The position numbers were made by a program, and so were the translations under genes. Shown piece after piece: positions 1 through 64,000 of a DNA stretch of 64,000 bases. The stretch lies in NCBI GenBank assembly GCA_977862235.1, contig OZ374564.1:682001-746000 (forward strand), written 5' to 3'. How positions within the stretch are numbered: the stretch's first letter is position 1; the number at the start of each line of letters is the position of its first letter. The stretch is from Dudresnaya verticillata (lineage: Eukaryota). The notes below the pieces were generated by a model. The model saw only the letters and a list, made by a program, of their open reading frames with translations, was not told where the DNA came from and did no database searches.

Positions 1-598
1 GCGGTAGGGTACGCGCGTGCGGAACGGGGGAGTCTGGACCAAGACCGGCTTGTCCGGGGTTTACTCAGCGTCTCAGACGGATTACCTAATATACTACGTG
101 AGTGACGGCGGCGGGCGCGGTGCGCGAGAACTCAGGGCGCGTGTCGCGTCGTCGAGCGTCTGACATGTCGTCGTCTCCATGCAGCCGCGCGCGCGGGAGC
201 TCAGGAGTAGCTTACAGGCGCATGCGCGTAGCATTGCGGGTGATCCGGATTCGGATCCAGATCCCTGCCAGCATTGCTGGCGCGCGGCCATTACAGGCGC
301 GCTCCTTACATCACTGTGGATCCGGATGCCGGATCTCGATGCCCCATCCGGATCCGATCCGGATCCGGGCCAAGCTTACAGGCGGGCGCCTTGCGCCCGG
401 CCGATCGGGATCGTGCATCCGGATCTGGCCGTACAGTGGGCGCGTGCGCCGCGCCGCGCGGGGTAACGGCGGCCGTATGCCCGTGGGCCAATCGTCGGTG
501 ACGTGTTCGCGCGCCAACGGCGGTGGACGTTCCGTCGGTGGACGTTGGCATATAATACGCTCAGAGCGAAAAAGGGGCAGCCCTCCCCTTGCACCACA
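1..598 (-). mobile_element. Gypsy LTR (same type as 62034-62891), minus strand, runs off the window; inserted into the 5' LTR of Gypsy element A
   Basis: 1-598 is the reverse complement of ~62034-62654. It ends in ...CCCCTTGCACCACA (TGTGGTGCAAGGGG on minus) at 598, after which element A LTR sequence (CTATACTTAGGTAAGCC) resumes. Confidence 0.9.
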
Positions 599-939
599 CT
601 ATACTTAGGTAAGCCGTCCCAGACGTAACAGTAAACGCCCGGGCAAGCCGGCCTTGGTCCAGACTTCCCCGTTCTGCACGCGCGTACCCTACCGCTGCCT
701 ACGGCTAAGCGTCTACCTCCCGTGCTTCCACGTCTACCATCGTCTTTGACGTGTTCCCTTTCTGTTTCCTTTTCCCTTCCTTCACACTTTCCGCCTCGGG
801 CGTTTACAGTCCGCCCAAGACGTGTTCCTTTGCTCTACCAACAAGTCGCCCTCGGCGGGACCACCCATCGCCGAGGGCGCAGCTACCCACCGAGCCCCGA
901 ACTGCTCTGCGGTCTATCGTCTCAGACGTTTGCACCACA
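599..939 (+). repeat. 3' part of the 5' LTR of Gypsy A
   Basis: Matches ~12377-12710; ends GACGTTTGCACCACA at 939. Confidence 0.9.
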
Positions 940-955
940 TCTGGTCTCCCGACCT
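940..955 (+). promoter_or_regulatory. Putative primer-binding site TGGTCTCCCGACC
   Basis: TGG start 2 nt after the LTR end, complementary to a tRNA 3' CCA. Primer identity not established (GGGAGACCA resembles a tRNA-Tyr 3' end). Confidence 0.6.
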
Positions 956-1067
956 AGAAATTGTGCTACGTTTCAACGAGTTACTCCGTCGTGCGACGTC
1001 CGACCCTCCGTCTTCAGACGTTTGTCGCTAATCGTCCACGACGTTCAAGCAACTCTACGATTGTATC

Positions 1068-3627
1068 ATGGCCTCACGACCGCCACTGTCGCGAGGCCCA
1101 AGTTCAAGAAGACCGTCTTCGACGCCTGGGAGTGTACCCGCGTCAGAACGGTCGCTACAGCGGATGACAACGAGGTCTGGCGCCTCGTGAGCCCCGAGAT
1201 CGCGTCGGCGTTCCCGACGCTACCCCCGGGCCACGGCCACGCAGGCTCCCACGCGTCGTTTAACGGAGGAGAGTTACCTCCCCCGCCGACGCGCAACCCC
1301 GTCGTCGTCCGCACCTCAGTCCCCGAGGGATCGGCCCTCCGCACCTACCGCTCCTACGTTGACTCGGCTGATACAGTACAAGCGGAGCAACACGACGTCG
1401 TAGACGGAACACAAGCCGACATCGTCGAGGGACAACCGGAACTTCCGGATCAACCAACCATCCCCGTCAACGACGACCAAGGGCACTCCGCGGAGCGCAA
1501 CGTCGCTGACGAACCATTGACACACGGGGCATGTTGCCCCACTCCCCACGGCAGTGCCGGTTGTTCGCCGGCTAAGCCGAAGTCGCCAAGTCAAAGGGCG
1601 CAAGGGACGCCCGACCGGTCAACCTCCGAAAGCCATCCGCCAACGGCGTCACCCTCGGCCGTCCGCGTGAGTAACTTAACGATACCATGCGAACGGATCC
1701 GAGAGGTGTGCGTCTTGGAAGACGATTCTTTTCTCGCTAGGTTCGCCGGTTTGCTAGACGACAATGTCGGAGGAATCGCAAGTCGTCTACAGACGTTGTA
1801 AAAGGATCGGGACGGCGCCCTACACGGGCTTCGCTCCGATCTTTACCGTCTATTGACGAACCAAAACGCCCATGGCGAGGATATCCAGCCCCCGCCGGCA
1901 GTAAGCGTCCATTCGCACTCTGAGCTTAGCTCACGCGAACGCTTTCAGAGACTGGCAACTCGCTTAGAGCGTCTTGAATCCGCCAAGTGGCGCAACGGTC
2001 CACCGTCGGGTGACGAGAGCTCGTGCGAAGACCGTCACAGACGCAAGGATCGGAAGAGACGCTGCCGCAAGCAGCGTCTTAGACGGAAGAAGAACCGTCA
2101 TCGACGTGGGGATTCATCCTCTTCCTCTTCGGACTCATCAAGTGACGGAGAGTCATCCAACTCTTCGTCTGAAGACGACGACTTCCCAGCTCTCGGCAGT
2201 GACGCAAGACCTCGCGGAAAGCGGTTCAAGGGACTGAAGGAGCTACGCCCCTCCAACCCCCTCTTCGATCAGCTACTATCGTATAGGACTTATCGTCTGC
2301 AAGATGTAGGGCAGAAACGCTTAGGGCGCGACACGGGTAAGGTCAAGGACCATATTAAGCGCCTGGAGCTGACCATGAAGGACGCCGCCTTCAACGGCAG
2401 CGACCCCGTCATGGTCCTGGAGTTCCTAACGCGTTTCGCGGATGAAGCCGATACGCTGGAGATGAGCGAAGCCCAAGCATTTGTCGCGCTGCCGTACTTC
2501 TTGCGAGGCACGGCAGCCACGCAATTCCGTTCCGTCAAGTCGACGACTTCGCGCCATCGCGGCGGGGTGTCCTCGTATCCGGAGGCGGTAAAGTACCTCC
2601 TCCGTACGTATGCTACTCCAGCGGCGATCAGGGACGCTGTCCTTGCCCTACGGTCGACCGTCCAGAAGCAAGGCGAGGACGAGACGACCTATGGGATGCG
2701 ACTAGCCGGTGCGTGTATCCGTCGCTGTAACCTATATCCCGATTGGGAAAAGATGACGCTGTACATCGACGGGTTAGACCCGTCGATCAGGTCCCTGGTC
2801 GCTCGCTTCCGAGAAGAAACGCCAAGGGCGGAATTGTCATTCGAGCGGCTGGTTCACTTCGCGCAGGACGAAGGAGATGCCAATCGCGCACGACACGACA
2901 GGGCCGGCTCCGCGTCAGCACGACGTGACATACTGACACCGGCTCAAGCCGTACGCACATCGCGACCGCCATCGGCGATGCCCGAGGTGTACTGCGTCCA
3001 CAGACGAGAGGCGCAAGGCCTGGAGCGCGCGCTATGATAGCGGAGTCCTCCGTCGAGGTCCGAGACGTTAGCCGCCCTGTCGATGACATGGAAACACACG
3101 CCGATGGCGATCTATACCTGGCAGAAGAGCAAGGGTCGGTGCGAACTTCGGCTCTACCGACGGACAGCTACGTCGATGACGAAGAAACAAGGGGAATGGA
3201 CCCCGCTCTCGCCTTTGGGCGCTCGGTCGTACCCGCGCGACGCGTTCCATATTCCGAGTATGCCACTCACGTCCACCGGGCAAGGCCCGGATGGCAGGAC
3301 AGGGGTCCACCCCGTCAAGACGCGCGTCGGCAGTTGGTATGCTACCAATGTTACGCTCTCGGGCCCATCGCGCCGGACTGCTTCCTCCGCATGAGCGACT
3401 TCATGAAGGTTTCTACCAACCATGAAGGACTAACCGAAACCGAGAAGGCTGGCGTCCACGCTGATGCGTATGTCCGTTGCCAGGACCGCGCGACCCGCGA
3501 TGCTGCCCGCCGTGCTGCACGACCGCAATTGCCACGAGGCGGACCCATGTCGCACGCGGCAGAACGTCATCCGACGATGATCAATCGCTATGTAGCGCCA
3601 CAACCACCGCCGCATGCGAAAAACTAA
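1068..3627 (+). pseudogene. gag: Gypsy gag with retrotransposon-gag domain and degenerate CCHC knuckle
   Basis: ORFs 722-1801 and 1853-3037 are in one frame, split by TAA. Gag motif FNGSDPVMVLEFLTRF...YFLRGTA; CYQCYALGPIAPDC in ORF 3034-3627. Start at ATG 1068 is inferred. Confidence 0.85.
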
Positions 3628-6600
3628 CTCGGGAACCAAATCCTGACACTGGGGTGTCGCACCGTGAAGAGAGGCCTAGGCCTCGGGTGTTGACATGGAA
3701 GGAGGGCCCGAAGTTAGTCACCGATGACGCCAACGGGCGGATAAAGTCGTCACAGACGTCATTGAAACGCCCATAGCGAAGGTACCAGCCCCCAGGCGCG
3801 GGACAGTTGTTCGTAATGGCCAAAAGCAACTACAAGGTGTACGCCGACTTCGGCGCAACCGTCAGTACCTTGGCACGTAAACTCATTGTCCTCGGCACGG
3901 GGTCTGGTCCGAATTTCATTCGCATTGACGACATTCCGCTGGAAGCGCGATCACGCATCGTGGCAAAGAGCCTCCCTGTCATAGCCGACGCCAACAATAC
4001 GGCGATCCAGACAAGAGACACCATCGACCTGGTTGTTAGTCTGGGACGGCGAGTCGTCAAGTTGGAACTGATCGTTTGCGAACGACTCGCTGCGCCGGTT
4101 ATACTCAGCTGCGACTTTTGCGACCGCTTTGTCGAAGCAATCTATCTGCGAAGTCGCGAGGTCGAATTGGACGACGGGACTCGTGTCCCTATAACGCGCC
4201 GCCCCCTGTGCCGGCCCCCGTCGTATCCTCCGTTACCAACGGAACAGGAATACGGCAAGGCCGAAGGAAGAACGTCGCCCAAGATAAGAGTAACAGAGCG
4301 CGTGATCATCCCGCCTAAGGCGCAGCAATGGGTATCGGTGACCACCGAGGGCGCCGGCGTCATCACAATTCAACCGTTCGGAACGCTGTAGAGAAACAAG
4401 GTCTGGCCGTTACGAACGGGATTGCTCAAGTGAAGCCGCTAAAAGCGTTTCGCATTTTGGTTGCCAACTTCTCTCCCCGCCCGCAGGCGTTGGCCAAGGG
4501 CTAAGTCGTCGCGATGGCGTTACCACATCCGACAGCAGTGTTCCCCAGTCGCGTAAGTCTAGCTGATGTTTTGGGCCTCACCGAGGAACAGGCCGAGGAG
4601 CAGAAGGCAACCCAAGATTTCCGTTTTCAAACGAACGATAATACTACGGCACAGCCGTATACTTTCACGAAGTCTATCGAGGCAGCCACTGCCAAGCCTC
4701 CTTCGGTAGACGATTTGGACCTGGGACATCTCCCCGCCGAGCATCAAGGCCGGGTTAAGGAGATGTTACGCAAGTATTCGTCTGTGTGGGACGGTTCCCT
4801 GGGAGAAATCGCAACCACGGAGCACTACGTCGACTTGCTCCCCGGCTGTAGACCAATATCGTGCCCACCTTACCGAGTGGGGCCGAAGCAAGGACAACTA
4901 GCTCAAGCGGAAGTGGACCGCATGCTGCGTCAAGGGGTTATCGAACCCGCAAAATTGCCATGGGCGTCACCAGTGGCCTTCGCCCCCAAGAAGGACGGGA
5001 CCCTCCGCTTTTGCGTAGACTACCGTCGTTTAAACGCAGTAACCGCACGGGATACGTACCCGCCGGCGCGTATCGACAATTTATTGACAGTCTAGGGGAA
5101 GCAAACGTCTTCACCACCCTAGACTGTAACAGTGGGTACTGGCAGGTGCCGATCAATCCGCGAGACCGCGATAAGACTGCGTTCACGTGCCACGCTGGAC
5201 TGTTCCGCTATAAGCTTATGCCTTTCGGTCTCACGAACGCACCCGCTACGTTTCAACGAACGCTGGACATACTGCTCGCTGGTTACAAGTAGCGTTCGTG
5301 CCTCGTCTACCTCGACGACGTAATAATCTTTTCCAGCGACATCGACAGTCACTTCCGTCATGTTGACGAGATCCTTTCGACACTGCACCGCGCCGGGGTG
5401 ACCCTGAAGTTGACCAAGTGTGACTCCTTCACCCCGACCGTCAACTACTTGGGTCACGTCATACGTCCAGGACGGTTAGAAGTTGACCGCACTGTCACTG
5501 CCGCGCTACGCGAAGCCAAGCATCCACGGGATCAGAAGGAGTTACGGAGCTTCCTCGGTCTTTGTAACGTCTACAGACGGTTCGTGTCGCGATACGCGCA
5601 TGTCGCTGCCCCCCTCAACAAGTTGCTGAGGAAGGAACAGGACTTTCGGTTACAACCGTTCAAGGAGACACAAGCCAAAACGTTCAGTACGCTCTTCGAG
5701 GCCGTGACTCATCCGTCTATACTGGCGTTTCCACAGCAGGGTCTCCCCTATTCCGTCGATTGTGACGCAAGCGAGCATCAAGTCGGCTGAACTCATTGAC
5801 GATGATTTACCATGCTATCACGGAAGCTACGTCGAAGACGGACATCAAACGTCACAGGACGATCAGTCACAAGCCGAAGGCGAGGTCAACTTCTCCGAAC
5901 GAGAGTTCGAAGAGTTCGACCAAGTGTTGATCAACAAAACGCCACCGGCGGATGAGGTAATCCTTCGTCAAGTGACGCATGAAGAGTTAGTACACGCCCA
6001 AGGCAATGACCAATACTATAACGAAATCAGGAAGCGTCTGGACGACGTGATCATCTTACCGTTCGTAACGGATGAACAGGGCCTGTTGGTCCGAACAGTG
6101 GAAGCCCGCCCGCAAGTGGTCGTACCCTCCGCGTTACGCGCTCGCTTACTCCACCTCCGGCACCACGCCAAGTTGGCAGGGCACCCAGGGGCATAAGTTG
6201 TATCATACGCCTCGACTCGATTACTATTGGCCATCGATGCAAGTGGACTCCTATGCGACCGTCCGCAACTGCGTAACCTGCGCTAAGAATCGCGTATTGC
6301 TGAGAAAGAACACCAAGCAATTGAAGTTATTCCCGGCAACCGAGCCTCTCGAGTTCGTATCGATCGGCATTCTGGGCGAACGCATACGCACGAAGCGAGG
6401 AAACAAGTTCCTACTCGTCATTGTGGACCGCTTCTCCAAGCTGGTCCGGAAGGTCCCACTACGTAGTAGTATTACGGCATTGGAAATCACTAAGGCGTTT
6501 GTACGACATTGGGTCTTCGTGTACAGGCCCCCCAAGAAACTGTTATCCTACAACGGACCAAAGTTCGTGGCTAAGTTGTTTTAGGATATTTGCCGTTTTT

Positions 6601-7855
6601 TGGGAGTGGAGAATCTCTTCACCGCGACGTACCACCCGTAATCAGCAATGGCCAGGTAGAACGATTCAATCGAACTATCCAGGCCTCGCTGCGTCACTAT
6701 GTTGCGGATCATCCGAGAGACTGGGACCCGCTCACGGATGCCTTGACATTCGCATACAACACACAGTTGCATTCGTCTACGCATCTCGCTCCGTTTGAAT
6801 TGGTGCTGTCTAAGCCACCACGGCCATTGTCGCTAGAAGCGGAACCGTCGCTCGAAAGCGTACCCACCGTCGGGCAATACTACACCAAGTGGCGAATCTG
6901 GCTGGCCGCACTGATGGGAACCGCTAAAGCGTCGTTAGAGAAAACTCAAGCACGTTACAAACGGAACTTCGATACCCGATTAAGGAAATAGAGGGAAGCA
7001 ATCGCCGTAGGCGACTTCGTACTCGTACGAAAAAAATACTTCGCTCGAGGCGGAGGCGCTGATCGCGCGGAGCGAAAACATAAGTTGGCGCCAGTGGCGG
7101 ACCATATCGGGTAACTAACGTTGATAACGAGACAGTAGCCATCGATAAGGGACGTGAGGAGCGGGAACGTTTGTCCCGAGACCGCGTGGTCTGGGCGCCG
7201 ACCCCACCGGGTCAGGCGGCCCCTCCAATCGGCGTACCACCGGGACCGCCCGCGGCGCAGGACGCGGTCGCCCCCACGTCACAAGACGAAGGGACGACTA
7301 CCCCAGACACGCCACCAGCGGACCAAGAGGGTGACTCAGAGACTTCACATACTGCGGGAGATCCGCAGGAGCATACAATCGCAACGTCTCGAAGTCGGGG
7401 GTTGGCAGAGCTTTCGCCCTTTTCCGCCGACCCCGACGCCCGCGCTTCGCAATCCGTCTCCAACGACGACAATACCCCATACCCCACCCGTTTGGAACAC
7501 GTCGCTACGGCACCGCCGAATGATACCAATGCCTCCGCTGAAAGCGCGTCCGATAACGAATAAATTAACCGTGCAAGCACGCAGCAAGGCGCTGCAAGCG
7601 ATGGACTCGTCCCAAGACGCAGCAACCCAGTGACCGCTGAACGAGCGTACGAGGCTTACTGTCAACGCCTTCGGCGTTCAACCCGTCGAGTACGCTTCGC
7701 CCAACTGGTACAGACGCCCATCACGCAACGAGAAGAACCGCCAAAGGCGCTGGAAGGGCCCACGTCCAAGCCGATCGCTGTGAGCGGGAACGAATACGTT
7801 ATTGAACGCATCGAGTCGCACGCGTACGCGGATGATGATGAGATACTCTACCGCG
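3628..7855 (+). pseudogene. pol: Gypsy pol: protease, RT, truncated RNase H, integrase, truncated chromodomain
   Basis: Protease LGTGSGPNFI (DTG mutated); RT PWASPV..PKKDGTLRFCVDYRRLN, LDCNSGYWQ, MPFGLTNAP, YLDD (~5308); RNase H cut after CDASEHQVG; integrase HHAKLAGHPG..CVTC, IVDRFSK, NGQVERFN; chromodomain start EYVIERIESH..EILYR. Confidence 0.93.
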
Positions 7856-7874
7856 TGTTGAGGACATGGTCCCT
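7856..7874 (+). repeat. Stub of a Copia LTR (TGTTGAGGACATGGTCCCT) interrupting the chromodomain
   Basis: Matches the first ~19 nt of the Copia LTR; continues AGCG after the nested solo LTR, then is deleted. Confidence 0.75.
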
Positions 7875-8948
7875 TGAAAAGGAATATGGAGAGGTTGAAG
7901 TTGAACAAGATGAGAAATGGAAGTCGCTTGACTTCGTTTACTGCAGTCGACCATCCGACAAGGCTTATATCAGCTTTTCGGATGAGTTGCTGCGTGAGCA
8001 CAAACAAAACAAATCATTAAAGATACGCCCAAAATCCCTACCGTCAAATGGGCGGGAAAAAGTAAAGCAATCAAATCTACCAAATCATACTCTCAGCACA
8101 CTCACATCCGCCACCAAAATGGGCGGGAACTTGCACACCAGTGTTGCTAGCTGCTGACATCAGCAATCCCTCTTGCGACCGCATTTCCTGCCATCCATAT
8201 GTACTCCAACTTTGGACGGGAACTCGAAAGTATCGAGTGTCCCCGCATGGCTGCTGTCGGACAACACTGCACACCACGTGGCCGCACTTACGAGCTGAAG
8301 TCCGTCCATGAATATACAACTTGGATCATTGACCACGTAATCACCCAGATTTGCCTACGTGGCAGCTGTAAACCGACGTGTCGGCCGCACGACAGCTACG
8401 TGCCCACTGGAAACCAACGTGTCGGCCGCACGACAGCTACGTGCCGACTGTAAACCAACGTGCCGGCCGCACGACAGCTACGTGGCAACTGTAAACCAAC
8501 GTGTCGGCCGCACGACAACTGCATCTGCTGATATCACAAGCCAGGCTCCACGTAGCGCAACTCCCTGCAGTACCAACTCAGACGCCATCAGCACATTGCA
8601 TGGCACGTTCATATGTACTTGTGGAGTACAGTGCGCGTCATACCAGTACCATTCCATGCCATACCACGTGCATCCATGTGGTCCAATCAGATCGTTCCAC
8701 TTGGCCGTTCCTGTTATAACCGCCAATTCCAGTACAACACTTGTAAGCCATATAGACCATGGAGGCGATTTGTAACAACCAATCAGAAGCCCGTTTCACG
8801 TTGCTGTTGCAAAAGGCCTAAATGCGCCGTGATTTTGGAAGCCCGGAAAAAGGTCTGTCGTCTCCGGAAGGTTTGGTGAAAGCGTGCCAGGGTACCATCT
8901 GGGGTACCTGACCCGTGACGTGAGGCGCCAGCGACCATGTCCTCAACA
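7875..8948 (-). mobile_element. Copia solo LTR with 5-bp TSD TCCCT
   Basis: TG...CA termini; TCCCT at 7870-7874 and 8949-8953; same family as 49904-50895; has 4 rather than 2 internal ~41-bp repeats. Confidence 0.95.
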
Positions 8949-9083
8949 TCCCTAGCGATCGACCACTACAGCTAAATTAATCGTCAAAGACGAAGGGGAA
9001 TACCCCGCTCATCGGTCCCGCAAGGGAGCCGAAGGGCAACACAATACGCACCCTCGCGTCCGCTATCCGTTCCTGAAACGACA

Positions 9084-11400
9084 TCAAGACTCCTTCGTCG
9101 CAGACGAATCGGCTGGCACATCCTCAGCAACGCCTTCGACGGACTCACGCAACGCCTCTTCGTTGAGGTCGTCCTCCGTCGTCGACGGTACACTCACGGC
9201 AGGAGCCGGGGCGGACCGCAAAGGCCTTGCCACTGCAACTGCCGGAGTGGCCGCAACAGGCGCCGCAGGTGAAAGGGGCTACTTATCAACCGCCTTTGGC
9301 GTCGTCGCGACAATATCCGCCACAGGCGATGAAGCAAAAACACCCGCCATAGGCGCAGAGCTCAAGCTATCATTCGCCTTAGGCGCAGCCCCAGCCCCAT
9401 CCGCTTTAGGCGCAGCCAACGAATCATCAACCGCCTTGGGCGTAAGTTCAGAAACATCCTCGATTGGCGTCGCACCTTCACTCACCTTCGGCGTTGTGAA
9501 CTCTACACTCGTCACTGACACAGGAGCACCTGGCCCCTTCTGAGCCGTCGACGACGCTATAGCAGCATTTGCTTCGCTCGCCGCAGGTGATAAGGTCATA
9601 CTCACGTCTTTAGGCGCTGGACCATTCGCCTTAGGCGACAGCGGCTTTTCTGCCACACCGTCGTTCGACGCGGAGCCTACGACAATAGTCGATTTCGGCG
9701 CGGACCCACCCTGAGGCGGAACCGCAGCCGACAAAGATTGGCTCACCCACTCTGTGGGTGAGCCGCTCAAACTGCTAGTAGCGACGCCGGCAGCCTGAAA
9801 CAACGCGAGGACCGTACGGCGCTGTTCTTCGGTCCATACCGGCACACTGGGATCCTTCCCTGAACCGTCTATGACGCTTGATGCTCCGCCTGCTACCATT
9901 GCGGACGGGGGTGGCTCAGACACCGGCACCGCCATAATGACATCACCCTCGTCGTCCGCAACGGGCGCTGCAAGGTCCAAGAGCGCAACCGTGGTTACGC
10001 CGGTTGGCATCGCACTCGCCGCAAGAGGCGCTTTAGAAACGTCGCAGACGGGACAGCCGCTTCAGCGGAAGACTCCATCGCCATAGGCGTAGCAATAGCC
10101 ATCCCCGACGAGTTAACCGGTCCACCGTTGGTGTGCAGAGTATCCTCTTCCGCCATTAAGGCTCTCAAGTGAGGAGGAAAGCCACCGACAAAGTCGCAGG
10201 TCTTACGCAAACCGCGCGGGTGATTACCCGGCGTGAATCGATCGGTCTTTCGATGGCGTTCCGCTATGTTCTTCGTCGTACGACGCTTTGTCCAAGGGTT
10301 GAACCAAATCCAATCGCCACAGGCGGAATGAGTACGACTCATCGTGTAACGCGGACGTTGGCTAACGGCACGGCAACCGGGTCGTTCCAATCGATCTCAT
10401 CCGCAATAGCGCGCAGGTCCCAGAACTTCTCGGAGTTCCTGGAACCACCAAATATTTTGACCAAGTCGAGGCTACCGAGATGGGCGACCACACGCGGTGG
10501 TAGATGATACATACGGAAGGTGTCATACACCTCCCATAACCAAGCACACGCCACGTTGGCGACCCACTCGGTGTAGAAAACGATCCAATACCTGGAATAC
10601 GGGTCGGTCATCAGCTCGGATCCAAGATACGTGACACACGGGGGAGCTCTGCTGCGAAAGCTTCGCATATCTCGAACTCACCCATACAGGCGGCACCTTC
10701 ACAAAACAGTAAGGTAACTTACTACGCTCAATGCGGTCGACCTGCATGTCCTGGTACGGCACAAAAACGTCCTTTCGGCGACGCGTTTCACATTCCCAAC
10801 GGATACAACGCTCCCAGAAGAACTTACCCGTACGATGCATAACGAAAATCCGTTTTTAAGCGTACACCTAAGAGGTAAGCCTCTTGCAAAATGCGAGGCT
10901 CAATTGACACGCTCACGTGCTTCAACGACAACGTCCCGAGACGAGCACCATATTCGGCCTCGCCGGCTGTACGGTATTGCCCTGCATCGAAATTGAAAAG
11001 GGCGGCGTTAACGTCGACCCGGGGTAACGCGTAAAGCGTCGATATACGTCTGAGACGAACTGCGCATGGACGTCCGCACGCGATTGTCCCGCTCGCACCC
11101 AAAGCCACCCCACAGGAATCGCACAGTGTAACTTCCACTCTAACGTCCAGACGAAGCCAAGGGGCAGGCCCCCTGGCAAGAAACCGCTAGTAGCGTAATG
11201 AGCGACCAAATCGCCCTCGCGCAAAGCCTCCTGGTCAAACCAGGGGGCCCGCGCGAATAAATGCGCGTGATCTCGAGGATTCTTACCGACAAAGTCGACA
11301 GGTGGCGCGTACACCGGCGCGACCGAGGGCGCCGCCACCTGCATGCCATTGAATGTCGGCATCACGTCGAAGACGAGAATCTGTTCGCGCCGCTGGCAAT
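9084..11400 (-). pseudogene. Antisense accessory ORF of Gypsy A, unknown function, frameshifted
   Basis: ORF pieces 10922-11365, 10824-11138, 10523-10840, 10339-10668 and 9279-10010 join into one protein homologous to 59255-61600. Confidence 0.8.
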
Positions 11401-11807
11401 GAGTACAAAAAAGTCAAAGACGACTCGTATCCGGCGCCACTGCCGAAAGCTTCTCGAAGCGTGCGTCAAAGACGATTACTGTCCAACGCCACTACCGTAA
11501 ACCTTACAACCGCACGTCAACGACGATTCAGTTACTACGCCCCAGGCGATACACAACGAAGAACGCCAACAGGCGAGGGAATCTGAACGATGTCAACGAC
11601 GGGGATCGAGAGGCGCCACAGGCGATGATGTCGGCGTAGTGCAAGGGCACGCGGCGCGCAACATGAGCGAGGTTTCGCACTGCACAGCCGAAGTCGCAAG
11701 ACGCGCGCGCAGACACACAAAGACGAAGCGCAGGAACGGTCACAGACGAAGGCAAACGCGCGGCAGCAGGTTGAGGATCGGATGTGTTTGCGTTTTGGAG
11801 GGGGTCG

Positions 11808-12710
11808 TGTGGTGCAAGGGGGGTGAGCCCCTTTTTCGCTGAAAGCGGAGCAACAAATACGTCGACCGACGGAGAAACCGCCACCGGCGCTCACCACCGC
11901 CGTTGGCGCGCGAACACGTCATCGACGGCTCACTGTGGCGCGCACGCACGTTGCGCGCCGCGCGCCCTGCGGGCACTGTACGGTGATGGGCCGATATGGC
12001 GCCCCGGGGCACTGTAATACGGATCTAGATGGGATCCGGATCCGGTATCCAGATTGGCTATCTGGATCGCCTGCGCTGTACTGTACGCGCCTGTAAGGCT
12101 GCGAGTGTTCGCATTGCTGGCCCGGAACCGGATGGGGATCGGGATCGGACAATTATTGGATTAGATCAAGGGCGCACGCTCTACAATACGCGCGCGCGCA
12201 CAGCTGTAAGGCGCACGCGTCCACGTGTGTGTGTAAGCGCACACGCAGGGGGTTGCGCGGCAATCTGTCAGGCGCGCGGCTGCATACGATGGGTGATCTG
12301 TCAGACGCGCCTCGGGACGATACGTGTCCCGAGTTCCCGCCCTACGCATCCGCACCGCTGCCGTCGCACCGTCCTGCTATACTTAGGTAAGCCGTCCCAG
12401 ACGTAGCAGTAAACGCCCAGGCAAGCCGGCCTTGGTCCAGACTTCCCCGTTCCGCACACGCGTATCCTTCTGCTGTCTACGGCCTAAGCGTCTACCTCCT
12501 GTGCTTCCACGTCCATCACCGTCCTTGACATGTTTCCTTTTTGTTCTCTTTTGTTCTTCCTTTCCGCCTCGAGCGTCTACAGTCCGCCCATGGCGTGTCA
12601 ACTGCTCTACCACAAGCCGCCCAAGGGGAGTCTACTCACCGCCACGGGCGTCGCTACCCACCGAGCCCCGAACTGCTCGGCGGTGCTCCGTCTAGGACGT
12701 TTGCACCACA
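11808..12710 (+). repeat. 3' LTR of Gypsy A (903 bp), preceded by PPT GGAGGGGGTCG
   Basis: 10-bp inverted termini TGTGGTGCAA...TTGCACCACA; 3' part matches 599-939. Confidence 0.93.
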
Positions 12711-13409
12711 TTTTTGGCTCGCAGACTTGGCAAAACACACAAACAATCATTCCCAGGGAACTTTCGACGTGTCAAAGCCGTCGGTCATCTCGTACATTCG
12801 GACATTGTCGGTCCAATTCAGATGCCCTTCCCCGACCGTTTCCCCTATACCACAACATTTCTGGATGATAAATCCCGTTTCTCGGTCTTGGTATGTATAA
12901 GAAGCCGCAGTTTGCTGACAGCGGCCTCTGGTCAAGCTTCAGCAAAGTTTATCGAACTTGGAGGATCGGAAATAGCTAAAATTCACTCTAACAGGGCTGA
13001 GGAGTATTTGGCTTCCCGGAAAGATTTGGGAGGAGTTGGAGATAGTGGTAAATACTTCTCCCCACCGTATACTCCGGACTTCAATGGAATCTGGGAAAGG
13101 GTGAACCAAACTATGCTTGAAGCTGCCTTGGCTCTGCTGATCCAGGCTCATTCACCGAGATATTTGTGGCCATTTGGGCTGAAGCACGCCGATTATGTGC
13201 GCAAACGAGTAATACACCCAGCCGCTGGGGCTACGCCATACTCGGTCATTACAGGCAATGTTAGTGGTTTAAAATATTTAAAAGTGAGTCAATGGGTTGC
13301 ACACGTCCCAAGGGTCCCACAAAGATCCCACTTCCAGTGTCGTCCGCTTGAAAGGGTTCACATCGAGACTCTTGAACATGCGATCTACAGGATATTGTTC
13401 ACTGACGGT
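12711..13409 (+). pseudogene. Old Copia integrase fragment, left half
   Basis: LGKTHKQSFPG..LVHSDIVGP..FLDDKSRF..PPYTPDFNGIWERVN; clearly homologous to the intact Copia polyprotein at 50890-55212. Confidence 0.92.
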
Positions 13410-13418
13410 TGTGCCACA

Positions 13419-13440
13419 CACCAGGGGGACAAATCAAGGC
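13419..13440 (+). repeat. Left terminal inverted repeat
   Basis: CACCAGGGGGACAAATCAAGGC, preceded by CA at 13417-13418. Confidence 0.92.
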
Positions 13441-13701
13441 CCCAAACTACATTTGGCCGGGGTCAAATCAGAGATGCCCTGTTCCGCGCGTCTCAAAATT
13501 AGGAACAGCCGCAGTAAAGGTGATTTGCGATATAATTATACAATTTATCAAATCAATTCACGGCTTGTGCGCAGCTCTAATTGTAGAGTCAGAACAACTG
13601 CATGTAGCATACCGCGCCGCACCCCGCAAGTTTGTAGTTTGTGCATCTCCAAATGTAGAAGTTCCCGTCCTTTCGCCATGACATTGCAGAACTCGGGGAT
13701 T

Positions 13702-14693
13702 TGTTGAGGACATGGTCGCTGGCGCCTCACGTCAGGGGTCAGGTACCCTAGATGGTACCCTGGCACGCTTTCACCAAACTTTCCGGAGACGACAGCCCTT
13801 TTTCCGGGCTTCCAAAATCACGGCGCATTTAGGCCTTTTGCAAAAGCAACGTGAAACGGGCTTCTGATTGGTTGTTACAAACCGCCTCCATGGTCTATAT
13901 GGCTTACAAGTGTTGTGCTGGAATTGGCGGTTATAACAGGAACGGCCAAGTGGAACGATCTGATTGGACCACATGAATGCACGTGGTATGGCATGGAATG
14001 GTACTGGTATGACGCGCACTGTACTCCACAAGTACATATGAACGTGCCATGCAATGTGCTGATGGCGTCTGAGTTGGTACTGCAGGGACTTGCGCTACGT
14101 GGAGCCTGGCTTGTGATATCAGCAGATGCAGTTGTCGTGCGGTCGACACGTTGGTTTACAGTTGCCACGTAGCTGTCGTGCGGCCGACACGTTGGTTTAC
14201 AGCTGCCACGTAGGCAAATCTGGGTGATTACGTGGTCAATGATCCAAGTTGGATATTCATGGACGGATTTCAGCTCGTAAGTGCGGCCACGTGGTGTGCA
14301 GTGTTGTCCGACAGCAGCCATGCGGGGACACTCGATACTTTCAAGTTCCCGCCCAAAGTTGGAGTACATATGAATGGCAGGAAATGCGGTCGCAAGAGGG
14401 ATTGCTGATGTCAGCAGTTAGCAACACTGGTGTGCAAGTTCCCGCCCATTTTGGTGGCGGATGTGAGTGTGCTGAGAGTATGATTTGGTAGATTTAATTG
14501 CTTTACTTTTTCCCGCCCATTTGATGATAGGGATTTTGGGCGTTTCTTTAATGATTTGTTTTGTTTGTGTTCACGCAGCAACTCATCCGAAAAGCTGATA
14601 TAAGCCATGTCGGATGGTCGACTGCAGTAAACGAAGTCAAGCGACTTCCATTTCTCATCTTGTTCAACTCCAACCTCTCCATATTCCTTTTCA
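13702..14693 (+). mobile_element. Copia solo LTR (992 bp) with TSD GGATT, nested in the giant transposon
   Basis: TGTTGAGG...CTTTTCA; GGATT at 13697-13701 and 14694-14698. Confidence 0.95.
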
Positions 14694-16732
14694 GGATTGG
14701 ACCCAGCCAGACTCACATATTACAATCCTCTTCCCCACGCTGTTACACATATCGCACTTCCACACTCCGAGCTATTCCATTTGCCTCCCCCTACAAATAC
14801 CGTCCTTGCTCCGCTAGGTTCTTAGCTTTCCGGTTTCGTAGTTGCACGTGCGCTTTCAATTTGAGTAAACCCAGCTACTTTTACTTAACTTCTCCGCCTC
14901 CATCACTTCTGTTCGCATATGTAGTTTCGAAGAACTAGCTCCGCTATATTCCAGAATCAATAGTACCCCTGCGCGAGTAGATGTCGCAACTTCAAGGATA
15001 CGGTGTTGCAAACACGGCCAAACGGACAGGCCAGACCCTCCTTTTCCTGGTTGCATGCATCATACCCATGGACCTTTCCCACCTTTATCATTTCAGTTCG
15101 ACTCGTTGCAATGCGCACACATTCTCACTCCATGATTACTGAACTGATGAATCTGAAAGAGGAAAGACCCGGCAGGTCCTGACGGAGCATGGAGCATGTG
15201 TGCGCATTCCCTAGTTTCCATATTCCCAGGACTCTATGGCCAGGTGTGGTTTGTAAATGCGTAGGGTTTACAAGCCGTGTAATAGTACCACTAGATTACT
15301 TGCTCCGGTGCTTCTGAAACTAGATAGTTTCAAGAGCACTCGGGCAAGCAGGCACCACCCTTTTGCCATCTCTTTACTTAGCATTAACTCATTCCACCTG
15401 TACCACGGCCCCTGCCGAACGTACATATTCTGTCTATTGGGAGAAGCTTTCGCAGTTTTCTATCTAACTAATAGTTCTTCTCTTGGAAACCTACGAAACG
15501 CCCCTAAGTCACATATGAAGTGTAGTTCAATGACCAACCTAGTGGCTGTGGACAGCCAGCCTCATCCACACATTTCCGTAACAAAGCGGCCGTCACTAGA
15601 ATCATCCTTTCCCTCGGCAGAACCTTTCCTCTGGTGGTTGGGTCTGCACCTCCATCACGAGCCAGAGACTACGTATAGAGACGTAGTGGTAATACATGGA
15701 GAGAAAAGCTGCACGGGGAGAAAGGTTGACCATGAAGAAAGGTTGATCAGGAAGAAATGTTGAGCACAAAGAAAGGATAAGGGCATTGGCAATGTAAAGA
15801 AAATGTAAGGACAGTTCAATGGATTTCGAAACGTCAGCATTAGTGCGAGAAAGGCGAGTTTGAATGCGTTTGAACGGGTACTGTACCTTGAGATGAGTTC
15901 GGCATGTCAAAGCTCTTGAAATACGAAGTATATGGACACTACCATATGGTATATATCCCGTCTTCTCTTAGGAATGCTTGGAGACTTGGCCGTAGACCGA
16001 AGGTGACGGCGTCCTTACGAAGTAGATACGGGTTGAAGGAGAATCTTCATGCGCGTGATATCACATGGAACATGAAAAGCGGACCTAGGCGCCTAGCTAG
16101 ATAGCGTTCCAATTCCGTCCTTGCAGACTTTATAGCGCGGTGGTTGTGGTCAGCCCCGTTTCGATTCCCTGAAAGACCGTGTCGGAATTTCGAAGGATCC
16201 CTCGAACTCCCACAACCGCTCTTCAGCGAGCTGAAGAGCGCGGGAAGGACGAGGTTGTGAAATCGCCATAAACAGTCACGGATATGCTTGTGCCCCAAAC
16301 CACTTGTTTAATCCAATGGAAGCACGTTCTGGTCACATTGGACACATTAACCATCCAACCAGGACCCGCAAACACGATCCGGGTCCCTTTGAAACGACAC
16401 TTCTCTGCATCAGCATGTTCGCAGCAGATAGGAAAGGACACTCATTCCCTAGGAAATCTCAGAATATGGTGTGAGTCAATCAGACAAACACTCTCTATGA
16501 GCGTTTCCAGAACGTGAACGTGGCGTTTTATTTGTTCGATGACTGTCAAACGACGAGGTTTCCCACTTTCACTGGGGCAGGGCGCGCGCGCGGGAAGATT
16601 GCTGCAACGATGAATTGCATCCTTTCTACATGGAAAGGGCCAATGAAAGGACAAGAGATTGGGAATGCCGCGTAATTTACAAATCGAGGTCTATTTCTGA
16701 ATTTGTCAATCATTTCCATTGCGTCTCACCTG

Positions 16733-16785
16733 CCGGATGGACACAGGCATTCACCCTTGTAGGGTGAATCCCTGTGTCCATCCGG
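16733..16785. other. Hairpin with 25-bp arms, 1 mismatch, 3-nt loop
   Basis: CCGGATGGACACAGGCATTCACCCT-TGT-AGGGTGAATCCCTGTGTCCATCCGG. Confidence 0.85.
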
Positions 16786-16918
16786 TACGCTCTGACCGCC
16801 ATGACATCACACAGTAGCTGCTCCCATTATGGCGGGAAACACGATCTCAGAAAGGAAAGAATGTGAGTCCTACGGATGAAGGTGCCCGTCTTTCTGACCC
16901 AAAACATGAAAGGATAGC

Positions 16919-19185
16919 TTGGCTTCTACAACCACGAAAGGTTATCGGCATAGACATTTCCAATTGAGCTTAAGCTCACGTTCTGCAAAACGTTCAGTAT
17001 CATCTTCACTCATACTGGCAAGTCGCGCCAACCTTGGAAGCCTATATCTCACAACCGATATGTTGGCAGAAACTTCAAGGTCCGCCATGGTTGCATCAGC
17101 TGCTCAAGAGCAGAATGGGATCAGGGTAGGTTCTGGTACGATGAGCACGCAGGTACCAATCCAGAGCGGGGAGCCTGGCTTCGGAGCGAATTGCGCAGAA
17201 GACTTACGTGGTGGAGGTATGCGGGCACTGGTTCCAGACGTTAATGCCAACCTACAGGTTGCTTCTGTTGTCCGACGTGAGTTACGTGAAATCAAGGACT
17301 TTATCAATACCTCTCTAGGTTCGCTGAAGAAAGAAGTGAAAGAGGAAGTGCAGAAGATATCAACAATTTCTGATTGTCTGAAGGATGTCATGAGCAATGT
17401 TAACGTTTTGAATACGCAGCGCAGACATTCACGCAAGGATGGGTGCACGGGTAAGCGCAAGAAGCAGGAGCAGGAAGAAGAAGTTAAGATAGAGAAGATG
17501 GAACAAGTAACTGGTCTACCTCTCATTGCAGATCGTGTTCGACTGACGTGGACCATTTTACAAACACTGAATGCCAACCTTTCTTCAGATCTGAGTTCCG
17601 CTGTGGACCTTCCGTTTAACGCTTCCGATATCTCCGCTGCTAATGAATCTGGAAGAGAATGTGAATCAAGCGTTATTCCGACCTTTCCTGCGTACCTATT
17701 CTCGAGGCAGCGCATTGACACGAAGAAGAAGCACAAGTCGTCAATTGCCAGCAGGGCAAGGGAACTTTACTCCGAAATGATTATTCGTTTGGTTTGGTCT
17801 TCGAGGGCCGGAAATCTTTGTTCTTCGTCCCATATCCCGGTCGAGATAGCCCACCGCATACGTCAGTTGCTATGCCGGAATGGCTGTACGTCTTCTTTCT
17901 TCGGTCTGCAAGGAGGGCGACTGGAAATTCTAGACTTGGCTGTGACTCGATTGATCTTGTCGGTAAAAGCACAGACACAGTTCCCCTGGACATGACGGGT
18001 CGGCTGACGAGCGGCCTATCAAGGACGGAGTTGCAGCATGCTCGCATATTTGAGAAGAGAGCAATGAAAGGACAGGTTGATCAAGTGCTGAGGAGAGCTC
18101 ATGAAAGTAGGGAGGAAGGGCATAAGCGCGCTCGAGGAGATCCGCTACAGAATACTGTTTCTAAGAGTGCAGAGGCTAAGAAGTATTGGAATTTGGAGAA
18201 GACATTCACGGGTGGTATTGATCTTCTACGAAAACACACTGCAAGGGTCATCAACACTGGAAGAATGGCTGCCCGAAACGTCATTTTTAAGTCCTTCGGT
18301 TTCAACCTTGCATACCTTGAGGAGAACGAGGCAATCGTTTCAGATGAGTACGGAATTCAACTCGCCCCTCTTTCCTCGGAGGAAGAAGAGTTCTATACTT
18401 CCAAGATCAGTTTGGAAACTGTTATTGGTACAGCTTCTATACTAGAGGTAGGGGATGGGGAGACGGAAATTGAAAGCGTGGACACGACTAACGAAATCCA
18501 GTTCGGTAACCTTCAAAATTCCTTCCCCTCATTAACTATTAGTCTGTAGTATCAAGCTGTGTACCGAGAGAAAGGACGAGCAGGTCGGTTGTCGGGAACC
18601 GCTCCGGTAACAGAGCAAAAATGGACGCAATACGAGCAGGTATCTCTTCATGCAGTTGCACTTCGTGTCTTAATGGAGGCTTCGCGAGCAGAGGGTATGG
18701 CGAACGTTTTGCGGTCCACAAAGCTATCTCTGAGAGCAGTGCATGCTCTAGCGCTGACCTTTCGTGCCATCATTGCATCAGAACTTGGAAAGAATGTGAA
18801 CAGAATCGAAACGTTTCTCTTAGGATCAATAACCTTGCACACTGTTGCACGTAAGGATGAGAGTGGGGTAAGAAAGTCTCAAGATGGTACCGGCGATGGA
18901 AATCGTAGTGGTCGTTTGCGAGCACAGGACGAAGAGGACGAAGATGTTTTCCCCGGTCTGATGATCTTGGACAAGGACAAGATCGGATCCAGGTTGGCGA
19001 ATAGGTTTTCACGTTCAAAGGCAGAATACCATGATCATCTGGCAAAGGATAGAGTTGAAAAAGAGAGCCAAGACCGAGAAGAGACCTTCCATAACAGTTG
19101 CGCAAGGGACAGTCTTATCGCAAACTATGAGGAAGAGGGGATCCATATTCTGGAAGAAGACGAGGAGCTGGACCCATTCTTTTGA
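16919..19185 (+). pseudogene. Cargo gene 1, unknown ~700-aa protein with predicted coiled coil and acidic tail
   Basis: ORFs 16919-17995, 17794-18549 and 18559-19185 join via one frameshift (~17850) and one in-frame TAG (18547). Confidence 0.65.
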
Positions 19186-19438
19186 TCTTGTCACTCTCTC
19201 TGTCGGGAAAGTAGCAGCGCATTTTGTTTGAGTACATTATTGTTTTGCGTGGATACCTTGCGAAGCTTCTTAAAGTAATGATGTATGGGAAACAGAATTG
19301 CTTTGGGAAACAAAGTTGCTTTTCAATTTGTTGCATGCTCTGCACGGGAAATATGTCCATTGGAACTGCAGCTGCTGCAGTGGTGACAGTTTAATGCTTC
19401 AAAGCAACCACGAAATATATAAAGGAGATATCGTAGAT

Positions 19439-19498
19439 GCGTATCGACATGAAAACGATATGTATGTTGCGTATCGACATGAAAACGATATGTATGTT
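19439..19498 (+). repeat. 30-bp tandem duplication
   Basis: GCGTATCGACATGAAAACGATATGTATGTT x2. Confidence 0.9.
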
Positions 19499-20895
19499 GA
19501 TAAAAACAATTCTTCGGACTGGAATCATTGACCTTGCAGAGCTAGAGCTAGCTGTCGACATTGTTCGGCAATTAAATTTCCTACATTACCGAACTGAGTC
19601 ACTCCTAAGAAGATTTTCTATCCTACGTTACCGAAGGAATGCATGTCATGACGATATCCTTACTTCAAGTTTTCGAAAGGACGAACTCCTATGACGACGC
19701 CCTTTCTTACGTTGGAGAAAGGTCGACTTTATTTGAGACCGTCCTTTCCTATATCTCGAAAAGGATGTAGTACCCTGTGACGATACTGGTCGTTACATAT
19801 TATACCATGTACACTGTAAAGTATTCTTCATCGTGTATAGAAAGGAACATGAATTCTGGTGACGCGACAACGCGTTGTAGTCTCCTAGGTTTCGGAAAGG
19901 ATGACGATCTACAACAATGACAACGTCCTTTGCTACGTTTCAAAAAGGTCGACCTTAATTATATTTAGTAGTCCTTTCCTATATCTAGAAAGAATAAAGT
20001 GCTCTGTAACGATTCCTTTTCATAGGAAAGGGAATCGCAATGGTGGTATAGAAAGGGGCATGAATTGTGGTGACGAGGTCCTTTCCTTGCTCTCGAAAAG
20101 GATGACTATCTACGACGATGTCCTTTCCTAGCTGCAGAAAGAAAGATGTATATGTAAACGTCGTACGGACGTCCATTAACGTATTTATTCTTACATTTCG
20201 GGAAGGATCAATGCCTGTGACTATGGCTTTCCAGAAAGATATGGTCATGGACACGGTATGTGTACAGGAAAGGATATCGAAACATCATGATGCATCTCAA
20301 GATCAAGCATAATCTAGGTTATACTTCAGGTGAATTCTGTCGAAAGGACGCTGCGTCCTGGTGATCGATCACAAACTGCAGTTTGTAGGAAAGGGTATGC
20401 CCCTTCCTACTACAGTATAGATTATATTACTATAACGATAAATCTGTGCTGAAAGGATGAGTCACTACCGGAACGTATTTTCTGTCAGAACAAACTAAAA
20501 GATCTTATACTTTCGGAAGGACATTGTCTATGCTCGACGTACATCTAGCGTGAGCCTAGGCTTTGTGCAACACCAATTAACATTACACAACATGTTAACA
20601 TTTCTAACATTACCGAGAGGTTTAAGTTTTGTGAAAATATCCTTTCACACTTGCGATGCCGAGAAGACCGCGGTAACGCGTTTATGCCTAGGCGTAATGT
20701 CAAGCTCGACAATAACTATTTCCTAGAAAAGGAAAGGATCCGGAATGGCTGCTGCCGGGAAACAGCTGATTTTCGCTAGCGGAAGGAAAGGTACTTACTC
20801 AACTCGTAAAAGAAGTTAGTCAACTCGCGTCTCCCAATGACTCCTATAAAAACGTACTTTACGGGTTCTTTTTACTTCTCATAGTGATACTATGC

Positions 20896-23800
20896 TTAGT
20901 ATGAGTCGGTGTCGGAGTCCTGATCATTGTCATCGTCACTTTCTATCGTTACTGTACCCTCATGCTTACGTTGAATATCAGCAGGTGCAGCAGGTTTCGT
21001 CCTATCTCGAGGAACGTATCTGTTCAAGGGGAAAACGGGTGGAAGGTTCTCGTCATTGATCCGCCATGGAAAGTCGGGATCCTTGACTGACCACAGCGAG
21101 TCATGTAGTGTCGAACCGCTGCGTACACAATACGCATGTCCTCGAATGTTCACCGGGACGCCACGAACTTGGCACATATACAGATATCGACGATAGTTGG
21201 AATAGACGTCTTGACTGCTTGTGAGAGGATACGGCGAATAACCGCCACATCCGAAAGCCAGCTTGTTCTCCTCTCCACTAGCGCCTGCATGGCCGGTGTC
21301 CCCTCGAATGAGGAGGAGGCTGTACGGCGGAACAGTAACGAGCCTCGATGGCATGTGCCGAATCATCTGCCTCCTAGCCTCATCACTCAGAGTGTTCAAA
21401 ACCTTGTGCGAGCCCGGCCACATCCGTATCGCGAAAGGTTCGGCACCGGAGAACATAATCGTCAAATGGAGCATCTCTGGTGCGATTCCATACTTCTTCT
21501 CAGGCTTGTTCTCTCCAATCACACAGGGCATCCACCCTGGAGCTGGTATCATAAAGTCTGTGTGGCATCGTTGGGGAACAACGGCATCCGATGTGCAGAT
21601 CAATTGGCAGCCTCGCAACGGAATTCGCAACGGCTCTTCCCTATCCTGGAGTCCTGCATACTCCAGGTATAGCGCCAGGAAGAGCTCCAGCGCACTTGTT
21701 CTTGAATAATCCTTGGACCACGACCTTTCCTGAACTGTTATCCTCGGAAGAATCCGCCATTAGGGAATCGCAGAACATGTGCGCAGTAGATTGGAAGCGA
21801 AAGTTCTTCGCGGCCTCGTCCTTGTCCTTTCTCAGGACTTCTGCGATCTCCGTCGAAACCCTTGCAGTATCCTGCTCCGAGTTCGAAGTTATGATGTGCC
21901 ACCAGTTGTCGATATCATTCGGATCACGGGTGTTAGACTCCGAGAGCTGTTCTTCCAGCTTCGCAAGCATGTGTTTCATAACCGAGTCGACACATGCGGG
22001 TATGATGCCACTACCAGTTCGGGCCATGAAATGACGGTCGACGTAAAATCCATCTCTGTGAAGACACTCACGGAGGACGTTGAAGTGCGACTGCTGCCAG
22101 CGCTCGAAACGACTCGAATCCGACATGCTTGACTGCGGTTTATAACCGCACTGATAAGCCGATGAACTTGCTGTCCTGATGGAACGCCTAACCTCCTTCA
22201 CATCTTCCTCCCCCAGCACGATATTATGGGGCGCCTCCGCTGAAATTGCAGAAATGTCTTTGAGACGAAGTTCTTCTAGCATGCGAGCTCGCGGGAGGGC
22301 TGAGAGTTGTTCTTCAGTCATGGCATGGGGGTCTTGCCTGCAAGCCGAAATGGTATCCTTACGCGAGTAAAGAGAACTGTACTCATTCCAGACTGCTCGC
22401 AAGTGGTCCTTTGCGGCTCCCCTCCTTTCCCTCTGTGAAGCCTCCCTGTAACGAGAGAAGGGGACCTTGCGGTGGCTTGCTCGGATGCTGTAAACCATCC
22501 TTCCCTCCTCATCCTGCTTCTGGAATTCTGCAGGACCTGAACCGTTGTTCTCAATCGTTCCAATCTTCGGAAACCGCGAATCTTCTCGACGCTGATCTGG
22601 TGCCCGGTTGCGTCCCGCTTTCGAAACCTGCAGGTAGACATTCTTTGGGGCCACGGGCTCCACCACGTCTTCTGAGGTCTCCACACCGCTCGGCATATTC
22701 ACAGAAGGCTCTGGATGGGAGGGGTTCTCTGCTCTCTCAACCGGTACTCCAGACTTAGCAGGGGTACTACCGGACCCAGCGCTCGAGCGCATGCGCTTCG
22801 GATTTTCTGCAGGAGATGAGGAAAGAGAGCTGCGGCGGCCGGTACGTCTCCTGATAGGGCTGTCCTTTCTCCAACCTGATTGATTGGAAGAATTCTGGAT
22901 TTCGGACAGCTCACTGTCGTCCTTTCCGCGAGTAAGGACAATGTCCGTATCTTTCCTCACACGGCGCCTGGCACCACGAGCGGCGCGGCTTGCGAGGCGC
23001 GTGGCGTGCTCAGGAGTATCCTGTTCATTTACGGCACGCTCAGGAGGGGTGCTTGATGGCGTACCCCGGGGTAAGGACGGCCGTCCTTTCGCGGCACGCT
23101 CAGGAGGGGTGCTTGATGGCGTACCCCGTCCTTTCGCGGCACGCTCAGGAGGAGTGCTTGACGGCGTACTCCGTCCTTTCGCCGCGCGCTCAGGAGTGGT
23201 GCTCGAGTGCGTGCCCTTTCCTTTCGCGGCCGCGCCGGAAGGGCCTCTTGACTCTGTATCCTGTCCTTTCGCGGCACGCTTAGGAGGGGCGCTTGAGTTG
23301 GTATTCTTGTCATTCGCGGTAGGATATGAAGGGCTACGTAAGGCTTCTGAAAACCCTGTGTTAGGATGAAACGTTTCCTTGCGCAACTTCCCCAGAACGG
23401 AAGTTATGTATGCCATCTGTTCATTGAAGACTTCAAACTCGTCGTAAAGTGATGTGTGCTCCAAGGGCCATGACATTGCAATGGAAGATGCTCTGAAACG
23501 TTGCTCATCAACTTCAAAATGTTGAACAGCAAGACGAGATGAAAGAGCATACTCCAGACCGATGAAAGGATCTGATAGCAGATCGCTGGTGCCGTTCTGG
23601 TCAGGACGTGATCGGGGACTCTCGATTCTTACGTCGAACCATAAGCTGCTGAAAGACGTAGCATCAGGCCATGCCATTCGGAAGCTGCGTTCAGCAGCAT
23701 CCATAACTTTGGCTACAACGCTGATGAGGCGACCAATCTTGTCGGCGCTCCAAAGGTTGTCACCTTGTATACCAAACTTTTCTATGTAAATAGACCGGAA

Positions 23801-24844
23801 ATCTGCTGCACGCATGACGCAGAGTTTTCTCTCGTAATCGCTGAGCGACTGGAAGGCATGATCCGCAAGCACCGAAACGACGTAAGCGTTGCAACCTCTT
23901 GTTTTGAGAATTTCCTTCACATGGGCCATCAACTTTGGGGAGCCATCGGCGATGAGGGAAATGGAAACTGTGAGCCAGGCAAGGCGTTCCTGCATGGGCA
24001 TGTCCTTGAACATGTATTCATTTCCATTTCCGTCGATGCCCAAGTAGACCTCTTCTGCCGCGAACTCTTCCAAGATACCGACCTTGTCATCTTCATGAAG
24101 AAAGGACAAGGTTGCTGTGCTCGTATCGCTAGTCCTGTTGCTGATGTCTTCCAATAGCTTCAGAACTTTCGTGGACAAAGTCCCGTACGGCTTGTGATCC
24201 TCGTGCAGAAAGCGTTCCAATCCCCCAAGTATTTGAACTACGGCCCTAGCCTTTCTTTTCTCTGGAAGTCTCGCCAGTGAAGATTGAAGAAGTTCTTCGT
24301 CGGTGGGGATACCAGCATCGTCGGCATACAAATGATCTTCGTGCGTAGCTGACACGGGAGGATCGATAAACGTCACACGTCGACCTTGTCCCGTCCAACG
24401 AGACCCTGCCGCACGTGCGCTTCCGGAAGCAGCGGGTCGCGACACAGGGTCAGAGTCCTGTGCATCCGCCACTGCAGTTTCAAGGTCGACGGACGATGAC
24501 GCTCCACCCTTTGCAGGGAAAACCGGGGGGCGGTCCGCACTGATGAGCGGATGGTCTTCTCCAGCGACGGCTTGAAGACCTTCTTCAACCACTTCGCCAT
24601 GCGGCGAGCTAGTCACCAGCGTCTTTCTGCTGGTCTGCGGCTCTTCATCTCCTATCTCCTTGAGATTAATCGGCTTTCGAGCGAGTCTTCTCTTGACGCG
24701 AGGACTTTTGGAGCTCTTCTTGATCGCTAGAAGCCTGTCTTCACCGCGCTTCATCCTCTCCTCGTATTCCAGACCCTCCTTGGCCGGGTCATCCGACGGC
24801 TCTTCGTTGACTGGACTGATGCCTAGCCTTCGCTTCTTCACCAT
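20896..24844 (-). pseudogene. Cargo gene 2, ~1300-aa protein with C-terminal PhyH-like 2OG-Fe(II) dioxygenase domain (one frameshift ~21700)
   Basis: LHRDGFYVD (PhyH-type N-terminal motif) in ORF 21641-24844; QRCHTDF (HxD), MWPGSH and LLLIRGDTGHAGAS (distal H) in ORF 20896-21630. Confidence 0.72.
23030..23290 (-). repeat. Coding tandem repeat, ~45-bp unit (GRGTPSSTPPERAAK) x ~5
   Basis: Unit CCTTTCGCGGCACGCTCAGGAGGGGTGCTTGATGGCGTACCCCGT is visible on the + strand. Confidence 0.88.
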
Positions 24845-25728
24845 CCTTCCAAAACTTCTCGCGACGCGATGTGCCCTCCGGCAGATATGCGCACTCGAGG
24901 GCTGTGGCGCGCCGGCCGTGCAGAAAGCCTTGTTCGCGGAACGCTAGAGCGTGCGTCGGTTGATGGTATTAAAATACCGGGTCCCTGGCGTCAACACGTA
25001 CAGCAGGCCTGTCGAGCACCAGCGCAGGGAGGTCGGTGCTGCGGTAGTGATTCTACCGAGGCGAGTAGGGGAGTGGACAGGGAAGAAGGATGACGGTGAG
25101 CGCCGAACGGAGCAGGGAGGAGAAGATGTGGGTGGCGGCGCGGTGAATGTGTGTCGGGCACCTCGGTAGTGCGGTGACCGTATAGTCCTGGCCTGAAATA
25201 GGCCTTCAGAACCGTGAAAATACCAGCTTCTGTACGATGATGAACGCGCGTTCTCAACGGCAACCAGAGTTCCGGCGGAAAAGATGCGCTGCGGGCGGTT
25301 CCTCGACACGCACATGGCGCTTCTGGTTCCGCCCAAAGAATGTTTTTTTTGAGCCTTTCTTGGACTCTGACCTTCAGATGCGAAAGAGAATGCCTAAACA
25401 GTGGCCCTACAGCGCGCATGAAAGGTCTAATATGCTGCAAATGTATTGGACGTTGAGACTGTAATGTAAAAGATCCCAGTTTTCATTCATGGAGCGGACA
25501 CATGAAGGTGTTTATGTAAGCACCCACTTCGTGCGACATGGCCTGGTACGCGCACGGGTGGGCTGGGCCATTTTGACACATCCTTGCACAGACAATGATC
25601 AGTGTTGGGTATCCAGAAGTAAACCATGCTCACTCAAATGTAAGAAGATGGGAAAGGACAGCAATCCAATAACAATGGTCCTCTCTCAAGAGGAAAACAT
25701 GGCAGTTTGTGATGAAATGAATGTTCTC

Positions 25729-25789
25729 AGTTCGGAGAAGCGGAATCAGTACTGATTCGGAATCAGTACTGATTCCGCTTTTCCGAACT
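25729..25789. other. Near-perfect 61-bp palindrome containing two AATCAGTACTGATT palindromes
   Basis: AGTTCGGAGAAGCGGAATCAGTACTGATTCGGAATCAGTACTGATTCCGCTTTTCCGAACT. Confidence 0.85.
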
Positions 25790-25869
25790 TCGCTGAACAT
25801 GATCCGCGGATGCGCTTTCCGCTTTCCGCGGAATGCGCAGATTTCTCTAACAAGATGACAACCTGTACA

Positions 25870-26110
25870 GATGAAAGGACGACATTCACTGATGAAAGGA
25901 CGACATTCACTGATGAAAGGACGACATTCGCTGATGAAAGGACAATATTCAGTGATCACTGAAACGACGAAATTTAGTAATGAAAGGACGGCCTTCAGTA
26001 CTGAAACGATGAAACGACGAAATTCAATGATGAAAGGACGGCCCCTAGTGCTGAAACGACATCGTTTTGATGATTAAATGCCTTCCTCAAGTGAGGAAAG
26101 GACGATTTTC
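25870..26110 (+). repeat. 21-bp tandem repeat GATGAAAGGACGACATTCACT (4 clear copies plus degenerate ones)
   Basis: Directly visible, no spacers. Confidence 0.9.
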
Positions 26111-26293
26111 AATGCAGAAAAATTTCCGTGCTTGCACTAGGTACTAAGAAGGCAAGGACAAGGTCGAGAAGAAATGCAATTGAACTTCTTGTAAACATTT
26201 ACATGCGAAGTCTGCTAGACTTCAGCAGCAAGACGTAGAGAACGCCGTCCTATACATTGTAACTTTCCACAAATGACATTACGCCTTACCTTG

Positions 26294-29200
26294 CTAAACC
26301 CCATCTCTAATAATGTTCTCATCACGAAGTCGATAAAGCTTGCCCTTGTTCCCCTTCTCTGTAAACCACGGGTACTGGTCGAAATGACCTCCTTCTCGGG
26401 TAAAAGCAATTTCCCCGTGGATATTGAGGGATAAGTCTGCTTTGCCTGACGGAATGAAAAGTGTTTTCGGGTGCAAAGTTGTGTTGCTTTCCACGGCAAG
26501 GGAGTATTGGTGTTCACGAGCCAATCCATGAACTAATCGCAATTCAGACGCACTGGGTTCCATGACCGTGAGGTCGCCACGAATCACCATCATGCTGTAT
26601 GGTGGAATTACAACAAGCCGCGAAGCAACACAGCCAAGCATAAGTTCCCTAGTCTTCTTGCACTTCGTGTTTCGGTAGATATGTGATCCTGGCCACACGC
26701 GCAGTACCGTGGGTTGATGGCCAGTGAACTTAACTGTGACGTTTGAGATAAACGGCGAGTCCGCATACACGGGCAACCTCGGCGAGGAGTACTGACTCCA
26801 GTCAGGAGTCCAACCAGGAGGAGGCGGCGCAAACTTCGTGTGGGGGAATGTCCGCATGAAACTGCACCCCATGCTGATGAGATGAGATCCATTCAAAGGC
26901 ATGTACATATGGTTATCATCGAACTGAAGGCCGAGGCTGGAAAGGAAGGATGCTATGTCGACTGGGCACTTTCGCAAGGTCGAAAGCGGTCTGCATGAAA
27001 CACATGTAAGTGTCAATTGTGGAACTCAGACCTCCGCCGGCACCTCTGGAAAACGCGCCGGAGTCAATTACAAACCCATCGCCTTGAAGGCGTTCGTGCA
27101 ATACACGGAAATGGCACCTGCTGTTTTCGGTTCCGGCGTCCACATGCCAACCTAGTACTCGCTTTCCAGCCATGTTCTTCAAAGGAACATCCATATCACT
27201 TCCAGCAAAGAGTATTGCCATGTTGATCTGAGCAATGTCGTTCCACTCTAGGTAGTTGCAATATCGTGACCTTTCGTTGATCCCAACTGGCAGTATTTCA
27301 ATACCCCCCACTTTCATCGCAAATGGGTTGAACAAGGCACGGTCGATGGCAACAGGGGTGTTTTGATTTTGCGATTCCCGAATCTCTCCTTCTTGAACGA
27401 CTTGGAAAGGTCGATGATATGGAGCGAGTGGCCTTGACACTACGAGTTTCATCCCTGCCTCTTCAAGAAGCTCCATATCCCGATCTGCAAGACGTTCAAG
27501 ACGTTCCCCTGACACGGCATTGTCACCTTTATGCAAGGTCCTGACTCCACGAATTTTGCGCCGCGCTGTAGGGTTACGAGACTCTGGAGGGCTCTCCACT
27601 TGCTTGACAACGTTCAGGCATGAAGACCCATCATCACCTTCACCATCAGTACCATCTGACACCCTATTGTCTGATCCTTGCACGCCTGCATCGAATGAAA
27701 GGTCCACTTCCGGCAAGTCGTCCAAACTCTGTGCGGGAGAGTTTTCCAATGCGGGTGAGTTGGAAACCGATTTTTCTTCCACTACACCCTCTTCCGCGGG
27801 CTGTGGCAGGCGACGTGATCCCTGAGCTTCTGTCCCTCTCATTGCCCCAGGGGTTGAAACGATCGTTTCAACTTCTTGATTCCTCCCGTTTCCAAGAGGA
27901 GCGACATCAAAAAGCTCTGTAGAATTGTCTTCTCCCGGTATTTTTTCAATGTGCTCGGTTGACTTCAGAAGTCTCCTTTCCTCATCACGCTTACGTCGCT
28001 CACGTTCCTCACTTTTCGTAAGATGCTCCATATCAGGGTATAACTTTCTGAACATCGCAGTGATTCGTATGTCAACAGAAGTGTCGGAAGCACCAGAATC
28101 TGATTCTGTGTCTTGCTCGAGATATTCGACTAGCTGTTGGTGGCTTTGCTCCATCAACCTTTCCCTCTGCTTTCTTCGTAGCTCTTCAATCCCTTTCGAT
28201 GGGAATGTCTTCATCGCTCGAGGCTTCTTACGACGACGTCCCTTGGTAGCCCCTTCTTTGTTTATAGCGGCATATCGCAAAAGTTTTTCTTGTTCTTCCT
28301 GCGACATTCTCTTGACTGTCCTTCGCATACCTCTCGGATTGCTAACCTCACCTTCTGTTATTCTTTTCCATACTTCGCTAGCTGTTTCAATCTGGGGTGA
28401 CCTCGACCGTCCGGCAGGCCTGCGCAAGGTTGGAACTGGACGGTCTTCTTGTTCAGAATCGCTAGTAAAGATCACCGGAGTACGTCGATCTCGCTTGCGC
28501 TTCCGTCTCTTGAGCTGTACGGTACCTTCTGATGGTTACTGAAGTCTATTCCCTTTAGATGGTGAAAGGATGCTTTCCCCGTCATCTTGTTCTTGGGATG
28601 GTAAAACAGTGCCTTCCCCATCAATGATGATATCTTGTTCTTGATTCGACCTTTTGTCATATCGACCTGTTGATCTAAGAACGCGATGTGAAGTACGATG
28701 TTGACCTTTCCCTTCGTGGACATGCAATTCATTCGTGTCCGCATGGGGTACATCCTTGCACTGACTTCCGGAACCGGAATCAGCAGGTTGGGAAGCAGTA
28801 CTTGAAGTATCCTTTCCGATGTTGCCGTGAGGGGTTTGCACATTGCTGCTGCGCTCAACCGGCTGCTGAACAGTAGCGTTACCGTTGGATCCTCGTTGGG
28901 ATACAGGTGCACCTGCGCTCCGTCCTCGGCTTGTTCCTCGGTTCCCCTTCGACGCACCAACACTATTACCTCGATTGCTGGGAGTAGCTGCCTTAGAACT
29001 TCGTCCTTTCTCCAAACCCTTCTCAGCTTGGCACTCTTGCGTCGCTCGTCTCCCTACTCCTCCAGCTGCCTCACCGTCGACCTTATATTTATCGCAGTCG
29101 CTTCTCATGGCTTTGGATAATATGGCCGGCAAGACAATGCCTTGTGCAGTCCAGACCTCGTCATTGCCGCCATCTGAAAGCGAATCCTGTTGGACAATGA

Positions 29201-29918
29201 GTCGTGGGATTGCCCTTTCCATCAAAGCCTTCAGTTGTATCATTTGGCTTTCTTCCGCTCCGTTCGATGAAGCGTCGGCCGTTTGGGAGAGTTCCAGACT
29301 TTTGCCTATTTCCGCAAGGATGCCAAGTATACCACCATCAATATGGGCAGGACCCATTCTGAACTTGCCGTTCACGCAAATGCGATTGCGAACTTCATTT
29401 CGCTCGTGTAGGATCTGGTTGCAGTGCTCGACGAGGCTCTTAATTGACTCAACGAACCGTCGGACGAACAAAGCCTGCCATTCCTTTTTGCGATTTTCCG
29501 ACCTTTCCACCATGCACCTTGTTGACGTTGCGAGCAGCACGGCAATCTTCTCAAGACTGCCGCAATCGTGGAATTTGTGGCACTTGAACAACTCATACAC
29601 AATCGCGAAGCCGTCTTCGCATTCGACTAACCGCATGTAGAGATCAAACGCCCGCTGCATTTCTTCGCCAACCATGGAATGCGCTGTATCGAAGTAGATG
29701 CTCTTGGTGGTACGCGACGCTGTATGAAAACCCAGATTCACTTCTTTACCCTCGACAACAGCCTTGATAGGGCCCACTTCGCTTGCAAACAGATCGTATA
29801 GCTTGGACTTGTTATCCAACTTGACTTGAAAGGATCGGAAATTCCGAGCATGAAGAAACTCGCGCAACATCCTTATAACCACGCGCTTCATTGCGTTTCC
29901 ATGCTGCGTGCGCTTCAT
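26294..29918 (-). pseudogene. Cargo gene 3, ~1200-aa paralogue of gene 2 with a catalytically degenerate PhyH-like domain
   Basis: ORFs 28536-29918 and 26916-28475 are in one frame (single TAA); frameshift ~27020 into 26294-27016. LQGDGFVID, FPHTKF, VWPGSH, IPPYSMMVIRGDLTVM align with gene 2. Confidence 0.72.
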
Positions 29919-31089
29919 TGTCCAGCAGAGTTACAGGGACCGGCTTGATAGGACAGGTTGATCGCTTGAGATGGAAGTATATTGACGAGGGGAAGCAGCC
30001 TCCCAAGTGAGGGTAAGACTGTGTGAATAGCCTTCAAGGTCCGGCTCTTGCGAAGAAAGGTTGGAGTCAAAACTCCACACGCCTGTGTGGGGAGCGTAAT
30101 GCGCCTTGCCGTGGCACCGCGGACGCGTGAAAGCGGCGAAAGGAGGTTATGAGAGGCGCTGAAGAACGTCTCCCCTGCCGTCGCCCTTCTCGCCAACTCG
30201 GGTGTCGGACAAACGCAACACCGCGAGCCGTTGTTGCGATTCTCTTCAATCTGGCCTTTTGGCCTTTCGACGATGTACCACGGCCTTTCGATTTTCGCAA
30301 AGGCTCGTCGACAGATCTGTGCTGGAGCACCGGGCGCCGGCAGTGCGCTGATATTGTTCGCAAAAATATGCAAAAACGAGTACATCTGCCGTACAGTTGA
30401 CAGCAGCTGCTGTAGTAGTACAGTGTACACTGTGCGTTGGCAGCTTTGCGATTTGAAATGTCGCCCTTCCGTTGGCGCTGTCGACAGCGTATTACAGCGA
30501 ACAGGGTTCGGGCAGAAATGTGGGTTGCAGAGGCTTCCGATTCCGGCTGGCCCATCAGTGGCCAGCCGCTTCGCAGGCCTGTACAACGACATGGACACTC
30601 TGCATGCAAATGAACAAGTACTATTTTTGATTGAAAATGCAAACGAACCCTAAGTGTCTCCACCGCTCGATACAGGTATTCACGTGCATGCATGCACTGC
30701 AGTGCGATTAGAACGGGACATGTCCGACCTCATATGCTCTCTCTGGGGAACGCGCCCTCGTTCGCCATGTGATATCTTGGACGTACTCCCCAATATTATA
30801 TATAAAACCAATGGGCCAAAGGCATTTGGACATATCTGCATGGCGCAAGACTACCGAATGCATCCAGCTTCTCACCCACCCTTCTTCCGCCTCTCGAGCG
30901 CGTCCAGAGCCCAAAATGTACCTAGGGCTGCTCCAATGCATCGGATGCGTATTGGATGCGTTGGATGCAGATGCATTGGATGCGCATCGCGGGCCCGAAG
31001 CAGGGCATTGCGTACTAACCGTCAAGAATCTGGAGTCTTTACGGCTGCAACCGTACCATGGTACACGGAGAGCTCTATCCAATTTTGTT

Positions 31090-32080
31090 AACATAACCCC
31101 ACTGAAAGGATGTGATTTGCATTGCTCATAAATGTACTGAAAGGATGCGATTAGTACAATATTGAACAAATGCACTGAAAGTCACTGCGAGGGTGATCTT
31201 GTTAAGTATACTGACTCACTACAGTGCATATAGTATACTATATATAGTGAAAGGAGACACTGCAGTGCGTTTACGTAATGAAGTGTAACCAGAAATTGGT
31301 TGTTGCAGAACAGAAAGGATGAACTGGAGTTCCAAAGAAGATATATATCTATCTAGACATATCTCCAATTTATCGTTTCATATGATAAATTCGGTACTGG
31401 TATTGAACCTTTAGGAAGTCTGAAAGGGTGAATTGAATTCAATCTACCCTTAAGGGTACTAAGGAGATGATAACATATGTTGTAAGAAACGAAAACAGAA
31501 TGGACTGCAACGAATTGAGCAGAGGATCCTTTCAGTAGTAAAATCTTTATAAAGACTATAGTCTTAGTCCTTTCAGTACTGACTATATTCAGTTACAACT
31601 ATAGCCGGACTATAGTCCTTTCAGTATTAAGTGCTGAATAACACTTTAACACTGGTCCTTTCGGTATACTGAATTCAGCCTTGGTCCTTTCAGAATGAAT
31701 ATCCTTTCAGAAGGACTAATACTGAGTTCAATACTAGTCCTTTCGGTACTAAAGTATTCTTTCAGGGCCCTGGCTCTTAAGAGTCTGAAATGTCAGTACT
31801 GAGGGATGAATTCGAAAGTACTAGTAAGACATCTAACTGAAGTGCAGTTCTTTTCAAGAAAAGAACTGCAGTTAAGTTCTAAATGGTTACAATGACAGAC
31901 TTTTTTTGGCCACACCTTTCACCCCGGTGCTTTCCGAAAGAATGTGATGATTGGTTCTAAGAACATGATCACCACTGGCCAGTACGTATACGTACTCTAT
32001 AGTGAATGTTTCAGTACACTGAAAGGATGGACATCCCGGGAGACCAAGGATGGCCTCCGGGGGACCTATCCTTTCACATG
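31090..32080. repeat. AT-rich spacer between divergent genes with many (C)TGAAAGGA / TCCTTTCA(G) motifs
   Basis: Repeated GTCCTTTC(A/G)G at 31525-31745 and CTGAAAGGA at ~31102, 31138, 32020. Confidence 0.75.
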
Positions 32081-33121
32081 TGAACGAATTTCCATGAAAC
32101 TAGTGCATGCCAGGAATAAACAATTGTCGACAACCTTTGCCCGGGCATGCGCGGGCAGGTATGATATTGTAGCATATGCTAAACTTTAGATCGACTGGGG
32201 TCGAGACACCATTTCCGGGGACATCGTCCACATGTCGTTGCAACGCACATCGTCGTTGAGTCCTCAACCAGATGCATCTCAGCGTCTCCTTCATTGCTGA
32301 CTAGTTAATATTCCTGTCATATTAACACGGCTGCCAGCCAAGTTGAGCCCGGGCTCACAGCGTTGACGCTGTGGCTCGACTAAATTGGGCTCTATGACGT
32401 CAATATATGCACATATGTGCACAGGGTGCCCCGTGAAGCGCTCGTGACGGACATCTCCGATGTAATTCAAAGGAGTAATGGGCATCCAGATCTGATATGC
32501 CAGGTCGCGGCTGCAACCATGCATGGTATGCCATGGCATAAATCACCCAGTCCCACGGTTTCCCGCGCAAAGTTTAGCAGCAGTAAACGTATTCAACGCA
32601 GGATAGTTACTGTAGCGTCGTCGTTTCATTGGACGCAAAACTCCTACAAATCAGTATTGGAAGTAAAAGGTCCTGTCTGCAATCAGTTCCTGCATGTCAG
32701 GACCGGTGCCAGAAACGGTACATCCTTTCTGTCGATGTATTATCAACCTCGATCATGTTCCGGTAATATTTCAGAAGAAAACAACGACGATAGTCGATAC
32801 ACCAGAGGTTTTCAAACCAGGCCGGCCTGTCGACACGGACTAGTGTTGAAAACGGCAACAATTTGGTGCTGCGAGCTTGCGCCGAGGTTTACGATTTCTC
32901 GAGAAATCTTGAGCCCTACAGCGGTACAAAGGTTCTGTTTCTCACGATATTGAAGGAAGAAGTCGAATACAACTCGAGCCGAGTTCCGATCGGGAGGAGC
33001 ATCAATACAAGGCTTTCTTCGTTTCCACCTCCACCGGCGTCGCTGGATTTCAACACGGATCTACCACAACAGCAACGTGTATCGGTCAAGTTCTTGCCAC
33101 CTCTCCAGTGATCGCGAAAGG

Positions 33122-36100
33122 ATGGAATCTCGAATACCACCCCACTTTAATAATCACAGCGAACTCTCCGAAGTTCTATTGGAGCTTCACCGTCGATGGA
33201 CGGGTCCTGATGTTGAAGTCAACAACGAAATTATCACATGTGTGGTATCCACAGTTCAACGCCTTCTTGGCGTGAAAGTTCCCCTGGCGTTACAGCACAG
33301 GTTCACAACGGTTCTTCTTTTCTTTGGGCCCTTACGGATGAGATCAGCACTGTCTAGGTACCCGCATGCCTCGATTTTTAGGATGAAAGGATGGCTTCTA
33401 TTCTCTGTTAGCGAAGGAAAAAGAAGGCTATACAACCTTTCATTCTTGAAAAGACTTGTTCTCGTGGTTAGGGAGGAGACTAGGGGAAGTCCCGCACGTC
33501 CATCTCTATGCAAAGGTTTCGTTCGCGAGTTTGTCCAGATTGATCCTGCCGGCAGAAAGTGCATTCTGACATTCGCGGTTAACCTTCTGGGAATTCTTTC
33601 CACCATTGAGGACATCTGAAGGGGAAGGAACGAAAACGGAAAGTATGGGCACTGTGGAAACAGAATAATTGGTCTGCAGGAGCCCCTCGACTTCCCGAAG
33701 TTTAGACAGATTGGTCATGGAGTAACATTACTATTCGGATCACCAACATTTGAAGACACTGGGGACCACATCATTGGAAATGTCGGCGTATTGAAGGAAG
33801 TCGAAAAGCTTCTGAAGTGCTTCATGACAGATGTAGTCGCTGGTAAACAGGCGAAAGCGGCTAGAGATTACCATAGGCGATGTGGACTCCTAGAAGGTGT
33901 CTGGAGAGTGACAGACGGAGATATTGGGATTCAATTCGCCACGAATGCAGGAAGACGGATCGGAAAGGAGATTCTTTTAAGACTTCGGACAGCAAAAAAC
34001 ATTGCAAACCCCAATCTCGCACATACGTTCAGCCCTCCATCTGCCTACGCGAATGATGTATGCAGAAAGTCAGCAAGTCAATTCGAAACCTTCCTTCAAG
34101 GGTGCTATTTTGCTATCACAAGTGGTTTTGAAGAAAGTAGCACGAACATGACTAACCTAGGGCTCTATGCGGACCAGTGGGTCCAGAGTGTTTTGCAGGA
34201 GAGTTCTGGGAATTTCAAAGAACACATTGAGGGTAACGTTCGCGCTAGCGCATCCAGGGTTGATGTGAATCAAGATGTTTCGATACCGCTTCACAAAGAA
34301 GGGCGTGTATACGAGCATCCTTCCACTCCTGCAAGTTTCGCAGCACAATTTACGGCCCACCAATTGGCACCTAGAGGGCCATTTCATTTTGGACAACCAC
34401 CGGTTCCGATAATTGCACCACAGCCTTTCAGTAATATTGCTGCTGGTTTGTGCAGCCATCCTTGCATTGGAAATTCTAGTGTTCATCCTTTCATCATGGA
34501 GGATGTCGACTACTGCATCGGCCAGAACTACGATAGGAACATGGAAGGGCAAGGGCCAGCGAAGCAAACAGTTAAGATGTCAACATTGCCGATACGGAAT
34601 GATGGACAAGGTTTCCTTCAACAATTCGTTGCACCGCCTTCTGAGAATGACATTTTTCCTGGTGCTCGTCATGTCCGATTTACCGGACCGCATCGGGAAA
34701 CTCTTTTGATCGCCAGTGAGTCGAGTTCAAGTGGTCTCTCCTTCATGAAGTCTGATTCGCATTTCCGGACGCAAGGATGCAACTCACAGCTCGATCTGTG
34801 GATACCTAGCGCACCGGATCTAGGTGACTGCATTGTTCCCATCGTGCCATGTCGAGAAATCTGTGCAGATACTGATCCCCTCACATTTTTATGCGATGTG
34901 GCTCTGGGAGAAACGAATCCACTCTCAAATCTCTGTGATACCGCCCTTTCAAACGAGTTCTCTCTTAGTTGTAAGATTTCAGACAGTGAGTTCCTTCGCG
35001 ACAGGACTACGACCTTTACTGGGCAAGGACATCGATTTCCTTGCGCAGTAAATGATAATGTATGTTCATTGGGCCATTCTTCAACAGGCGAACACATTGG
35101 AAGAAGAAGTCCCATCATGCCAAAAGCATTTGATGCTGTCGATGATATTCAAACTGGTGGAAATACAGATGGACAGCGCAATTTTGTTACACAACAGAGC
35201 CCCCACGATATGTTGTGCGACAGGGCGGAGGTTGCTGATGATACAAGCCCAAATATGCAGACTAATACATGCAATTCTGCAAGGATGCTTACTTCTTGTG
35301 AACAAACAAGAGATTCTGCTGCAGGCAAGGACGAAACCACACCAACGGGACAGGATCTGTCGCATCCTTCCCCACAAGGACGCCACAAAGGTTCTGATTT
35401 GACATTCCCAAGCAGTATCTCCATGCAAAAAACTATTCAGGAGCAGAATAAACAGACCAGTCATCAGGCCCAAAAAGAGGTGAGTGTTATGCATACTCAA
35501 TCGGGACGACGCTCAAGGCAAAACCTCCATTTGTCCGCAGCAGATCCAGGTGAAGATGATGCCCCATATCCAAATGGGCCTGCATTGGGTGTCTGCAAAA
35601 CTTACTCTGAGTCAGGAAAGGGCGTAAAACATTATCCTTTCCCAGTATTTGCGAAACATATCCGGGACGGGGATAGGAGGCCAGGAGAGTCAACTAGTTC
35701 CCGCAACAGACTACTGGATACAAGTGCCGATGAGAGGGTTATGTCATCGCTCTCACGATTTGGTAGACTAGAAATCCTGGATGTCCTCAAGGAAAACAAA
35801 ATATCACCAACATCCATCCTGGAAGTAATGGAACTACTGCGGAACACGGACTCCCGCACGAAGGCGCAAGATTTCGCTCAATTGTGGAAAAGAGATATCC
35901 GATACGCCGTCCTGAATATGTTCACGGAACCACCAGGTCAAACTTCGGACGACACAGATGCTGAAAAAAGGACAGGACCGGAGGTGCAAGTCCTTGGAGC
36001 TGGTCGTCGAGGAACACGGAGGATTGTCAGTGTCGCGTTTCAGCACCATGCCAATCTTCGCAAACATGACATGTTCGATGTTCTGATGGAAGGGAACTAT

Positions 36101-37486
36101 ACAAGATGCTTTGTTTCAAGGATATATGACGAAAAGGAGGAAAGGGTGACAATTGCGCAGTGCTTTGCAAGCTGTAAAGTAGACTGGGTGCGTCTGAAAC
36201 GTGCATCGCCTCAACAACGCTTCCGCACCGTCATCAAGAAGAACCTTACAGACGTTTTCAAGAAAATTCAAGCTTTCGATAACATGCACTTGATACAAGG
36301 AATCTTGAAGCAAATCCTTTTGAACGAGAGGGGTCCTGAAAGGCTACCGTTGCTTACTTGGCAAAAACTTTGGGAGCTCATACCTTCTGGTTCTCGAACA
36401 GCCATCAAAAGATTGGGTTCGAGCCCTGATACTACTATCAGGGAACGTCTTCAGGCTGAAATATTAGGTGTCATGTGTTACAACCTTCGCGTCACTAAGA
36501 TGTATCTCCCAAGTTTTCAAATGGGCGAGATATTCTACCTTGTCCGGCACAACTCCGGGTCTATCGCAAAACAGATAGTAGTGGATACAGTCTGCTGCAT
36601 TCTCGAAGGTTTCCCCACAAAAGCAAACATACAAAAGGGGGAGGATTACACAGCAGCCGAACAGACTATCCGCTGGTGTCAAGGAAAGCTGCGCTCTTCC
36701 AGGAGTTCTGCCGTTTCTACAAGTACGAGTTTCTCACAGCAAATGGAATATGGTGAGTCACTTGAAACCTCTGCGACAGCTTGCCTACGAGTTTTGGTAT
36801 TAACCTCATCACGTCAGGAGACAGTTCTCGTCAGAGAATCGTTTTCAAGAGCCAGAGTGATGGCTCATGACCCCCAGCAGAATGAAAACTTTTCCGCACC
36901 GATTCAGTTATACACGGTTACGAGCTGTCGAGAAAGGAATGTTGCCGACGCAAATGACAAAGGGAATACATTCGAGGGAATTCATGTCATCCTGTGCAGC
37001 ATTGAAGAAATTCATGAGCTTCAACGCCTGATGAACCGCGTAAGCAAGAGAAAGAGAGTATGTGTTCCGAGCTTCCGTTCCATAATATTGGTGAACGGGG
37101 ATTACGTTCCCGTCCCAGCCTTCATTCACCTACTCACATTCGCTTCTAGCATCACTGTAGCATTCACACTCTTTGGGATGCATGATGATTCGGCTGAAGT
37201 TGAGGGTGATGTTGAATTTTGGAGAGGAAAGGTTGCAGCAGCGGACCTCTTGATTATGGAAATGATGTGGAATGTTAAAAGCCTCGATATCCGAAGGCTC
37301 GATGCGCGGTTTACCGCCGCAGATATATCAGCAACGGCGGGGCCGTGCGGGCCCGACGATACCATTCCTTCACCGGGCCAAGGGGAACAAGGAAATCTCC
37401 ACAGCGGCCGCACTTCATTGGCCAGGACAAGAGCTATTGCACGCAAGGAGATCGGAACTGCCGTGAGGAGGCGGCTTTTCCACTAA
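33122..37486 (+). pseudogene. Cargo gene 4, ~1450-aa protein with one in-frame TGA (33617); C-terminus resembles a degenerate SF1 (UPF1/SEN1-like) helicase
   Basis: ORFs 33077-33619 and 33791-37486 are in one frame with no other stop. Ordered remnants IFYLVRHNSGSIAK, VLVLTSSRQETV, VILCS, FRSIILVNGD, FTLFG echo SF1 motifs I, Ia, Ic, II, III without catalytic residues. Confidence 0.55.
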
Positions 37487-37739
37487 CAGAGAGAGGGCCA
37501 CAGTGCTGCGTTCCATTTATTGAAACGGTATTGGCCGAAACATTTTCTGTGGACAGTAAAAGAAGGAAGCATATTGATCAATGGCTGCGGTGTCTCAACA
37601 GTTCACCAACCATTACGGAGATTGAGGAGGTATTAAGTCAGTTTACAACTCAATACAGTTCTTTTCTTTGTTGAAAAGTCGATTTCATGTCGCTTTCTTG
37701 TAGACATGGAACCTTCCCCGGGATGCATTCGTAAGCGAT

Positions 37740-39460
37740 ACCCTTTCCTATAATTCGCATCCATGGACCTGTCCTTTCCTCTCGGATAAGAAAAATAGTA
37801 AAGGACAGAAAAATAGGAAAGGACAACGTCCTTTCAATTGCATGACAGTTATGCTGCTTTGAAAGGGACCAAGGGGCATGATTGAATGGAAAGTCGATAC
37901 TGCTTGGTGTGAAAGGACATAGTCCTTGCTGCTTCGAAAGGACATGATGAGATTGCAAGCCCTTTTTTCCTAATCCACGGATTTTTCTGTCCTTTCCTAT
38001 TTTTCTAATTCATGTGTCGGAAATTATGAAAGGACAGGATAAAGGAAGGGACTTCGTGCTTTCAATTGCTGTCTTACTTTTCCAAGGATCAGAAAATAGG
38101 AAAGGACAGAAAATGACATCGTCCTTTCCATTGCTTCATAGTCATCCTGCGGGAAAAGACATAGTCCTTGTTGCTTCGAAACCAAGTGATAGGACTTGCG
38201 AGTCATTTTTCTCTAATCCAAGAATTTTTCCGTCCTTTTCTATTTTTCTTCCCCATGGATCAGAAAAAAGAAAGGACCGGAAAAAGGAAAGGACGTCGTA
38301 CTTTCAATGGCATGGGCGTTATGCTGCCTGTCTTTCTTATCCATGGCTCAATATTGGCAAGGACAGAAAATTGAAAATGGCCTCGTCCTTTCCGTTGCAT
38401 CATAGTTATTCTGTTGGGAGAACAAATAGTCCTTGCAACTTCGAAACGACATGATAGGACTTGCAAGTCCTTTTTTTCTAATCCAAGAATTTTTCTGTCC
38501 TTTCCTATTTTTCTTCTCCATGGATCGGAAACAAGGAAAGGACAGGAAAAAGGAAAGGACGTCATGCTTTCAATTGTGCATAAGCGTTATGCTGCCTATC
38601 TTCCCTATTCAAGGAATCAAAAATAGGAAAGGACAGAAAGTTGAAAGCTACCTCGTCCTTTCCGTTGCATCATAGTTATGCTGCTGGGAGAACACATAGT
38701 CCTTGCAACTTCGAAACGACATGATAGTACTTGCAAGTCCTTTTTTTCTAATCCAAGAATTTTTCTGTCCTTTCCTATTTTTCTTCTCCATGGATCCGAA
38801 ACGTGGAAAGGACAGGAAAAAGGAAAGGACGTCATGCTTTCAATTGTGCATGAGCGTTATGCTGCCTATCTTCCTTATTCAAGGAATCAAAAATAGGAAA
38901 GGACAGAAAGTTGAAAGGGACCTCGTCCTTTCCATTGCATCATACTTATGCGGCTGGGAAACGACATAGTCCTTGCAACTTCGAAACGACATGAGAGGAC
39001 TTGCAAGTCCCTTTTTCTAATCCAAGAAGTTTTCTGTCCTTTCCTATTTTTCTTCTCCATGGATCGGAAAAAAGAAAGGACCGGAAAAAGGAAAGGATGT
39101 CGTGCTTTCAATTGCATGAGCGTCAGGCTGCCCATTTTTCGAATCTATGGATCGATAAATAGGAAAGGACGCTGTCCTTTCAACTGTTGAGAGTTTTGCT
39201 GCCTATGTTTCTTATCCATATGGCTGCAGCCATGAGAAAATAGGAAAGGGTAGAAAACAGGAAAGGACGTCGACCTTTCCATTGCATCGGAGTTTCGCTG
39301 CTTGTAAAGAACATAATCCTTGCCGCTTCGAAAGGACATGATGGACTTGCAAGTCCTGTTTTCATTATCCATGAATCGCAAAATAGGAAATGTCCGAAAA
39401 ATAGGAAAGACCGTCGTACTTTCAATTGCATGAGAGTTATGCTGCTTGGAAAAGACACAA
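37740..39460. repeat. Tandem array of ~240-270-bp units (~6 copies) rich in GGAAAGGAC/GTCCTTTCC
   Basis: Marker AGTCCTTG(C/T)..CTTCGAAA recurs at ~37921, 38163, 38428, 38698, 38968 and, degenerate, ~39316. Confidence 0.92.
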
Positions 39461-39865
39461 TGCACTTGCATCTCCATGCTGCTTGAAAATGACATGATGG
39501 ATATAACTTGTAACTCTATCATGTTGGTACTGCATACAGAAGCCTATGTAACACAGAATTCTGTATTTTTCAGTCGTCCGCATGCGGCAAGCCATGACTG
39601 CAATACCGATCGTCCTTTCATCGATGGTTGGTCGATCGTCCTTTCTTCGAGGGAAGGACGGACGAAAGAAGTCTTCGGCTTAATTATATCCTAAGACAAT
39701 AACCGGGGAAACACTTTCGAATATTACAACGAATTTGCTTCTGTTAATGATTCAGCATGACCTTTATTTTCATGTGCACATCTACAATCACAGCTCTGGA
39801 TACATTTACCCAGCATATATATGCATATATATATGTGCAATCGATTTGGCGATGATCATCGCCTA

Positions 39866-42800
39866 TCATGCATTTCGAGGCGGGTATCCTTTCCAGCGCT
39901 CCAAAATGAAAAATTGTGCCTGCAGAATATGACGGTGTCCACGTTTGCTGGCCTGACAGGAAGCTGAACATCTGTGAATGACACCAACTCGCCTACAATA
40001 CTGATTCCAGAAAAGTAATGACGGCCCGTTCTCCGGGATAGAAACTTCATAAATCTCATCATGGCATAGAATCTTACTTTCCGATACCGGTGAGTTTCCG
40101 GGCGTTACATTATCTTCTGTGTGGAGTGCTTGTACACAAGGTAGCACTAACGCTCCTGTTTTCCCCTTGTATGAAAAAAATGTCAACACGTACCAGAAGG
40201 ATACTGCTTCTTCATATAGTTGTGATTCATCGCTATTTGCAGGAATATCTTCGCCCTGTAGAACGACAGGAAAGGCGGGTTGCGTTTGTCCTTTCAACCT
40301 TGCTTCCAGAACTTGGACAACATCTCCCTGATGTACATCAAATGAATTCATGGGTGGAAGAGCTCCATTTACCATGCCGGATTTCCAGACAAGCCTAGCC
40401 CGGGTACCGAAGAGCTTATGTTCTTTTCGTTTCTCCTCCGAGATGGAAAAATAATTCAACAGTATGTTTGTTCCGCTCTCGCTCATTCTCAACTCAATAT
40501 CTTCCGGCCTTCCAAAACCTTCATCATTTGTCATTGCGCCATCGGAACAATGCCATGTGGAATGCGCAGTGAACTTCCAAAGGTCATCTACTTCCCAACT
40601 GCTTCTGTCATCTTTCATTGATCCGGTTGTGGACATTACTGTCCTACCTTCGCGTGCTAACCTTTCATCAACCGTTCCTTGGGGTCCAAGAGCTCTGCGG
40701 ACGAACTCAAAATCAGCGTCCTCCACTCTTCCTTTCCTATCTATTATTGCTTCCCTCCCGCAAAGGAGACGTAGCAGACCTCTTACGGTATCCTTTCTGG
40801 GCTCATTGCCTTGCTCTCTATATTCTTGCACGAGCATGTTCATTCGCCCCTGCCAGTCATTCATAGCTGCTGCCGTGACAGCATAGTCCAAATGCGAATC
40901 CCTATGATTTGACCTTGTCACGGATCTTTTCAACCCTTGGTGGGCTCGTTCAAACGCAAGCTCAGCCACTCTACGAATGCTTCCAATCATTGGCAGCAAT
41001 ACCATCCCAAGTTCGTACAACCTATGCGCGTTTGGATGATCAAACCTCTCTCGTGCAAGTAAGGTTTCCGACCACTCGCGTTGAGACCGGGCCTTCCTCT
41101 TCTTCTGTTCAGAGCTTCTTCCGGACCTTGCCGCTTGGTAGTCTGCAAAATCGTTTGCAGAAAATGTGCAGAGGCGACGAGCAAGGTCCAAATGCGAGAT
41201 GATTGTCTTCTGTAGAGAAGCTACGTAGTTGTATCCTTCATTTCGGTTGAATTCAACTGACATTTCCTTTCCATCAACTCTAGCTCTCGGCCAATACCAC
41301 AATCGAGAGACTAGAACTGAGAAAGACTGGACCAATGCAATTGCAAGTATGCATTTTCTGGAAAGACCTGATTCTTCTAGAGAGGTTATACCACTTTCTC
41401 CACTCCTGGCCATATCAGTCTCCGGAAACCTTAGTATATCGGAATGTGACAATACGCTTGATCCACTACAATCCCTGCAAATGAGCTTCAGGGCAAACGG
41501 TGCTACATACAGGAGGACATAGAGTTCACTCAACTTCATAGAATGAAGACTTATGTGAGAGCTCTTCTCCGGGTCCTAGATTCTGTTCTGGAATGGAAGT
41601 CGTAATTCCTTCATGATTGAGATGCAGTACACATCAAACTTTCTTCGTTGAGGTCGGGATAGCAATACTATGATGCAGTTGAGACAATCCTTGGCATGTC
41701 CTGTTAATAGATGGTCAGGGGCGATGAGCATTCCCTGGTATGGATCAATCTGACCAGGAACAACGGGATTACCATACTCAGTTTTTGGAATTCGGTCCCG
41801 ATTGCGCAAGAACGCTTCATCCAGCTGATGAATCAGACAAGAACCCTCCTTTCCCACTGCACTTATTCCCAGTTCTTGCCTCTTCCGGTTATCAGTGCAA
41901 TAGTTCCTGACTGAAACATGCCTCCTGTGGTACCTTCTCGCGTGCTCCATCCCTCCATGGAGACTGGTTTGAAGGTAACGAGCATTCACCGGGGACACAC
42001 CTCCTCCCTCCTTTTCCGAAGATATATCCTGTCGAACGTACTTACAGAGATGACAACAAGCATCTGCATTGTGCCCACGGATGTCTAGGACCTGGTTCGC
42101 TGCAGGAGTATCAGCAAGGATACCAACGAGGTCGAGAAATATTTTAACCCTCTCCCCGTCAGCATCGTAGTCCTCGAAGCCTTCTGTCATCCCCTTCACT
42201 AAGTCCTCCTCCAATCTTATTAAGACCTCGTCGACATTAACGCCAGGTGGCACCAAACTCAGAATGAGAACAGAGGAACTGCTGGACCTTTCCCTCGGGG
42301 CAGGTTAAGACATACAATATAGATTCCCTCCCCGCTGGCTTGCTTCCCTTCAGTCATCCTAAAACCGTCCCAGTACAGAAGGAATCTATATACAACGTAC
42401 TTGCAGCCATCCTTCAGGTTTCCGATACTTGATCCAACTCGTTCCAGTTGCTCATCTGAGCTACCAGGAACCTGTGGTAGGACAATTATCTTTCGAATGC
42501 CACGTACACGGTTCAATACATGGGCATCACTAACATTCTCTCCTTGATCGCTTGAGTACAGAGACCTGAACATGTGACATAAGTCACCCATATCCCGCAG
42601 TTCATTTCCTTGCGAATTGCACTTCGGAGCAACCCATAACATGAATCTGGAAAGGTCGTCATCTCGAGGAAAGAAGCGATGCACAATAACGATAATACTG
42701 TTTCCATTCTCATATTGTAACGGAGAGATAAGCGTAAAAGTATCCCCTGGACATTTTAACCTCTCTGCCATCTGCTGACAGAAGACGTCTTCTGTACGTA

Positions 42801-44343
42801 CGTTATCAGTCGGATTGTAACCCTGGATAAGTATACCGGCGATGCATTTCCCTAGTTGGGAAATCGCAGTATGAATATATAATTCATATGAAGATTCACG
42901 GCCATGTCCGTCATGGCGTGCACAGAAAGCAACAAACTTTCCAAGCACTGCGGTGCCGGGACTAAGGTTCGTCCTTTCACCCGATAGTTGACTGAAAGTG
43001 GCACGTAGTTCGTCTGGAAGGTCTCTGGAACCAAAACAAGAAACTTGAACCACATCACCAAGTTTGGCACGGGTGTTTGGAACATTACAATGTCCTGTAA
43101 TATTACCGCTTTCTTCCTCGTCCACAGAGATGCACTGAAATCCTCCGTAGAATCTTTTCCTTTGCGCCACCAGGGGCCAGTCATCAACAAATTCCCAATC
43201 CCTAATAGCAGGCCGCACAATGCCATTAGCTTCGGTTTCAAGTCCAGCCTTGCTTTCTAACGAGGTTGCCTTTATCGCCCGGTGCACAGGACCGCAGGAA
43301 ATATCCATCCTTGCATACTCACTCACCGGAATCATACGGACCGCAGTTGTCGCAGACCCTTCCGTGGATAGTGCATTGACGCCAGGCTTGTTAATGTCAA
43401 CTTCATGGATCTCATCTGTAGCTCGTGCGATTAAACTAGCCTTCAGTGCCCTCATATAATCTCTCTTAATTGTCCGATACGACGGGAAAACAAAAGGAAG
43501 TTTTTGGCCAGCGTAGGTAGTGCCCCTGTTCACCACTGCGGGAGCAAGTGACGTGTCTAATGGAACTATCGAGGCTTCCATAGTTGACTTCTTCCAGGAG
43601 GATAGACCTTGCATACGATTTACAAGATTAATAATCCTTAGATGTTCATCGTACTGTTCTCGAGACAATCGAACACTTCCCGATACCATCAGGATAGGGA
43701 GGATAACTTGCCAGTGGTTTAAAGACACTTGCGCGGAATTTTTGTAGTCGCCCTCATCTCCATCATCATTAGTCAGGTCAATGTTTTCGTCGACATTGTC
43801 AAGAGCATCATATGAAATATCCTCGTCGTATATATCCAATCTATCCGTCATTTCACCTTCTTCACATGGGTACTCTTGCTTTTCTATCTCACTGTTGCTT
43901 TCCATACCCTGACTTTCTGGGCGCTCGTCCTCCACAGTGCGTCCAGAAAAGGCATCAGCATTGCGACCAGATGATTCAGTTGAGTCAACCGCAGTTATCT
44001 CTTCTCTTGAGATTCGTGTCGGGAGAGGTGCATTTTCGACTCCTATCCTTTCCTGTGCATGTGTCCAGATACTGCAACGTCCACTCATCCGATTATCAAG
44101 CATGTCGTCTGGTTGAACCGGTTTCTCCCTCTCGTCATTTTCGTTGGGGCAATTGCCTTCTGGTTCCAAATGAGGCATGCAGAAGGGCACCTCTTGAGAG
44201 GTCGGTCGCTTATCGAGAGGGGATTCAACTGCAACCCCTGAGGGTGGCAGCGCTGCATGCTCATGGACTACCTTGCTCAAACCAAATGCCTTATCCACTC
44301 GGCGCTTCTTCCACCCTCGAGATCTCGACCTTGTCCAGTCCAT
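39866..44343 (-). pseudogene. CACTA/EnSpm-type (Transposase_21/TnpD-like) DDE transposase, ~1490 codons, one frameshift (~42290) and one TAG (41576)
   Basis: Ordered motifs LYWDGF, CLNLP, LADTPAA..GHNADACCHLC, APDHLLTG, AFERAH are characteristic of CMC-superfamily transposases. Confidence 0.85.
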
Positions 44344-45099
44344 CCTTTCACTCAGTCGACTGATGACTATATTACCTCACTTTTGCCATTCTCCAGGTAA
44401 TGAAACTTTCATGCGTTACGATAACAACCGTGATCTGATTGTTCAGTTCAGCGAAATTCCAATAGCTCCCGGTTGCGGACTGAAACGTTATCCCTACCAA
44501 GGTGAATCAGTGAGGGATCCCTAGATACATTGATATAATTACTAGCACTAGCACTGATACTGAAATATCGACTCACTTTCTAGAAAGTACAGCTATACAG
44601 GAGAGAACGGCAGCCTGACGTTCACAATCATTCGATGTGAAGCGGTTTGAGAAGTGGTTTACCGACTGCTTGCTGCCATCTGGTCGGTAACCAATCAGTG
44701 AGGAGAACTCACTTCTGGTGACTGCGAAGGTCTGGCCTCTTACATTTCTGATAGCGCAATCAGAATGCAAATTACAAGCCTCACACCTCTGTCTGTGATC
44801 CCTGCTAATCCCTTGTTCATTCATCACTTTGAACGACCAGTTAATGCAGAATGCGTTTATGTATGCCTACGACGACCGCTTTGAGTAGAATCTCATTATC
44901 TTGCCAGGGAACTGTGGCACCTCTCATGGCGTTCCACAGCCATAAATTCTTGATTTTTATGGAGATGAGCGACCAGGTAGGCAACAAGGTCCATTCTGTG
45001 CGATGAGTCCAGGCTGACAGAAAAGATTGAGCCAAAGCACTTCGAAAAGCAGTTCAGTGGGTACTGCTACAATTATTGCGGTTAACTGCAATAATCGAA

Positions 45100-45640
45100 A
45101 GGGCTTGTAAGCCTTTCATATGCAGGTTCATATGAATAGACTTGCCTTTCATAGGCCCTGTCGTATAAATAGACCTGTCCTTTCATAGCCCCTGTCGTAT
45201 TAAGGGACTACCCAGACTTTCGCACGAAAGGACCATTTGGCGACAATGTCCTTTCGTACGGACCAGCTGTCCTTTCGTATGAAAGGATCAGGTGTCCTTT
45301 CATATGAAAGGTGTCCTTTCGAGTGAAATGACCACTCATCCTTTCGTGGTGATTTTTGGTGAAAGGATGATCATCCGAATGGACACCTCACACAAAAGTG
45401 TGTGTGAGATGTCCATTCATCCTTTCGTGGTGGTTGTCGGTGAAAGGATGAATGGACATCTCACACACACTTTTGTCACACTTTTGTGTGAGATGTCCAT
45501 TCATCCTTTCACCACTTTTCCTTTGATGTAAAATATGAAAGGACGCTCGTATGGATTAAATTATGCAGTTCATGAAAAGGCACGTCCTTTCTTACGGCTC
45601 GCGTGCACGCGTGTACGCGAGCCGTACGAAAGGACGAGCC
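45100..45640. repeat. GAAAGG-rich spacer with nested inverted repeats upstream of the transposase
   Basis: Perfect 29-bp arms at 45439-45467 and 45485-45513; second hairpin 45583-45636; numerous CCTTTC/GAAAGG copies. Confidence 0.88.
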
Positions 45641-45887
45641 ATGTTAGCTCCCTCAGTCCATGGATAAGTTCTGGCAGCATTGTACCTCGAGCTACGTGAT
45701 TTTCGCGGAACGTCTGTCTACAGAATGACTTATTCTGAAATTATCCCGTGTGCATTTACGAGCCGCTAATGTAGCGCTAATGAATGATTCGTTGCATGCA
45801 TGTTACATTCCTACTGAGAGGGCTGAATCCAACGAATTCGTTGCTTATAAAAGTAGACATTCAGGCTCATCTGTAAATCCCAGTTTG

Positions 45888-47738
45888 TTACCCGGTACAA
45901 CTCTTTCCGCCCCGCCTAAATGCATCGCCATGGGTGCAAAGCAATCTCTGTATCTCGGAAGCTGCTTTGCTTCCATTGAAGGAAGTAATTGGAATGGAAC
46001 ACTGAAGTGCCCCAAGAACATCTTCAGCTCCAGTATATGGTGACCCTACATGGAGTCTTTGGTCAGGCAGTTTCTCCCATTCCAGCCGAAACTCAAATTG
46101 GTCTGTATACGCCGTTGTGAGAGGTGTCTTGGATTCTAGTGAACGTCCTTGCGTAGTCTTGGACGAAATAGACCTGTCTATGAAGTCCCGCAACCAGGAA
46201 GATGGCTCTTCCCGTACACGAAAGCGCTCCTCAAAAATCCCTTCCACTTCGTTCCAACAACAACGAGGTCGATGGAGGACTGGAACGACATCATTGGGAT
46301 TAGTTTGAAGATATCTGTACCCCGTTCCCAGCCCAACGCATGTTTCCCCGCTGTTTTGGCTTTCGGGTGACTTGTCTTCGCGCTCAATACAGTTAAATGT
46401 GCTCCCGACTACCACAACGGTATCCACGGAAGATGATGCGCTTGTCTGTACTTGTAACATGACTTCCTGTGAGACGTTGGGCTCCATTTCCAGTTCATCA
46501 CACAAGTCCGCAAAAGTCGGGAACACTATACAGAATTTTGATCGATCTCCCAATGTCAAGAATACGGCTTTGAACGTGCTTGGGCGAATGTCAGCCCGTC
46601 CCGATAGACGCGACCTTGCACCTTGCGCTATGTCAATAAAGTCCTGCATTGTGCAATATGTCTTAGTTGTACGTAGCATCTTGCATGTGACAGCTGTGCT
46701 ATCACAAACTGACTTAGTGTTTGTGCTCTTCTTAGCTACCGACCGAAGGACGGAAAGGACGAAAGTCTGTACGAACCTCTTCAGTCTGTGAATATCCCGA
46801 GCTCTGTAACTTTGTGTAGAACTTGGCCCATGCATTGTCATTAGTCCGGACACGATGCTTTGCAGTCCTTGCACCTGTTTTTCCAAGCAAACAACTTTCT
46901 CGGATATTGACAGCACAGCTCCCTGAAGTTCTGCTCGACCTTGCCTACAAACATCCGGTGCGCACTCGGTATCAAGAATAAGTTCGTCGCTGCTCTCCAT
47001 ACAATCGTCTTTTGAACCCCACATACAATATCGCCAGGCCGCTACCATTCCTCCATGAATTCGGGGACCATGCCGGAGTTGGTTACGCCCGAAGAAGGAA
47101 ATGCCATGGTAAGTGTAGTTGGAAAGGTCATCCGGGGATACACTGTGAGGTGAAGATGTGTACGTCAACGACATCGTCTTTCCGCAATTCTCCGCACCCA
47201 CTAGTGCAGCCCACCAAGTACGTTTATCGTCCTTTCGTGATCTTGTATTTCCATCAACGCCATGTCTAGTTGAATTTCCTGGTTCCCAATCCCGGTCATC
47301 ATTCGCTGCGATAACGTCCGCGTTATCTAGCACCCAACATACTTCTATAAATGAACCTGGGCTTGGAACTTTGTCTTCCCTCTGCCGTGTCGACCTTTTC
47401 CGCGTATGAAATGAGACTGCCTGCGCGCCACTCGATACATCGTTGCATGCAAGGACAGCTGTTCCGCAAGGTCGGGGAGACACAGCATGGTTCCCATCCT
47501 TGTTCCGAGCGTCGCCGTCCAGTTGACGGCTGGCGTCACCCGCCCGGCCACTCTCGTCTGAAGTTGAGTTATTTTCTTCTTCTTGGTTGGAGAAGCGATC
47601 TGCGTTCAATGATCCTTCCATAGATTGAACCTGAAAGGATGAAGCATCGGCGCAAAGGTCTCTGCACGGATCCGAATTCAGCATCCTCTCACGCACTAAA
47701 CCGGCCGGCGTGAGCATCCCGGGATATTCAGGCATCAT
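45888..47738 (-). CDS. Cargo gene 5, intact 616-aa protein with possible Tudor/Agenet-like barrel and coiled coil
   Basis: Uninterrupted ORF. PGSFIEVCW...KRTWWAALV...SLTY resembles a Tudor-like aromatic barrel; ISEKVVCLEKQVQGLQSIV heptads. Confidence 0.6.
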   Translation of the reverse strand: MMPEYPGMLTPAGLVRERMLNSDPCRDLCADASSFQVQSMEGSLNADRFSNQEEENNSTSDESGRAGDASRQLDGDARNKDGNHAVSPRPCGTAVLACNDVSSGAQAVSFHTRKRSTRQREDKVPSPGSFIEVCWVLDNADVIAANDDRDWEPGNSTRHGVDGNTRSRKDDKRTWWAALVGAENCGKTMSLTYTSSPHSVSPDDLSNYTYHGISFFGRNQLRHGPRIHGGMVAAWRYCMWGSKDDCMESSDELILDTECAPDVCRQGRAELQGAVLSISEKVVCLEKQVQGLQSIVSGLMTMHGPSSTQSYRARDIHRLKRFVQTFVLSVLRSVAKKSTNTKSVCDSTAVTCKMLRTTKTYCTMQDFIDIAQGARSRLSGRADIRPSTFKAVFLTLGDRSKFCIVFPTFADLCDELEMEPNVSQEVMLQVQTSASSSVDTVVVVGSTFNCIEREDKSPESQNSGETCVGLGTGYRYLQTNPNDVVPVLHRPRCCWNEVEGIFEERFRVREEPSSWLRDFIDRSISSKTTQGRSLESKTPLTTAYTDQFEFRLEWEKLPDQRLHVGSPYTGAEDVLGALQCSIPITSFNGSKAASEIQRLLCTHGDAFRRGGKSCTG

Positions 47739-48153
47739 GAGGAGCTGTGGATGTTCCAGGGCTGGGAAGAGTGATGCAGACGGGGTTCGCCGGGAGACGT
47801 TAGAGTATATCTCCTGATCGACTGCAAGGATGATTGCGCAGGATAACTACAGAAGAAGAGCTTTCCATATCATGCTCGCTGAGCCTGAAGTTCGATTGAG
47901 TAGAGAATGAGCCTCCGTGAGATGATTGACCTTAACAAAGGTTTGAGATATACATGCATAACAGCGGTTGGTCAATGTTGCAGAGATGTGCAACCCAGAG
48001 ATTACACATCGGCCGTAAGCGGTAGCCATTTCGGCGCAGTAGTGTCATTACAGACACCAAATCTCTGATATTAGTGATTGTAAAACTCTAAAAATACATA
48101 TCAGTCGTGAAACTGTAATATCAGAACTCTGAAACTGTAAAAAATGTAAATCA

Positions 48154-48175
48154 GCCTTGATTTGTCCCCCCGGTG
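48154..48175 (-). repeat. Right terminal inverted repeat
   Basis: GCCTTGATTTGTCCCCCCGGTG followed by CA at 48176-48177. Confidence 0.92.
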
Positions 48176-48177
48176 CA

Positions 48178-48573
48178 ACGATGACTGTATATCTCGAGTG
48201 GTTTAGTTGCCCCATGTCACGTTCGACGAGTGCAAGTATCTTAGTGCCCTAGGCTGTTCAAATATGGGCAGAACGAGGCAGATTCGGATGAAGATTACGA
48301 GTCTGAGTCAGAGGCCTCTATTGGCAATTCGGACTCTGATGACAATGTATCGCTGAGCAACGTTGAGGATGAAGAGAATGACATTGAGGTTGACACAACT
48401 TCTTCAGCTCCACTACCTCCATCAGAACCCAGTTCATTCGAATCTGATGACACGGCTGAGGAAGAAAACGTCTCCGACATTCCTCCGGCTGGTGTGAGTT
48501 CAGATCCGGAACGCCAGCAACACAGTCGATATCCTCGTCGCCAACGTCGCCGGACGTCGAAATGGTTTATGGC
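48178..48573 (+). pseudogene. Old Copia fragment, right half, continuing from 13409
   Basis: HVTFDE...EADSDEDYES...RYPRRQRRRTSKWFMA is colinear with the intact Copia directly after IYRILVT. Confidence 0.92.
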
Positions 48574-49565
48574 TGTTGAGGACATGGTCGCTGGCGCCTC
48601 ACGTCACGGGTCAGGTACCCCAGATGGTACCCTGGCACGCTTTCACCAAACCTTCCGGAGACGACAGCCCTTTTTCCGGGCTTCCAAAATCACGGCGCAT
48701 TTAGGCATTTTGCAAAAGCAACGTGAAACGGGCTTCTGATTGGTTGTTACAAACCACCTCCATGGTCTATATGGCTTACAAGTGTTGTGCTGGAATTGGC
48801 GGTTATAACAGGAACGGCCAAGTGGAACGATCTGATTGGACCACATGGATGCACGTGGTATGGCATGGAATGGTACTGGTATGACGCGCACTGTACTCCA
48901 CAAGTACACATGAACGTGCCATGCAATGTGCTGATGGCGTCTGAGTTGGTACTGCAGGGACTTGCGCTACGTGGAGCCTGGCTTGTGATATCAGCAGATG
49001 CAGTTGTCGTGCGGCCGACACGTCGGTTTACAGTTGCCACGTAGCTGTCGTGCGGTCGACACGTTGGTTTACAGTGGGCACGTAGGCAAATCTGGGTGAT
49101 TACGTGGTCAATGATCCAAGTTGGATATTCATGGACGGACTTCAGCTCGTAAGTGCGGCCACGTGGTGTGCAGTGTTGTCCGACAGCAGCCATGCGGGGA
49201 CACTCGATACTTTCGAGTTCCCGCCCAAAGTTGGAGTACATATGGATGGCAGGAAATGCGGTCGCAAGAGGGATTGCTGATGTCAGCAGTTAGCAACACT
49301 GGTGTGCAAGTTCCCGCCCATTTTGGTGGCGGATGTGAGTGTGCTGAGAGTATGATTTGGTAGATTTGATTGCTTTACTTTTTCCCGCCCATTTGACGGT
49401 AGGGATTTTGGGCGTATCTTTAATGATTTGTTTTGTTTGTGCTCACGCAGCAACTCATCCGAAAAGCTGATATAAGCCATGTCGGATGGTCGACTGCAGT
49501 AAACGAAGTCAAGCGACTTCCATTTCTCATCTTGTTCAACTTCAACCTCTCCATATTCCTTTTCA
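48574..49565 (+). mobile_element. Copia LTR (992 bp) without TSD
   Basis: TGTTGAGG...CTTTTCA; flanks ATGGC and TTATC differ. Confidence 0.93.
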
Positions 49566-49903
49566 TTATCAACGTTAGTTACCCGATATGGTCCGCCACT
49601 GGCGCCAACTTATGTTTTCGCTCCGCGCGATCAGTGCCTCCGCCTCGAGCGAAGTATTCTTTTCGTACGAGTAAGAAGTCGCCTACGGCGGTTGCTTCCC
49701 TCGATTTCCTTAATCGGGTATCGAAGTTCCGTTTGTAACTGCGTAACCTGCGCTAAGAATCGCGTATTGCTGAGAAAGAACACCAAGCAATTGAAGTTAT
49801 TCCCGGCAACCGAGCCTCTCGAGTTCGTATCGTTCGGCATTCTGGGCGAACGCATACGCACGAAGCGAGGAAACAAGTTCCTACTCGTCATTGTGGACCG
49901 CTT
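49566..49903. pseudogene. Rearranged Gypsy integrase fragments
   Basis: 49566-~49738 is the reverse complement of ~6955-7127; ~49738-49903 matches ~6268-6433 (CVTCAKNRV...VIVDRF). Confidence 0.88.
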
Positions 49904-50889
49904 TGAAAAGTAATATGGAGAGGTTGGAGTTGAACAAGATGAGAAATGGAAGTCGCTTGACTTCGTTTACTGCAGTCGACCATCCGACATGGCTTATATC
50001 AGCTTTTCGGATGAGTTGCTGCGTGAACACAAACAAAACAAATCATTAAAGATACGCCCAAAATCCCTACCGTCAAATGGGCGGGAAAAAGTAAAGCAAT
50101 CAAATCTACCAAATCATACTCTCAGCACACTCACATCCGCCACCAAAATGGGCGGGAACTTGCACACCAGTGTTGCTAACTGCTGACATCAGCAATCCCT
50201 CTTGCGACCGCATTTCCTGCCATCCATATGTACTCCAACTTTGGGCGGGAACGTGAAAGTATCGAGTGTCCCCGCATGGCTGCTGTCGGACAACGCTGCA
50301 CACCACGTGGCCGCACTTACGAGCTGAAGTCCGTCCATGAATATCCAACTTGGATCATTGACCACGTAATCACCCAGATTTGCCTACGTGGCAGCTGTAA
50401 ACCAACGTGTCGGCCGCACGACACCTACGTGGCAACTGTAAACCAACGTGTCGGCCGCACGACAACTGCATCTGCTGATATCACAAGCCAGGCTCCACGT
50501 AGCGCAAGTCCCTGCAGTACCAACTCAGACGCCATCAGCACATTGCATGGCACGTTCATGTGTACTTGTGGAGTACAGTGCGCGTCATACCAGTACCATT
50601 CCATGCCATACCACGTGCATCCATGTGGTCCAATCAGATCGTTCCACTTGGCCGTTCCTGTTATAACCGCCAATTCCAGCACAACACTTGTAAGCCATAT
50701 AGACCATGGAGGCGGTTTGTAACAACCAATCAGAAGCCCGTTTCACGTTGCTTTTGCAAAAGGCCTAAATGCGCCGTGCTTTTGGAAGCCCGGAAAAAGG
50801 GCTGTCGTCTCCGGAAGGTTTGGTGAAAGCGTGCCAGGGTACCATCTGGGGTACCTGACCCGTGACGTGAGGCGCCAGCGACCATGTCC

Positions 50890-53800
50890 TCAACACTCCT
50901 CCTCGATGGCTCCTCCAAGTCCAACCCTTGGTAGAATCCTATTGAGCAAAGTGGGCCCGAGTGGCTTTGTCAGCAAGTCCGCGTCGTTGTCTTCTGACGG
51001 CACATACACCACTTCCAGAACAGAGTCGGCGACAAGTTCGCGAATGAAGTGTACACGAACGTCGATGTGCTTGGCACGACCAGACGGACAGCGTTCTCCA
51101 GTAGCCCAATTGATGGCAGACTGGTTGTCTGATCTCAATGGAACCGGGCCTTCGACGTTCAAGTCGGCCTCCTTCAGCACTCGCGTGACCCAAACCGTCT
51201 CTTTCGCAGCCAGAGTCATTGCATAGTACTCCGACTCGCAAGTTGAGAGAGCAACAGTTGACTGCTTCTTGGATCCCCAAATACACACTGCATCTCCCAG
51301 TTTCACCATGTAACCAGACATAGATTTTCGGACTGTGGTGTCACCGGCATAGTCAGCGTCCACATAAGCTCGGATACGAATGCTTCCGGACTGGTACGTA
51401 ACTCCATGCTTGTGAGTGCCTCGAAGATATCGCAGAACCCTCTTTGCACAACGGTGACAGTACTCAGTTGGAGCCTTCTGGAACCGTGCGAGGATAAGCA
51501 CAGAGGCCAAAATGTCCAGCCTTGTGCGAAGCCCCAAGTACAGAAGTGACCCGATCATCTGCTGGTACGTCTCAACCGACACGACGGCCTTGTCCTCTTC
51601 GGCGGCAAGTCCAGTGAAGAAAGACTCAACCATTGGCGTACAAGCCGGCTTAGAGTTGTGAAGCCCAAATCGACGAAGAACACTTTCCGTGTAGACCTGT
51701 TGAGTCATCTTGAGCGACACAAATCTGCCATCAGAGTCTAGCTCCCATCCAAGCTCGACTCCGAGGAAGAGGTCAACCCCTTCAGACAGCCGTAGATCGT
51801 AGAGGCCCTGCAGCTCCTTAACAATGGCGTCTCTCTCCGATTTTGTGGGCGCCAGAATAAGCAAGTCATCAACGTACACCAAGATGTATGCGTATCCAGA
51901 AGACTTGGATTTGCGACGAAACACGCAAGGTGCACTAGGCAATTCCTCAAACATCATCCTAGTAAGGTCACCACACAGCTTGGTGTGCCAAGCTAGGTGA
52001 GCCTGTTTTAGCCCATACATAGCTTTCAGAAGTTTGTAACAGAGAGATTCCCTTCCAGGAATCCCACGCGGTGACATTACCCACACGTGTTCTGCCAGAT
52101 CACCATTCAGGAAAGCCGTCTTCACGTCTAGCTGTGCAACAAACAGGTTCAAACACAGTACCAAGTATAGGAACATGCGCACCAGCGAGAACGACACAAC
52201 TGGGGCGTATGTTTCCATGTAGTCTTCACCATACGTCTGGAAGTTTCCACCAGCGACGACCCGCGCTTTGAAGCGCTCGACCGTCCCGTCGGACTTGCGT
52301 TTAACTTTCAGCAAGGCGTGCGTTGGAAGCGGCTGTGCACCGGGACTGTCATCACGGACCCAAGTGCCTTTGGATTCCAAGGATGCGAACTCATCATCAA
52401 TGGCAGATTGCCACAACCCGCGCTCCTCCGGAGTGGCAGACATGGCCTCTCGAAGAGTGGGCTCATCTCCCGTTGTGAGGGCAACCTGTTGTTCAGCTTG
52501 TGCAAAGCTTGCCATAAACCATTTCGACGTCTGGCGACGTTGGCGACGAGGATATCGACTCTGTTGCTGGCGTTCTGGATCTGAACTCACACCAGCCGGA
52601 GGATTGTCAGAGACGTTTTCTTCCTCAGCCGTGTCATCAGATTCGAATGAGCTGGGTTCTGATGGAGGTAGTGGAGGTGAAGAAGGTGTGTCAACTTCAA
52701 TTGCATCCTCTTCATCCTCAAAGTTACCCAGCGACACATCGTCATCAGAGTCCGAGTTGAAAATAGAGGCGTCTGGGTTAGACTCGTAATCTTCATCCGA
52801 ATCTGCCTCGTCCTGCCCATATTCCAACAGGCTTGGAGCACCCGGGAATTTGGACTCGTCGAATGTGACATGCCGCGACTCAACCACACGAGGTATACCG
52901 TCACCGCCAGTGACCAATATCCTGTAGATCCCATGCTCTAGAGTCTCCAAGTGCACCCCCTCAAGTGCACGAGACTCGAACTTGGATCCGCGTGGGAGCC
53001 TTAGGACATATGCAGCACATCCAAACACTCTTAAATGTTTTAAATCAGGAACATCACCTGTCATGACCGAGTATGGCGTAGCCCCAACGGTTGAGTGTGG
53101 TACCCTATTGCGCACGTAGTTGACATGCTTCAGTGCAAACGGCCACAAACATCCCGGTAGATCAGCCTGGATCAGCAAAGTCAGGGCAGCTTCCACCATG
53201 GTTCGGTTCACCCTTTCCGCGATTCCATTGAGCTCCGGAGTATAAGGTGGGGAGAAGGATTTGCCACTGTCTCCAACTCCTCCCAAATCTTTCTGCAAAG
53301 CCAAATACTCCTGAGCCCCGTCTGAGTGGAGTTTTGTTATTTCTGCTCCTCCAAGCTCGATAAACTTTGCTGAAGCTTGATCAAATGCTGCACTCAACAT
53401 ACGGCGACTTCTCATACATGCGACGACCAAGAAACGGGATTTGTCATCCAGAAACGTCGTGGCATACCGGAAACGATCGGGAAAGGAGATCTGGATTGGA
53501 CCCACAATGTCGGAATGCACGAGATCACCGACAGCTTTGGCCAGGCGGAAGTGCCCTGGGAATGATTGTTTGTGTGCTTTCCCAAGTCTACAAGCCCGAC
53601 ACACTTCATGAGTGGAGCCCAACTCCGGAACACCCTCAACATGCTCGTGCACTTTGGCCAAGTCCCGAAAATTAATGTGGGCAAGACGTCGATGCCAGAG
53701 CTCAGTAGTTTGCTGCGTGCTGGGGACAGCCAGTACTTGCTCCTCCGAAGTGTGCAGCTCGGGTTCTGGTAGCATGTACATTCCAGAACTCGCATCGCGA

Positions 53801-55212
53801 ACACCGGATCCAATATAGTACCCATTAGAGTCGAGTACCAAGCGCACGTCCAAGCGGCGAAAGTGGGATTCAATTCCTTTATCTGCCAAACGCCCAGTAG
53901 AGACAAGATTGTATCCCATCTGCGGGATGAAGAGGGCCTTCTTGAGCCGAATATTGGCATGCTCAAACGGCAGAATCACATCTCCACATAGGTCTGAGGT
54001 GACAGACGACTTGTCCGCAAGCACTACAGTACGCTTTTCGCAGCGCGATACTGAGCTCGGTACAAAAGAAGTCATTGAGTGGAAGCAATGCACAGTTGCT
54101 CCACTGTCGGCATACGTTCCTTGGTCGTTCGGAGGAACAACAGTAGTCATCTCAACCGATGCACCGGCGATTTCTACCTTTGCAGATTTACCATTATTCT
54201 TACCAGATGCAGCTACCGCCGAGTTGGCGTTGCCCTTTTTGCCCTGGTTGGTGAACATCTGTCGCACCTTTGGAGGAAGCTTGTTGTTAGGATTTTCCGG
54301 ATTTAGATAGCATCGATCCGCGGTGTGTCCATCCTTGTCGCAAACATCACAGTGAAGGTGCCGGTTCGGGGTGGAGTGAGCCTGCTTGGCGGACTTGAGT
54401 GCAACCGCCAACGCACGGACGGTGGATTCAATATCAGAAGAGTCATCGGAGTCGTCGTTGTCATCCAGCGGGTTGTGTTGCTGGCGAGAACCTGACGACG
54501 CGGACTTCTTTTTCTTCTTCCGACGACTCTTCGACTTACTGGATCTCCCACCTGCGTTTGATCCATGAGAAGCTTTGGCGTTGTACTCATCGATCAGCGT
54601 GGTTGCGACGTAGTCCCAAGTCAGCTCAGCAGCATCTTTGGTGCGAAGAGCTGCAGCTGTTGACTCCAGGTGGCAGGACGGATCAATGGAAGCAAGCAGC
54701 ATAGGTGCCTTATGTGTCTCCGGTATCGCCGAGTCGTTGCCCATGCGGTCGAGTTGGGCGAACAGTGACGTGTACTGGTCGACATAGTTGGACATATTCT
54801 GACCGGTGTACGTCATACGGAATAGCTTGGTCTGTACGGCGATACGGGATACGGTTCGACTGGACCCATAGCGCGAGTCCAATAGCTCCAGCATGCGTTT
54901 GGGGTCATCATCAACCTCCATAACGACATGAAGCGGAGCATCACCAAGTGCGGAGATAATGATCCCGCAAGCCTTCTCACGTTTGGCCAAGGTTCTGGCG
55001 TGAAGAATGGAAGTATCCGCTGAGGCCTCTCCAGTTGACAGTGAGCTGCTCGGTGTGTCGTTTGAGGTGTGGACAACATTCCAAACCCCTTTGATTCGGC
55101 ATGCGGCACGAAGGCGATGACGCCAGAGACTGTAGTCGTCACCTCTCCTGCCGTGGAAACGGGGTATCTTGACCCCGCTCGAAGTATCCATCTCGGCTTC
55201 GGTATCAGTCAT
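50890..55212 (-). CDS. Copia gag-pol polyprotein, 1440 aa, intact
   Basis: CDVCDKDGHTADRC knuckle, ADSGAT protease, LWHRRLAH/VHSDIVGP/NGIAERVN integrase, LDVKTAFLNG/YVDD RT, YVDADYAG/DNQSAI/KHIDVR RNase H, in Copia order. Confidence 0.97.
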   Translation of the reverse strand: MTDTEAEMDTSSGVKIPRFHGRRGDDYSLWRHRLRAACRIKGVWNVVHTSNDTPSSSLSTGEASADTSILHARTLAKREKACGIIISALGDAPLHVVMEVDDDPKRMLELLDSRYGSSRTVSRIAVQTKLFRMTYTGQNMSNYVDQYTSLFAQLDRMGNDSAIPETHKAPMLLASIDPSCHLESTAAALRTKDAAELTWDYVATTLIDEYNAKASHGSNAGGRSSKSKSRRKKKKKSASSGSRQQHNPLDDNDDSDDSSDIESTVRALAVALKSAKQAHSTPNRHLHCDVCDKDGHTADRCYLNPENPNNKLPPKVRQMFTNQGKKGNANSAVAASGKNNGKSAKVEIAGASVEMTTVVPPNDQGTYADSGATVHCFHSMTSFVPSSVSRCEKRTVVLADKSSVTSDLCGDVILPFEHANIRLKKALFIPQMGYNLVSTGRLADKGIESHFRRLDVRLVLDSNGYYIGSGVRDASSGMYMLPEPELHTSEEQVLAVPSTQQTTELWHRRLAHINFRDLAKVHEHVEGVPELGSTHEVCRACRLGKAHKQSFPGHFRLAKAVGDLVHSDIVGPIQISFPDRFRYATTFLDDKSRFLVVACMRSRRMLSAAFDQASAKFIELGGAEITKLHSDGAQEYLALQKDLGGVGDSGKSFSPPYTPELNGIAERVNRTMVEAALTLLIQADLPGCLWPFALKHVNYVRNRVPHSTVGATPYSVMTGDVPDLKHLRVFGCAAYVLRLPRGSKFESRALEGVHLETLEHGIYRILVTGGDGIPRVVESRHVTFDESKFPGAPSLLEYGQDEADSDEDYESNPDASIFNSDSDDDVSLGNFEDEEDAIEVDTPSSPPLPPSEPSSFESDDTAEEENVSDNPPAGVSSDPERQQQSRYPRRQRRQTSKWFMASFAQAEQQVALTTGDEPTLREAMSATPEERGLWQSAIDDEFASLESKGTWVRDDSPGAQPLPTHALLKVKRKSDGTVERFKARVVAGGNFQTYGEDYMETYAPVVSFSLVRMFLYLVLCLNLFVAQLDVKTAFLNGDLAEHVWVMSPRGIPGRESLCYKLLKAMYGLKQAHLAWHTKLCGDLTRMMFEELPSAPCVFRRKSKSSGYAYILVYVDDLLILAPTKSERDAIVKELQGLYDLRLSEGVDLFLGVELGWELDSDGRFVSLKMTQQVYTESVLRRFGLHNSKPACTPMVESFFTGLAAEEDKAVVSVETYQQMIGSLLYLGLRTRLDILASVLILARFQKAPTEYCHRCAKRVLRYLRGTHKHGVTYQSGSIRIRAYVDADYAGDTTVRKSMSGYMVKLGDAVCIWGSKKQSTVALSTCESEYYAMTLAAKETVWVTRVLKEADLNVEGPVPLRSDNQSAINWATGERCPSGRAKHIDVRVHFIRELVADSVLEVVYVPSEDNDADLLTKPLGPTLLNRILPRVGLGGAIEEEC

Positions 55213-55984
55213 AGCTGTTGGGACTGATGGAGAGAAGAGATGACTTGAATAGTTTTAGAAAACTTGGTGAACTTGGGGCAGTGCTGTTAGTGCAACAGTG
55301 TCGATGCCCAGAGGGTAATAGTCGTGCTAAGCAGAGCAGTGCAGCTCACACAACGAAGACGTGACGACGAAACTGAGAAATGTGTCGAACACGTCGGTAA
55401 TATAATACAGTCACAAGCGGAGCACACTTTGCCAAGTAGCTCCCACGCTTGGAGTAAAGAAACTCTCAGGTGATGATGGGATCACCTGGACTGAAGAAGA
55501 AAAGTTGAAACTTGAAGTTGAAAAGTTGATTCTTGATAGTTGAACGTCTTTTTGACGCGGGATGTTCTGGCACCAGGTTCTACCTAGTCACCCCTAGGAG
55601 TCGGACTCCTGGCCCCCGGATATGATTCTCCGGGTGAAATGCGTCTTTCAGCAGCCCTTTCGTGTCGTGCGCACACAGACACGAAGTATGCAATCCTTAC
55701 GAGACGTCCACCTTATGGGTACTAACTCAAAACGAGTGTTCACCACACGAACAGGTCCAGTCTCTTGCAGGAATGGAACTAGGCCCAACCGTGTCAAGGT
55801 TCTGGATCTTACTGGAGGCTGCTCCCCTAGGCCAACGAGGTCCTGACTTAACGAGAGTCACCACGCACAACACTCAACCTCTCAGCAAGCTCACGGACCA
55901 AGACAACAGCGGACGAGAGCCTCGAGAACTCTCTCACAAAATCAGAGACACAAGCCGACACAGTGGGATAGGGACCACTTTCAA

Positions 55985-56066
55985 CAGACAACAAGCAGAC
56001 AGGACAGGACACAAGCCGACAGGACGGACACAAGCAGACAGGACAGGCCAGGACGGGACAGGACAG
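55985..56066 (+). repeat. GACAG/GGACA low-complexity repeat in the Copia leader
   Basis: ACAAGCAGACAGGACAGG duplicated plus GGACA runs. Confidence 0.7.
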
Positions 56067-57010
56067 TATCAAGAATGAAAAGAAAAAGGAAGAAGGTTGC
56101 AGCGAAGCGATGAAGTCTGCGTAGGTCGACCTTCTGGGTGAACACAAACAAAACAAATCATTAAAGAAACGCCCAAAATCCCTACCGTCAAATGGGCGGG
56201 AAAAAGTAAAGCAATTAAATCTACCAAATCATACTCTCAGCACACTCACATCCGCCACCAAAATGGGCGGGAACTTGCACACCAGTGTTACTAACTGCTG
56301 ACATCAGCAATCCCTCTTGCGACCGCATTTCCTGCCATCCATATGTACTCCAACTTTGGGCGGGGACGTGAAAGTATCGAGTGTCCCCGCATGGCTGCTG
56401 TCGGACAACGCTGCACACCACGTGGCCGCACTTACGAGCTGAAGTCCGTCCATGAATATCCAACTTGGATCATTGACCACGTAATCACCCAGATTTGCCT
56501 ACGTGGCAGCTGTAAACCAACGTGTCGGCCGCACGACACCTACGTGGCAACTGTAAACCAACGTGTCGGCCGCACGACAACTGCATCTGCTGATATCACA
56601 AGCCAGGCTCCACGTAGCGCAAGTCCCTGCAGTACCAACTCAGACGCCATCAGCACATTGCATGGCACGTTCATGTGTACTTGTGGAGTACAGTGCGCGT
56701 CATACCAGTACCATTCCATGCCATACCACGTGCATCCATGTGGTCCAATCAGATCGTTCCACTTGGCCGTTCCTGTTATAACCGCCAATTCCAGCACAAC
56801 ACTTGTAACCCATATAGACCATGGAGGCGGTTTGTAACAACCAATCAGAAGCCCGTTTCACGTTGCTTTTGCAAAAGGCCTAAATGCGCCGTGATTTTGG
56901 AAGCCCGGAAAAAGGGCTGTCGTCTCCGGAAGGTTTGGTGACAGCGTGCCAGGGTGCCATCTGGGGTGCCTGACCCGTGACGTGAGGCGCCAGCGATCAT
57001 GTCCTCAACG

Positions 57011-57709
57011 ACTACCCCCGACACGCCACCAGCGGACCCAGAGGGTGATGCAGAGACTTCGCATACTGCGGGAGATCCGCAGGAGCGCACAATGGAAACG
57101 TCACGCAGTCGTGGGTTGGCAGAGCTTTCACCCTTCGCCGCCGACCCCGACGACCGCGCTTCGCAATCCGTCTCCAACGACGACAGTACCCCAGGGGTTC
57201 GCACCCGTTTGAAACACGTCGCTGCGGCACCGCAGAATGATAACAATGACTCCGCTGAAAGCGCGTCCGATAACGAAGACGTTAACCGTGCAAGCACGAA
57301 GCAAGACGCTGCAAGCGATGACGTCGTCCCAAGACACAGCACACCAGTCACCGCTGAACGAGCGTCCGAGGCCCAAGACCAACGCCTTCGGCCATCACCC
57401 CATCGAGTCCGCTTCGCCGAACCGGTACAGACGCCCATCACGCAACGGGACGAACCTCCAAAGGCGCTGGCAGCGCCCACGCCCAAGCCGATCGCTGTGA
57501 GCGGGAAGGAATACGTTATTGAACGCATCGAGTCGCACGCGAACTCGGATGATGATGAGATCCTCTACCGCATCAAGTGGTACGGATACCCCGCTTCAGC
57601 GAACACCTGGGAGCCAGTCTCCAGTTTGCCGCGATCACACGTCGTGCGGTACCACCGTCGGAAGCACACGCGCCTGCCGCCCAACATTGACGATGCTCAA
57701 CGCGGATAA
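57011..57709 (+). pseudogene. Gypsy pol C-terminus with complete chromodomain
   Basis: EYVIERIESH...ILYRIKWYGYPASANTWEPVSSL. Confidence 0.92.
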
Positions 57710-59254
57710 CCCTAACCGTAGAAACAACGCTCAAAGCGAACGCAATGAAGATCGAATCTGCAAAAGCGCACAACGGTCGCCAAAGGCGTGGACCCCCCCA
57801 TCTAACGTATGTGGACGCGGGCACACCGCTGTGGCGACATACCGGCACACACGTCACAGACGGGGAGGGACGCAAATACTTGCGTCATAGACGGCCACTC
57901 CAACGGCCCTCATACAGTGCTCCCGCAGGTGAGGATGGCTGATAGTGAATCCAGATCCCTCGTCGAGATACGCGACCCACCAATCCAGCGGCACGACGAA
58001 GACCAACGTTGGAAATTTTAATGGACAAACAAAGGGGAAGCGGACTACCCGTTAATCCACCTCTACGCCAAACGCGATAGGCCAAGTGGCAACACGGGTA
58101 CTACGAGCGCGCACGACGGCAGACGCACTTCGAACCACGCAGGACCGTCCCCGACGCTGGCACCGGCTCGCGCACCACGGCCAAGTCGCTGCAGCCTTCC
58201 ATTACCCAGGCAGCAATCTCCTCGGCCACGCACGAACACACGCACAACGTCCCCAACGTACCTTGCGTAGGAGGGGCGCGCCGCCGAACCCGCCGCGAAA
58301 GGGGGGAGTGAGTCGTCAAGGACGCGATTATCACGGTTCCGTGCACGACGCGCGACCAAATCGCTAACCAAATCGCGCAATGGCTCCGACGCTGAGAATG
58401 GCCGCCACGATCGTGCGACGACCATTCCCCACCCTCGGAGGAGAACGTCAGAGACGAGGAACAAGGCAACTCGCCCACCACTAACTACCTCACCTACCAC
58501 ACCTCGACCCCCGTCAACGACGATGCGCACAACTACCCTAAGCTACAGCGCACCAAGCGAGAAAAGAATACGACCTACTCCGTATGCAAATGGCCCAGGC
58601 CCACGCGCAACCCGCGGTCCGAACTCGACAACAGCCAACAACGCTCTGAGCGAGTCCCCCATGAAGACTATATCGAGCGTGGCAGGATGGAATGCAACGC
58701 AAGGAAACGCATTGCTAAGCGAAATAACTAAGAGGCTCAGCCCCGACAACGTCGACAATAGTTGTCGTCAACAAAACACAGCTCCGAAAACAACGCCCCA
58801 GGCGCGCTACAAAACGCTAATGCAGCGAGCAAAGGAGGGAGTTACAACGCCCAAGTAACGTCTCTCTACGATTAATACAATAACGTCGCCACGAAGAGAC
58901 AAGAAGTACGTGAACGCTCGCCGAAGTGACACCACTTCGCACTCTGCGTGTAGCCCGAGATCGCTAACACGCCCGCAAGACGCGGTGGCAACACAATATA
59001 ACACGACAGCTGCAACACGACGGTTGCAGCGAGACGAAACCAAACTACGTTACCAACGATACAATTTATTTGGGCTAAGCAACGGGGAAGCCGCGCGCCC
59101 AAGCTACAAGCCACGGCGGCTAAACGCCGCAAAACATTCAACACATTCGTCAACGACGTATGATGCCCAACCTTCCGACTCCGCAAAGGAGCCGACAAGG
59201 TACCACAACATGCACCCCCGCGACGGCCTTTCGCCCTAAACGACGCTAACTACG

Positions 59255-61600
59255 TCACGTCGCAGACGGTTTTGCCGAGCCCGCCGCACCATCGCCGGCG
59301 GACTCCCTCAACGCCTCTTCATAGAGTTCATCTTCCGTCACTGACGGCACACCCACAGCAGCAACAGGGACGGACCGCAAAGGCACCGCCACCACCACCG
59401 CTGTAGGATTAATACGCGCCGCTGGCGAAGAGTTCGACTCACCACCCGCTTTAGGCGGCGAAGCCTCTTTGGCTTTGCCAACCGCCGATGGCACAGAACC
59501 AGGTCGGTCATTCGCCTCCGGCGCTGCCACGATAACATCCGCCTTCGGCGTAGTTGCAGCGACTGTCCCCTTGGACGACGAAGCAACCACAACCGCCTTT
59601 GGCGTAGAGTCTAACTCATCACTCGCCTTCGGCGTCGCAGCAGAACCAACCGCCTTCGGCGCAACTGTCGCAACCGTCTTAACTGACGTAGACCCCTCAC
59701 CCGCCTTTGGCGTCATTGGTTCTATATCCGCCATCGACGCAGGAGCCACTGGACCCTCCTCAACCGTCGGAGACGTTGTAGTGACATTTGCTTCGGTCGC
59801 CGCTGGCGGTACAGTAGCAATTACGTCTTTGGACGCTGAACCAGTCGCCTTAGGCGATGACGACTTTTCGTCTGCACCGTCCTTCGACGCAGAACCGACA
59901 CCGACCATCGGTACCGGCACCGACGCACCTTGGGGTCGCGACGCAGCCGCCAGAGACTGGCCCACCCACTCGGTGGGTGAGCCGCTCAAACCGCTAGTAG
60001 CGACTCCAGCAGCCCGCAATAACACGAGCACGGTGCGGCGCTGTTCCTCGGTCCAGACCGGCACCGAGGGCGCATTCACAGATCCGTCTACGACGTTTGA
60101 TACTCTCCGTTGAGGGGTTGCGGTCGCGGAGCCGACTCGACTATTGACGTCGCCATAACGGCATCGCCATCAACGTCAGCGACGGGAGCCGCAAGGTCCA
60201 AGGGTGCAACAGCTGGAAAGCCAGCCGGCATCCCACCACCACCGGCAGACCCTTCGGGCAAAGCTGATGGTGGGGCCGCAGCCTCGGCAGATGACTCAAC
60301 CGCCATAGGCGTAGCGACAGCCGTCCCAGACGGGTTCCCCGGTTCGCCATCGGCGTTAAAAGCATCCTCCTCTGCCATCAAGGCACTGAAATGCGGAGGA
60401 AAGTCACCGAAAAAGTCGCAGCTCTTACGAAAACCACGCGGGTGATTACCCGGTGTGAAGCGGTCCGTTTTGCGATGGCGCTCCGCAACGTTCTTCGTCG
60501 TACCACGCTTAGTCCATGGATTATAATGGATTCAATCGCCACAGGCGGAGTGAGTACGACTCATCACGAATCGCGGGCGGTTCGTCTTACGGCGGTTGTT
60601 CCCTAACGGCACCATCGCCGGGTCGTTCCAATTAACTTCATCCGCTACTGAGCGCAAATCCCAAAACTCCTGGCTGTTCCTCGACCCGCCGAGTATCTCG
60701 GCTAGGTCAAGGCCACCAAGAGACGCGACTACGCGAGGTGGCAGATAATACATGCGGAAGGTGTCATACACCTCCCACATCCATGCGTACTCTACGTTTT
60801 CCACCCATTCGGTGTAGAGCATAACCCACCATTTGGAGTACGGGTCCGTCATTAACTCCGACCCGAGATATGTGAGACACGGAGGAAGCTCGGCAGCGAA
60901 ACCTTCGCAAATTTCGAACTCTCGCCACACAGGCGGCACCGTCACGAAGCAGTGAGGCAACTTACTGCGTTCGATATGATCGACCTGCATATCCTGGTAG
61001 GCCACAAAGACGCCTTTTCGGCGACGCGTTTCACACTCCCAACGTATGCACCGTTCCCAAAAGAACGTACCCGTTCGGTGTTGGTAACGGAATCCGCTTT
61101 CAAGCGCACTCCCAAGAGGTACGCCTCCTGTATGATACGCGGCTCTGCCAAGACGCTCAGATGTTTGAGCGATAACGTCCCTAGACGATTACCATATTCG
61201 ATCTCGCTATTGGTTCTGTATTTACCGGCGTCAAACTCAAAGATGGCTGGCGTTAACGCCGAGCACGGATAAGGCGTGGAGCGACGATAGACGTCTCCGA
61301 CGAACTTGGCGTGAACGCCCGCACGCGATTGCTCTGCGCGAACCCACAGCCACTCGGGCGGCACTGCGCAGCGCAACTTCCAATCCCTCGTCCAGACGAC
61401 GGCAAGGGGAGTCCCCCCGGCAAAAATCCGCAGGTAGCGTAATGAGCAATGAGCTCCTCATTGCGCAAGGCCTCCTGTTCAAACCAGGGGGCCTGTTCTT
61501 CCCGACGAAGTCGTACGGCGACAAGTATACCGGCGCGGCCGAGGGCGCCGCGACCTGAACACCATTGAACATCGGCATATCGTCAGCGACGCAATTTCGT
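59255..61600 (-). pseudogene. Antisense accessory ORF of Gypsy C, frameshifted
   Basis: ORF pieces 61237-61629, 60942-61376, 60532-61005, 60088-60381 and 59255-60079 are colinear with 9084-11400. Confidence 0.8.
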
Positions 61601-62033
61601 TCACGCCACTGGCGCTTAAGGTCAAACAAACGTCAACGACGACTCTTGCCCAACGCCCCAGGCGGTTATACTTTTTGCTTACGTCAAGGACGCCTTTTGT
61701 TCCGCGCCACAGGCGACTACGATGAGCTGCGTCACAGACGAGAAACACCTGCGCCTTGGGCGATGAGATTCACAGAATTCGTCTACGACGATGCAACTGA
61801 CACGCCCCAGGCGACGAATTGGATGTGGCGTCGTTGACGGGATTCGCAATACGCCAGCGGCGATGATGCACGGTGAGGAGAGAGAGCTCGGCGGACGCAA
61901 CGCGCAGCACGCGAAGTTAGCACGGCACAGACGGAACGCAGGAACGTACGCATGACGAAGTGGGATACGCAGAGAAATGCAAGCGGCAAGTCGTGTTGAG
62001 TGGCGGACGTGTTCGCATTTTGCGAGGGGGTCG

Positions 62034-62891
62034 TGTGGTGCAAGGGGAGGGCTGCCCCTTTTTCGCTTTGAGCGTATTATATGACAACGTCTACCGACGG
62101 CACTTCAACCGCCGTTGGCGCGCGAACACGTCATGGACGGTTGGCCCACGGGCATACGGCCGCCATTACCCCGCGCGGCGCGGTGCGCGCGCTCACTGTA
62201 CGGGCAGATCCGGATGTATCATCCCGATCGACAAGGCGCAGGCCTGTAAGCTTGGCTAGGATCCGGATCGGATCCGGATGGGACATCGGGATCCGGCATC
62301 GGGACCCACCGTGATGTAAGGAGCGCGCCTGTAATGGCCGCGCGCCAGCAATGCTGGCGGGGATCTGGATCCGAATCCGGATCACCCGCACTTCTACACG
62401 CATGCGTCTGTAAGTCACACATTACTCGCACACACGCCTGTAAGCTACTCCCGAGCTCCCGCGCACGCGGCTGCATGGCGACGACGACGTGTCAGACACT
62501 CAACGGCGCGACACGCGTCCTGAGTTCCCGCGCACCGCGCTCGCCGCCGTCGCCCGCGTAGTATATTAGTTAATCCGTCTGAGACGCTGAGTAAACCCCG
62601 GGCAAGCCGGCCTTGGTCCAGACTTCCCCATCCCGCACGCGCGTACCCTACCGCTGCCTACGGCCTAAGCGTCTACCTCCCGTGCTTCCACGTTCATCAC
62701 CGTCCTTGACGTGTTTCCTTTTTGCTCCCTTTTGTTCTTCCTTTCCTCCTCGGGCGTCTACAGTCCGCCCAAGACGTGTCCACTGCTCTACCACCAGCCG
62801 CCCAAGGCGAGGCTACTCACCGCCAAGGGCGCCGCTACCCACCAAGCCCCGAACGGCTCGGCGGTGCTCCGTCACAGACGTTTGCACCACA
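62034..62891 (+). repeat. 3' LTR of Gypsy C (858 bp), preceded by PPT GCGAGGGGGTCG
   Basis: TGTGGTGCAA...TTTGCACCACA. Confidence 0.93.
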
Positions 62892-63680
62892 CTTCGCATC
62901 ACCGGACGTAAAGAAGGCCAGAAGACGCGAAGCTGCCCCTTCATGGACGTTCGTCCCATCACAGGCATCCTTGAGCTCCTTAAGGAAGGACAGGAGCTCA
63001 ATCGGGCTTCGGCCATCAAATGGGTTCATCTGCGGGAACAAGTTCCGGATTTGACGGGTCATCCGGGACAAGCGCCGCGCATCCTCCATAGTCATCGTTG
63101 GCCGGGTATCCAGAAAGCGGTGGGTCCGGTAATCGACCACCCGCCGGAAGGGTTCTTGGAGGGTCTTGAGAGGCTATAGACCTGGTTCCATTGGCCCCAT
63201 CATCGCGACAGGAAGACCTGTTTCATCCAACTGGCCAGTATATACCATGGAAGGTTCCCCTGCATCAATTGGCCCCGAAGCTCCAACTAACGGCCGTGGG
63301 GCGGCACCACTGTTCTGAGTGTTGCCCTCTTGCGGTGGTACCCCTTTTCCAGGAATATTTGGCCGGGCCTTGTCAGGATGCGACAAGGCCGTGATCTCAT
63401 CTTGCAACTTGTCCAGTTGCTTCTGCACTGCCGCTACCGGTTCACCAACCTGTGGTGCCAAGACTGGTTGATTGGCAGGTGTCATCGGAGCGGACTCGGA
63501 CCTTGTCTGGCCAGGGAGAGCAGGGAGTTTTCCCTTCCCGTCGGAAGAAGAAACGGCAGTCTCAAGCCGACTCGCGACCGGCGCACCGATGAGCTGGCGC
63601 CAAAAACCGAACGGGAGTGCAGCGACACAGTAGCACTGTACGCCTTGCTGGAGTCTGCGCGCACCACCAATAGGAGCCAA
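62892..63680 (-). pseudogene. gag: gag of a different Gypsy element, interrupted by element C
   Basis: PFDGRSPIELLSFLKELKDACD..EGAASRLLAFFTSGDAK gag motif; ORFs 63174-63680 and 62835-63140 are in one frame, split by TAG. Confidence 0.72.
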
Positions 63681-64000
63681 GTAGTTGATTTATTCGTAAT
63701 TAGGTAATTGTAACGATGCTGTACAGTACGTAGTGTCAGCCGGGCAATGAGAATGCCGAGCATGTCCGCAACGGTGACCGGGACCAGTAGGGCCGGACCC
63801 ACCTGGTGGACCAGACCCATTGGGGTCTGGCCCACACGGACCGGACCGCGGGGCGTATCTCCCAGTATATTAATGGGTGGCCACCGCGAGTCCTACAGTA
63901 AACGGGTACGCAACCCTGGGCAAAGTGACTTACCCTAAGCCTTACCCTCATACTCCTTTACGGTTTCCCCTCGCCAGCCCCGTGCAGGGATTCCTCCTAC

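Follow-up and report, generated by a model that had tools for sequence, protein, structure and literature searches.

The window analysed here is a 64,000-nucleotide stretch of the Dudresnaya verticillata genome (contig OZ374564.1, positions 682,001 to 746,000), in which one block, 13419-48175, lies between terminal inverted repeats (TIRs) of 22 bp. The left TIR (13419-13440, + strand) starts with CACC and is preceded by CA at 13417-13418; the right TIR (48154-48175, - strand) is identical to it at 21 of 22 positions and is followed by CA at 48176-48177. The match between the two termini stops after these 22 bp, and the terminal word occurs twice in the window, both times as an element end. The termini, CACC..GGTG, contain the 5'-CA..TG-3' of CMCT TIRs, and the 2-bp CA duplication, a single site with a chance match of 1 in 16, fits the CMCT range of 2-5 bp. 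The original prediction had described these repeats, their CACC start, and the CA duplication; all were re-measured and are borne out.

The block interrupts a host Copia gene, whose left half (12716-13418, + strand) and right half (48176-48573, + strand) were placed by alignment to an intact Copia. Positions 12716-13409 align with 53596-52903 of the intact copy at 82%, and positions 48179-48573 align with 52906-52511 at 88%, abutting the left-flank match. The interruption falls past the integrase core, in an SH3-like domain that Pfam (SH3_retrovirus) places at aa 733-804 in the intact ORF. The flanks had been read as two halves of one Copia integrase, and the abutting matches sustain this, with one correction: the split is not perfectly clean, since the rejoined site is 14 bases longer than the single intact Copia copy. 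These surplus bases count against a clean insertion. The ends, together with the rejoining flanks, uphold the view that the whole block arrived as one insertion, and the interval is almost certainly a TIR-bounded transposon. That the 34-kb block moves as a unit rests on one insertion. The boundaries are also backed by a 7-bp motif, GAAAGGA: 126 of its 131 copies in the window lie between the TIRs (first at 13668, last at 47633). There is no exact TIR match in viral contigs, no Rfam match in the element, and no listed sequencing run that matches 39800-48175.

Near the left end sits a nested Copia solo LTR of 992 bp (13702-14693, + strand), which contains no GAAAGGA and shows 17-22 differences when set against two further LTRs of the window. 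It is flanked by its own 5-bp GGATT duplication, and therefore 33,760 of the 34,757 bp between the TIR ends belong to the element proper. The same duplication rules out that the block is bounded by the LTRs at 13702 and 48574, which share a strand.

A single broken gene for a CMCT-clade DDE transposase occupies 39866-44376 (- strand; first Met 44343). Its frame changes near 42300-42262 and is interrupted by a TAG at 41576-41578, yet the product remains collinear with relatives of 1,200-1,560 aa through both breaks. Judged by its reading frames, this copy is no longer able to make a whole transposase. Numbered as in P0001, the motifs are WDGF, D65, CxxC, H(4)H, and E448/E452; WDGF, which supplies the first D, lies upstream of the frame change. 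Among 33 alignment rows, CxxC is conserved in all 33, D65 in 31, and E452 in 32 (counts across D65, C84-x2-C87, H198-x4-H203, and E448/E452: 31, 33, 33, 30, 26, and 32). Searches return 750 relatives at E<=0.001, and none of the 30 looked up has a name beyond "hypothetical protein." A word-based protein search with the N-terminal half gave no match at threshold, a weak negative given that the method needs shared exact words.

The predicted structure (pLDDT 87) points in the same direction. Of 48,161 chains compared, the five that match best belong to ProtoRAG and RAG1 (Z 11.8-10.8, rmsd 3.8-5.1, 334-339 residues), ahead of a next row at Z 6.5; ProtoRAG 6b40 aligns over 337 residues at Z 11.8 and rmsd 4.6, and RAG1 reaches Z 10.8-11.5. 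Foldseek assigns the RAG matches a probability of 0.93-0.96 but an E of 0.16-0.33. The core is thus predicted to have a RAG1-like fold, and the C-terminal domain is predicted to be BAH-like; we found no literature on BAH domains in CACTA transposases. The assignment to the CMC/EnSpm type (CMCT) made in the original prediction is supported by the motifs, the collinear relatives, and the predicted fold. At the level of families, Pfam Transposase_21 matches the middle piece at E 0.019, under the family cut-off, and PF18759 (Plavaka) does not match P0001 and is weak in 3 of 15 alignment members (best E 0.052). The termini differ from those of fungal Plavaka elements. In an unrooted transposase tree of the window and 32 of 58 related loci (at least 330 of 500 positions covered; 397 columns), the window lies between loci with genes of the A/J type (support 98) and four loci of the methylase type (support 100), a placement that provides no lineage name.

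Beyond the transposase, the element was said to hold at least five extra large genes, a count that holds provided that broken frames are joined into genes A, B, C-D-E, F-G, and H-I-J. Gene A is an open frame (45888-47846, - strand; 616 aa from the first Met at 47738), the C-terminal half of which has homologues in related loci, encoded there upstream of the transposase. Gene H-I-J (16910-19185, + strand; first Met 17060) has homologues beside the transposase in such loci; two lesions break it, namely a change of frame, with an overlap at 17719-17995, and an in-frame TAG at 18547-18549. Gene B (33620-37486, + strand) is an open frame of 1,288 codons, 1,220 of them from the first Met at 33824. 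It has no family, structure, or usable Atlas match (recognition 2031), its last 395 aa return nothing from PDB sequences at E<=10, and its single-sequence model has a pLDDT of 33.7. A degenerate SF1 helicase domain at its end, suggested by eye from its motifs, was dropped for want of support from the searches. Pfam and NCBIfam place none of the frames A to J in a family; matches of accessory frames to Hanta_Gc_C, NS3, and MAG0770 were dropped as chance-level.

Genes C-D-E (26294-29930, - strand; first Met 29918; the C-to-D join is inferred) and F-G (20896-24943, - strand; first Met 24844) end in paralogous oxygenase domains (29% over 215 aa, E 2e-27). The C-terminal domain of F-G resembles PhyH-like 2OG-Fe(II) oxygenases, and G retains the HxD..H..R signature; in C-D-E, the HxD and the distal His, and with them the iron ligands, are lost in E. 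The assignment comes from the Atlas, where the first hits of G score 0.93 and 25 of 30 are PhyH; a hit has 150-157 of 256 features in common, against a typical 170 for hits of the same family. Pfam, NCBIfam, and PDB sequence searches gave no family for G. Word-based searches of F residues 1-560, and of the G/E alignment among longer proteins, returned nothing at threshold (weak negatives, as exact words are needed); no relative of F turned up in viral contigs, and F and C show no alignment between their N-termini. F-G carries one frame change near 21700, and C-D-E an in-frame TAA at 28536-28538 and, near 26950, a frame change where about 250 bp have been lost internally. A common intron or programmed shift in the two genes is ruled out, because the breaks differ and about 250 bp are missing in C-D-E.

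GAAAGGA sets this element apart from its surroundings. The window holds 131 copies against 9.3 +/- 3.4 expected, a count that none of 100 shuffles reaches; 126 fall in the element and 5 in 29 kb of flanks. Its density is 3.73 per kb in the element, 0.17 in the flanks (a roughly 22-fold difference), and 0.19 in the 58 related loci; an element-wide spread is not matched in the 7 related loci tested. Taken alone, the non-coding DNA of the element has GAAAGGA as its top 7-mer (90 copies in 13,462 bp, in 7 of 8 segments). The excess extends into genes: 28 coding copies in 19,428 bp, against 7.6 +/- 2.5 expected, are reached in 0 of 1,000 synonymous shuffles that preserve every protein together with its codon usage, the F repeat being excluded. 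By gene, observed and expected counts are 8 and 2.2 in the transposase, 3 and 0.6 in A, 4 and 1.1 in B, and 4 and 0.8 in C.

Could the motif be functionless, born of tandem repeats through slippage and gene conversion, with purine-rich codons (Glu-Arg, Lys-Gly) supplying the remainder? Repeats do contribute: 31 copies lie in the 2,379 bp that separate B from the transposase, where an array of about 270-bp units (37772-39460, 3.8 copies) carries the motif in direct and inverted copies, and 5 more lie in the 45-bp coding repeat of F-G at 23081-23296. Yet the same word family remains the most over-represented once arrays are removed, the coding excess survives the shuffle described above, and the flanking bases differ among copies. 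We regard this origin as very improbable.

The GAAAGGAC motif forms a 21-bp tandem array (25842-26124) upstream of F-G that adjoins a 61-bp hairpin (25729-25789); a cluster of 7 GAAAGGA (31527-31744) lies upstream of C-D-E; and motif-rich repeats with long perfect hairpins (45111-45640, 15 copies) separate gene A from the transposase. The occurrence of GAAAGGA in inverted pairs and hairpins suits a second explanation, in which the motif serves the proteins of transposition: either the transposase or a helper resembling TnpA, for instance A or H-I-J, would compact a long element and join its ends, and the oxygenases would be unrelated passengers. In maize, Spm TnpA binds motifs that are repeated in both orientations, a precedent that speaks for this explanation. 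Transposases have themselves been reported to activate cognate copies (preprint 10.64898/2026.08.24.746577), and long elements transpose poorly according to the account drawn on here (PMC6431247), so additional sites could help. Against it, the ends are motif-poor, with a single copy in the left-hand 283 bp and none in the right-hand 329 bp; four related loci (L001, L003, L035, and L038) have A-like and J-like genes yet no element-wide motif; and dense clusters stand directly upstream of both oxygenase genes. A role in transposition is unlikely, if still the strongest of the competing accounts.

The related loci inform the history of the element. Homologues of gene A occur in 11 of the 58 and of J in 4 (tblastn), and a profile from 12 locus ORFs matches gene A at E 1e-32. 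One locus, L003, has a matching terminal word at its start and J-like, A-like, and transposase genes within 10 kb. In three others (L010, L039, and L046), a PF01555 methylase gene accompanies a similar transposase, with a PAG3-like gene in addition in L010 and L046; G resembles the C-terminal end of the L046 PAG3-like gene (E 6e-5). The N-termini of these PAG3-like genes may be ParB-like, a label that rests on a DGxHR motif; neither F nor C gave an N-terminal alignment to them (probability 0.2-0.3%, with a shallow 2-sequence profile). A methylase gene of the PAG2 type was not found in the six frames of the window with a profile of 4 locus methylase ORFs (nothing at E<=0.05), nor a methylase family in the 15 element frames with Pfam.

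Such loci allow a composite origin, in which a core of about 10-14 kb received one or more separate mobile blocks with B and the oxygenases in this lineage or copy only, and the 34-kb unit rarely or never moved. L003, a relative with A and J genes in which an end is visible, measures about 10 kb, PAG genes are described as switching transposon families (bioRxiv 10.1101/2025.02.11.637652), giant elements often carry fixed nested insertions (PMC12477816), and one nested LTR is already present here. However, the same motif excess marks core genes (transposase, A) and cargo genes (B, C), which would need a long joint history; the nested LTR lacks the motif; and among the longest 25 of 635 internal inverted pairs, none resembles the ends of an inner element. 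A composite of this kind is quite improbable.

On balance, we favor reading the block as a single cut-and-paste transposon, bounded by its TIRs, that carries a broken CMCT transposase, five accessory genes, and an element-wide motif that would act as a self-recognition tag against silencing. By its RAG1/Transib-like fold, the transposase would pair both CAC ends, excise the block, and reinsert it with a 2-bp duplication; since no whole transposase can be made from this copy, it would rely on another copy. Comparison with the related loci suggests that a core of about 10 kb (transposase, A, and H-I-J) grew by gaining gene B and a 2OG-oxygenase gene, which may then have duplicated. GAAAGGA is probably recognized by a protein that the element itself encodes. 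If VANDAL/VANC and what is proposed for red-algal PAG3 are taken as analogies, the product of F-G or C-D-E would be the most likely protein to bind GAAAGGA(C/T), via its N-terminal part, and the oxygenase domain would change a DNA or histone mark at these sites. PhyH-like enzymes act mostly on small molecules, and a DNA or histone substrate is thus only putative. Selection for more sites is the proposed cause of both the arrays and the excess within genes. That the purpose of the motif is anti-silencing is, on the same analogies, a possibility we place slightly short of even. No DNA-binding domain is recognizable in the accessory genes, an observation that counts against the tag model. So does the binding of VANC to non-coding regions (PMC5735166), as GAAAGGA also occurs in genes.

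The fullest version of the tag model is a doubtful one: a 33.8-kb CMCT transposon, longer than those in the literature cited here, with a private 7-bp address across its whole length, genes included, a motif-binding 2OG oxygenase with a catalytically dead paralogue, and a BAH-like histone reader on the transposase. If true, it would amount to an enzyme-based anti-silencing system, of an origin independent of VANDAL/VANC, that makes very large cut-and-paste elements viable. The locus provides a sharp test case, with one short candidate motif and two candidate enzymes, one with iron ligands intact and one with them lost. Its size about doubles that reported for EnSpm/Plavaka elements in the accounts cited below, and it is rare to see selection on the DNA sequence itself leave its mark as a motif excess within protein-coding genes.

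The original prediction proposed a giant multi-gene family that may be undescribed. Size, gene set, and element-wide motif do differ from those of the red-algal elements cited below; the kind is already known, because multi-gene EnSpm/Plavaka elements of 16-20 kb have been published from red algae, and the element may be catalogued in Repbase or Dfam. We found no literature on giant CACTA elements under that name. The nearest description is of the giant Plavaka of Bostrychia moritziana, with 17.4-19.1 kb and three accessory genes, PAG1-3, that pass between transposon families (bioRxiv 10.1101/2025.02.11.637652). There, PAG2 is an N6-adenine methylase and SET gene, and PAG3 is a 2OG-oxygenase with an N-terminal ParB-like domain, proposed to bind its own element. 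As far as that description extends, both are large multi-gene elements of the EnSpm type with a PhyH-like 2OG-oxygenase accessory gene, and the hairpin at 25729-25789 and the motif arrays that lie upstream of the two oxygenase genes, at 25842-26124 and at 31527-31744, recall the arrays of inverted repeats found next to PAG3. In contrast, the element here has 33.8 kb, five accessory genes, two oxygenase paralogues, one of them without iron ligands, and a motif that is element-wide instead of a local array; no methylase gene was found, and a ParB-like N-terminus was not detected with the shallow profile. The Chondrus crispus En/Spm families, at 16-20 kb with 4-5 ORFs (Kojima et al. 2013, as cited in PMC6431247), are likewise CACTA-type elements with several additional ORFs in a red alga; the present element is about 1.7-2 times longer.

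More broadly, the CMCT clade is defined by CxxC, H(3-4)H, CA..TG termini, and a 2-5-bp duplication, and takes in fungal PlavakaA/B, ESTA, EnSpm, and Transib; its dioxygenase cargo is proposed to counter silencing (PMC12730594). Our element has CxxC, H(3-4)H, CA..TG ends, a 2-bp duplication, and dioxygenase cargo. Unlike PlavakaA (TGT..ACA) and PlavakaB (CATCA..TGATG), it ends in CACC..GGTG, and unlike the cargo described there, its oxygenase is PhyH-like by Atlas, with TET/JBP in no search. Giant KDZ elements reach 30.3 kb in Ectocarpus and 31.7 kb in Chlamydomonas, in a survey where the largest EnSpm has 15.2 kb and fixed nested insertions are frequent in giant elements (PMC12477816); size, accessory genes, nested insertions, and a pseudogenized transposase are shared with them, and the transposase superfamily is different. 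In Arabidopsis VANDAL elements, the targets of VANC are short motifs amassed in tandem repeats within non-coding DNA (PMC5735166). The likeness we draw to this system is of a short, family-specific motif amassed in non-coding tandem repeats and an accessory gene with internal tandem repeats; the transposase is of the Mutator type there and CMCT here, and the motif here is in excess in coding DNA too.

The interval 13419-48175 is a real, well-bounded giant transposon of the CACTA/EnSpm-Mirage-Chapaev-Transib (CMCT) clade. The exact ends of the original prediction hold: the element lies between 22-bp inverted repeats that start with CACC and are identical at 21 of 22 positions, with CA on both outer sides. 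Its arrival as a single insertion into a Copia gene is likewise borne out, in that 12716-13409 and 48179-48573 are abutting parts of one intact Copia copy (82% to 53596-52903 and 88% to 52906-52511, respectively), split within the SH3-like domain, C-terminal of the integrase core. The element proper measures 33,760 bp, because a 992-bp solo LTR nested 283 bp from the left end, with its own 5-bp duplication, is not counted. Once rejoined, the site exceeds the one intact Copia copy compared by 14 bases. These bases comprise a 9-bp near-palindrome (13410-13418; TG start, CA end) and then 5 bases, and 48178-48182 repeats 13405-13409 with one mismatch, giving 5 bases either side of the near-palindrome. 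The extra bases may be the scar of an older element with a 5-bp duplication, in whose end the present element inserted; their words do not occur again within the window. Observed/expected ratios in the element versus its flanks are 0.92 versus 1.16 for CpG and 0.64 versus 0.74 for TpA.

The surroundings are repeat-rich. A minus-strand Copia element (49904-57010) retains an open 1,454-codon gag-pol frame (50890-55254) and LTRs that are 99% alike, one of them about 115 bp short. Further LTRs of this family occur at 7875-8948, with four 41-bp units in place of two, and at 48574-49565; the latter directly abuts the right half of the interrupted Copia with no target duplication, and is 98% like the young LTRs where the adjoining internal part is merely 88% alike. 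A second, GC-rich family (55-62% GC) contributes several pieces within 1-12713 and 57008-64000, including the pair 9428-11426 and 59647-61645 (73%); no Pfam family was found for frames 635-1801 and 1802-3037 of this region.

Three transposase frames (44376-42259, 42304-41576, and 41575-39866) form one gene: relatives of 1,200-1,560 aa stay aligned over the two breaks, of which one is a frame change (near 42300) and the other a TAG stop. With the stop read through as X, a search of 1.84 billion representatives with the last 812 residues recovered 750 relatives at E<=0.001; 30 of these were looked up, and none carried a name beyond "hypothetical protein." Pfam matches are weak, namely Transposase_21 for the middle piece of the transposase (E 0.019) and Plavaka for 3 of 15 members of its alignment (best E 0.052). 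A structure model built from 89 sequences (pLDDT 87) best matches ProtoRAG and RAG1 (Z 11.8-10.8, rmsd 3.8-5.1 over 334-339 residues), with the P element next and far below (Z 6.5). The features that define the CMCT clade include the second D, CxxC, H(4)H, and the last E (PMC12730594); all 4 are found here, each kept in 26-33 of 33 alignment rows. Together, motifs and fold support the predicted CMC/EnSpm-type transposase, and such a RAG-like enzyme would move the element by cut-and-paste.

The modelled C-terminal region of the transposase (39869-40630) offers a lead: a possible BAH-like domain. Residues 568-808 recurrently match BAH domains (ORC1, Z 6.4; TNRC18, 6.2; MET1, 5.9; DNMT1, AIPP3, and EBS, all 5.5), scores under the trust level of Z 8, and the top Foldseek match is Ash1L (E 0.075). 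A conserved G(Y/F)PPR-like motif closes this region and is terminal in 66 of 153 proteins. A literature search found no paper bringing together a BAH domain, a transposase, and CACTA.

At least 5 extra genes had been anticipated, and joining broken frames yields 5 accessory genes. Homologues of A (45888-47846, transposase strand) were detected by tblastn in 11 of 58 related loci that carry transposase relatives; there they sit 5' of the transposase and are encoded on the other strand, whereas here A shares its strand. H-I-J (16910-19185) has tblastn homologues in 4 of the 58, and L003 aligns through the I/J stop; in L005 the homologue is downstream of and convergent with the transposase, as in the element. 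L003 also starts with a terminal word matching the element's and fits J-like, A-like, and transposase genes into 10 kb; its opposite end was sought and not found. The element would have expanded out of a core roughly 10 kb long. Inward CAC(C/T)(A)GGGG words 3' of the transposase (L007:7911, L007:6153, L017:4256, L022:6114, L022:5306, and L058:2088) are candidate right ends of relatives.

The remaining genes are cargo. The C-terminal domains of F-G and C-D-E are paralogous (29%, E 2e-27). G keeps HxD..H..R, is called PhyH-like in Atlas (0.93; 25 of 30 matches PhyH, with lowish shared features of 150-157), and resembles the C-terminus of an L046 gene (E 6e-5); E has lost its iron ligands. Regions upstream of F (24900-25380) and C (30400-30650) match by tblastx at 35% over 26 codons and not by blastn; there is a weak hint that F and C, with their promoters, came from one duplication. 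Gene B, an open frame of 1,288 codons, gave no match in family, structure, or Atlas searches. Near-perfect hairpins with 25-35-bp arms (16733-16785, 25729-25789, 45392-45513, and 45579-45640) sit directly 5' of H-I-J, F-G, and the transposase. Lesions affect 4 of the 6 element genes, and this copy is therefore decayed or partly mis-assembled; it would be mobilisable only in trans.

Copies of the heptamer GAAAGGA, whose extended consensus is GAAAGGA(C/T), number 131 in the window, where 9.3 are expected: 126 fall between the inverted repeats, 5 in the 29,244 bp of flanking sequence, and none in the nested LTR. Picked from non-coding DNA alone, where it ranks first among heptamers (90 copies, 7 of 8 segments), the motif was then counted in 19,428 bp of coding sequence without the F repeat: 28 copies stand against 7.6 +/- 2.5 in synonymous shuffles, with 0 of 1,000 as high. 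This excess is common to core genes (transposase and A) and cargo genes (B and C), which makes both a composite origin of the element and neutral spread of the motif less likely. Arrays, often of inverted pairs, lie 5' of both oxygenase genes and in the B-transposase and transposase-A gaps; the motif is rare at the element ends. On the favoured reading, by analogy with VANC, an anti-silencing system of Arabidopsis transposons, the motif would be bound by the element's own protein, likely the F-G or C-D-E product, undoing silencing; this is the least certain step, and the fact that no DNA-binding domain was recognised in any accessory gene counts against it. The main rival is that the motif serves transposition itself. 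Across the 58 related loci, GAAAGGA density is 0.19 per kb. In 7 of the longest, all partial (8-13.5 kb), the three top non-coding heptamers of each are mainly local in distribution, with a gene excess that is weak at most (best 3 versus 0.7 and 5 versus 1.7; 6 of 200 shuffles).

Giant relatives are on record in red algae. PMC6431247 cites Chondrus En/Spm families that are 16-20 kb long and hold 4-5 ORFs, and Bostrychia Plavaka elements span 17.4-19.1 kb, with a full cassette that their authors tie to florideophyte red algae (bioRxiv 10.1101/2025.02.11.637652). Among 19 proteins scanned, 3 related loci (L010, L039, and L046) combine a related transposase and a PF01555 methylase gene; in L010 and L046 there is also a gene like PAG3, the Bostrychia 2OG-oxygenase gene, giving the layout described in that preprint, and on this ground a red-algal host is likely. 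In L046, a 60-bp palindromic tandem array (7480-7680) lies directly 5' of the PAG3-like gene, and every unit includes a word resembling the start of the element's inverted repeat. The Bostrychia-type methylase gene is absent from the window by six-frame profile search, and a shallow 2-sequence profile of the PAG3-like N-termini (L046/L010) aligns with the N-terminal part of neither F nor C. An unrooted transposase tree of 33 rows places the window sequence between A/J-type and methylase-type loci. Self-binding by PAG3 is a proposal of the Bostrychia preprint, and VANC proteins are described as binding 8-9-bp motifs, massed in the non-coding tandem repeats of the elements that encode them, and as reversing silencing (PMC5735166). 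Set beside these systems, its size, its twin oxygenase genes, and above all a motif that runs through coding DNA make the Dudresnaya element well suited to testing self-recognition by transposons.

Follow-up and report, generated by a model that had tools for sequence, protein, structure and literature searches.

The analysed stretch of Dudresnaya verticillata DNA (the window, 64,000 nucleotides) contains a giant CACTA/Plavaka-type DNA transposon at 13419..48175 (34,757 bp, solo LTR included), which is inserted in a copia fragment and bordered by a 2-bp target duplication, CA, at 13417-13418 and 48176-48177. The element is larger than the 15700..45640 interval given in an earlier note. Its left terminal inverted repeat (13419..13440, plus strand) begins CACC and differs at one of 22 bp from the right repeat (48154..48175, minus strand). 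A solo LTR in the left end (13702..14693, TG..CA, with a 5-bp duplication, GGATT) holds no copy of the GAAAGGAY word considered below. EnSpm/CACTA elements of the CMCT clade are described as having CA..TG termini in inverted repeats, a 2-5-bp target duplication, and a DDE transposase with C(2)C and H(3-4)H motifs (PMC12730594). The ends found here, CACC..GGTG with 22-bp inverted repeats and the 2-bp CA duplication, agree with this description, and both transposase motifs are present in gene E. The narrower assignment to Plavaka is provisional and rests on linkage to PAG-type genes in a related locus, L005. Other short repeats, CAAATCA and ATATCAG, occur at the termini. No Rfam family was found within 13000-49000. 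The CpG observed/expected ratio is 0.91 in the element versus 0.89 in an intact copia element; the element has no strong CpG depletion, and the ratio gives no sign of heavy CG methylation. This copy is decayed: genes A-E carry frame changes or in-frame stops, and F alone is unbroken.

Red-algal giant Plavaka (EnSpm/CACTA) elements carry accessory genes named PAG1-3 (Petroll et al., bioRxiv 10.1101/2025.02.11.637652). Gene A (16910..19185, plus strand) is a coiled-coil-like accessory gene, broken by a frame change and an in-frame stop, with weak homologues adjoining PAG3 in L015 and L016. Gene D (32954..37486, plus strand) is about 1,500 codons long, contains a single in-frame stop and yielded no homologue; a reading by eye as a degenerate PAG2 gained no support from methylase-domain and full-length PAG2 profiles. 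The same two profiles detected no PAG2 (N6 methylase plus SET) anywhere in the window. Gene E (39866..44343, minus strand) encodes the DDE transposase, with CxxC and H-x4-H, a frameshift near 42290 and an in-frame stop at 41576-41578. Its motifs YWDG, LADTP, CHLC, HLLTGH and FERAH align with the transposase of L005 (core piece, E 1.6e-36). In Pfam, gene E matches Transposase_21 weakly (E 0.019), and neither it nor the L005 transposase has a match above cut-off; a word-indexed protein search with two transposase pieces gave no match. Gene F (45888..47741, minus strand) is an open frame of about 615 codons with homologues beside PAG3 in L015/L005 and L016. An impression by eye that F begins with a Tudor-like domain was without Pfam or PDB support. 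Gene A or gene F may be the PAG1 counterpart. No Pfam family was found on the accessory genes of the element.

Genes B (20896..24844, minus strand, one frame change near 21720) and C (26294..29918, minus strand, in-frame stop at 28536-28538, frame change near 26975) encode ParB-less PAG3-type proteins. In gene B, an N-terminal helical domain and a low-complexity linker precede a C-terminal PhyH-like oxygenase with intact HTD..H..R; a 45-bp coding repeat in the linker contains four GAAAGGAY copies. The gene C oxygenase is 29% identical to that of B over 215 aa and has lost its metal ligands (HxD to HTK, distal His absent). Both fall into a family that has 49 representatives, is marked by HxD..H..R and includes Pyropia yezoensis proteins, and the nearest Atlas clusters of the B/C oxygenase are PhyH (ESM features, 0.93). 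Judged by sequence, B and C are paralogues of the PAG3 type, a red-algal family of PhyH-like 2OG oxygenases; this assignment was made through relatives in which a ParB-like domain is fused to the oxygenase and a PF01555 gene lies alongside. Neither B, C nor 32 relatives gave a TET/JBP Pfam match. The dioxygenase cargo proposed in the earlier note is thus real, and it is PhyH-like rather than TET/JBP-like.

A ParB profile built from 11 relatives found no ParB domain when run on the six-frame translation of the window (best E 3.8). The N-terminal helical domain (B, about residues 225-520 of the 21641-24943 frame; C, 29181-29918) does match the helical region that follows ParB in those relatives, weakly by hhalign (E 1.7e-4, probability 50%, 68 columns), and on this match the post-ParB helical domain is retained in B and C despite ParB loss. 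The ParB-less proteins form one group in a quick tree of the oxygenases (SH-aLRT 99). The model of the C N-terminal domain is helical (pLDDT 74). The best of its listed fold matches are generic helical bundles, aligned over residues 146-246 with Z up to 6.7; no helix-turn-helix protein is among those listed, with residues 1-145 barely covered. A LanC-like identity was set aside as noise, all Atlas matches being below 0.9. We regard the B/C N-terminal domain as a putative DNA-binding domain. A single-sequence model of the oxygenase reached pLDDT 31, sequence searches of the PDB returned nothing significant, and a word-indexed protein search with the ParB-less alignment returned the query alone.

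Six spacers flank these genes, and repeat arrays adjoin the PAG3-type genes in three of them (S1, S2 and S3). S0 (14699..16909), upstream of gene A, has GAAAGGAY copies at 15604, 15771, 16432, 16619, 16645 and 16908. S1 (19186..20895), convergent and 3' of A and B, holds 11 copies in degenerate repeats, and S2 (24944..26293) holds eight, seven of them in a 21-bp tandem array at 25870-26105. The 13 copies of S3 (30650..32953), divergent and 5' of C and D, lie mostly in AT-rich degenerate units of 30-50 bp. S4 (37487..39865), convergent and 3' of D and E, has 31 copies in a 270-bp tandem array and its diverged edges, and S5 (44377..45887), upstream of the transposase, has 15 copies in short inverted repeats at 45100-45640. 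The six intervals in which the earlier note saw clusters contain 4, 11, 7, 12, 31 and 15 copies (80/113). Its statement that both orientations occur applies to five of the six, the copies at 25870-26105 all being on the plus strand.

In total the word occurs 113 times in the 34.8-kb transposon, 56 times on the plus and 57 times on the minus strand. There are 84 copies in 12,083 bp of spacer versus 3.7 expected, 28 in 21,683 bp of genes versus 3.7, and two in 30,234 bp of flanks and solo LTR versus 2.2, which is chance level; expectations come from an order-2 Markov model of each region itself, and the copy at 16908, which spans the boundary between spacer and gene, was counted in neither bin. 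One copy lies in the first 500 bp of the element and none in the last 500 bp. The rarity that had been claimed for the flanking retroelements and the termini is borne out by these counts.

Enrichment also survives when tandem copies are collapsed. The most frequent 8-mer of the pooled spacers, GAAAGGAC, has 60 copies that reduce to 32 distinct flank contexts versus 1.44 expected (log10 p -30.9), against a simulation floor of -5.4 (the best of 20 Markov simulations); the left-flank control also yielded a word above this floor, ATCCGGAT, at -7.9. The collapsed enrichment of GAAAGGAY in the element is still about 20-fold. Under single linkage at 9/12 flank identity, 115 sites form 65 contexts, 40 with a spacer member. 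At 8/12, the loosest of four settings, 23 contexts are left, 11 with a spacer member, and contexts are likely merged by chance. Because BLASTN among spacers returned only matches of 14-24 bp, which had the motif at their centre in nearly all cases and never reached E < 0.05, we regard the repeat types of the spacers as unrelated, as had been suggested. What the spacers have in common is the GAAAGGAY word and a few bases beside it. The next base is a purine in 71/84 spacer copies and 26/28 gene copies, so the extended site is GAAAGGAYR, and single-mismatch variants have at most 11 spacer copies each. The coding copies number 27 versus 5.0 +/- 2.1 in 1,000 synonymous-codon shuffles (maximum 13; one gene A piece, with 0 copies, was mis-framed), an approximately 5-fold excess beyond codon expectation; with the gene B coding repeat taken once the count is 24. 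Collapsing leaves about 15 contexts over the 4.1 kb of convergent spacer and about 30 over the 7.7 kb of spacer with promoters, a similar density. No fixed spacing of motif pairs was found to be common to the spacers; tail-to-tail pairs with a 3-bp gap occur only in S4. Within the 270-bp array, motif columns are no steadier than others (34/71 variable versus 83/191, p 0.58).

We compared this element with 31 fetched loci, 26 of which carry the oxygenase gene, in most cases together with a ParB-like DGxHR domain; L006, L017, L028, L030 and L031 lack it and served only as controls. A PF01555 methylase gene often lies beside the oxygenase, which is the published PAG2-PAG3 arrangement, and PAG2 (PF01555, with SET in L029) adjoins PAG3 in L003, L004, L005, L024 and L029. 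GAAAGGAY occurs 0-3 times per locus, and none of 16 related PAG3 families is enriched for it. Three of the 16 have clear palindromes of their own, 13-22 bp long and restricted to spacers: a 13-bp near-palindrome in L003 (26 copies), a 20-bp palindrome with 8-bp arms in L008 (22 copies), and a site in L004 whose 13 copies lie mostly inside a 22-bp palindrome. None of these motifs occurs in the approximately 8.6-8.9 kb of PAG2/PAG3 frames of its locus. The L004 and L008 sites share a GGTA-n4-TACC core, and the PAG3s of these two loci fall in one group of the quick tree (SH-aLRT 90). In most other families the spacer DNA was too short for a motif test; L002, L012, L020, L029 and L030 were omitted from the collapsed-word test, which skipped L005 as lacking spacer. 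For L009 and for the L022/L027 family, no word exceeded the simulation floor in 3-9 kb of spacer. No relatives were found in viral or metagenome contigs by a protein-pattern locus search, or in viral contigs by a DNA-pattern search. Related elements use different words, as VANDAL families do.

Our data suggest that GAAAGGAY(R) is a self-recognition word read by the PAG3-type proteins of the element itself, with B and C as candidate binders, a reading that we hold to be on balance probable. Since the word is present in all six spacers and in genes, and relatives have other words, it is likely the docking site of an element-encoded protein of the oxygenase type. The element has accumulated the word in its genes and in each of the six spacers that flank them. 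In this model, the word would be read by the helical domain at the N-terminus of B, of C or of both, which appears homologous to the post-ParB region of canonical PAG3. Many copies in either orientation could coat the element with protein, and B, through its tethered Fe(II)/2OG oxygenase, could then modify nearby DNA or chromatin, with C, which lacks metal ligands, acting as a non-catalytic partner or competitor. The pay-off might be that copies of the transposon family are kept active, although we offer this part tentatively. As this copy is decayed, any binder is likely supplied by an intact copy elsewhere. The lack of a ParB domain, the base of the published proposal, in B and C counts against our explanation; so do the motif columns of the 270-bp array, which are no steadier than their neighbours, the finding of a clear own motif in only three of 16 related families, the word above the floor in the left-flank control, the missing helix-turn-helix among the listed fold matches of the C N-terminal domain, and a CpG ratio that gives no hint of heavy CG methylation.

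Candidate binders besides B and C are the accessory genes A, D and F and the transposase. There is a lesser, yet real, chance that GAAAGGAY is a self-recognition site read by one of these, for example by the DNA-binding region of the transposase, as in the origin of TnpA in Spm. A transposase can activate its own copies in a sequence-specific manner (bioRxiv 10.64898/2026.08.24.746577), the spacer in front of the transposase gene, S5, holds 15 motif copies, both L015 and L016 have conserved counterparts of A and F next to PAG3, and F is the one gene here that is unbroken. However, TnpA targets termini, where GAAAGGAY is nearly absent and other short repeats are present. The three loci with clear palindromes all have PAG3, but in their fetched DNA there is no tblastn match to A, D, E or F and no E-like transposase was found; L016, with A- and F-like genes, has no repeated word in its 1.5 kb of spacer.

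Sites of host factors are typically short, asymmetric words that occur in both orientations. The element could have captured a site for a host transcription or chromatin factor that drives or insulates its genes, but we consider this improbable: GAAAGGAY is no commoner than chance predicts in 30 kb of flanks, several LTRs among them, convergent spacers, with 3' ends on both sides, are as dense in the word as promoter-bearing ones after collapsing, and related elements, though likely from other species, have other words. Within the window it is not a general host word. Bacterial amino-methylases commonly have short, asymmetric, adenine-rich targets, and the word might, with a slimmer chance still, be the recognition sequence of a PAG2-type N6-adenine methylase given in trans and marking the element as self. 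That five related loci have PAG2 adjoining PAG3 fits such a role; against it, profile searches find no PAG2 in the window, and the PAG2-bearing relatives have long palindromes, closer to ParB sites than to methylase sites. Least probable is neutral slippage with local gene conversion that spread one old repeat unit through the element, for while most copies lie within tandem or inverted repeats and the motif columns of the 270-bp array show no better conservation than the rest, this would leave unaccounted for the dispersed single copies, the 5-fold coding excess, the rarity of single-mismatch variants and the likeness of spacers only in the word and a few flanking bases.

Canonical, ParB-bearing PAG3 families appear to be paired with long parS-like palindromes and the ParB-less clade, represented among the loci by this one element, with a short asymmetric site. 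One could envision, more speculatively, that red-algal transposons are in a VANC-like arms race in which one protein is both word reader and PhyH-type oxygenase, erasing a silencing mark or writing a base modification, and that the ParB-less branch gave up long parS-like palindromes for a short asymmetric word scattered over spacers and coding sequence, while a paralogue that has lost catalysis serves as regulator. The sharp candidate site of this element and the own sites of three related families make a cross-binding experiment of four proteins by four sites feasible. Positive binding would amount to a second, independently evolved system of sequence-specific self-protection, this one outside flowering plants, and its enzyme might be the first of the PhyH type to act on DNA or chromatin.

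Several known systems bear on this model. VANDAL elements, the comparison drawn in the earlier note, also amass 8-9-bp motifs that differ among families in internal non-coding tandem repeats, and for VANC both motif binding and hypomethylation have been demonstrated (PMC5735166, PMC10398659). VANDALs are Mutator-like elements of Arabidopsis, whereas ours is CACTA-type and from another host; no VANC-like domain was detected in it, its accessory genes lack Pfam families, and its candidate binder is fused to an enzyme. The TnpA system of Spm/CACTA belongs to the same superfamily and has clustered family-specific motifs, but its sites and hypomethylation are terminal (bioRxiv 10.64898/2026.08.24.746577), and GAAAGGAY avoids termini. 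Fungal transposons carrying TET/JBP genes, Plavaka included, are likewise CMC-clade elements with an Fe(II)/2OG oxygenase (PMC12730594); the oxygenase here is PhyH-like instead, and 5mC activity should not be assumed. Sola1-1_Ec32 of Ectocarpus, a giant algal transposon with proposed self-modification, joins a ParB-derived module to a modifying enzyme, although that enzyme is an N4/N6 methylase and ParB is retained (PMC12477816), whereas we find an oxygenase and no ParB. The nearer precedent, by our analysis, is the proposal for red-algal Plavaka that PAG3 (ParB plus 2OG oxygenase) binds and modifies its own element, for which VANDAL was cited as precedent (bioRxiv 10.1101/2025.02.11.637652). 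There binder and oxygenase are one protein; the earlier note had envisaged a binder that recruits a separate enzyme. Our element resembles the published ones in its giant size, DDE transposase, PhyH-like 2OG oxygenase gene (published best match 2OPW) and adjacent repeat arrays, and departs from them in the absent N-terminal ParB-like domain of canonical PAG3 and in PAG2, part of the complete PAG1-3 cassette, going undetected in the window. A literature search, preprint supplements aside, found no named PAG3 target or test of one. The general idea of self-binding is already in print (Petroll et al.); new are the motif itself, the family-specific motifs of related elements, and the pairing of a short non-palindromic site with a clade that lacks ParB.

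GAAAGGAY is a family-specific word spread across the whole interior of the giant CACTA/Plavaka-type transposon in the window (hereafter the element). The element holds 113 copies, 56 on the plus strand and 57 on the minus strand, and 80 of these lie in the six internal intervals where the earlier note had seen the word accumulate in both orientations. Spacers contain 84 copies against 3.7 expected and genes 28 against 3.7, whereas the flanks with the solo LTR contain 2 against 2.2 and the 500-bp ends 1 and 0, which agrees with the rarity reported for the flanking retroelements and termini. The enrichment outlives the collapse of tandem copies. After copies with shared flanks were merged, GAAAGGAC stood in 32 contexts against 1.44 expected, far past the best of 20 simulations; a second method applied to 115 sites left 65 contexts at 9/12 flank identity and 23 at its loosest setting. 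As had also been claimed, the repeat types are unrelated: matches between spacers span only 14-24 bp, nearly all with GAAAGGAY at the centre. The site is sharp, with no one-mismatch variant exceeding 11 spacer copies, and a purine follows directly 3' in 71 of 84 spacer copies and 26 of 28 gene copies. Coding frames hold 27 copies, where 1,000 synonymous shuffles gave 5.0 ± 2.1 with a maximum of 13; the count is 24 when a 45-bp repeat within the coding sequence of gene B (23081-23296, minus strand), which encodes PERAAKG units and carries four sense-strand copies, is taken once. The two convergent spacers match promoter-bearing spacers in richness, and a comparison of pair spacing across spacers found none common to all. 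Other short words recur at both ends (13419-13701 and 47847-48175), namely CAAATCA (five copies), ATCTCTG (four) and ATATCAG (three); these are candidates for the true transposase sites, and some end-shared words fall inside the terminal inverted repeats.

The element (13419-48175) is the one large DNA transposon in a window of nested gypsy and copia retroelements. It ends in 22-bp inverted repeats, running from CACC to GGTG, and is flanked by a 2-bp target duplication (CA); a solo LTR of 992 bp, bordered by a 5-bp duplication, sits in its left end. It interrupts a copia fragment, both sides of which match the intact copia at 50890-55254 (minus strand; a frame of 1,454 codons with LTR copies nearby). 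About nine bases to its left (13410-13418) have no match to the interrupted copia, and the empty site seems to contain a short extra piece there. At least five copia LTR copies, 97-98% identical, lie in the 64 kb (49904-50895, 56134-57017, 48574-49565, 13702-14693 and 7875-8954), and this family, with its solo LTRs, was likely active recently. The palindrome ATCCGGAT clusters in gypsy LTR copies (1-13418 and 62000-62600), with six in the left flank and four in the right. Six genes, A-F, are separated by spacers of 1.3-2.4 kb; gene E encodes a DDE transposase in which the CACTA-clade motifs CxxC and H-x4-H are present (PMC12730594). A frame change or in-frame stop occurs in five of the six genes. 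This copy has likely decayed, because the two pieces of gene E align end to end with a relative's transposase; introns are the alternative account of the breaks.

The element encodes an oxygenase, as the earlier note held. With the C-terminal domain of gene B as query, 49 representatives were recovered out of 1.84 billion; HxD, the distal His and Arg are conserved in this family, and ESM features place the domain nearest PhyH (0.93). The named relatives of gene B come from Pyropia yezoensis, which makes a red alga the probable host. Gene C is a paralogue of B (E 4e-27) that has lost HxD and the distal His. Four related proteins (P0016, P0017, P0018 and P0010) have likewise lost the HxD metal ligands. 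By domain comparison, the architecture of this family corresponds to PAG3, an accessory gene of red-algal Plavaka elements. A ParB-like DGxHR domain is present in 11 of the 16 long relatives; the remaining five, like B and C, start with a helical domain in its place, and a ParB profile had no match in the window. The helical domain matches the post-ParB region of canonical members (E 1.7e-4, probability 50%), and ParB-less proteins cluster together in a quick oxygenase-only tree (SH-aLRT 99; 33 rows, one fragment included). The predicted model of the gene C domain is helical (pLDDT 74), and fold searches with it gave no informative match. Homologues of A and F adjoin PAG3 in two fetched loci (L015 and L016); no D homologue was found beside PAG3 in the fetched loci.

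Searching with a DNA pattern that represents the oxygenase motif retrieved 31 loci, 26 of which, in 16 families, encode the oxygenase; in L005, PAG2 and PAG3 are linked to an E-related transposase. GAAAGGAY occurs only 0-3 times per locus. Three families have clear and different spacer sites, none within PAG frames: a 13-bp near-palindrome with mostly unrelated flanks (L003 family, 26 copies), a 20-bp palindrome (L008 family, 22 copies) and a site mostly inside a 22-bp palindrome (L004, 13 copies). After collapse, the L003 family and L004 stand above the simulation floor (log10 p -10 to -14). The L008 family fails to clear it, since the collapse step merges the long site itself. In a control, a word of the false-positive type reached log10 p -7.9 in the left flank of the window. 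Candidates in L025, L009 and L015 are weaker or confined to single arrays. The remaining families yielded no motif, most of them offering less than 3 kb of spacer; the L022/L027 family, where as much as 9 kb was available, yielded none either. A PAG3-type gene is present in each related family that has a word of this kind. Near its contig end, L015 (8100-8363) has a AAAACGACCCC array in both orientations that resembles a classic CACTA subterminal repeat. L003 has a second, short ParB-like frame (2440-2886, plus strand) 5' of PAG3, amid motif copies. The PAG2-like methylase of L005 (3734-6646, minus strand) has, by eye, a DGAHR motif near its start, a hint that this protein has its own ParB-like domain. 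In L029 (1-10278), two PAG3-like genes lie tightly packed with a methylase/SET gene; this contig was assigned to the bin of a bacterial genome and may be misplaced algal DNA or a prokaryotic relative.

We lean towards a reading in which the helical domain of B and/or C docks on GAAAGGAY copies, and the tethered oxygenase would thereby be carried to the element. That the outcome is anti-silencing is a more tentative proposal. CpG o/e is 0.91 in the element, 0.89 in the intact copia and 1.16-1.25 in the flanks. We know of no PhyH-type enzyme that demethylates DNA. Methylation in Gracilariopsis is reported to be mostly non-CG, and H3K27me3 is reported on repeats in Cyanidioschyzon (PMC8566409). 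Another protein of the element could bind the word instead, though we think this rather unlikely. A host factor is a doubtful binder, given the chance-level count in the flanks. Slightly less probable still is a PAG2 methylase supplied in trans with the word as its target; profile searches found no PAG2 in the window. Neutral spread, which we consider least likely, would suit the 270-bp array, where variation is as frequent in motif columns as elsewhere (34/71 vs 83/191), a point against selection, but sits poorly with the coding excess over synonymous shuffles.

Bacterial ParB uses an HTH located after its N-terminal domain to bind palindromic parS. We conjecture that ParB loss was accompanied by a half-site-like word, a contrast for which the present element is the sole ParB-less locus among those compared.

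Binding of adjacent inverted-repeat arrays and self-modification have already been proposed for red-algal PAG3, with VANDAL cited (bioRxiv 10.1101/2025.02.11.637652), and a similar general proposal appears in PMC12477816. Literature searches turned up the proposal in general form, and neither a named motif nor a binding test; the preprint's supplements may show motifs. A defined motif turns the published PAG3 guess into a cross-binding experiment. The motif layout resembles that of VANC and VANDAL (PMC5735166; PMC10398659), although the element is not a member of that group. TnpA systems are described as acting at termini, whereas GAAAGGAY is internal. Among PAG3-bearing Plavaka elements, this one is a variant without canonical PAG3, because no ParB domain was found in B or C.

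Follow-up and report, generated by a model that had tools for sequence, protein, structure and literature searches.

The 64,000-nucleotide stretch of Dudresnaya verticillata DNA analysed here (the window) holds a giant CMCT (EnSpm/Plavaka-type) DNA transposon with a degenerate transposase, and one of its cargo genes, gene A, encodes a predicted PhyH-like 2OG-Fe(II) oxygenase with a double-stranded beta-helix and probably belongs, as a ParB-less form, to the red-algal PAG3 family, a membership that rests on architecture. The copy present cannot make the enzyme as read, as its metal triad is intact but lies in an unreachable frame. According to the accessible text of a preprint, the Plavaka elements of Bostrychia are 17.4-19.1 kb long and carry three accessory genes, among them PAG2, with N6-adenine methylase and SET domains, and PAG3, reported from Bangiophyceae too, which joins a ParB-like N-terminus to a putative 2OG oxygenase and lies beside inverted-repeat arrays (bioRxiv 10.1101/2025.02.11.637652). 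In the same text it was proposed that PAG3 binds and modifies its own element, with ParB as the proposed binder, and 2OPW was given as its best HHpred match. A preliminary description of the present DNA had suggested that a dioxygenase family was independently recruited by a transposon as a nuclear anti-silencing enzyme; as far as the preprint's accessible text goes, the red-algal recruitment of such an oxygenase and the idea of self-modification are largely already in print for PAG3 (bioRxiv 10.1101/2025.02.11.637652).

The element spans 34,757 bp, or 33,765 bp without a solo LTR, and the features that define it and its cargo other than the oxygenase genes are as follows.

12716..13409, plus strand: left half of an old Copia, 82% to 53596-52903
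13419..13439, plus strand: left TIR, which starts CAC and is preceded by CA at 13417-13418
13702..14693, plus strand: solo Copia LTR, a later insertion in the element's left end with a 5-bp duplication
16910..19185, plus strand: gene D, broken ORFs with no meaningful family match
32384..37486, plus strand: gene C, a 1,288-codon ORF and two in-frame upstream segments, no family
39866..44376, minus strand: transposase of CMCT-type DDE in three pieces, with WDGF, ADTP, C(2)C, H(4)H and ERAHQ
45888..47846, minus strand: gene E, a 652-codon ORF, no family
48155..48175, minus strand: right TIR, which ends GTG and is followed by CA at 48176-48177
48179..48573, plus strand: right half of the old Copia, 88% to 52906-52511

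The 21-bp TIRs match each other at 20 of 21 bases and are flanked by a 2-bp target duplication, CA. The element sits in an old Copia, the halves of which match adjoining parts of an intact Copia in the window; at the left junction about a dozen bases do not match this reference. The transposase ORFs (44376-39866) have seven relatives at 30-43% identity, with C(2)C kept in six of the seven and H(4)H in four, and their match to PF02992 (E 0.019) is below the cut-off. In the accessible part of a study of such transposons, C(2)C and H(3-4)H transposase motifs and CAC..GTG ends were described for CMCT/EnSpm (PMC12730594). The present element has the CA..TG termini, the TIRs, a target duplication within the 2-5 bp range and a DDE transposase with C(2)C and H(4)H that are used to recognise CMCT, and by the same source its CAC..GTG ends fit EnSpm and its 2-bp duplication fits Plavaka. 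The transposon that the preliminary description had placed around gene A is thus borne out by TIRs, duplication and transposase. No meaningful name for any of genes A to E came from Pfam, NCBIfam, PHROGs or PDB sequence searches, and gene C residues 700-1250 gave no usable ESM Atlas match. A PAG2-type methylase or SET domain was sought as well: the element's long ORFs had no Pfam match to either, and no plausible DPPY, DPFxGxG or NHSC was seen in six frames of the element (166 open frames of 60-99 aa being checked by motif only), a screen that could miss a diverged copy.

Gene A has about 1,315 codons on the minus strand, in two frames split by a single small indel at about 21691.

21692..24844, minus strand: first frame (A1), ATG at 24844, 1,051 codons; basic clusters, helical module without ParB core (about aa 190-500), disordered linker and the N-terminal half of the oxygenase
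20896..21690, minus strand: second frame (A2), stop at 20896, 264 codons; beta-helix core and acidic tail
23081..23296, minus strand: coding tandem repeat, 45-bp unit x4.8 (15-aa unit), containing four copies of the element motif described below

RDGFYV lies near the end of A1, and A2 contains HTD (H at 21564, D at 21558), WPGSH, GDTGHAG (H at 21291) and NIRGH (R at 21144), so that the metal triad H-x-D...H and the distal Arg are all kept, as are 23 of the 27 conserved oxygenase columns. The motif series RDGFYV...HTD...WPGSH...GDTGHAG of the preliminary description was therefore recovered, spread over A1 and A2, and its repeat linker corresponds to the 45-bp array. Its K/R-rich start held as two local clusters, KKRR (residues 3-6) and KRR (residues 51-53), but not as a general enrichment, residues 1-190 having a K+R fraction (0.15) no higher than elsewhere (0.12-0.18).

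A profile of the oxygenase built from 47 of 49 relatives (P0031 and P0034 were left out) matched the end of A1 at profile positions 11-108 (E 7e-5) and A2 at positions 118-288 (E 1e-50), and since it covers the two in order they are parts of one gene. Where the nearest relative, P0001, reads FKDKC-MIEV unbroken, FKNKC and LELF of gene A lie in different frames, and because conserved residues on both sides are one base apart the break is a small indel. An intron at this place was rejected, as that spacing leaves no room for one, and a programmed frameshift was disfavoured since the relatives read through. As the frameshift lies upstream of all the catalytic residues, these are cut off in gene A as read; the intact triad claimed earlier thus stands for the residues H, D, H and Arg, and not for a reachable product. 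Decay is likelier than a sequencing error as the cause, given that genes B, C and D and the transposase are broken too, yet a 4.4-kb Copia ORF in the window is open.

The 49 relatives were those that A2 matched at E <= 0.001 among 1.84 billion representatives, with P0001 the best (E 1e-47, 41% identity over A2). In Foldseek the model of P0001, which is a relative and not the window protein (pLDDT 82, pTM 0.85), had SnoN, KanJ, SnoK, SptF and AndA on top (E about 5e-7 to 6e-6). The same model was compared by VIA-align with 48,161 chains, giving TlxIJ first (Z 14.9, rmsd 2.9, 202 aligned) and KanJ second (Z 14.6, rmsd 3.9, 217 aligned), with TlxIJ, KanJ, AsqJ, AviO1 and AndA as near ties at the top, protein prolyl hydroxylases at Z 11-13, PHYHD1, which we take to be the human protein of entry 2OPW, at Z 11.9 (rmsd 3.8, 195 aligned) and PhyH at Z 11.2; identity to the solved structures was only 6-14%. 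No name from the TET/JBP, AlkB or JmjC families appears among the best 50 VIA matches, a result that does not rule such entries out, and the matches in a viral structure library were generic PhyH and 2OG oxygenases, 6-14% identical, with AlkB as the name of one. With the window's own A2 domain, 29 of 30 ESM Atlas matches were PF05721 PhyH (best 0.94). The top structural matches (KanJ, SnoN/SnoK, AndA and others) are, partly from general knowledge, taken by us to be PhyH-like enzymes, and the substrates of the closest solved structures are presumably small molecules. We know of no PhyH-fold enzyme that acts on chromosomal DNA or histones. The double-stranded beta-helix on which the preliminary description had staked its PhyH-like assignment was accordingly predicted in the relative's model, and the assignment agrees with fold and language-model features, but the domain has no name in Pfam or NCBIfam. 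The PF05721 HMM was above threshold neither in the window nor in any of the 49 relatives; Pfam and NCBIfam name no family of any kind, TET/JBP included, for the window's oxygenase domain, and Pfam leaves it unnamed in each of the 49 relatives. No homologue turned up when A2 or A1 residues 200-500 were used as queries in word-indexed searches.

With PhyH-like oxygenases (KanJ, SnoK/N, AndA, TlxIJ, PHYHD1) gene A shares the predicted fold, the H-x-D...H and the distal Arg; unlike them, it is carried on a transposon, falls below Pfam detection at 6-14% identity, and has the domain fused to a long, putatively nuclear N-terminus. H, D and H are kept in 37 of the 42 aligned rows in which all three sites are present. 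An organism was named in only 2 of 26 oxygenase clusters, both times Pyropia yezoensis with adjacent locus tags, and these Pyropia relatives, which have the PAG3 layout, match A2 at E 2.8e-8 and 1.2e-7; the relatives' loci were found in none of the metagenome contigs or viral contigs searched. It might be argued that gene A is an ordinary host metabolic PhyH gene, recently captured and passively decaying, as neither gene A nor gene B nor the transposase is intact in the present copy. This we consider highly improbable and largely refuted, since neither the window nor any of the relatives has a Pfam PhyH match, the solved structures are just 6-14% identical, and the long multidomain layout of the relatives matches the published transposon family; furthermore, the nearest relatives of the oxygenase include no named metabolic genes, the outcome that would have spoken for capture in the preliminary description.

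Membership of the PAG3 family, as well as the departure from it, is seen in the N-terminal part. A ParB-like N-terminus is present in 11 of the 16 relatives longer than 800 aa, in ten by a DGxHR-type motif and in one by alignment, and one weak GmrSD_N match was seen among these ParB-bearing proteins. No DGxHR motif occurs in gene A or gene B, and the ParB-group profile matched A1 at E 0.19. Lacking the ParB motif, genes A and B and the other five of the 16 long relatives have a helical module in common: a profile of the five ParB-less relatives matched gene B at E 4e-15 and gene A at E 5e-4, above all other ORFs of the window. By hhalign the module is weakly similar to the helical region behind ParB in the ParB-bearing relatives (probability 12%, P 0.003, 69 columns); its model was poor (pLDDT 51) and drew no structure from Foldseek at E <= 0.001. 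In all five long ParB-less relatives basic clusters and the helical module are fused to the enzyme. In a tree of the oxygenase domain (42 rows; five short relatives and the A1 fragment were left out, the left-out list holding seven ids) the ParB-less rows lie to the same side of a branch with weak support (90/61 with P0040, 83/48 without it).

Next to gene A lies its twin.

26294..29930, minus strand: gene B, tandem paralogue of gene A carrying the same helical module

Gene B is 29% identical to gene A over 215 aa and keeps 14 of the 27 conserved oxygenase columns, with H-x-K at the D site, V at the H site and H at the R site. Its 3.6 kb contain one stop (about 28536) and one frameshift (about 26975-27000), at which about 55 profile positions are absent, and with just these two frame lesions the catalytic loss probably predates the decay. 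In TlxIJ, as far as the accessible text of that study describes it, TlxI is a non-catalytic partner subunit with a short lid and no 2OG Arg (PMC12141560), and gene B is like TlxI in its lost catalytic Arg and missing lid segment; the latter may be damage, as it coincides with the frameshift. The preliminary description mentions neither the dead paralogue nor the motif that runs through the element, nor does it note that, compared with PAG3, the ParB core is gone.

Loss of a triad residue extends to the relatives, being found in 5 of 12 complete rows of the ParB-less group vs none of the 30 complete rows outside it; two of the affected proteins, P0016 and P0017, are long uninterrupted ParB-less ORFs, and among seven rows incomplete for the triad P0046 has Tyr at the distal His. 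Repeated independent loss was considered, as four dead rows fall in three spots of the tree, but a single clade was not rejected (p-AU 0.067). Such losses, above all in long open frames, would be expected if the family were mainly a binding scaffold or reader in which catalysis is dispensable and the triad of gene A a leftover. We find this quite improbable, as H, D and H are kept in every complete row outside the ParB-less group and in 7 of 12 inside it, and as gene A itself keeps most of the conserved columns (23/27).

The motif GAAAGGAC occurs 77 times against 2.4 expected, a count reached in none of 100 shuffles. It was chosen from the same data as the top 8-mer, a selection that is far exceeded by the contrast between the 76 copies within the element's 33.8 kb and the single copy in the 30.2 kb outside; the variant GAAAGGAT adds 37 copies inside the element vs one outside. 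Of the 76 element copies 61 are intergenic, and 43 are left after masking five tandem-array intervals. The clusters are the following.

19675..20349, both orientations: six copies, downstream of gene A
25652..26103, plus strand: eight head-to-tail copies in 21- and 50-bp repeats, between genes B and A
31567..31744, minus strand: five copies, between genes B and C
37771..39645, both orientations: 270-bp x3.8 array and flanks, 30 copies
45111..45640, no strand given: hairpins and short repeats, nine copies, upstream of the transposase

Inverted-repeat arrays thus adjoin the oxygenase gene A, as is characteristic of PAG3. We lean, by a little, towards the view that an intact gene A product would attach to the GAAAGGAY arrays and help to keep the element active, probably by oxidising a methyl mark on DNA or chromatin close by. 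Judging from context, the basic clusters would serve nuclear import, the helical module would bind the GAAAGGAY arrays, and the long linker would let the catalytic domain sweep its surroundings; by analogy with the enzyme family, H-x-D...H would hold Fe(II), Arg would hold 2OG, and hydroxylation would proceed via an Fe(IV)=O intermediate. Oxidation of methyl marks nearby might then let the element escape silencing and stay active. Within this model our guess for the substrate gives about half of the weight to a methylated DNA base, a smaller share to a methylated histone or other chromatin protein, and the smallest to RNA or an unmethylated base.

Several observations count against this view. 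The ParB core, the preprint's proposed binder, is absent from it, and a GAAAGGAY binder could be the transposase or the product of gene C, D or E. Small molecules are presumably the substrates of the solved structures nearest in fold, and PHYHD1 was found to demethylate free 2'-O-methyl nucleosides and, in the accessible part of that study, not nucleotides or RNA (PMC12709175). It is possible, if on the unlikely side, that the motif plays no part in targeting an active oxygenase: the arrays would be sites for the transposase or a helper protein, and the substrate an element-encoded protein, RNA or a free nucleoside. The missing ParB core, three other cargo genes without assignment, the small-molecule and free-nucleoside substrates of the PhyH-fold neighbours, and the protein prolyl hydroxylases at Z 11-13 would all suit an untargeted enzyme. 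Transposase binding sites are typically subterminal. The motif clusters, however, are intergenic throughout the element with just one copy within 2 kb of each end, and basic clusters and a conserved helical module are fused to the enzyme in each of the long ParB-less relatives (5/5), both of which speak against the untargeted enzyme. An extended version of the favoured view, which we regard as unlikely, is that a red-algal transposon lineage swapped ParB targeting for a two-component machine, in which active oxygenase and dead twin would pair like TlxJ/TlxI and dock on GAAAGGAY arrays, where they would add or remove a mark on DNA or histones. If true, this would amount to a class of chromatin-modifying 2OG enzymes outside TET, AlkB and JmjC, with a target motif readable from the element.

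Compared with PAG3 as the preprint's accessible text presents it, the present system is alike in being cargo of a giant CMCT element with a C-terminal 2OG oxygenase, adjacent repeat arrays and mostly degenerate copies. It is unlike PAG3 in that genes A and B are without the ParB core, and unlike the PAG3 elements in its two tandem paralogues, one catalytically dead, and in a defined 8-base motif over the whole element. Unlike the PAG1-3 cassette, no recognisable PAG2 methylase/SET gene is present, and at about 33.8 kb net the element is nearly twice the published 17.4-19.1 kb. No paper on a red-algal PAG3-type oxygenase was found in the literature beyond the Bostrychia preprint (bioRxiv 10.1101/2025.02.11.637652), and the accessible part of PMC4738411 holds nothing on this family. 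Nor did the literature searched mention a ParB-less form, a dead twin or a defined motif, although the preprint's Fig. S13 and Table S6, or a journal version, may list ParB-less or dead copies.

Other transposons offer parallels, each as described in the accessible part of its source. In fungi, KDZ, Plavaka and EnSpm transposons carry TET/JBP genes, for which an escape from methylation silencing was proposed (PMC12730594); gene A is likewise a predicted 2OG oxygenase gene on a DNA transposon, but the best fold matches of its family are PhyH-like. A brown-algal transposon carries a ParB-methylase cargo gene with the same proposal of self-modification (PMC12477816). For VANC of the Arabidopsis VANDAL elements, binding to short motifs and demethylation were shown experimentally, and the motifs are amplified in non-coding tandem repeats (PMC5735166). 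As in VANDAL, the motif here is dense in the non-coding parts of one element and amplified in tandem repeats, and like VANC the cargo protein has tandem peptide repeats in a variable region (PMC5735166), a likeness of pattern with no homology claimed and with demonstrated binding on the VANC side only.

PAG3 is a published candidate for silencing evasion by red-algal transposons, and activity of a PhyH fold on chromosomal DNA or histones, if true, would be an added branch of the chromatin oxygenases. The present element makes the hypothesis testable, as it supplies a candidate motif (GAAAGGAY), a minimal candidate ParB-less binding module and, in the dead paralogue, a natural control. Intact long relatives suited for expression are P0002, P0006 and P0008.

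The fold predicted for P0001, the nearest relative of the gene A oxygenase domain, may also occur in a nucleic-acid machine, as in the VIA-align comparison the trypanosome RESC RNA-editing complex subunit 8fnc_14 (row 14) scored Z 12.8 against the model (rmsd 4.6, 225 aligned). Two further oxygenase relatives, the cluster representatives P0059 and P0073, belong to Pyropia yezoensis and both keep the metal-binding triad; since their locus tags are adjacent (I4F81_012918-012920), this suggests that genes like PAG3, the red-algal Plavaka accessory gene, stand in tandem in Pyropia too. The frameshifts of the tandem paralogues A (21691) and B (~26975-27000) take nearly the same position when aligned, one on either side of a conserved KC, a near-coincidence that is probably due to chance.

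Gene C (32384-37486), with up to ~1,700 codons including two in-frame stops, had no match in Pfam, NCBIfam, PHROGs or Atlas, and is a candidate binder of the element-wide GAAAGGAY motif or else a very diverged accessory gene. In gene E (45888-47846) the stretch FIEVCW...TWWAALV presumably resembles a Tudor-like chromatin-reader domain; it had no database match. Near-perfect hairpins of 44-75 bp lie in intergenic regions of the element:

16733-16785, hairpin
25729-25789, hairpin
31835-31878, hairpin
45357-45640, hairpin(s)

Nested retroelement remnants are common to both window ends (1-12700 and 57000-63000). Retroelement features of the window:

49904-57017, Copia element with LTRs and an open gag-pol ORF (1,454 codons, 50890-55254, minus strand)
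56981-57709, ORF in one of the remnants, with a motif that we take to be chromodomain-like

Within the window, the Copia LTRs are ~97-98% like copies at 7875-8954, 13702-14693 and 48574-49565.
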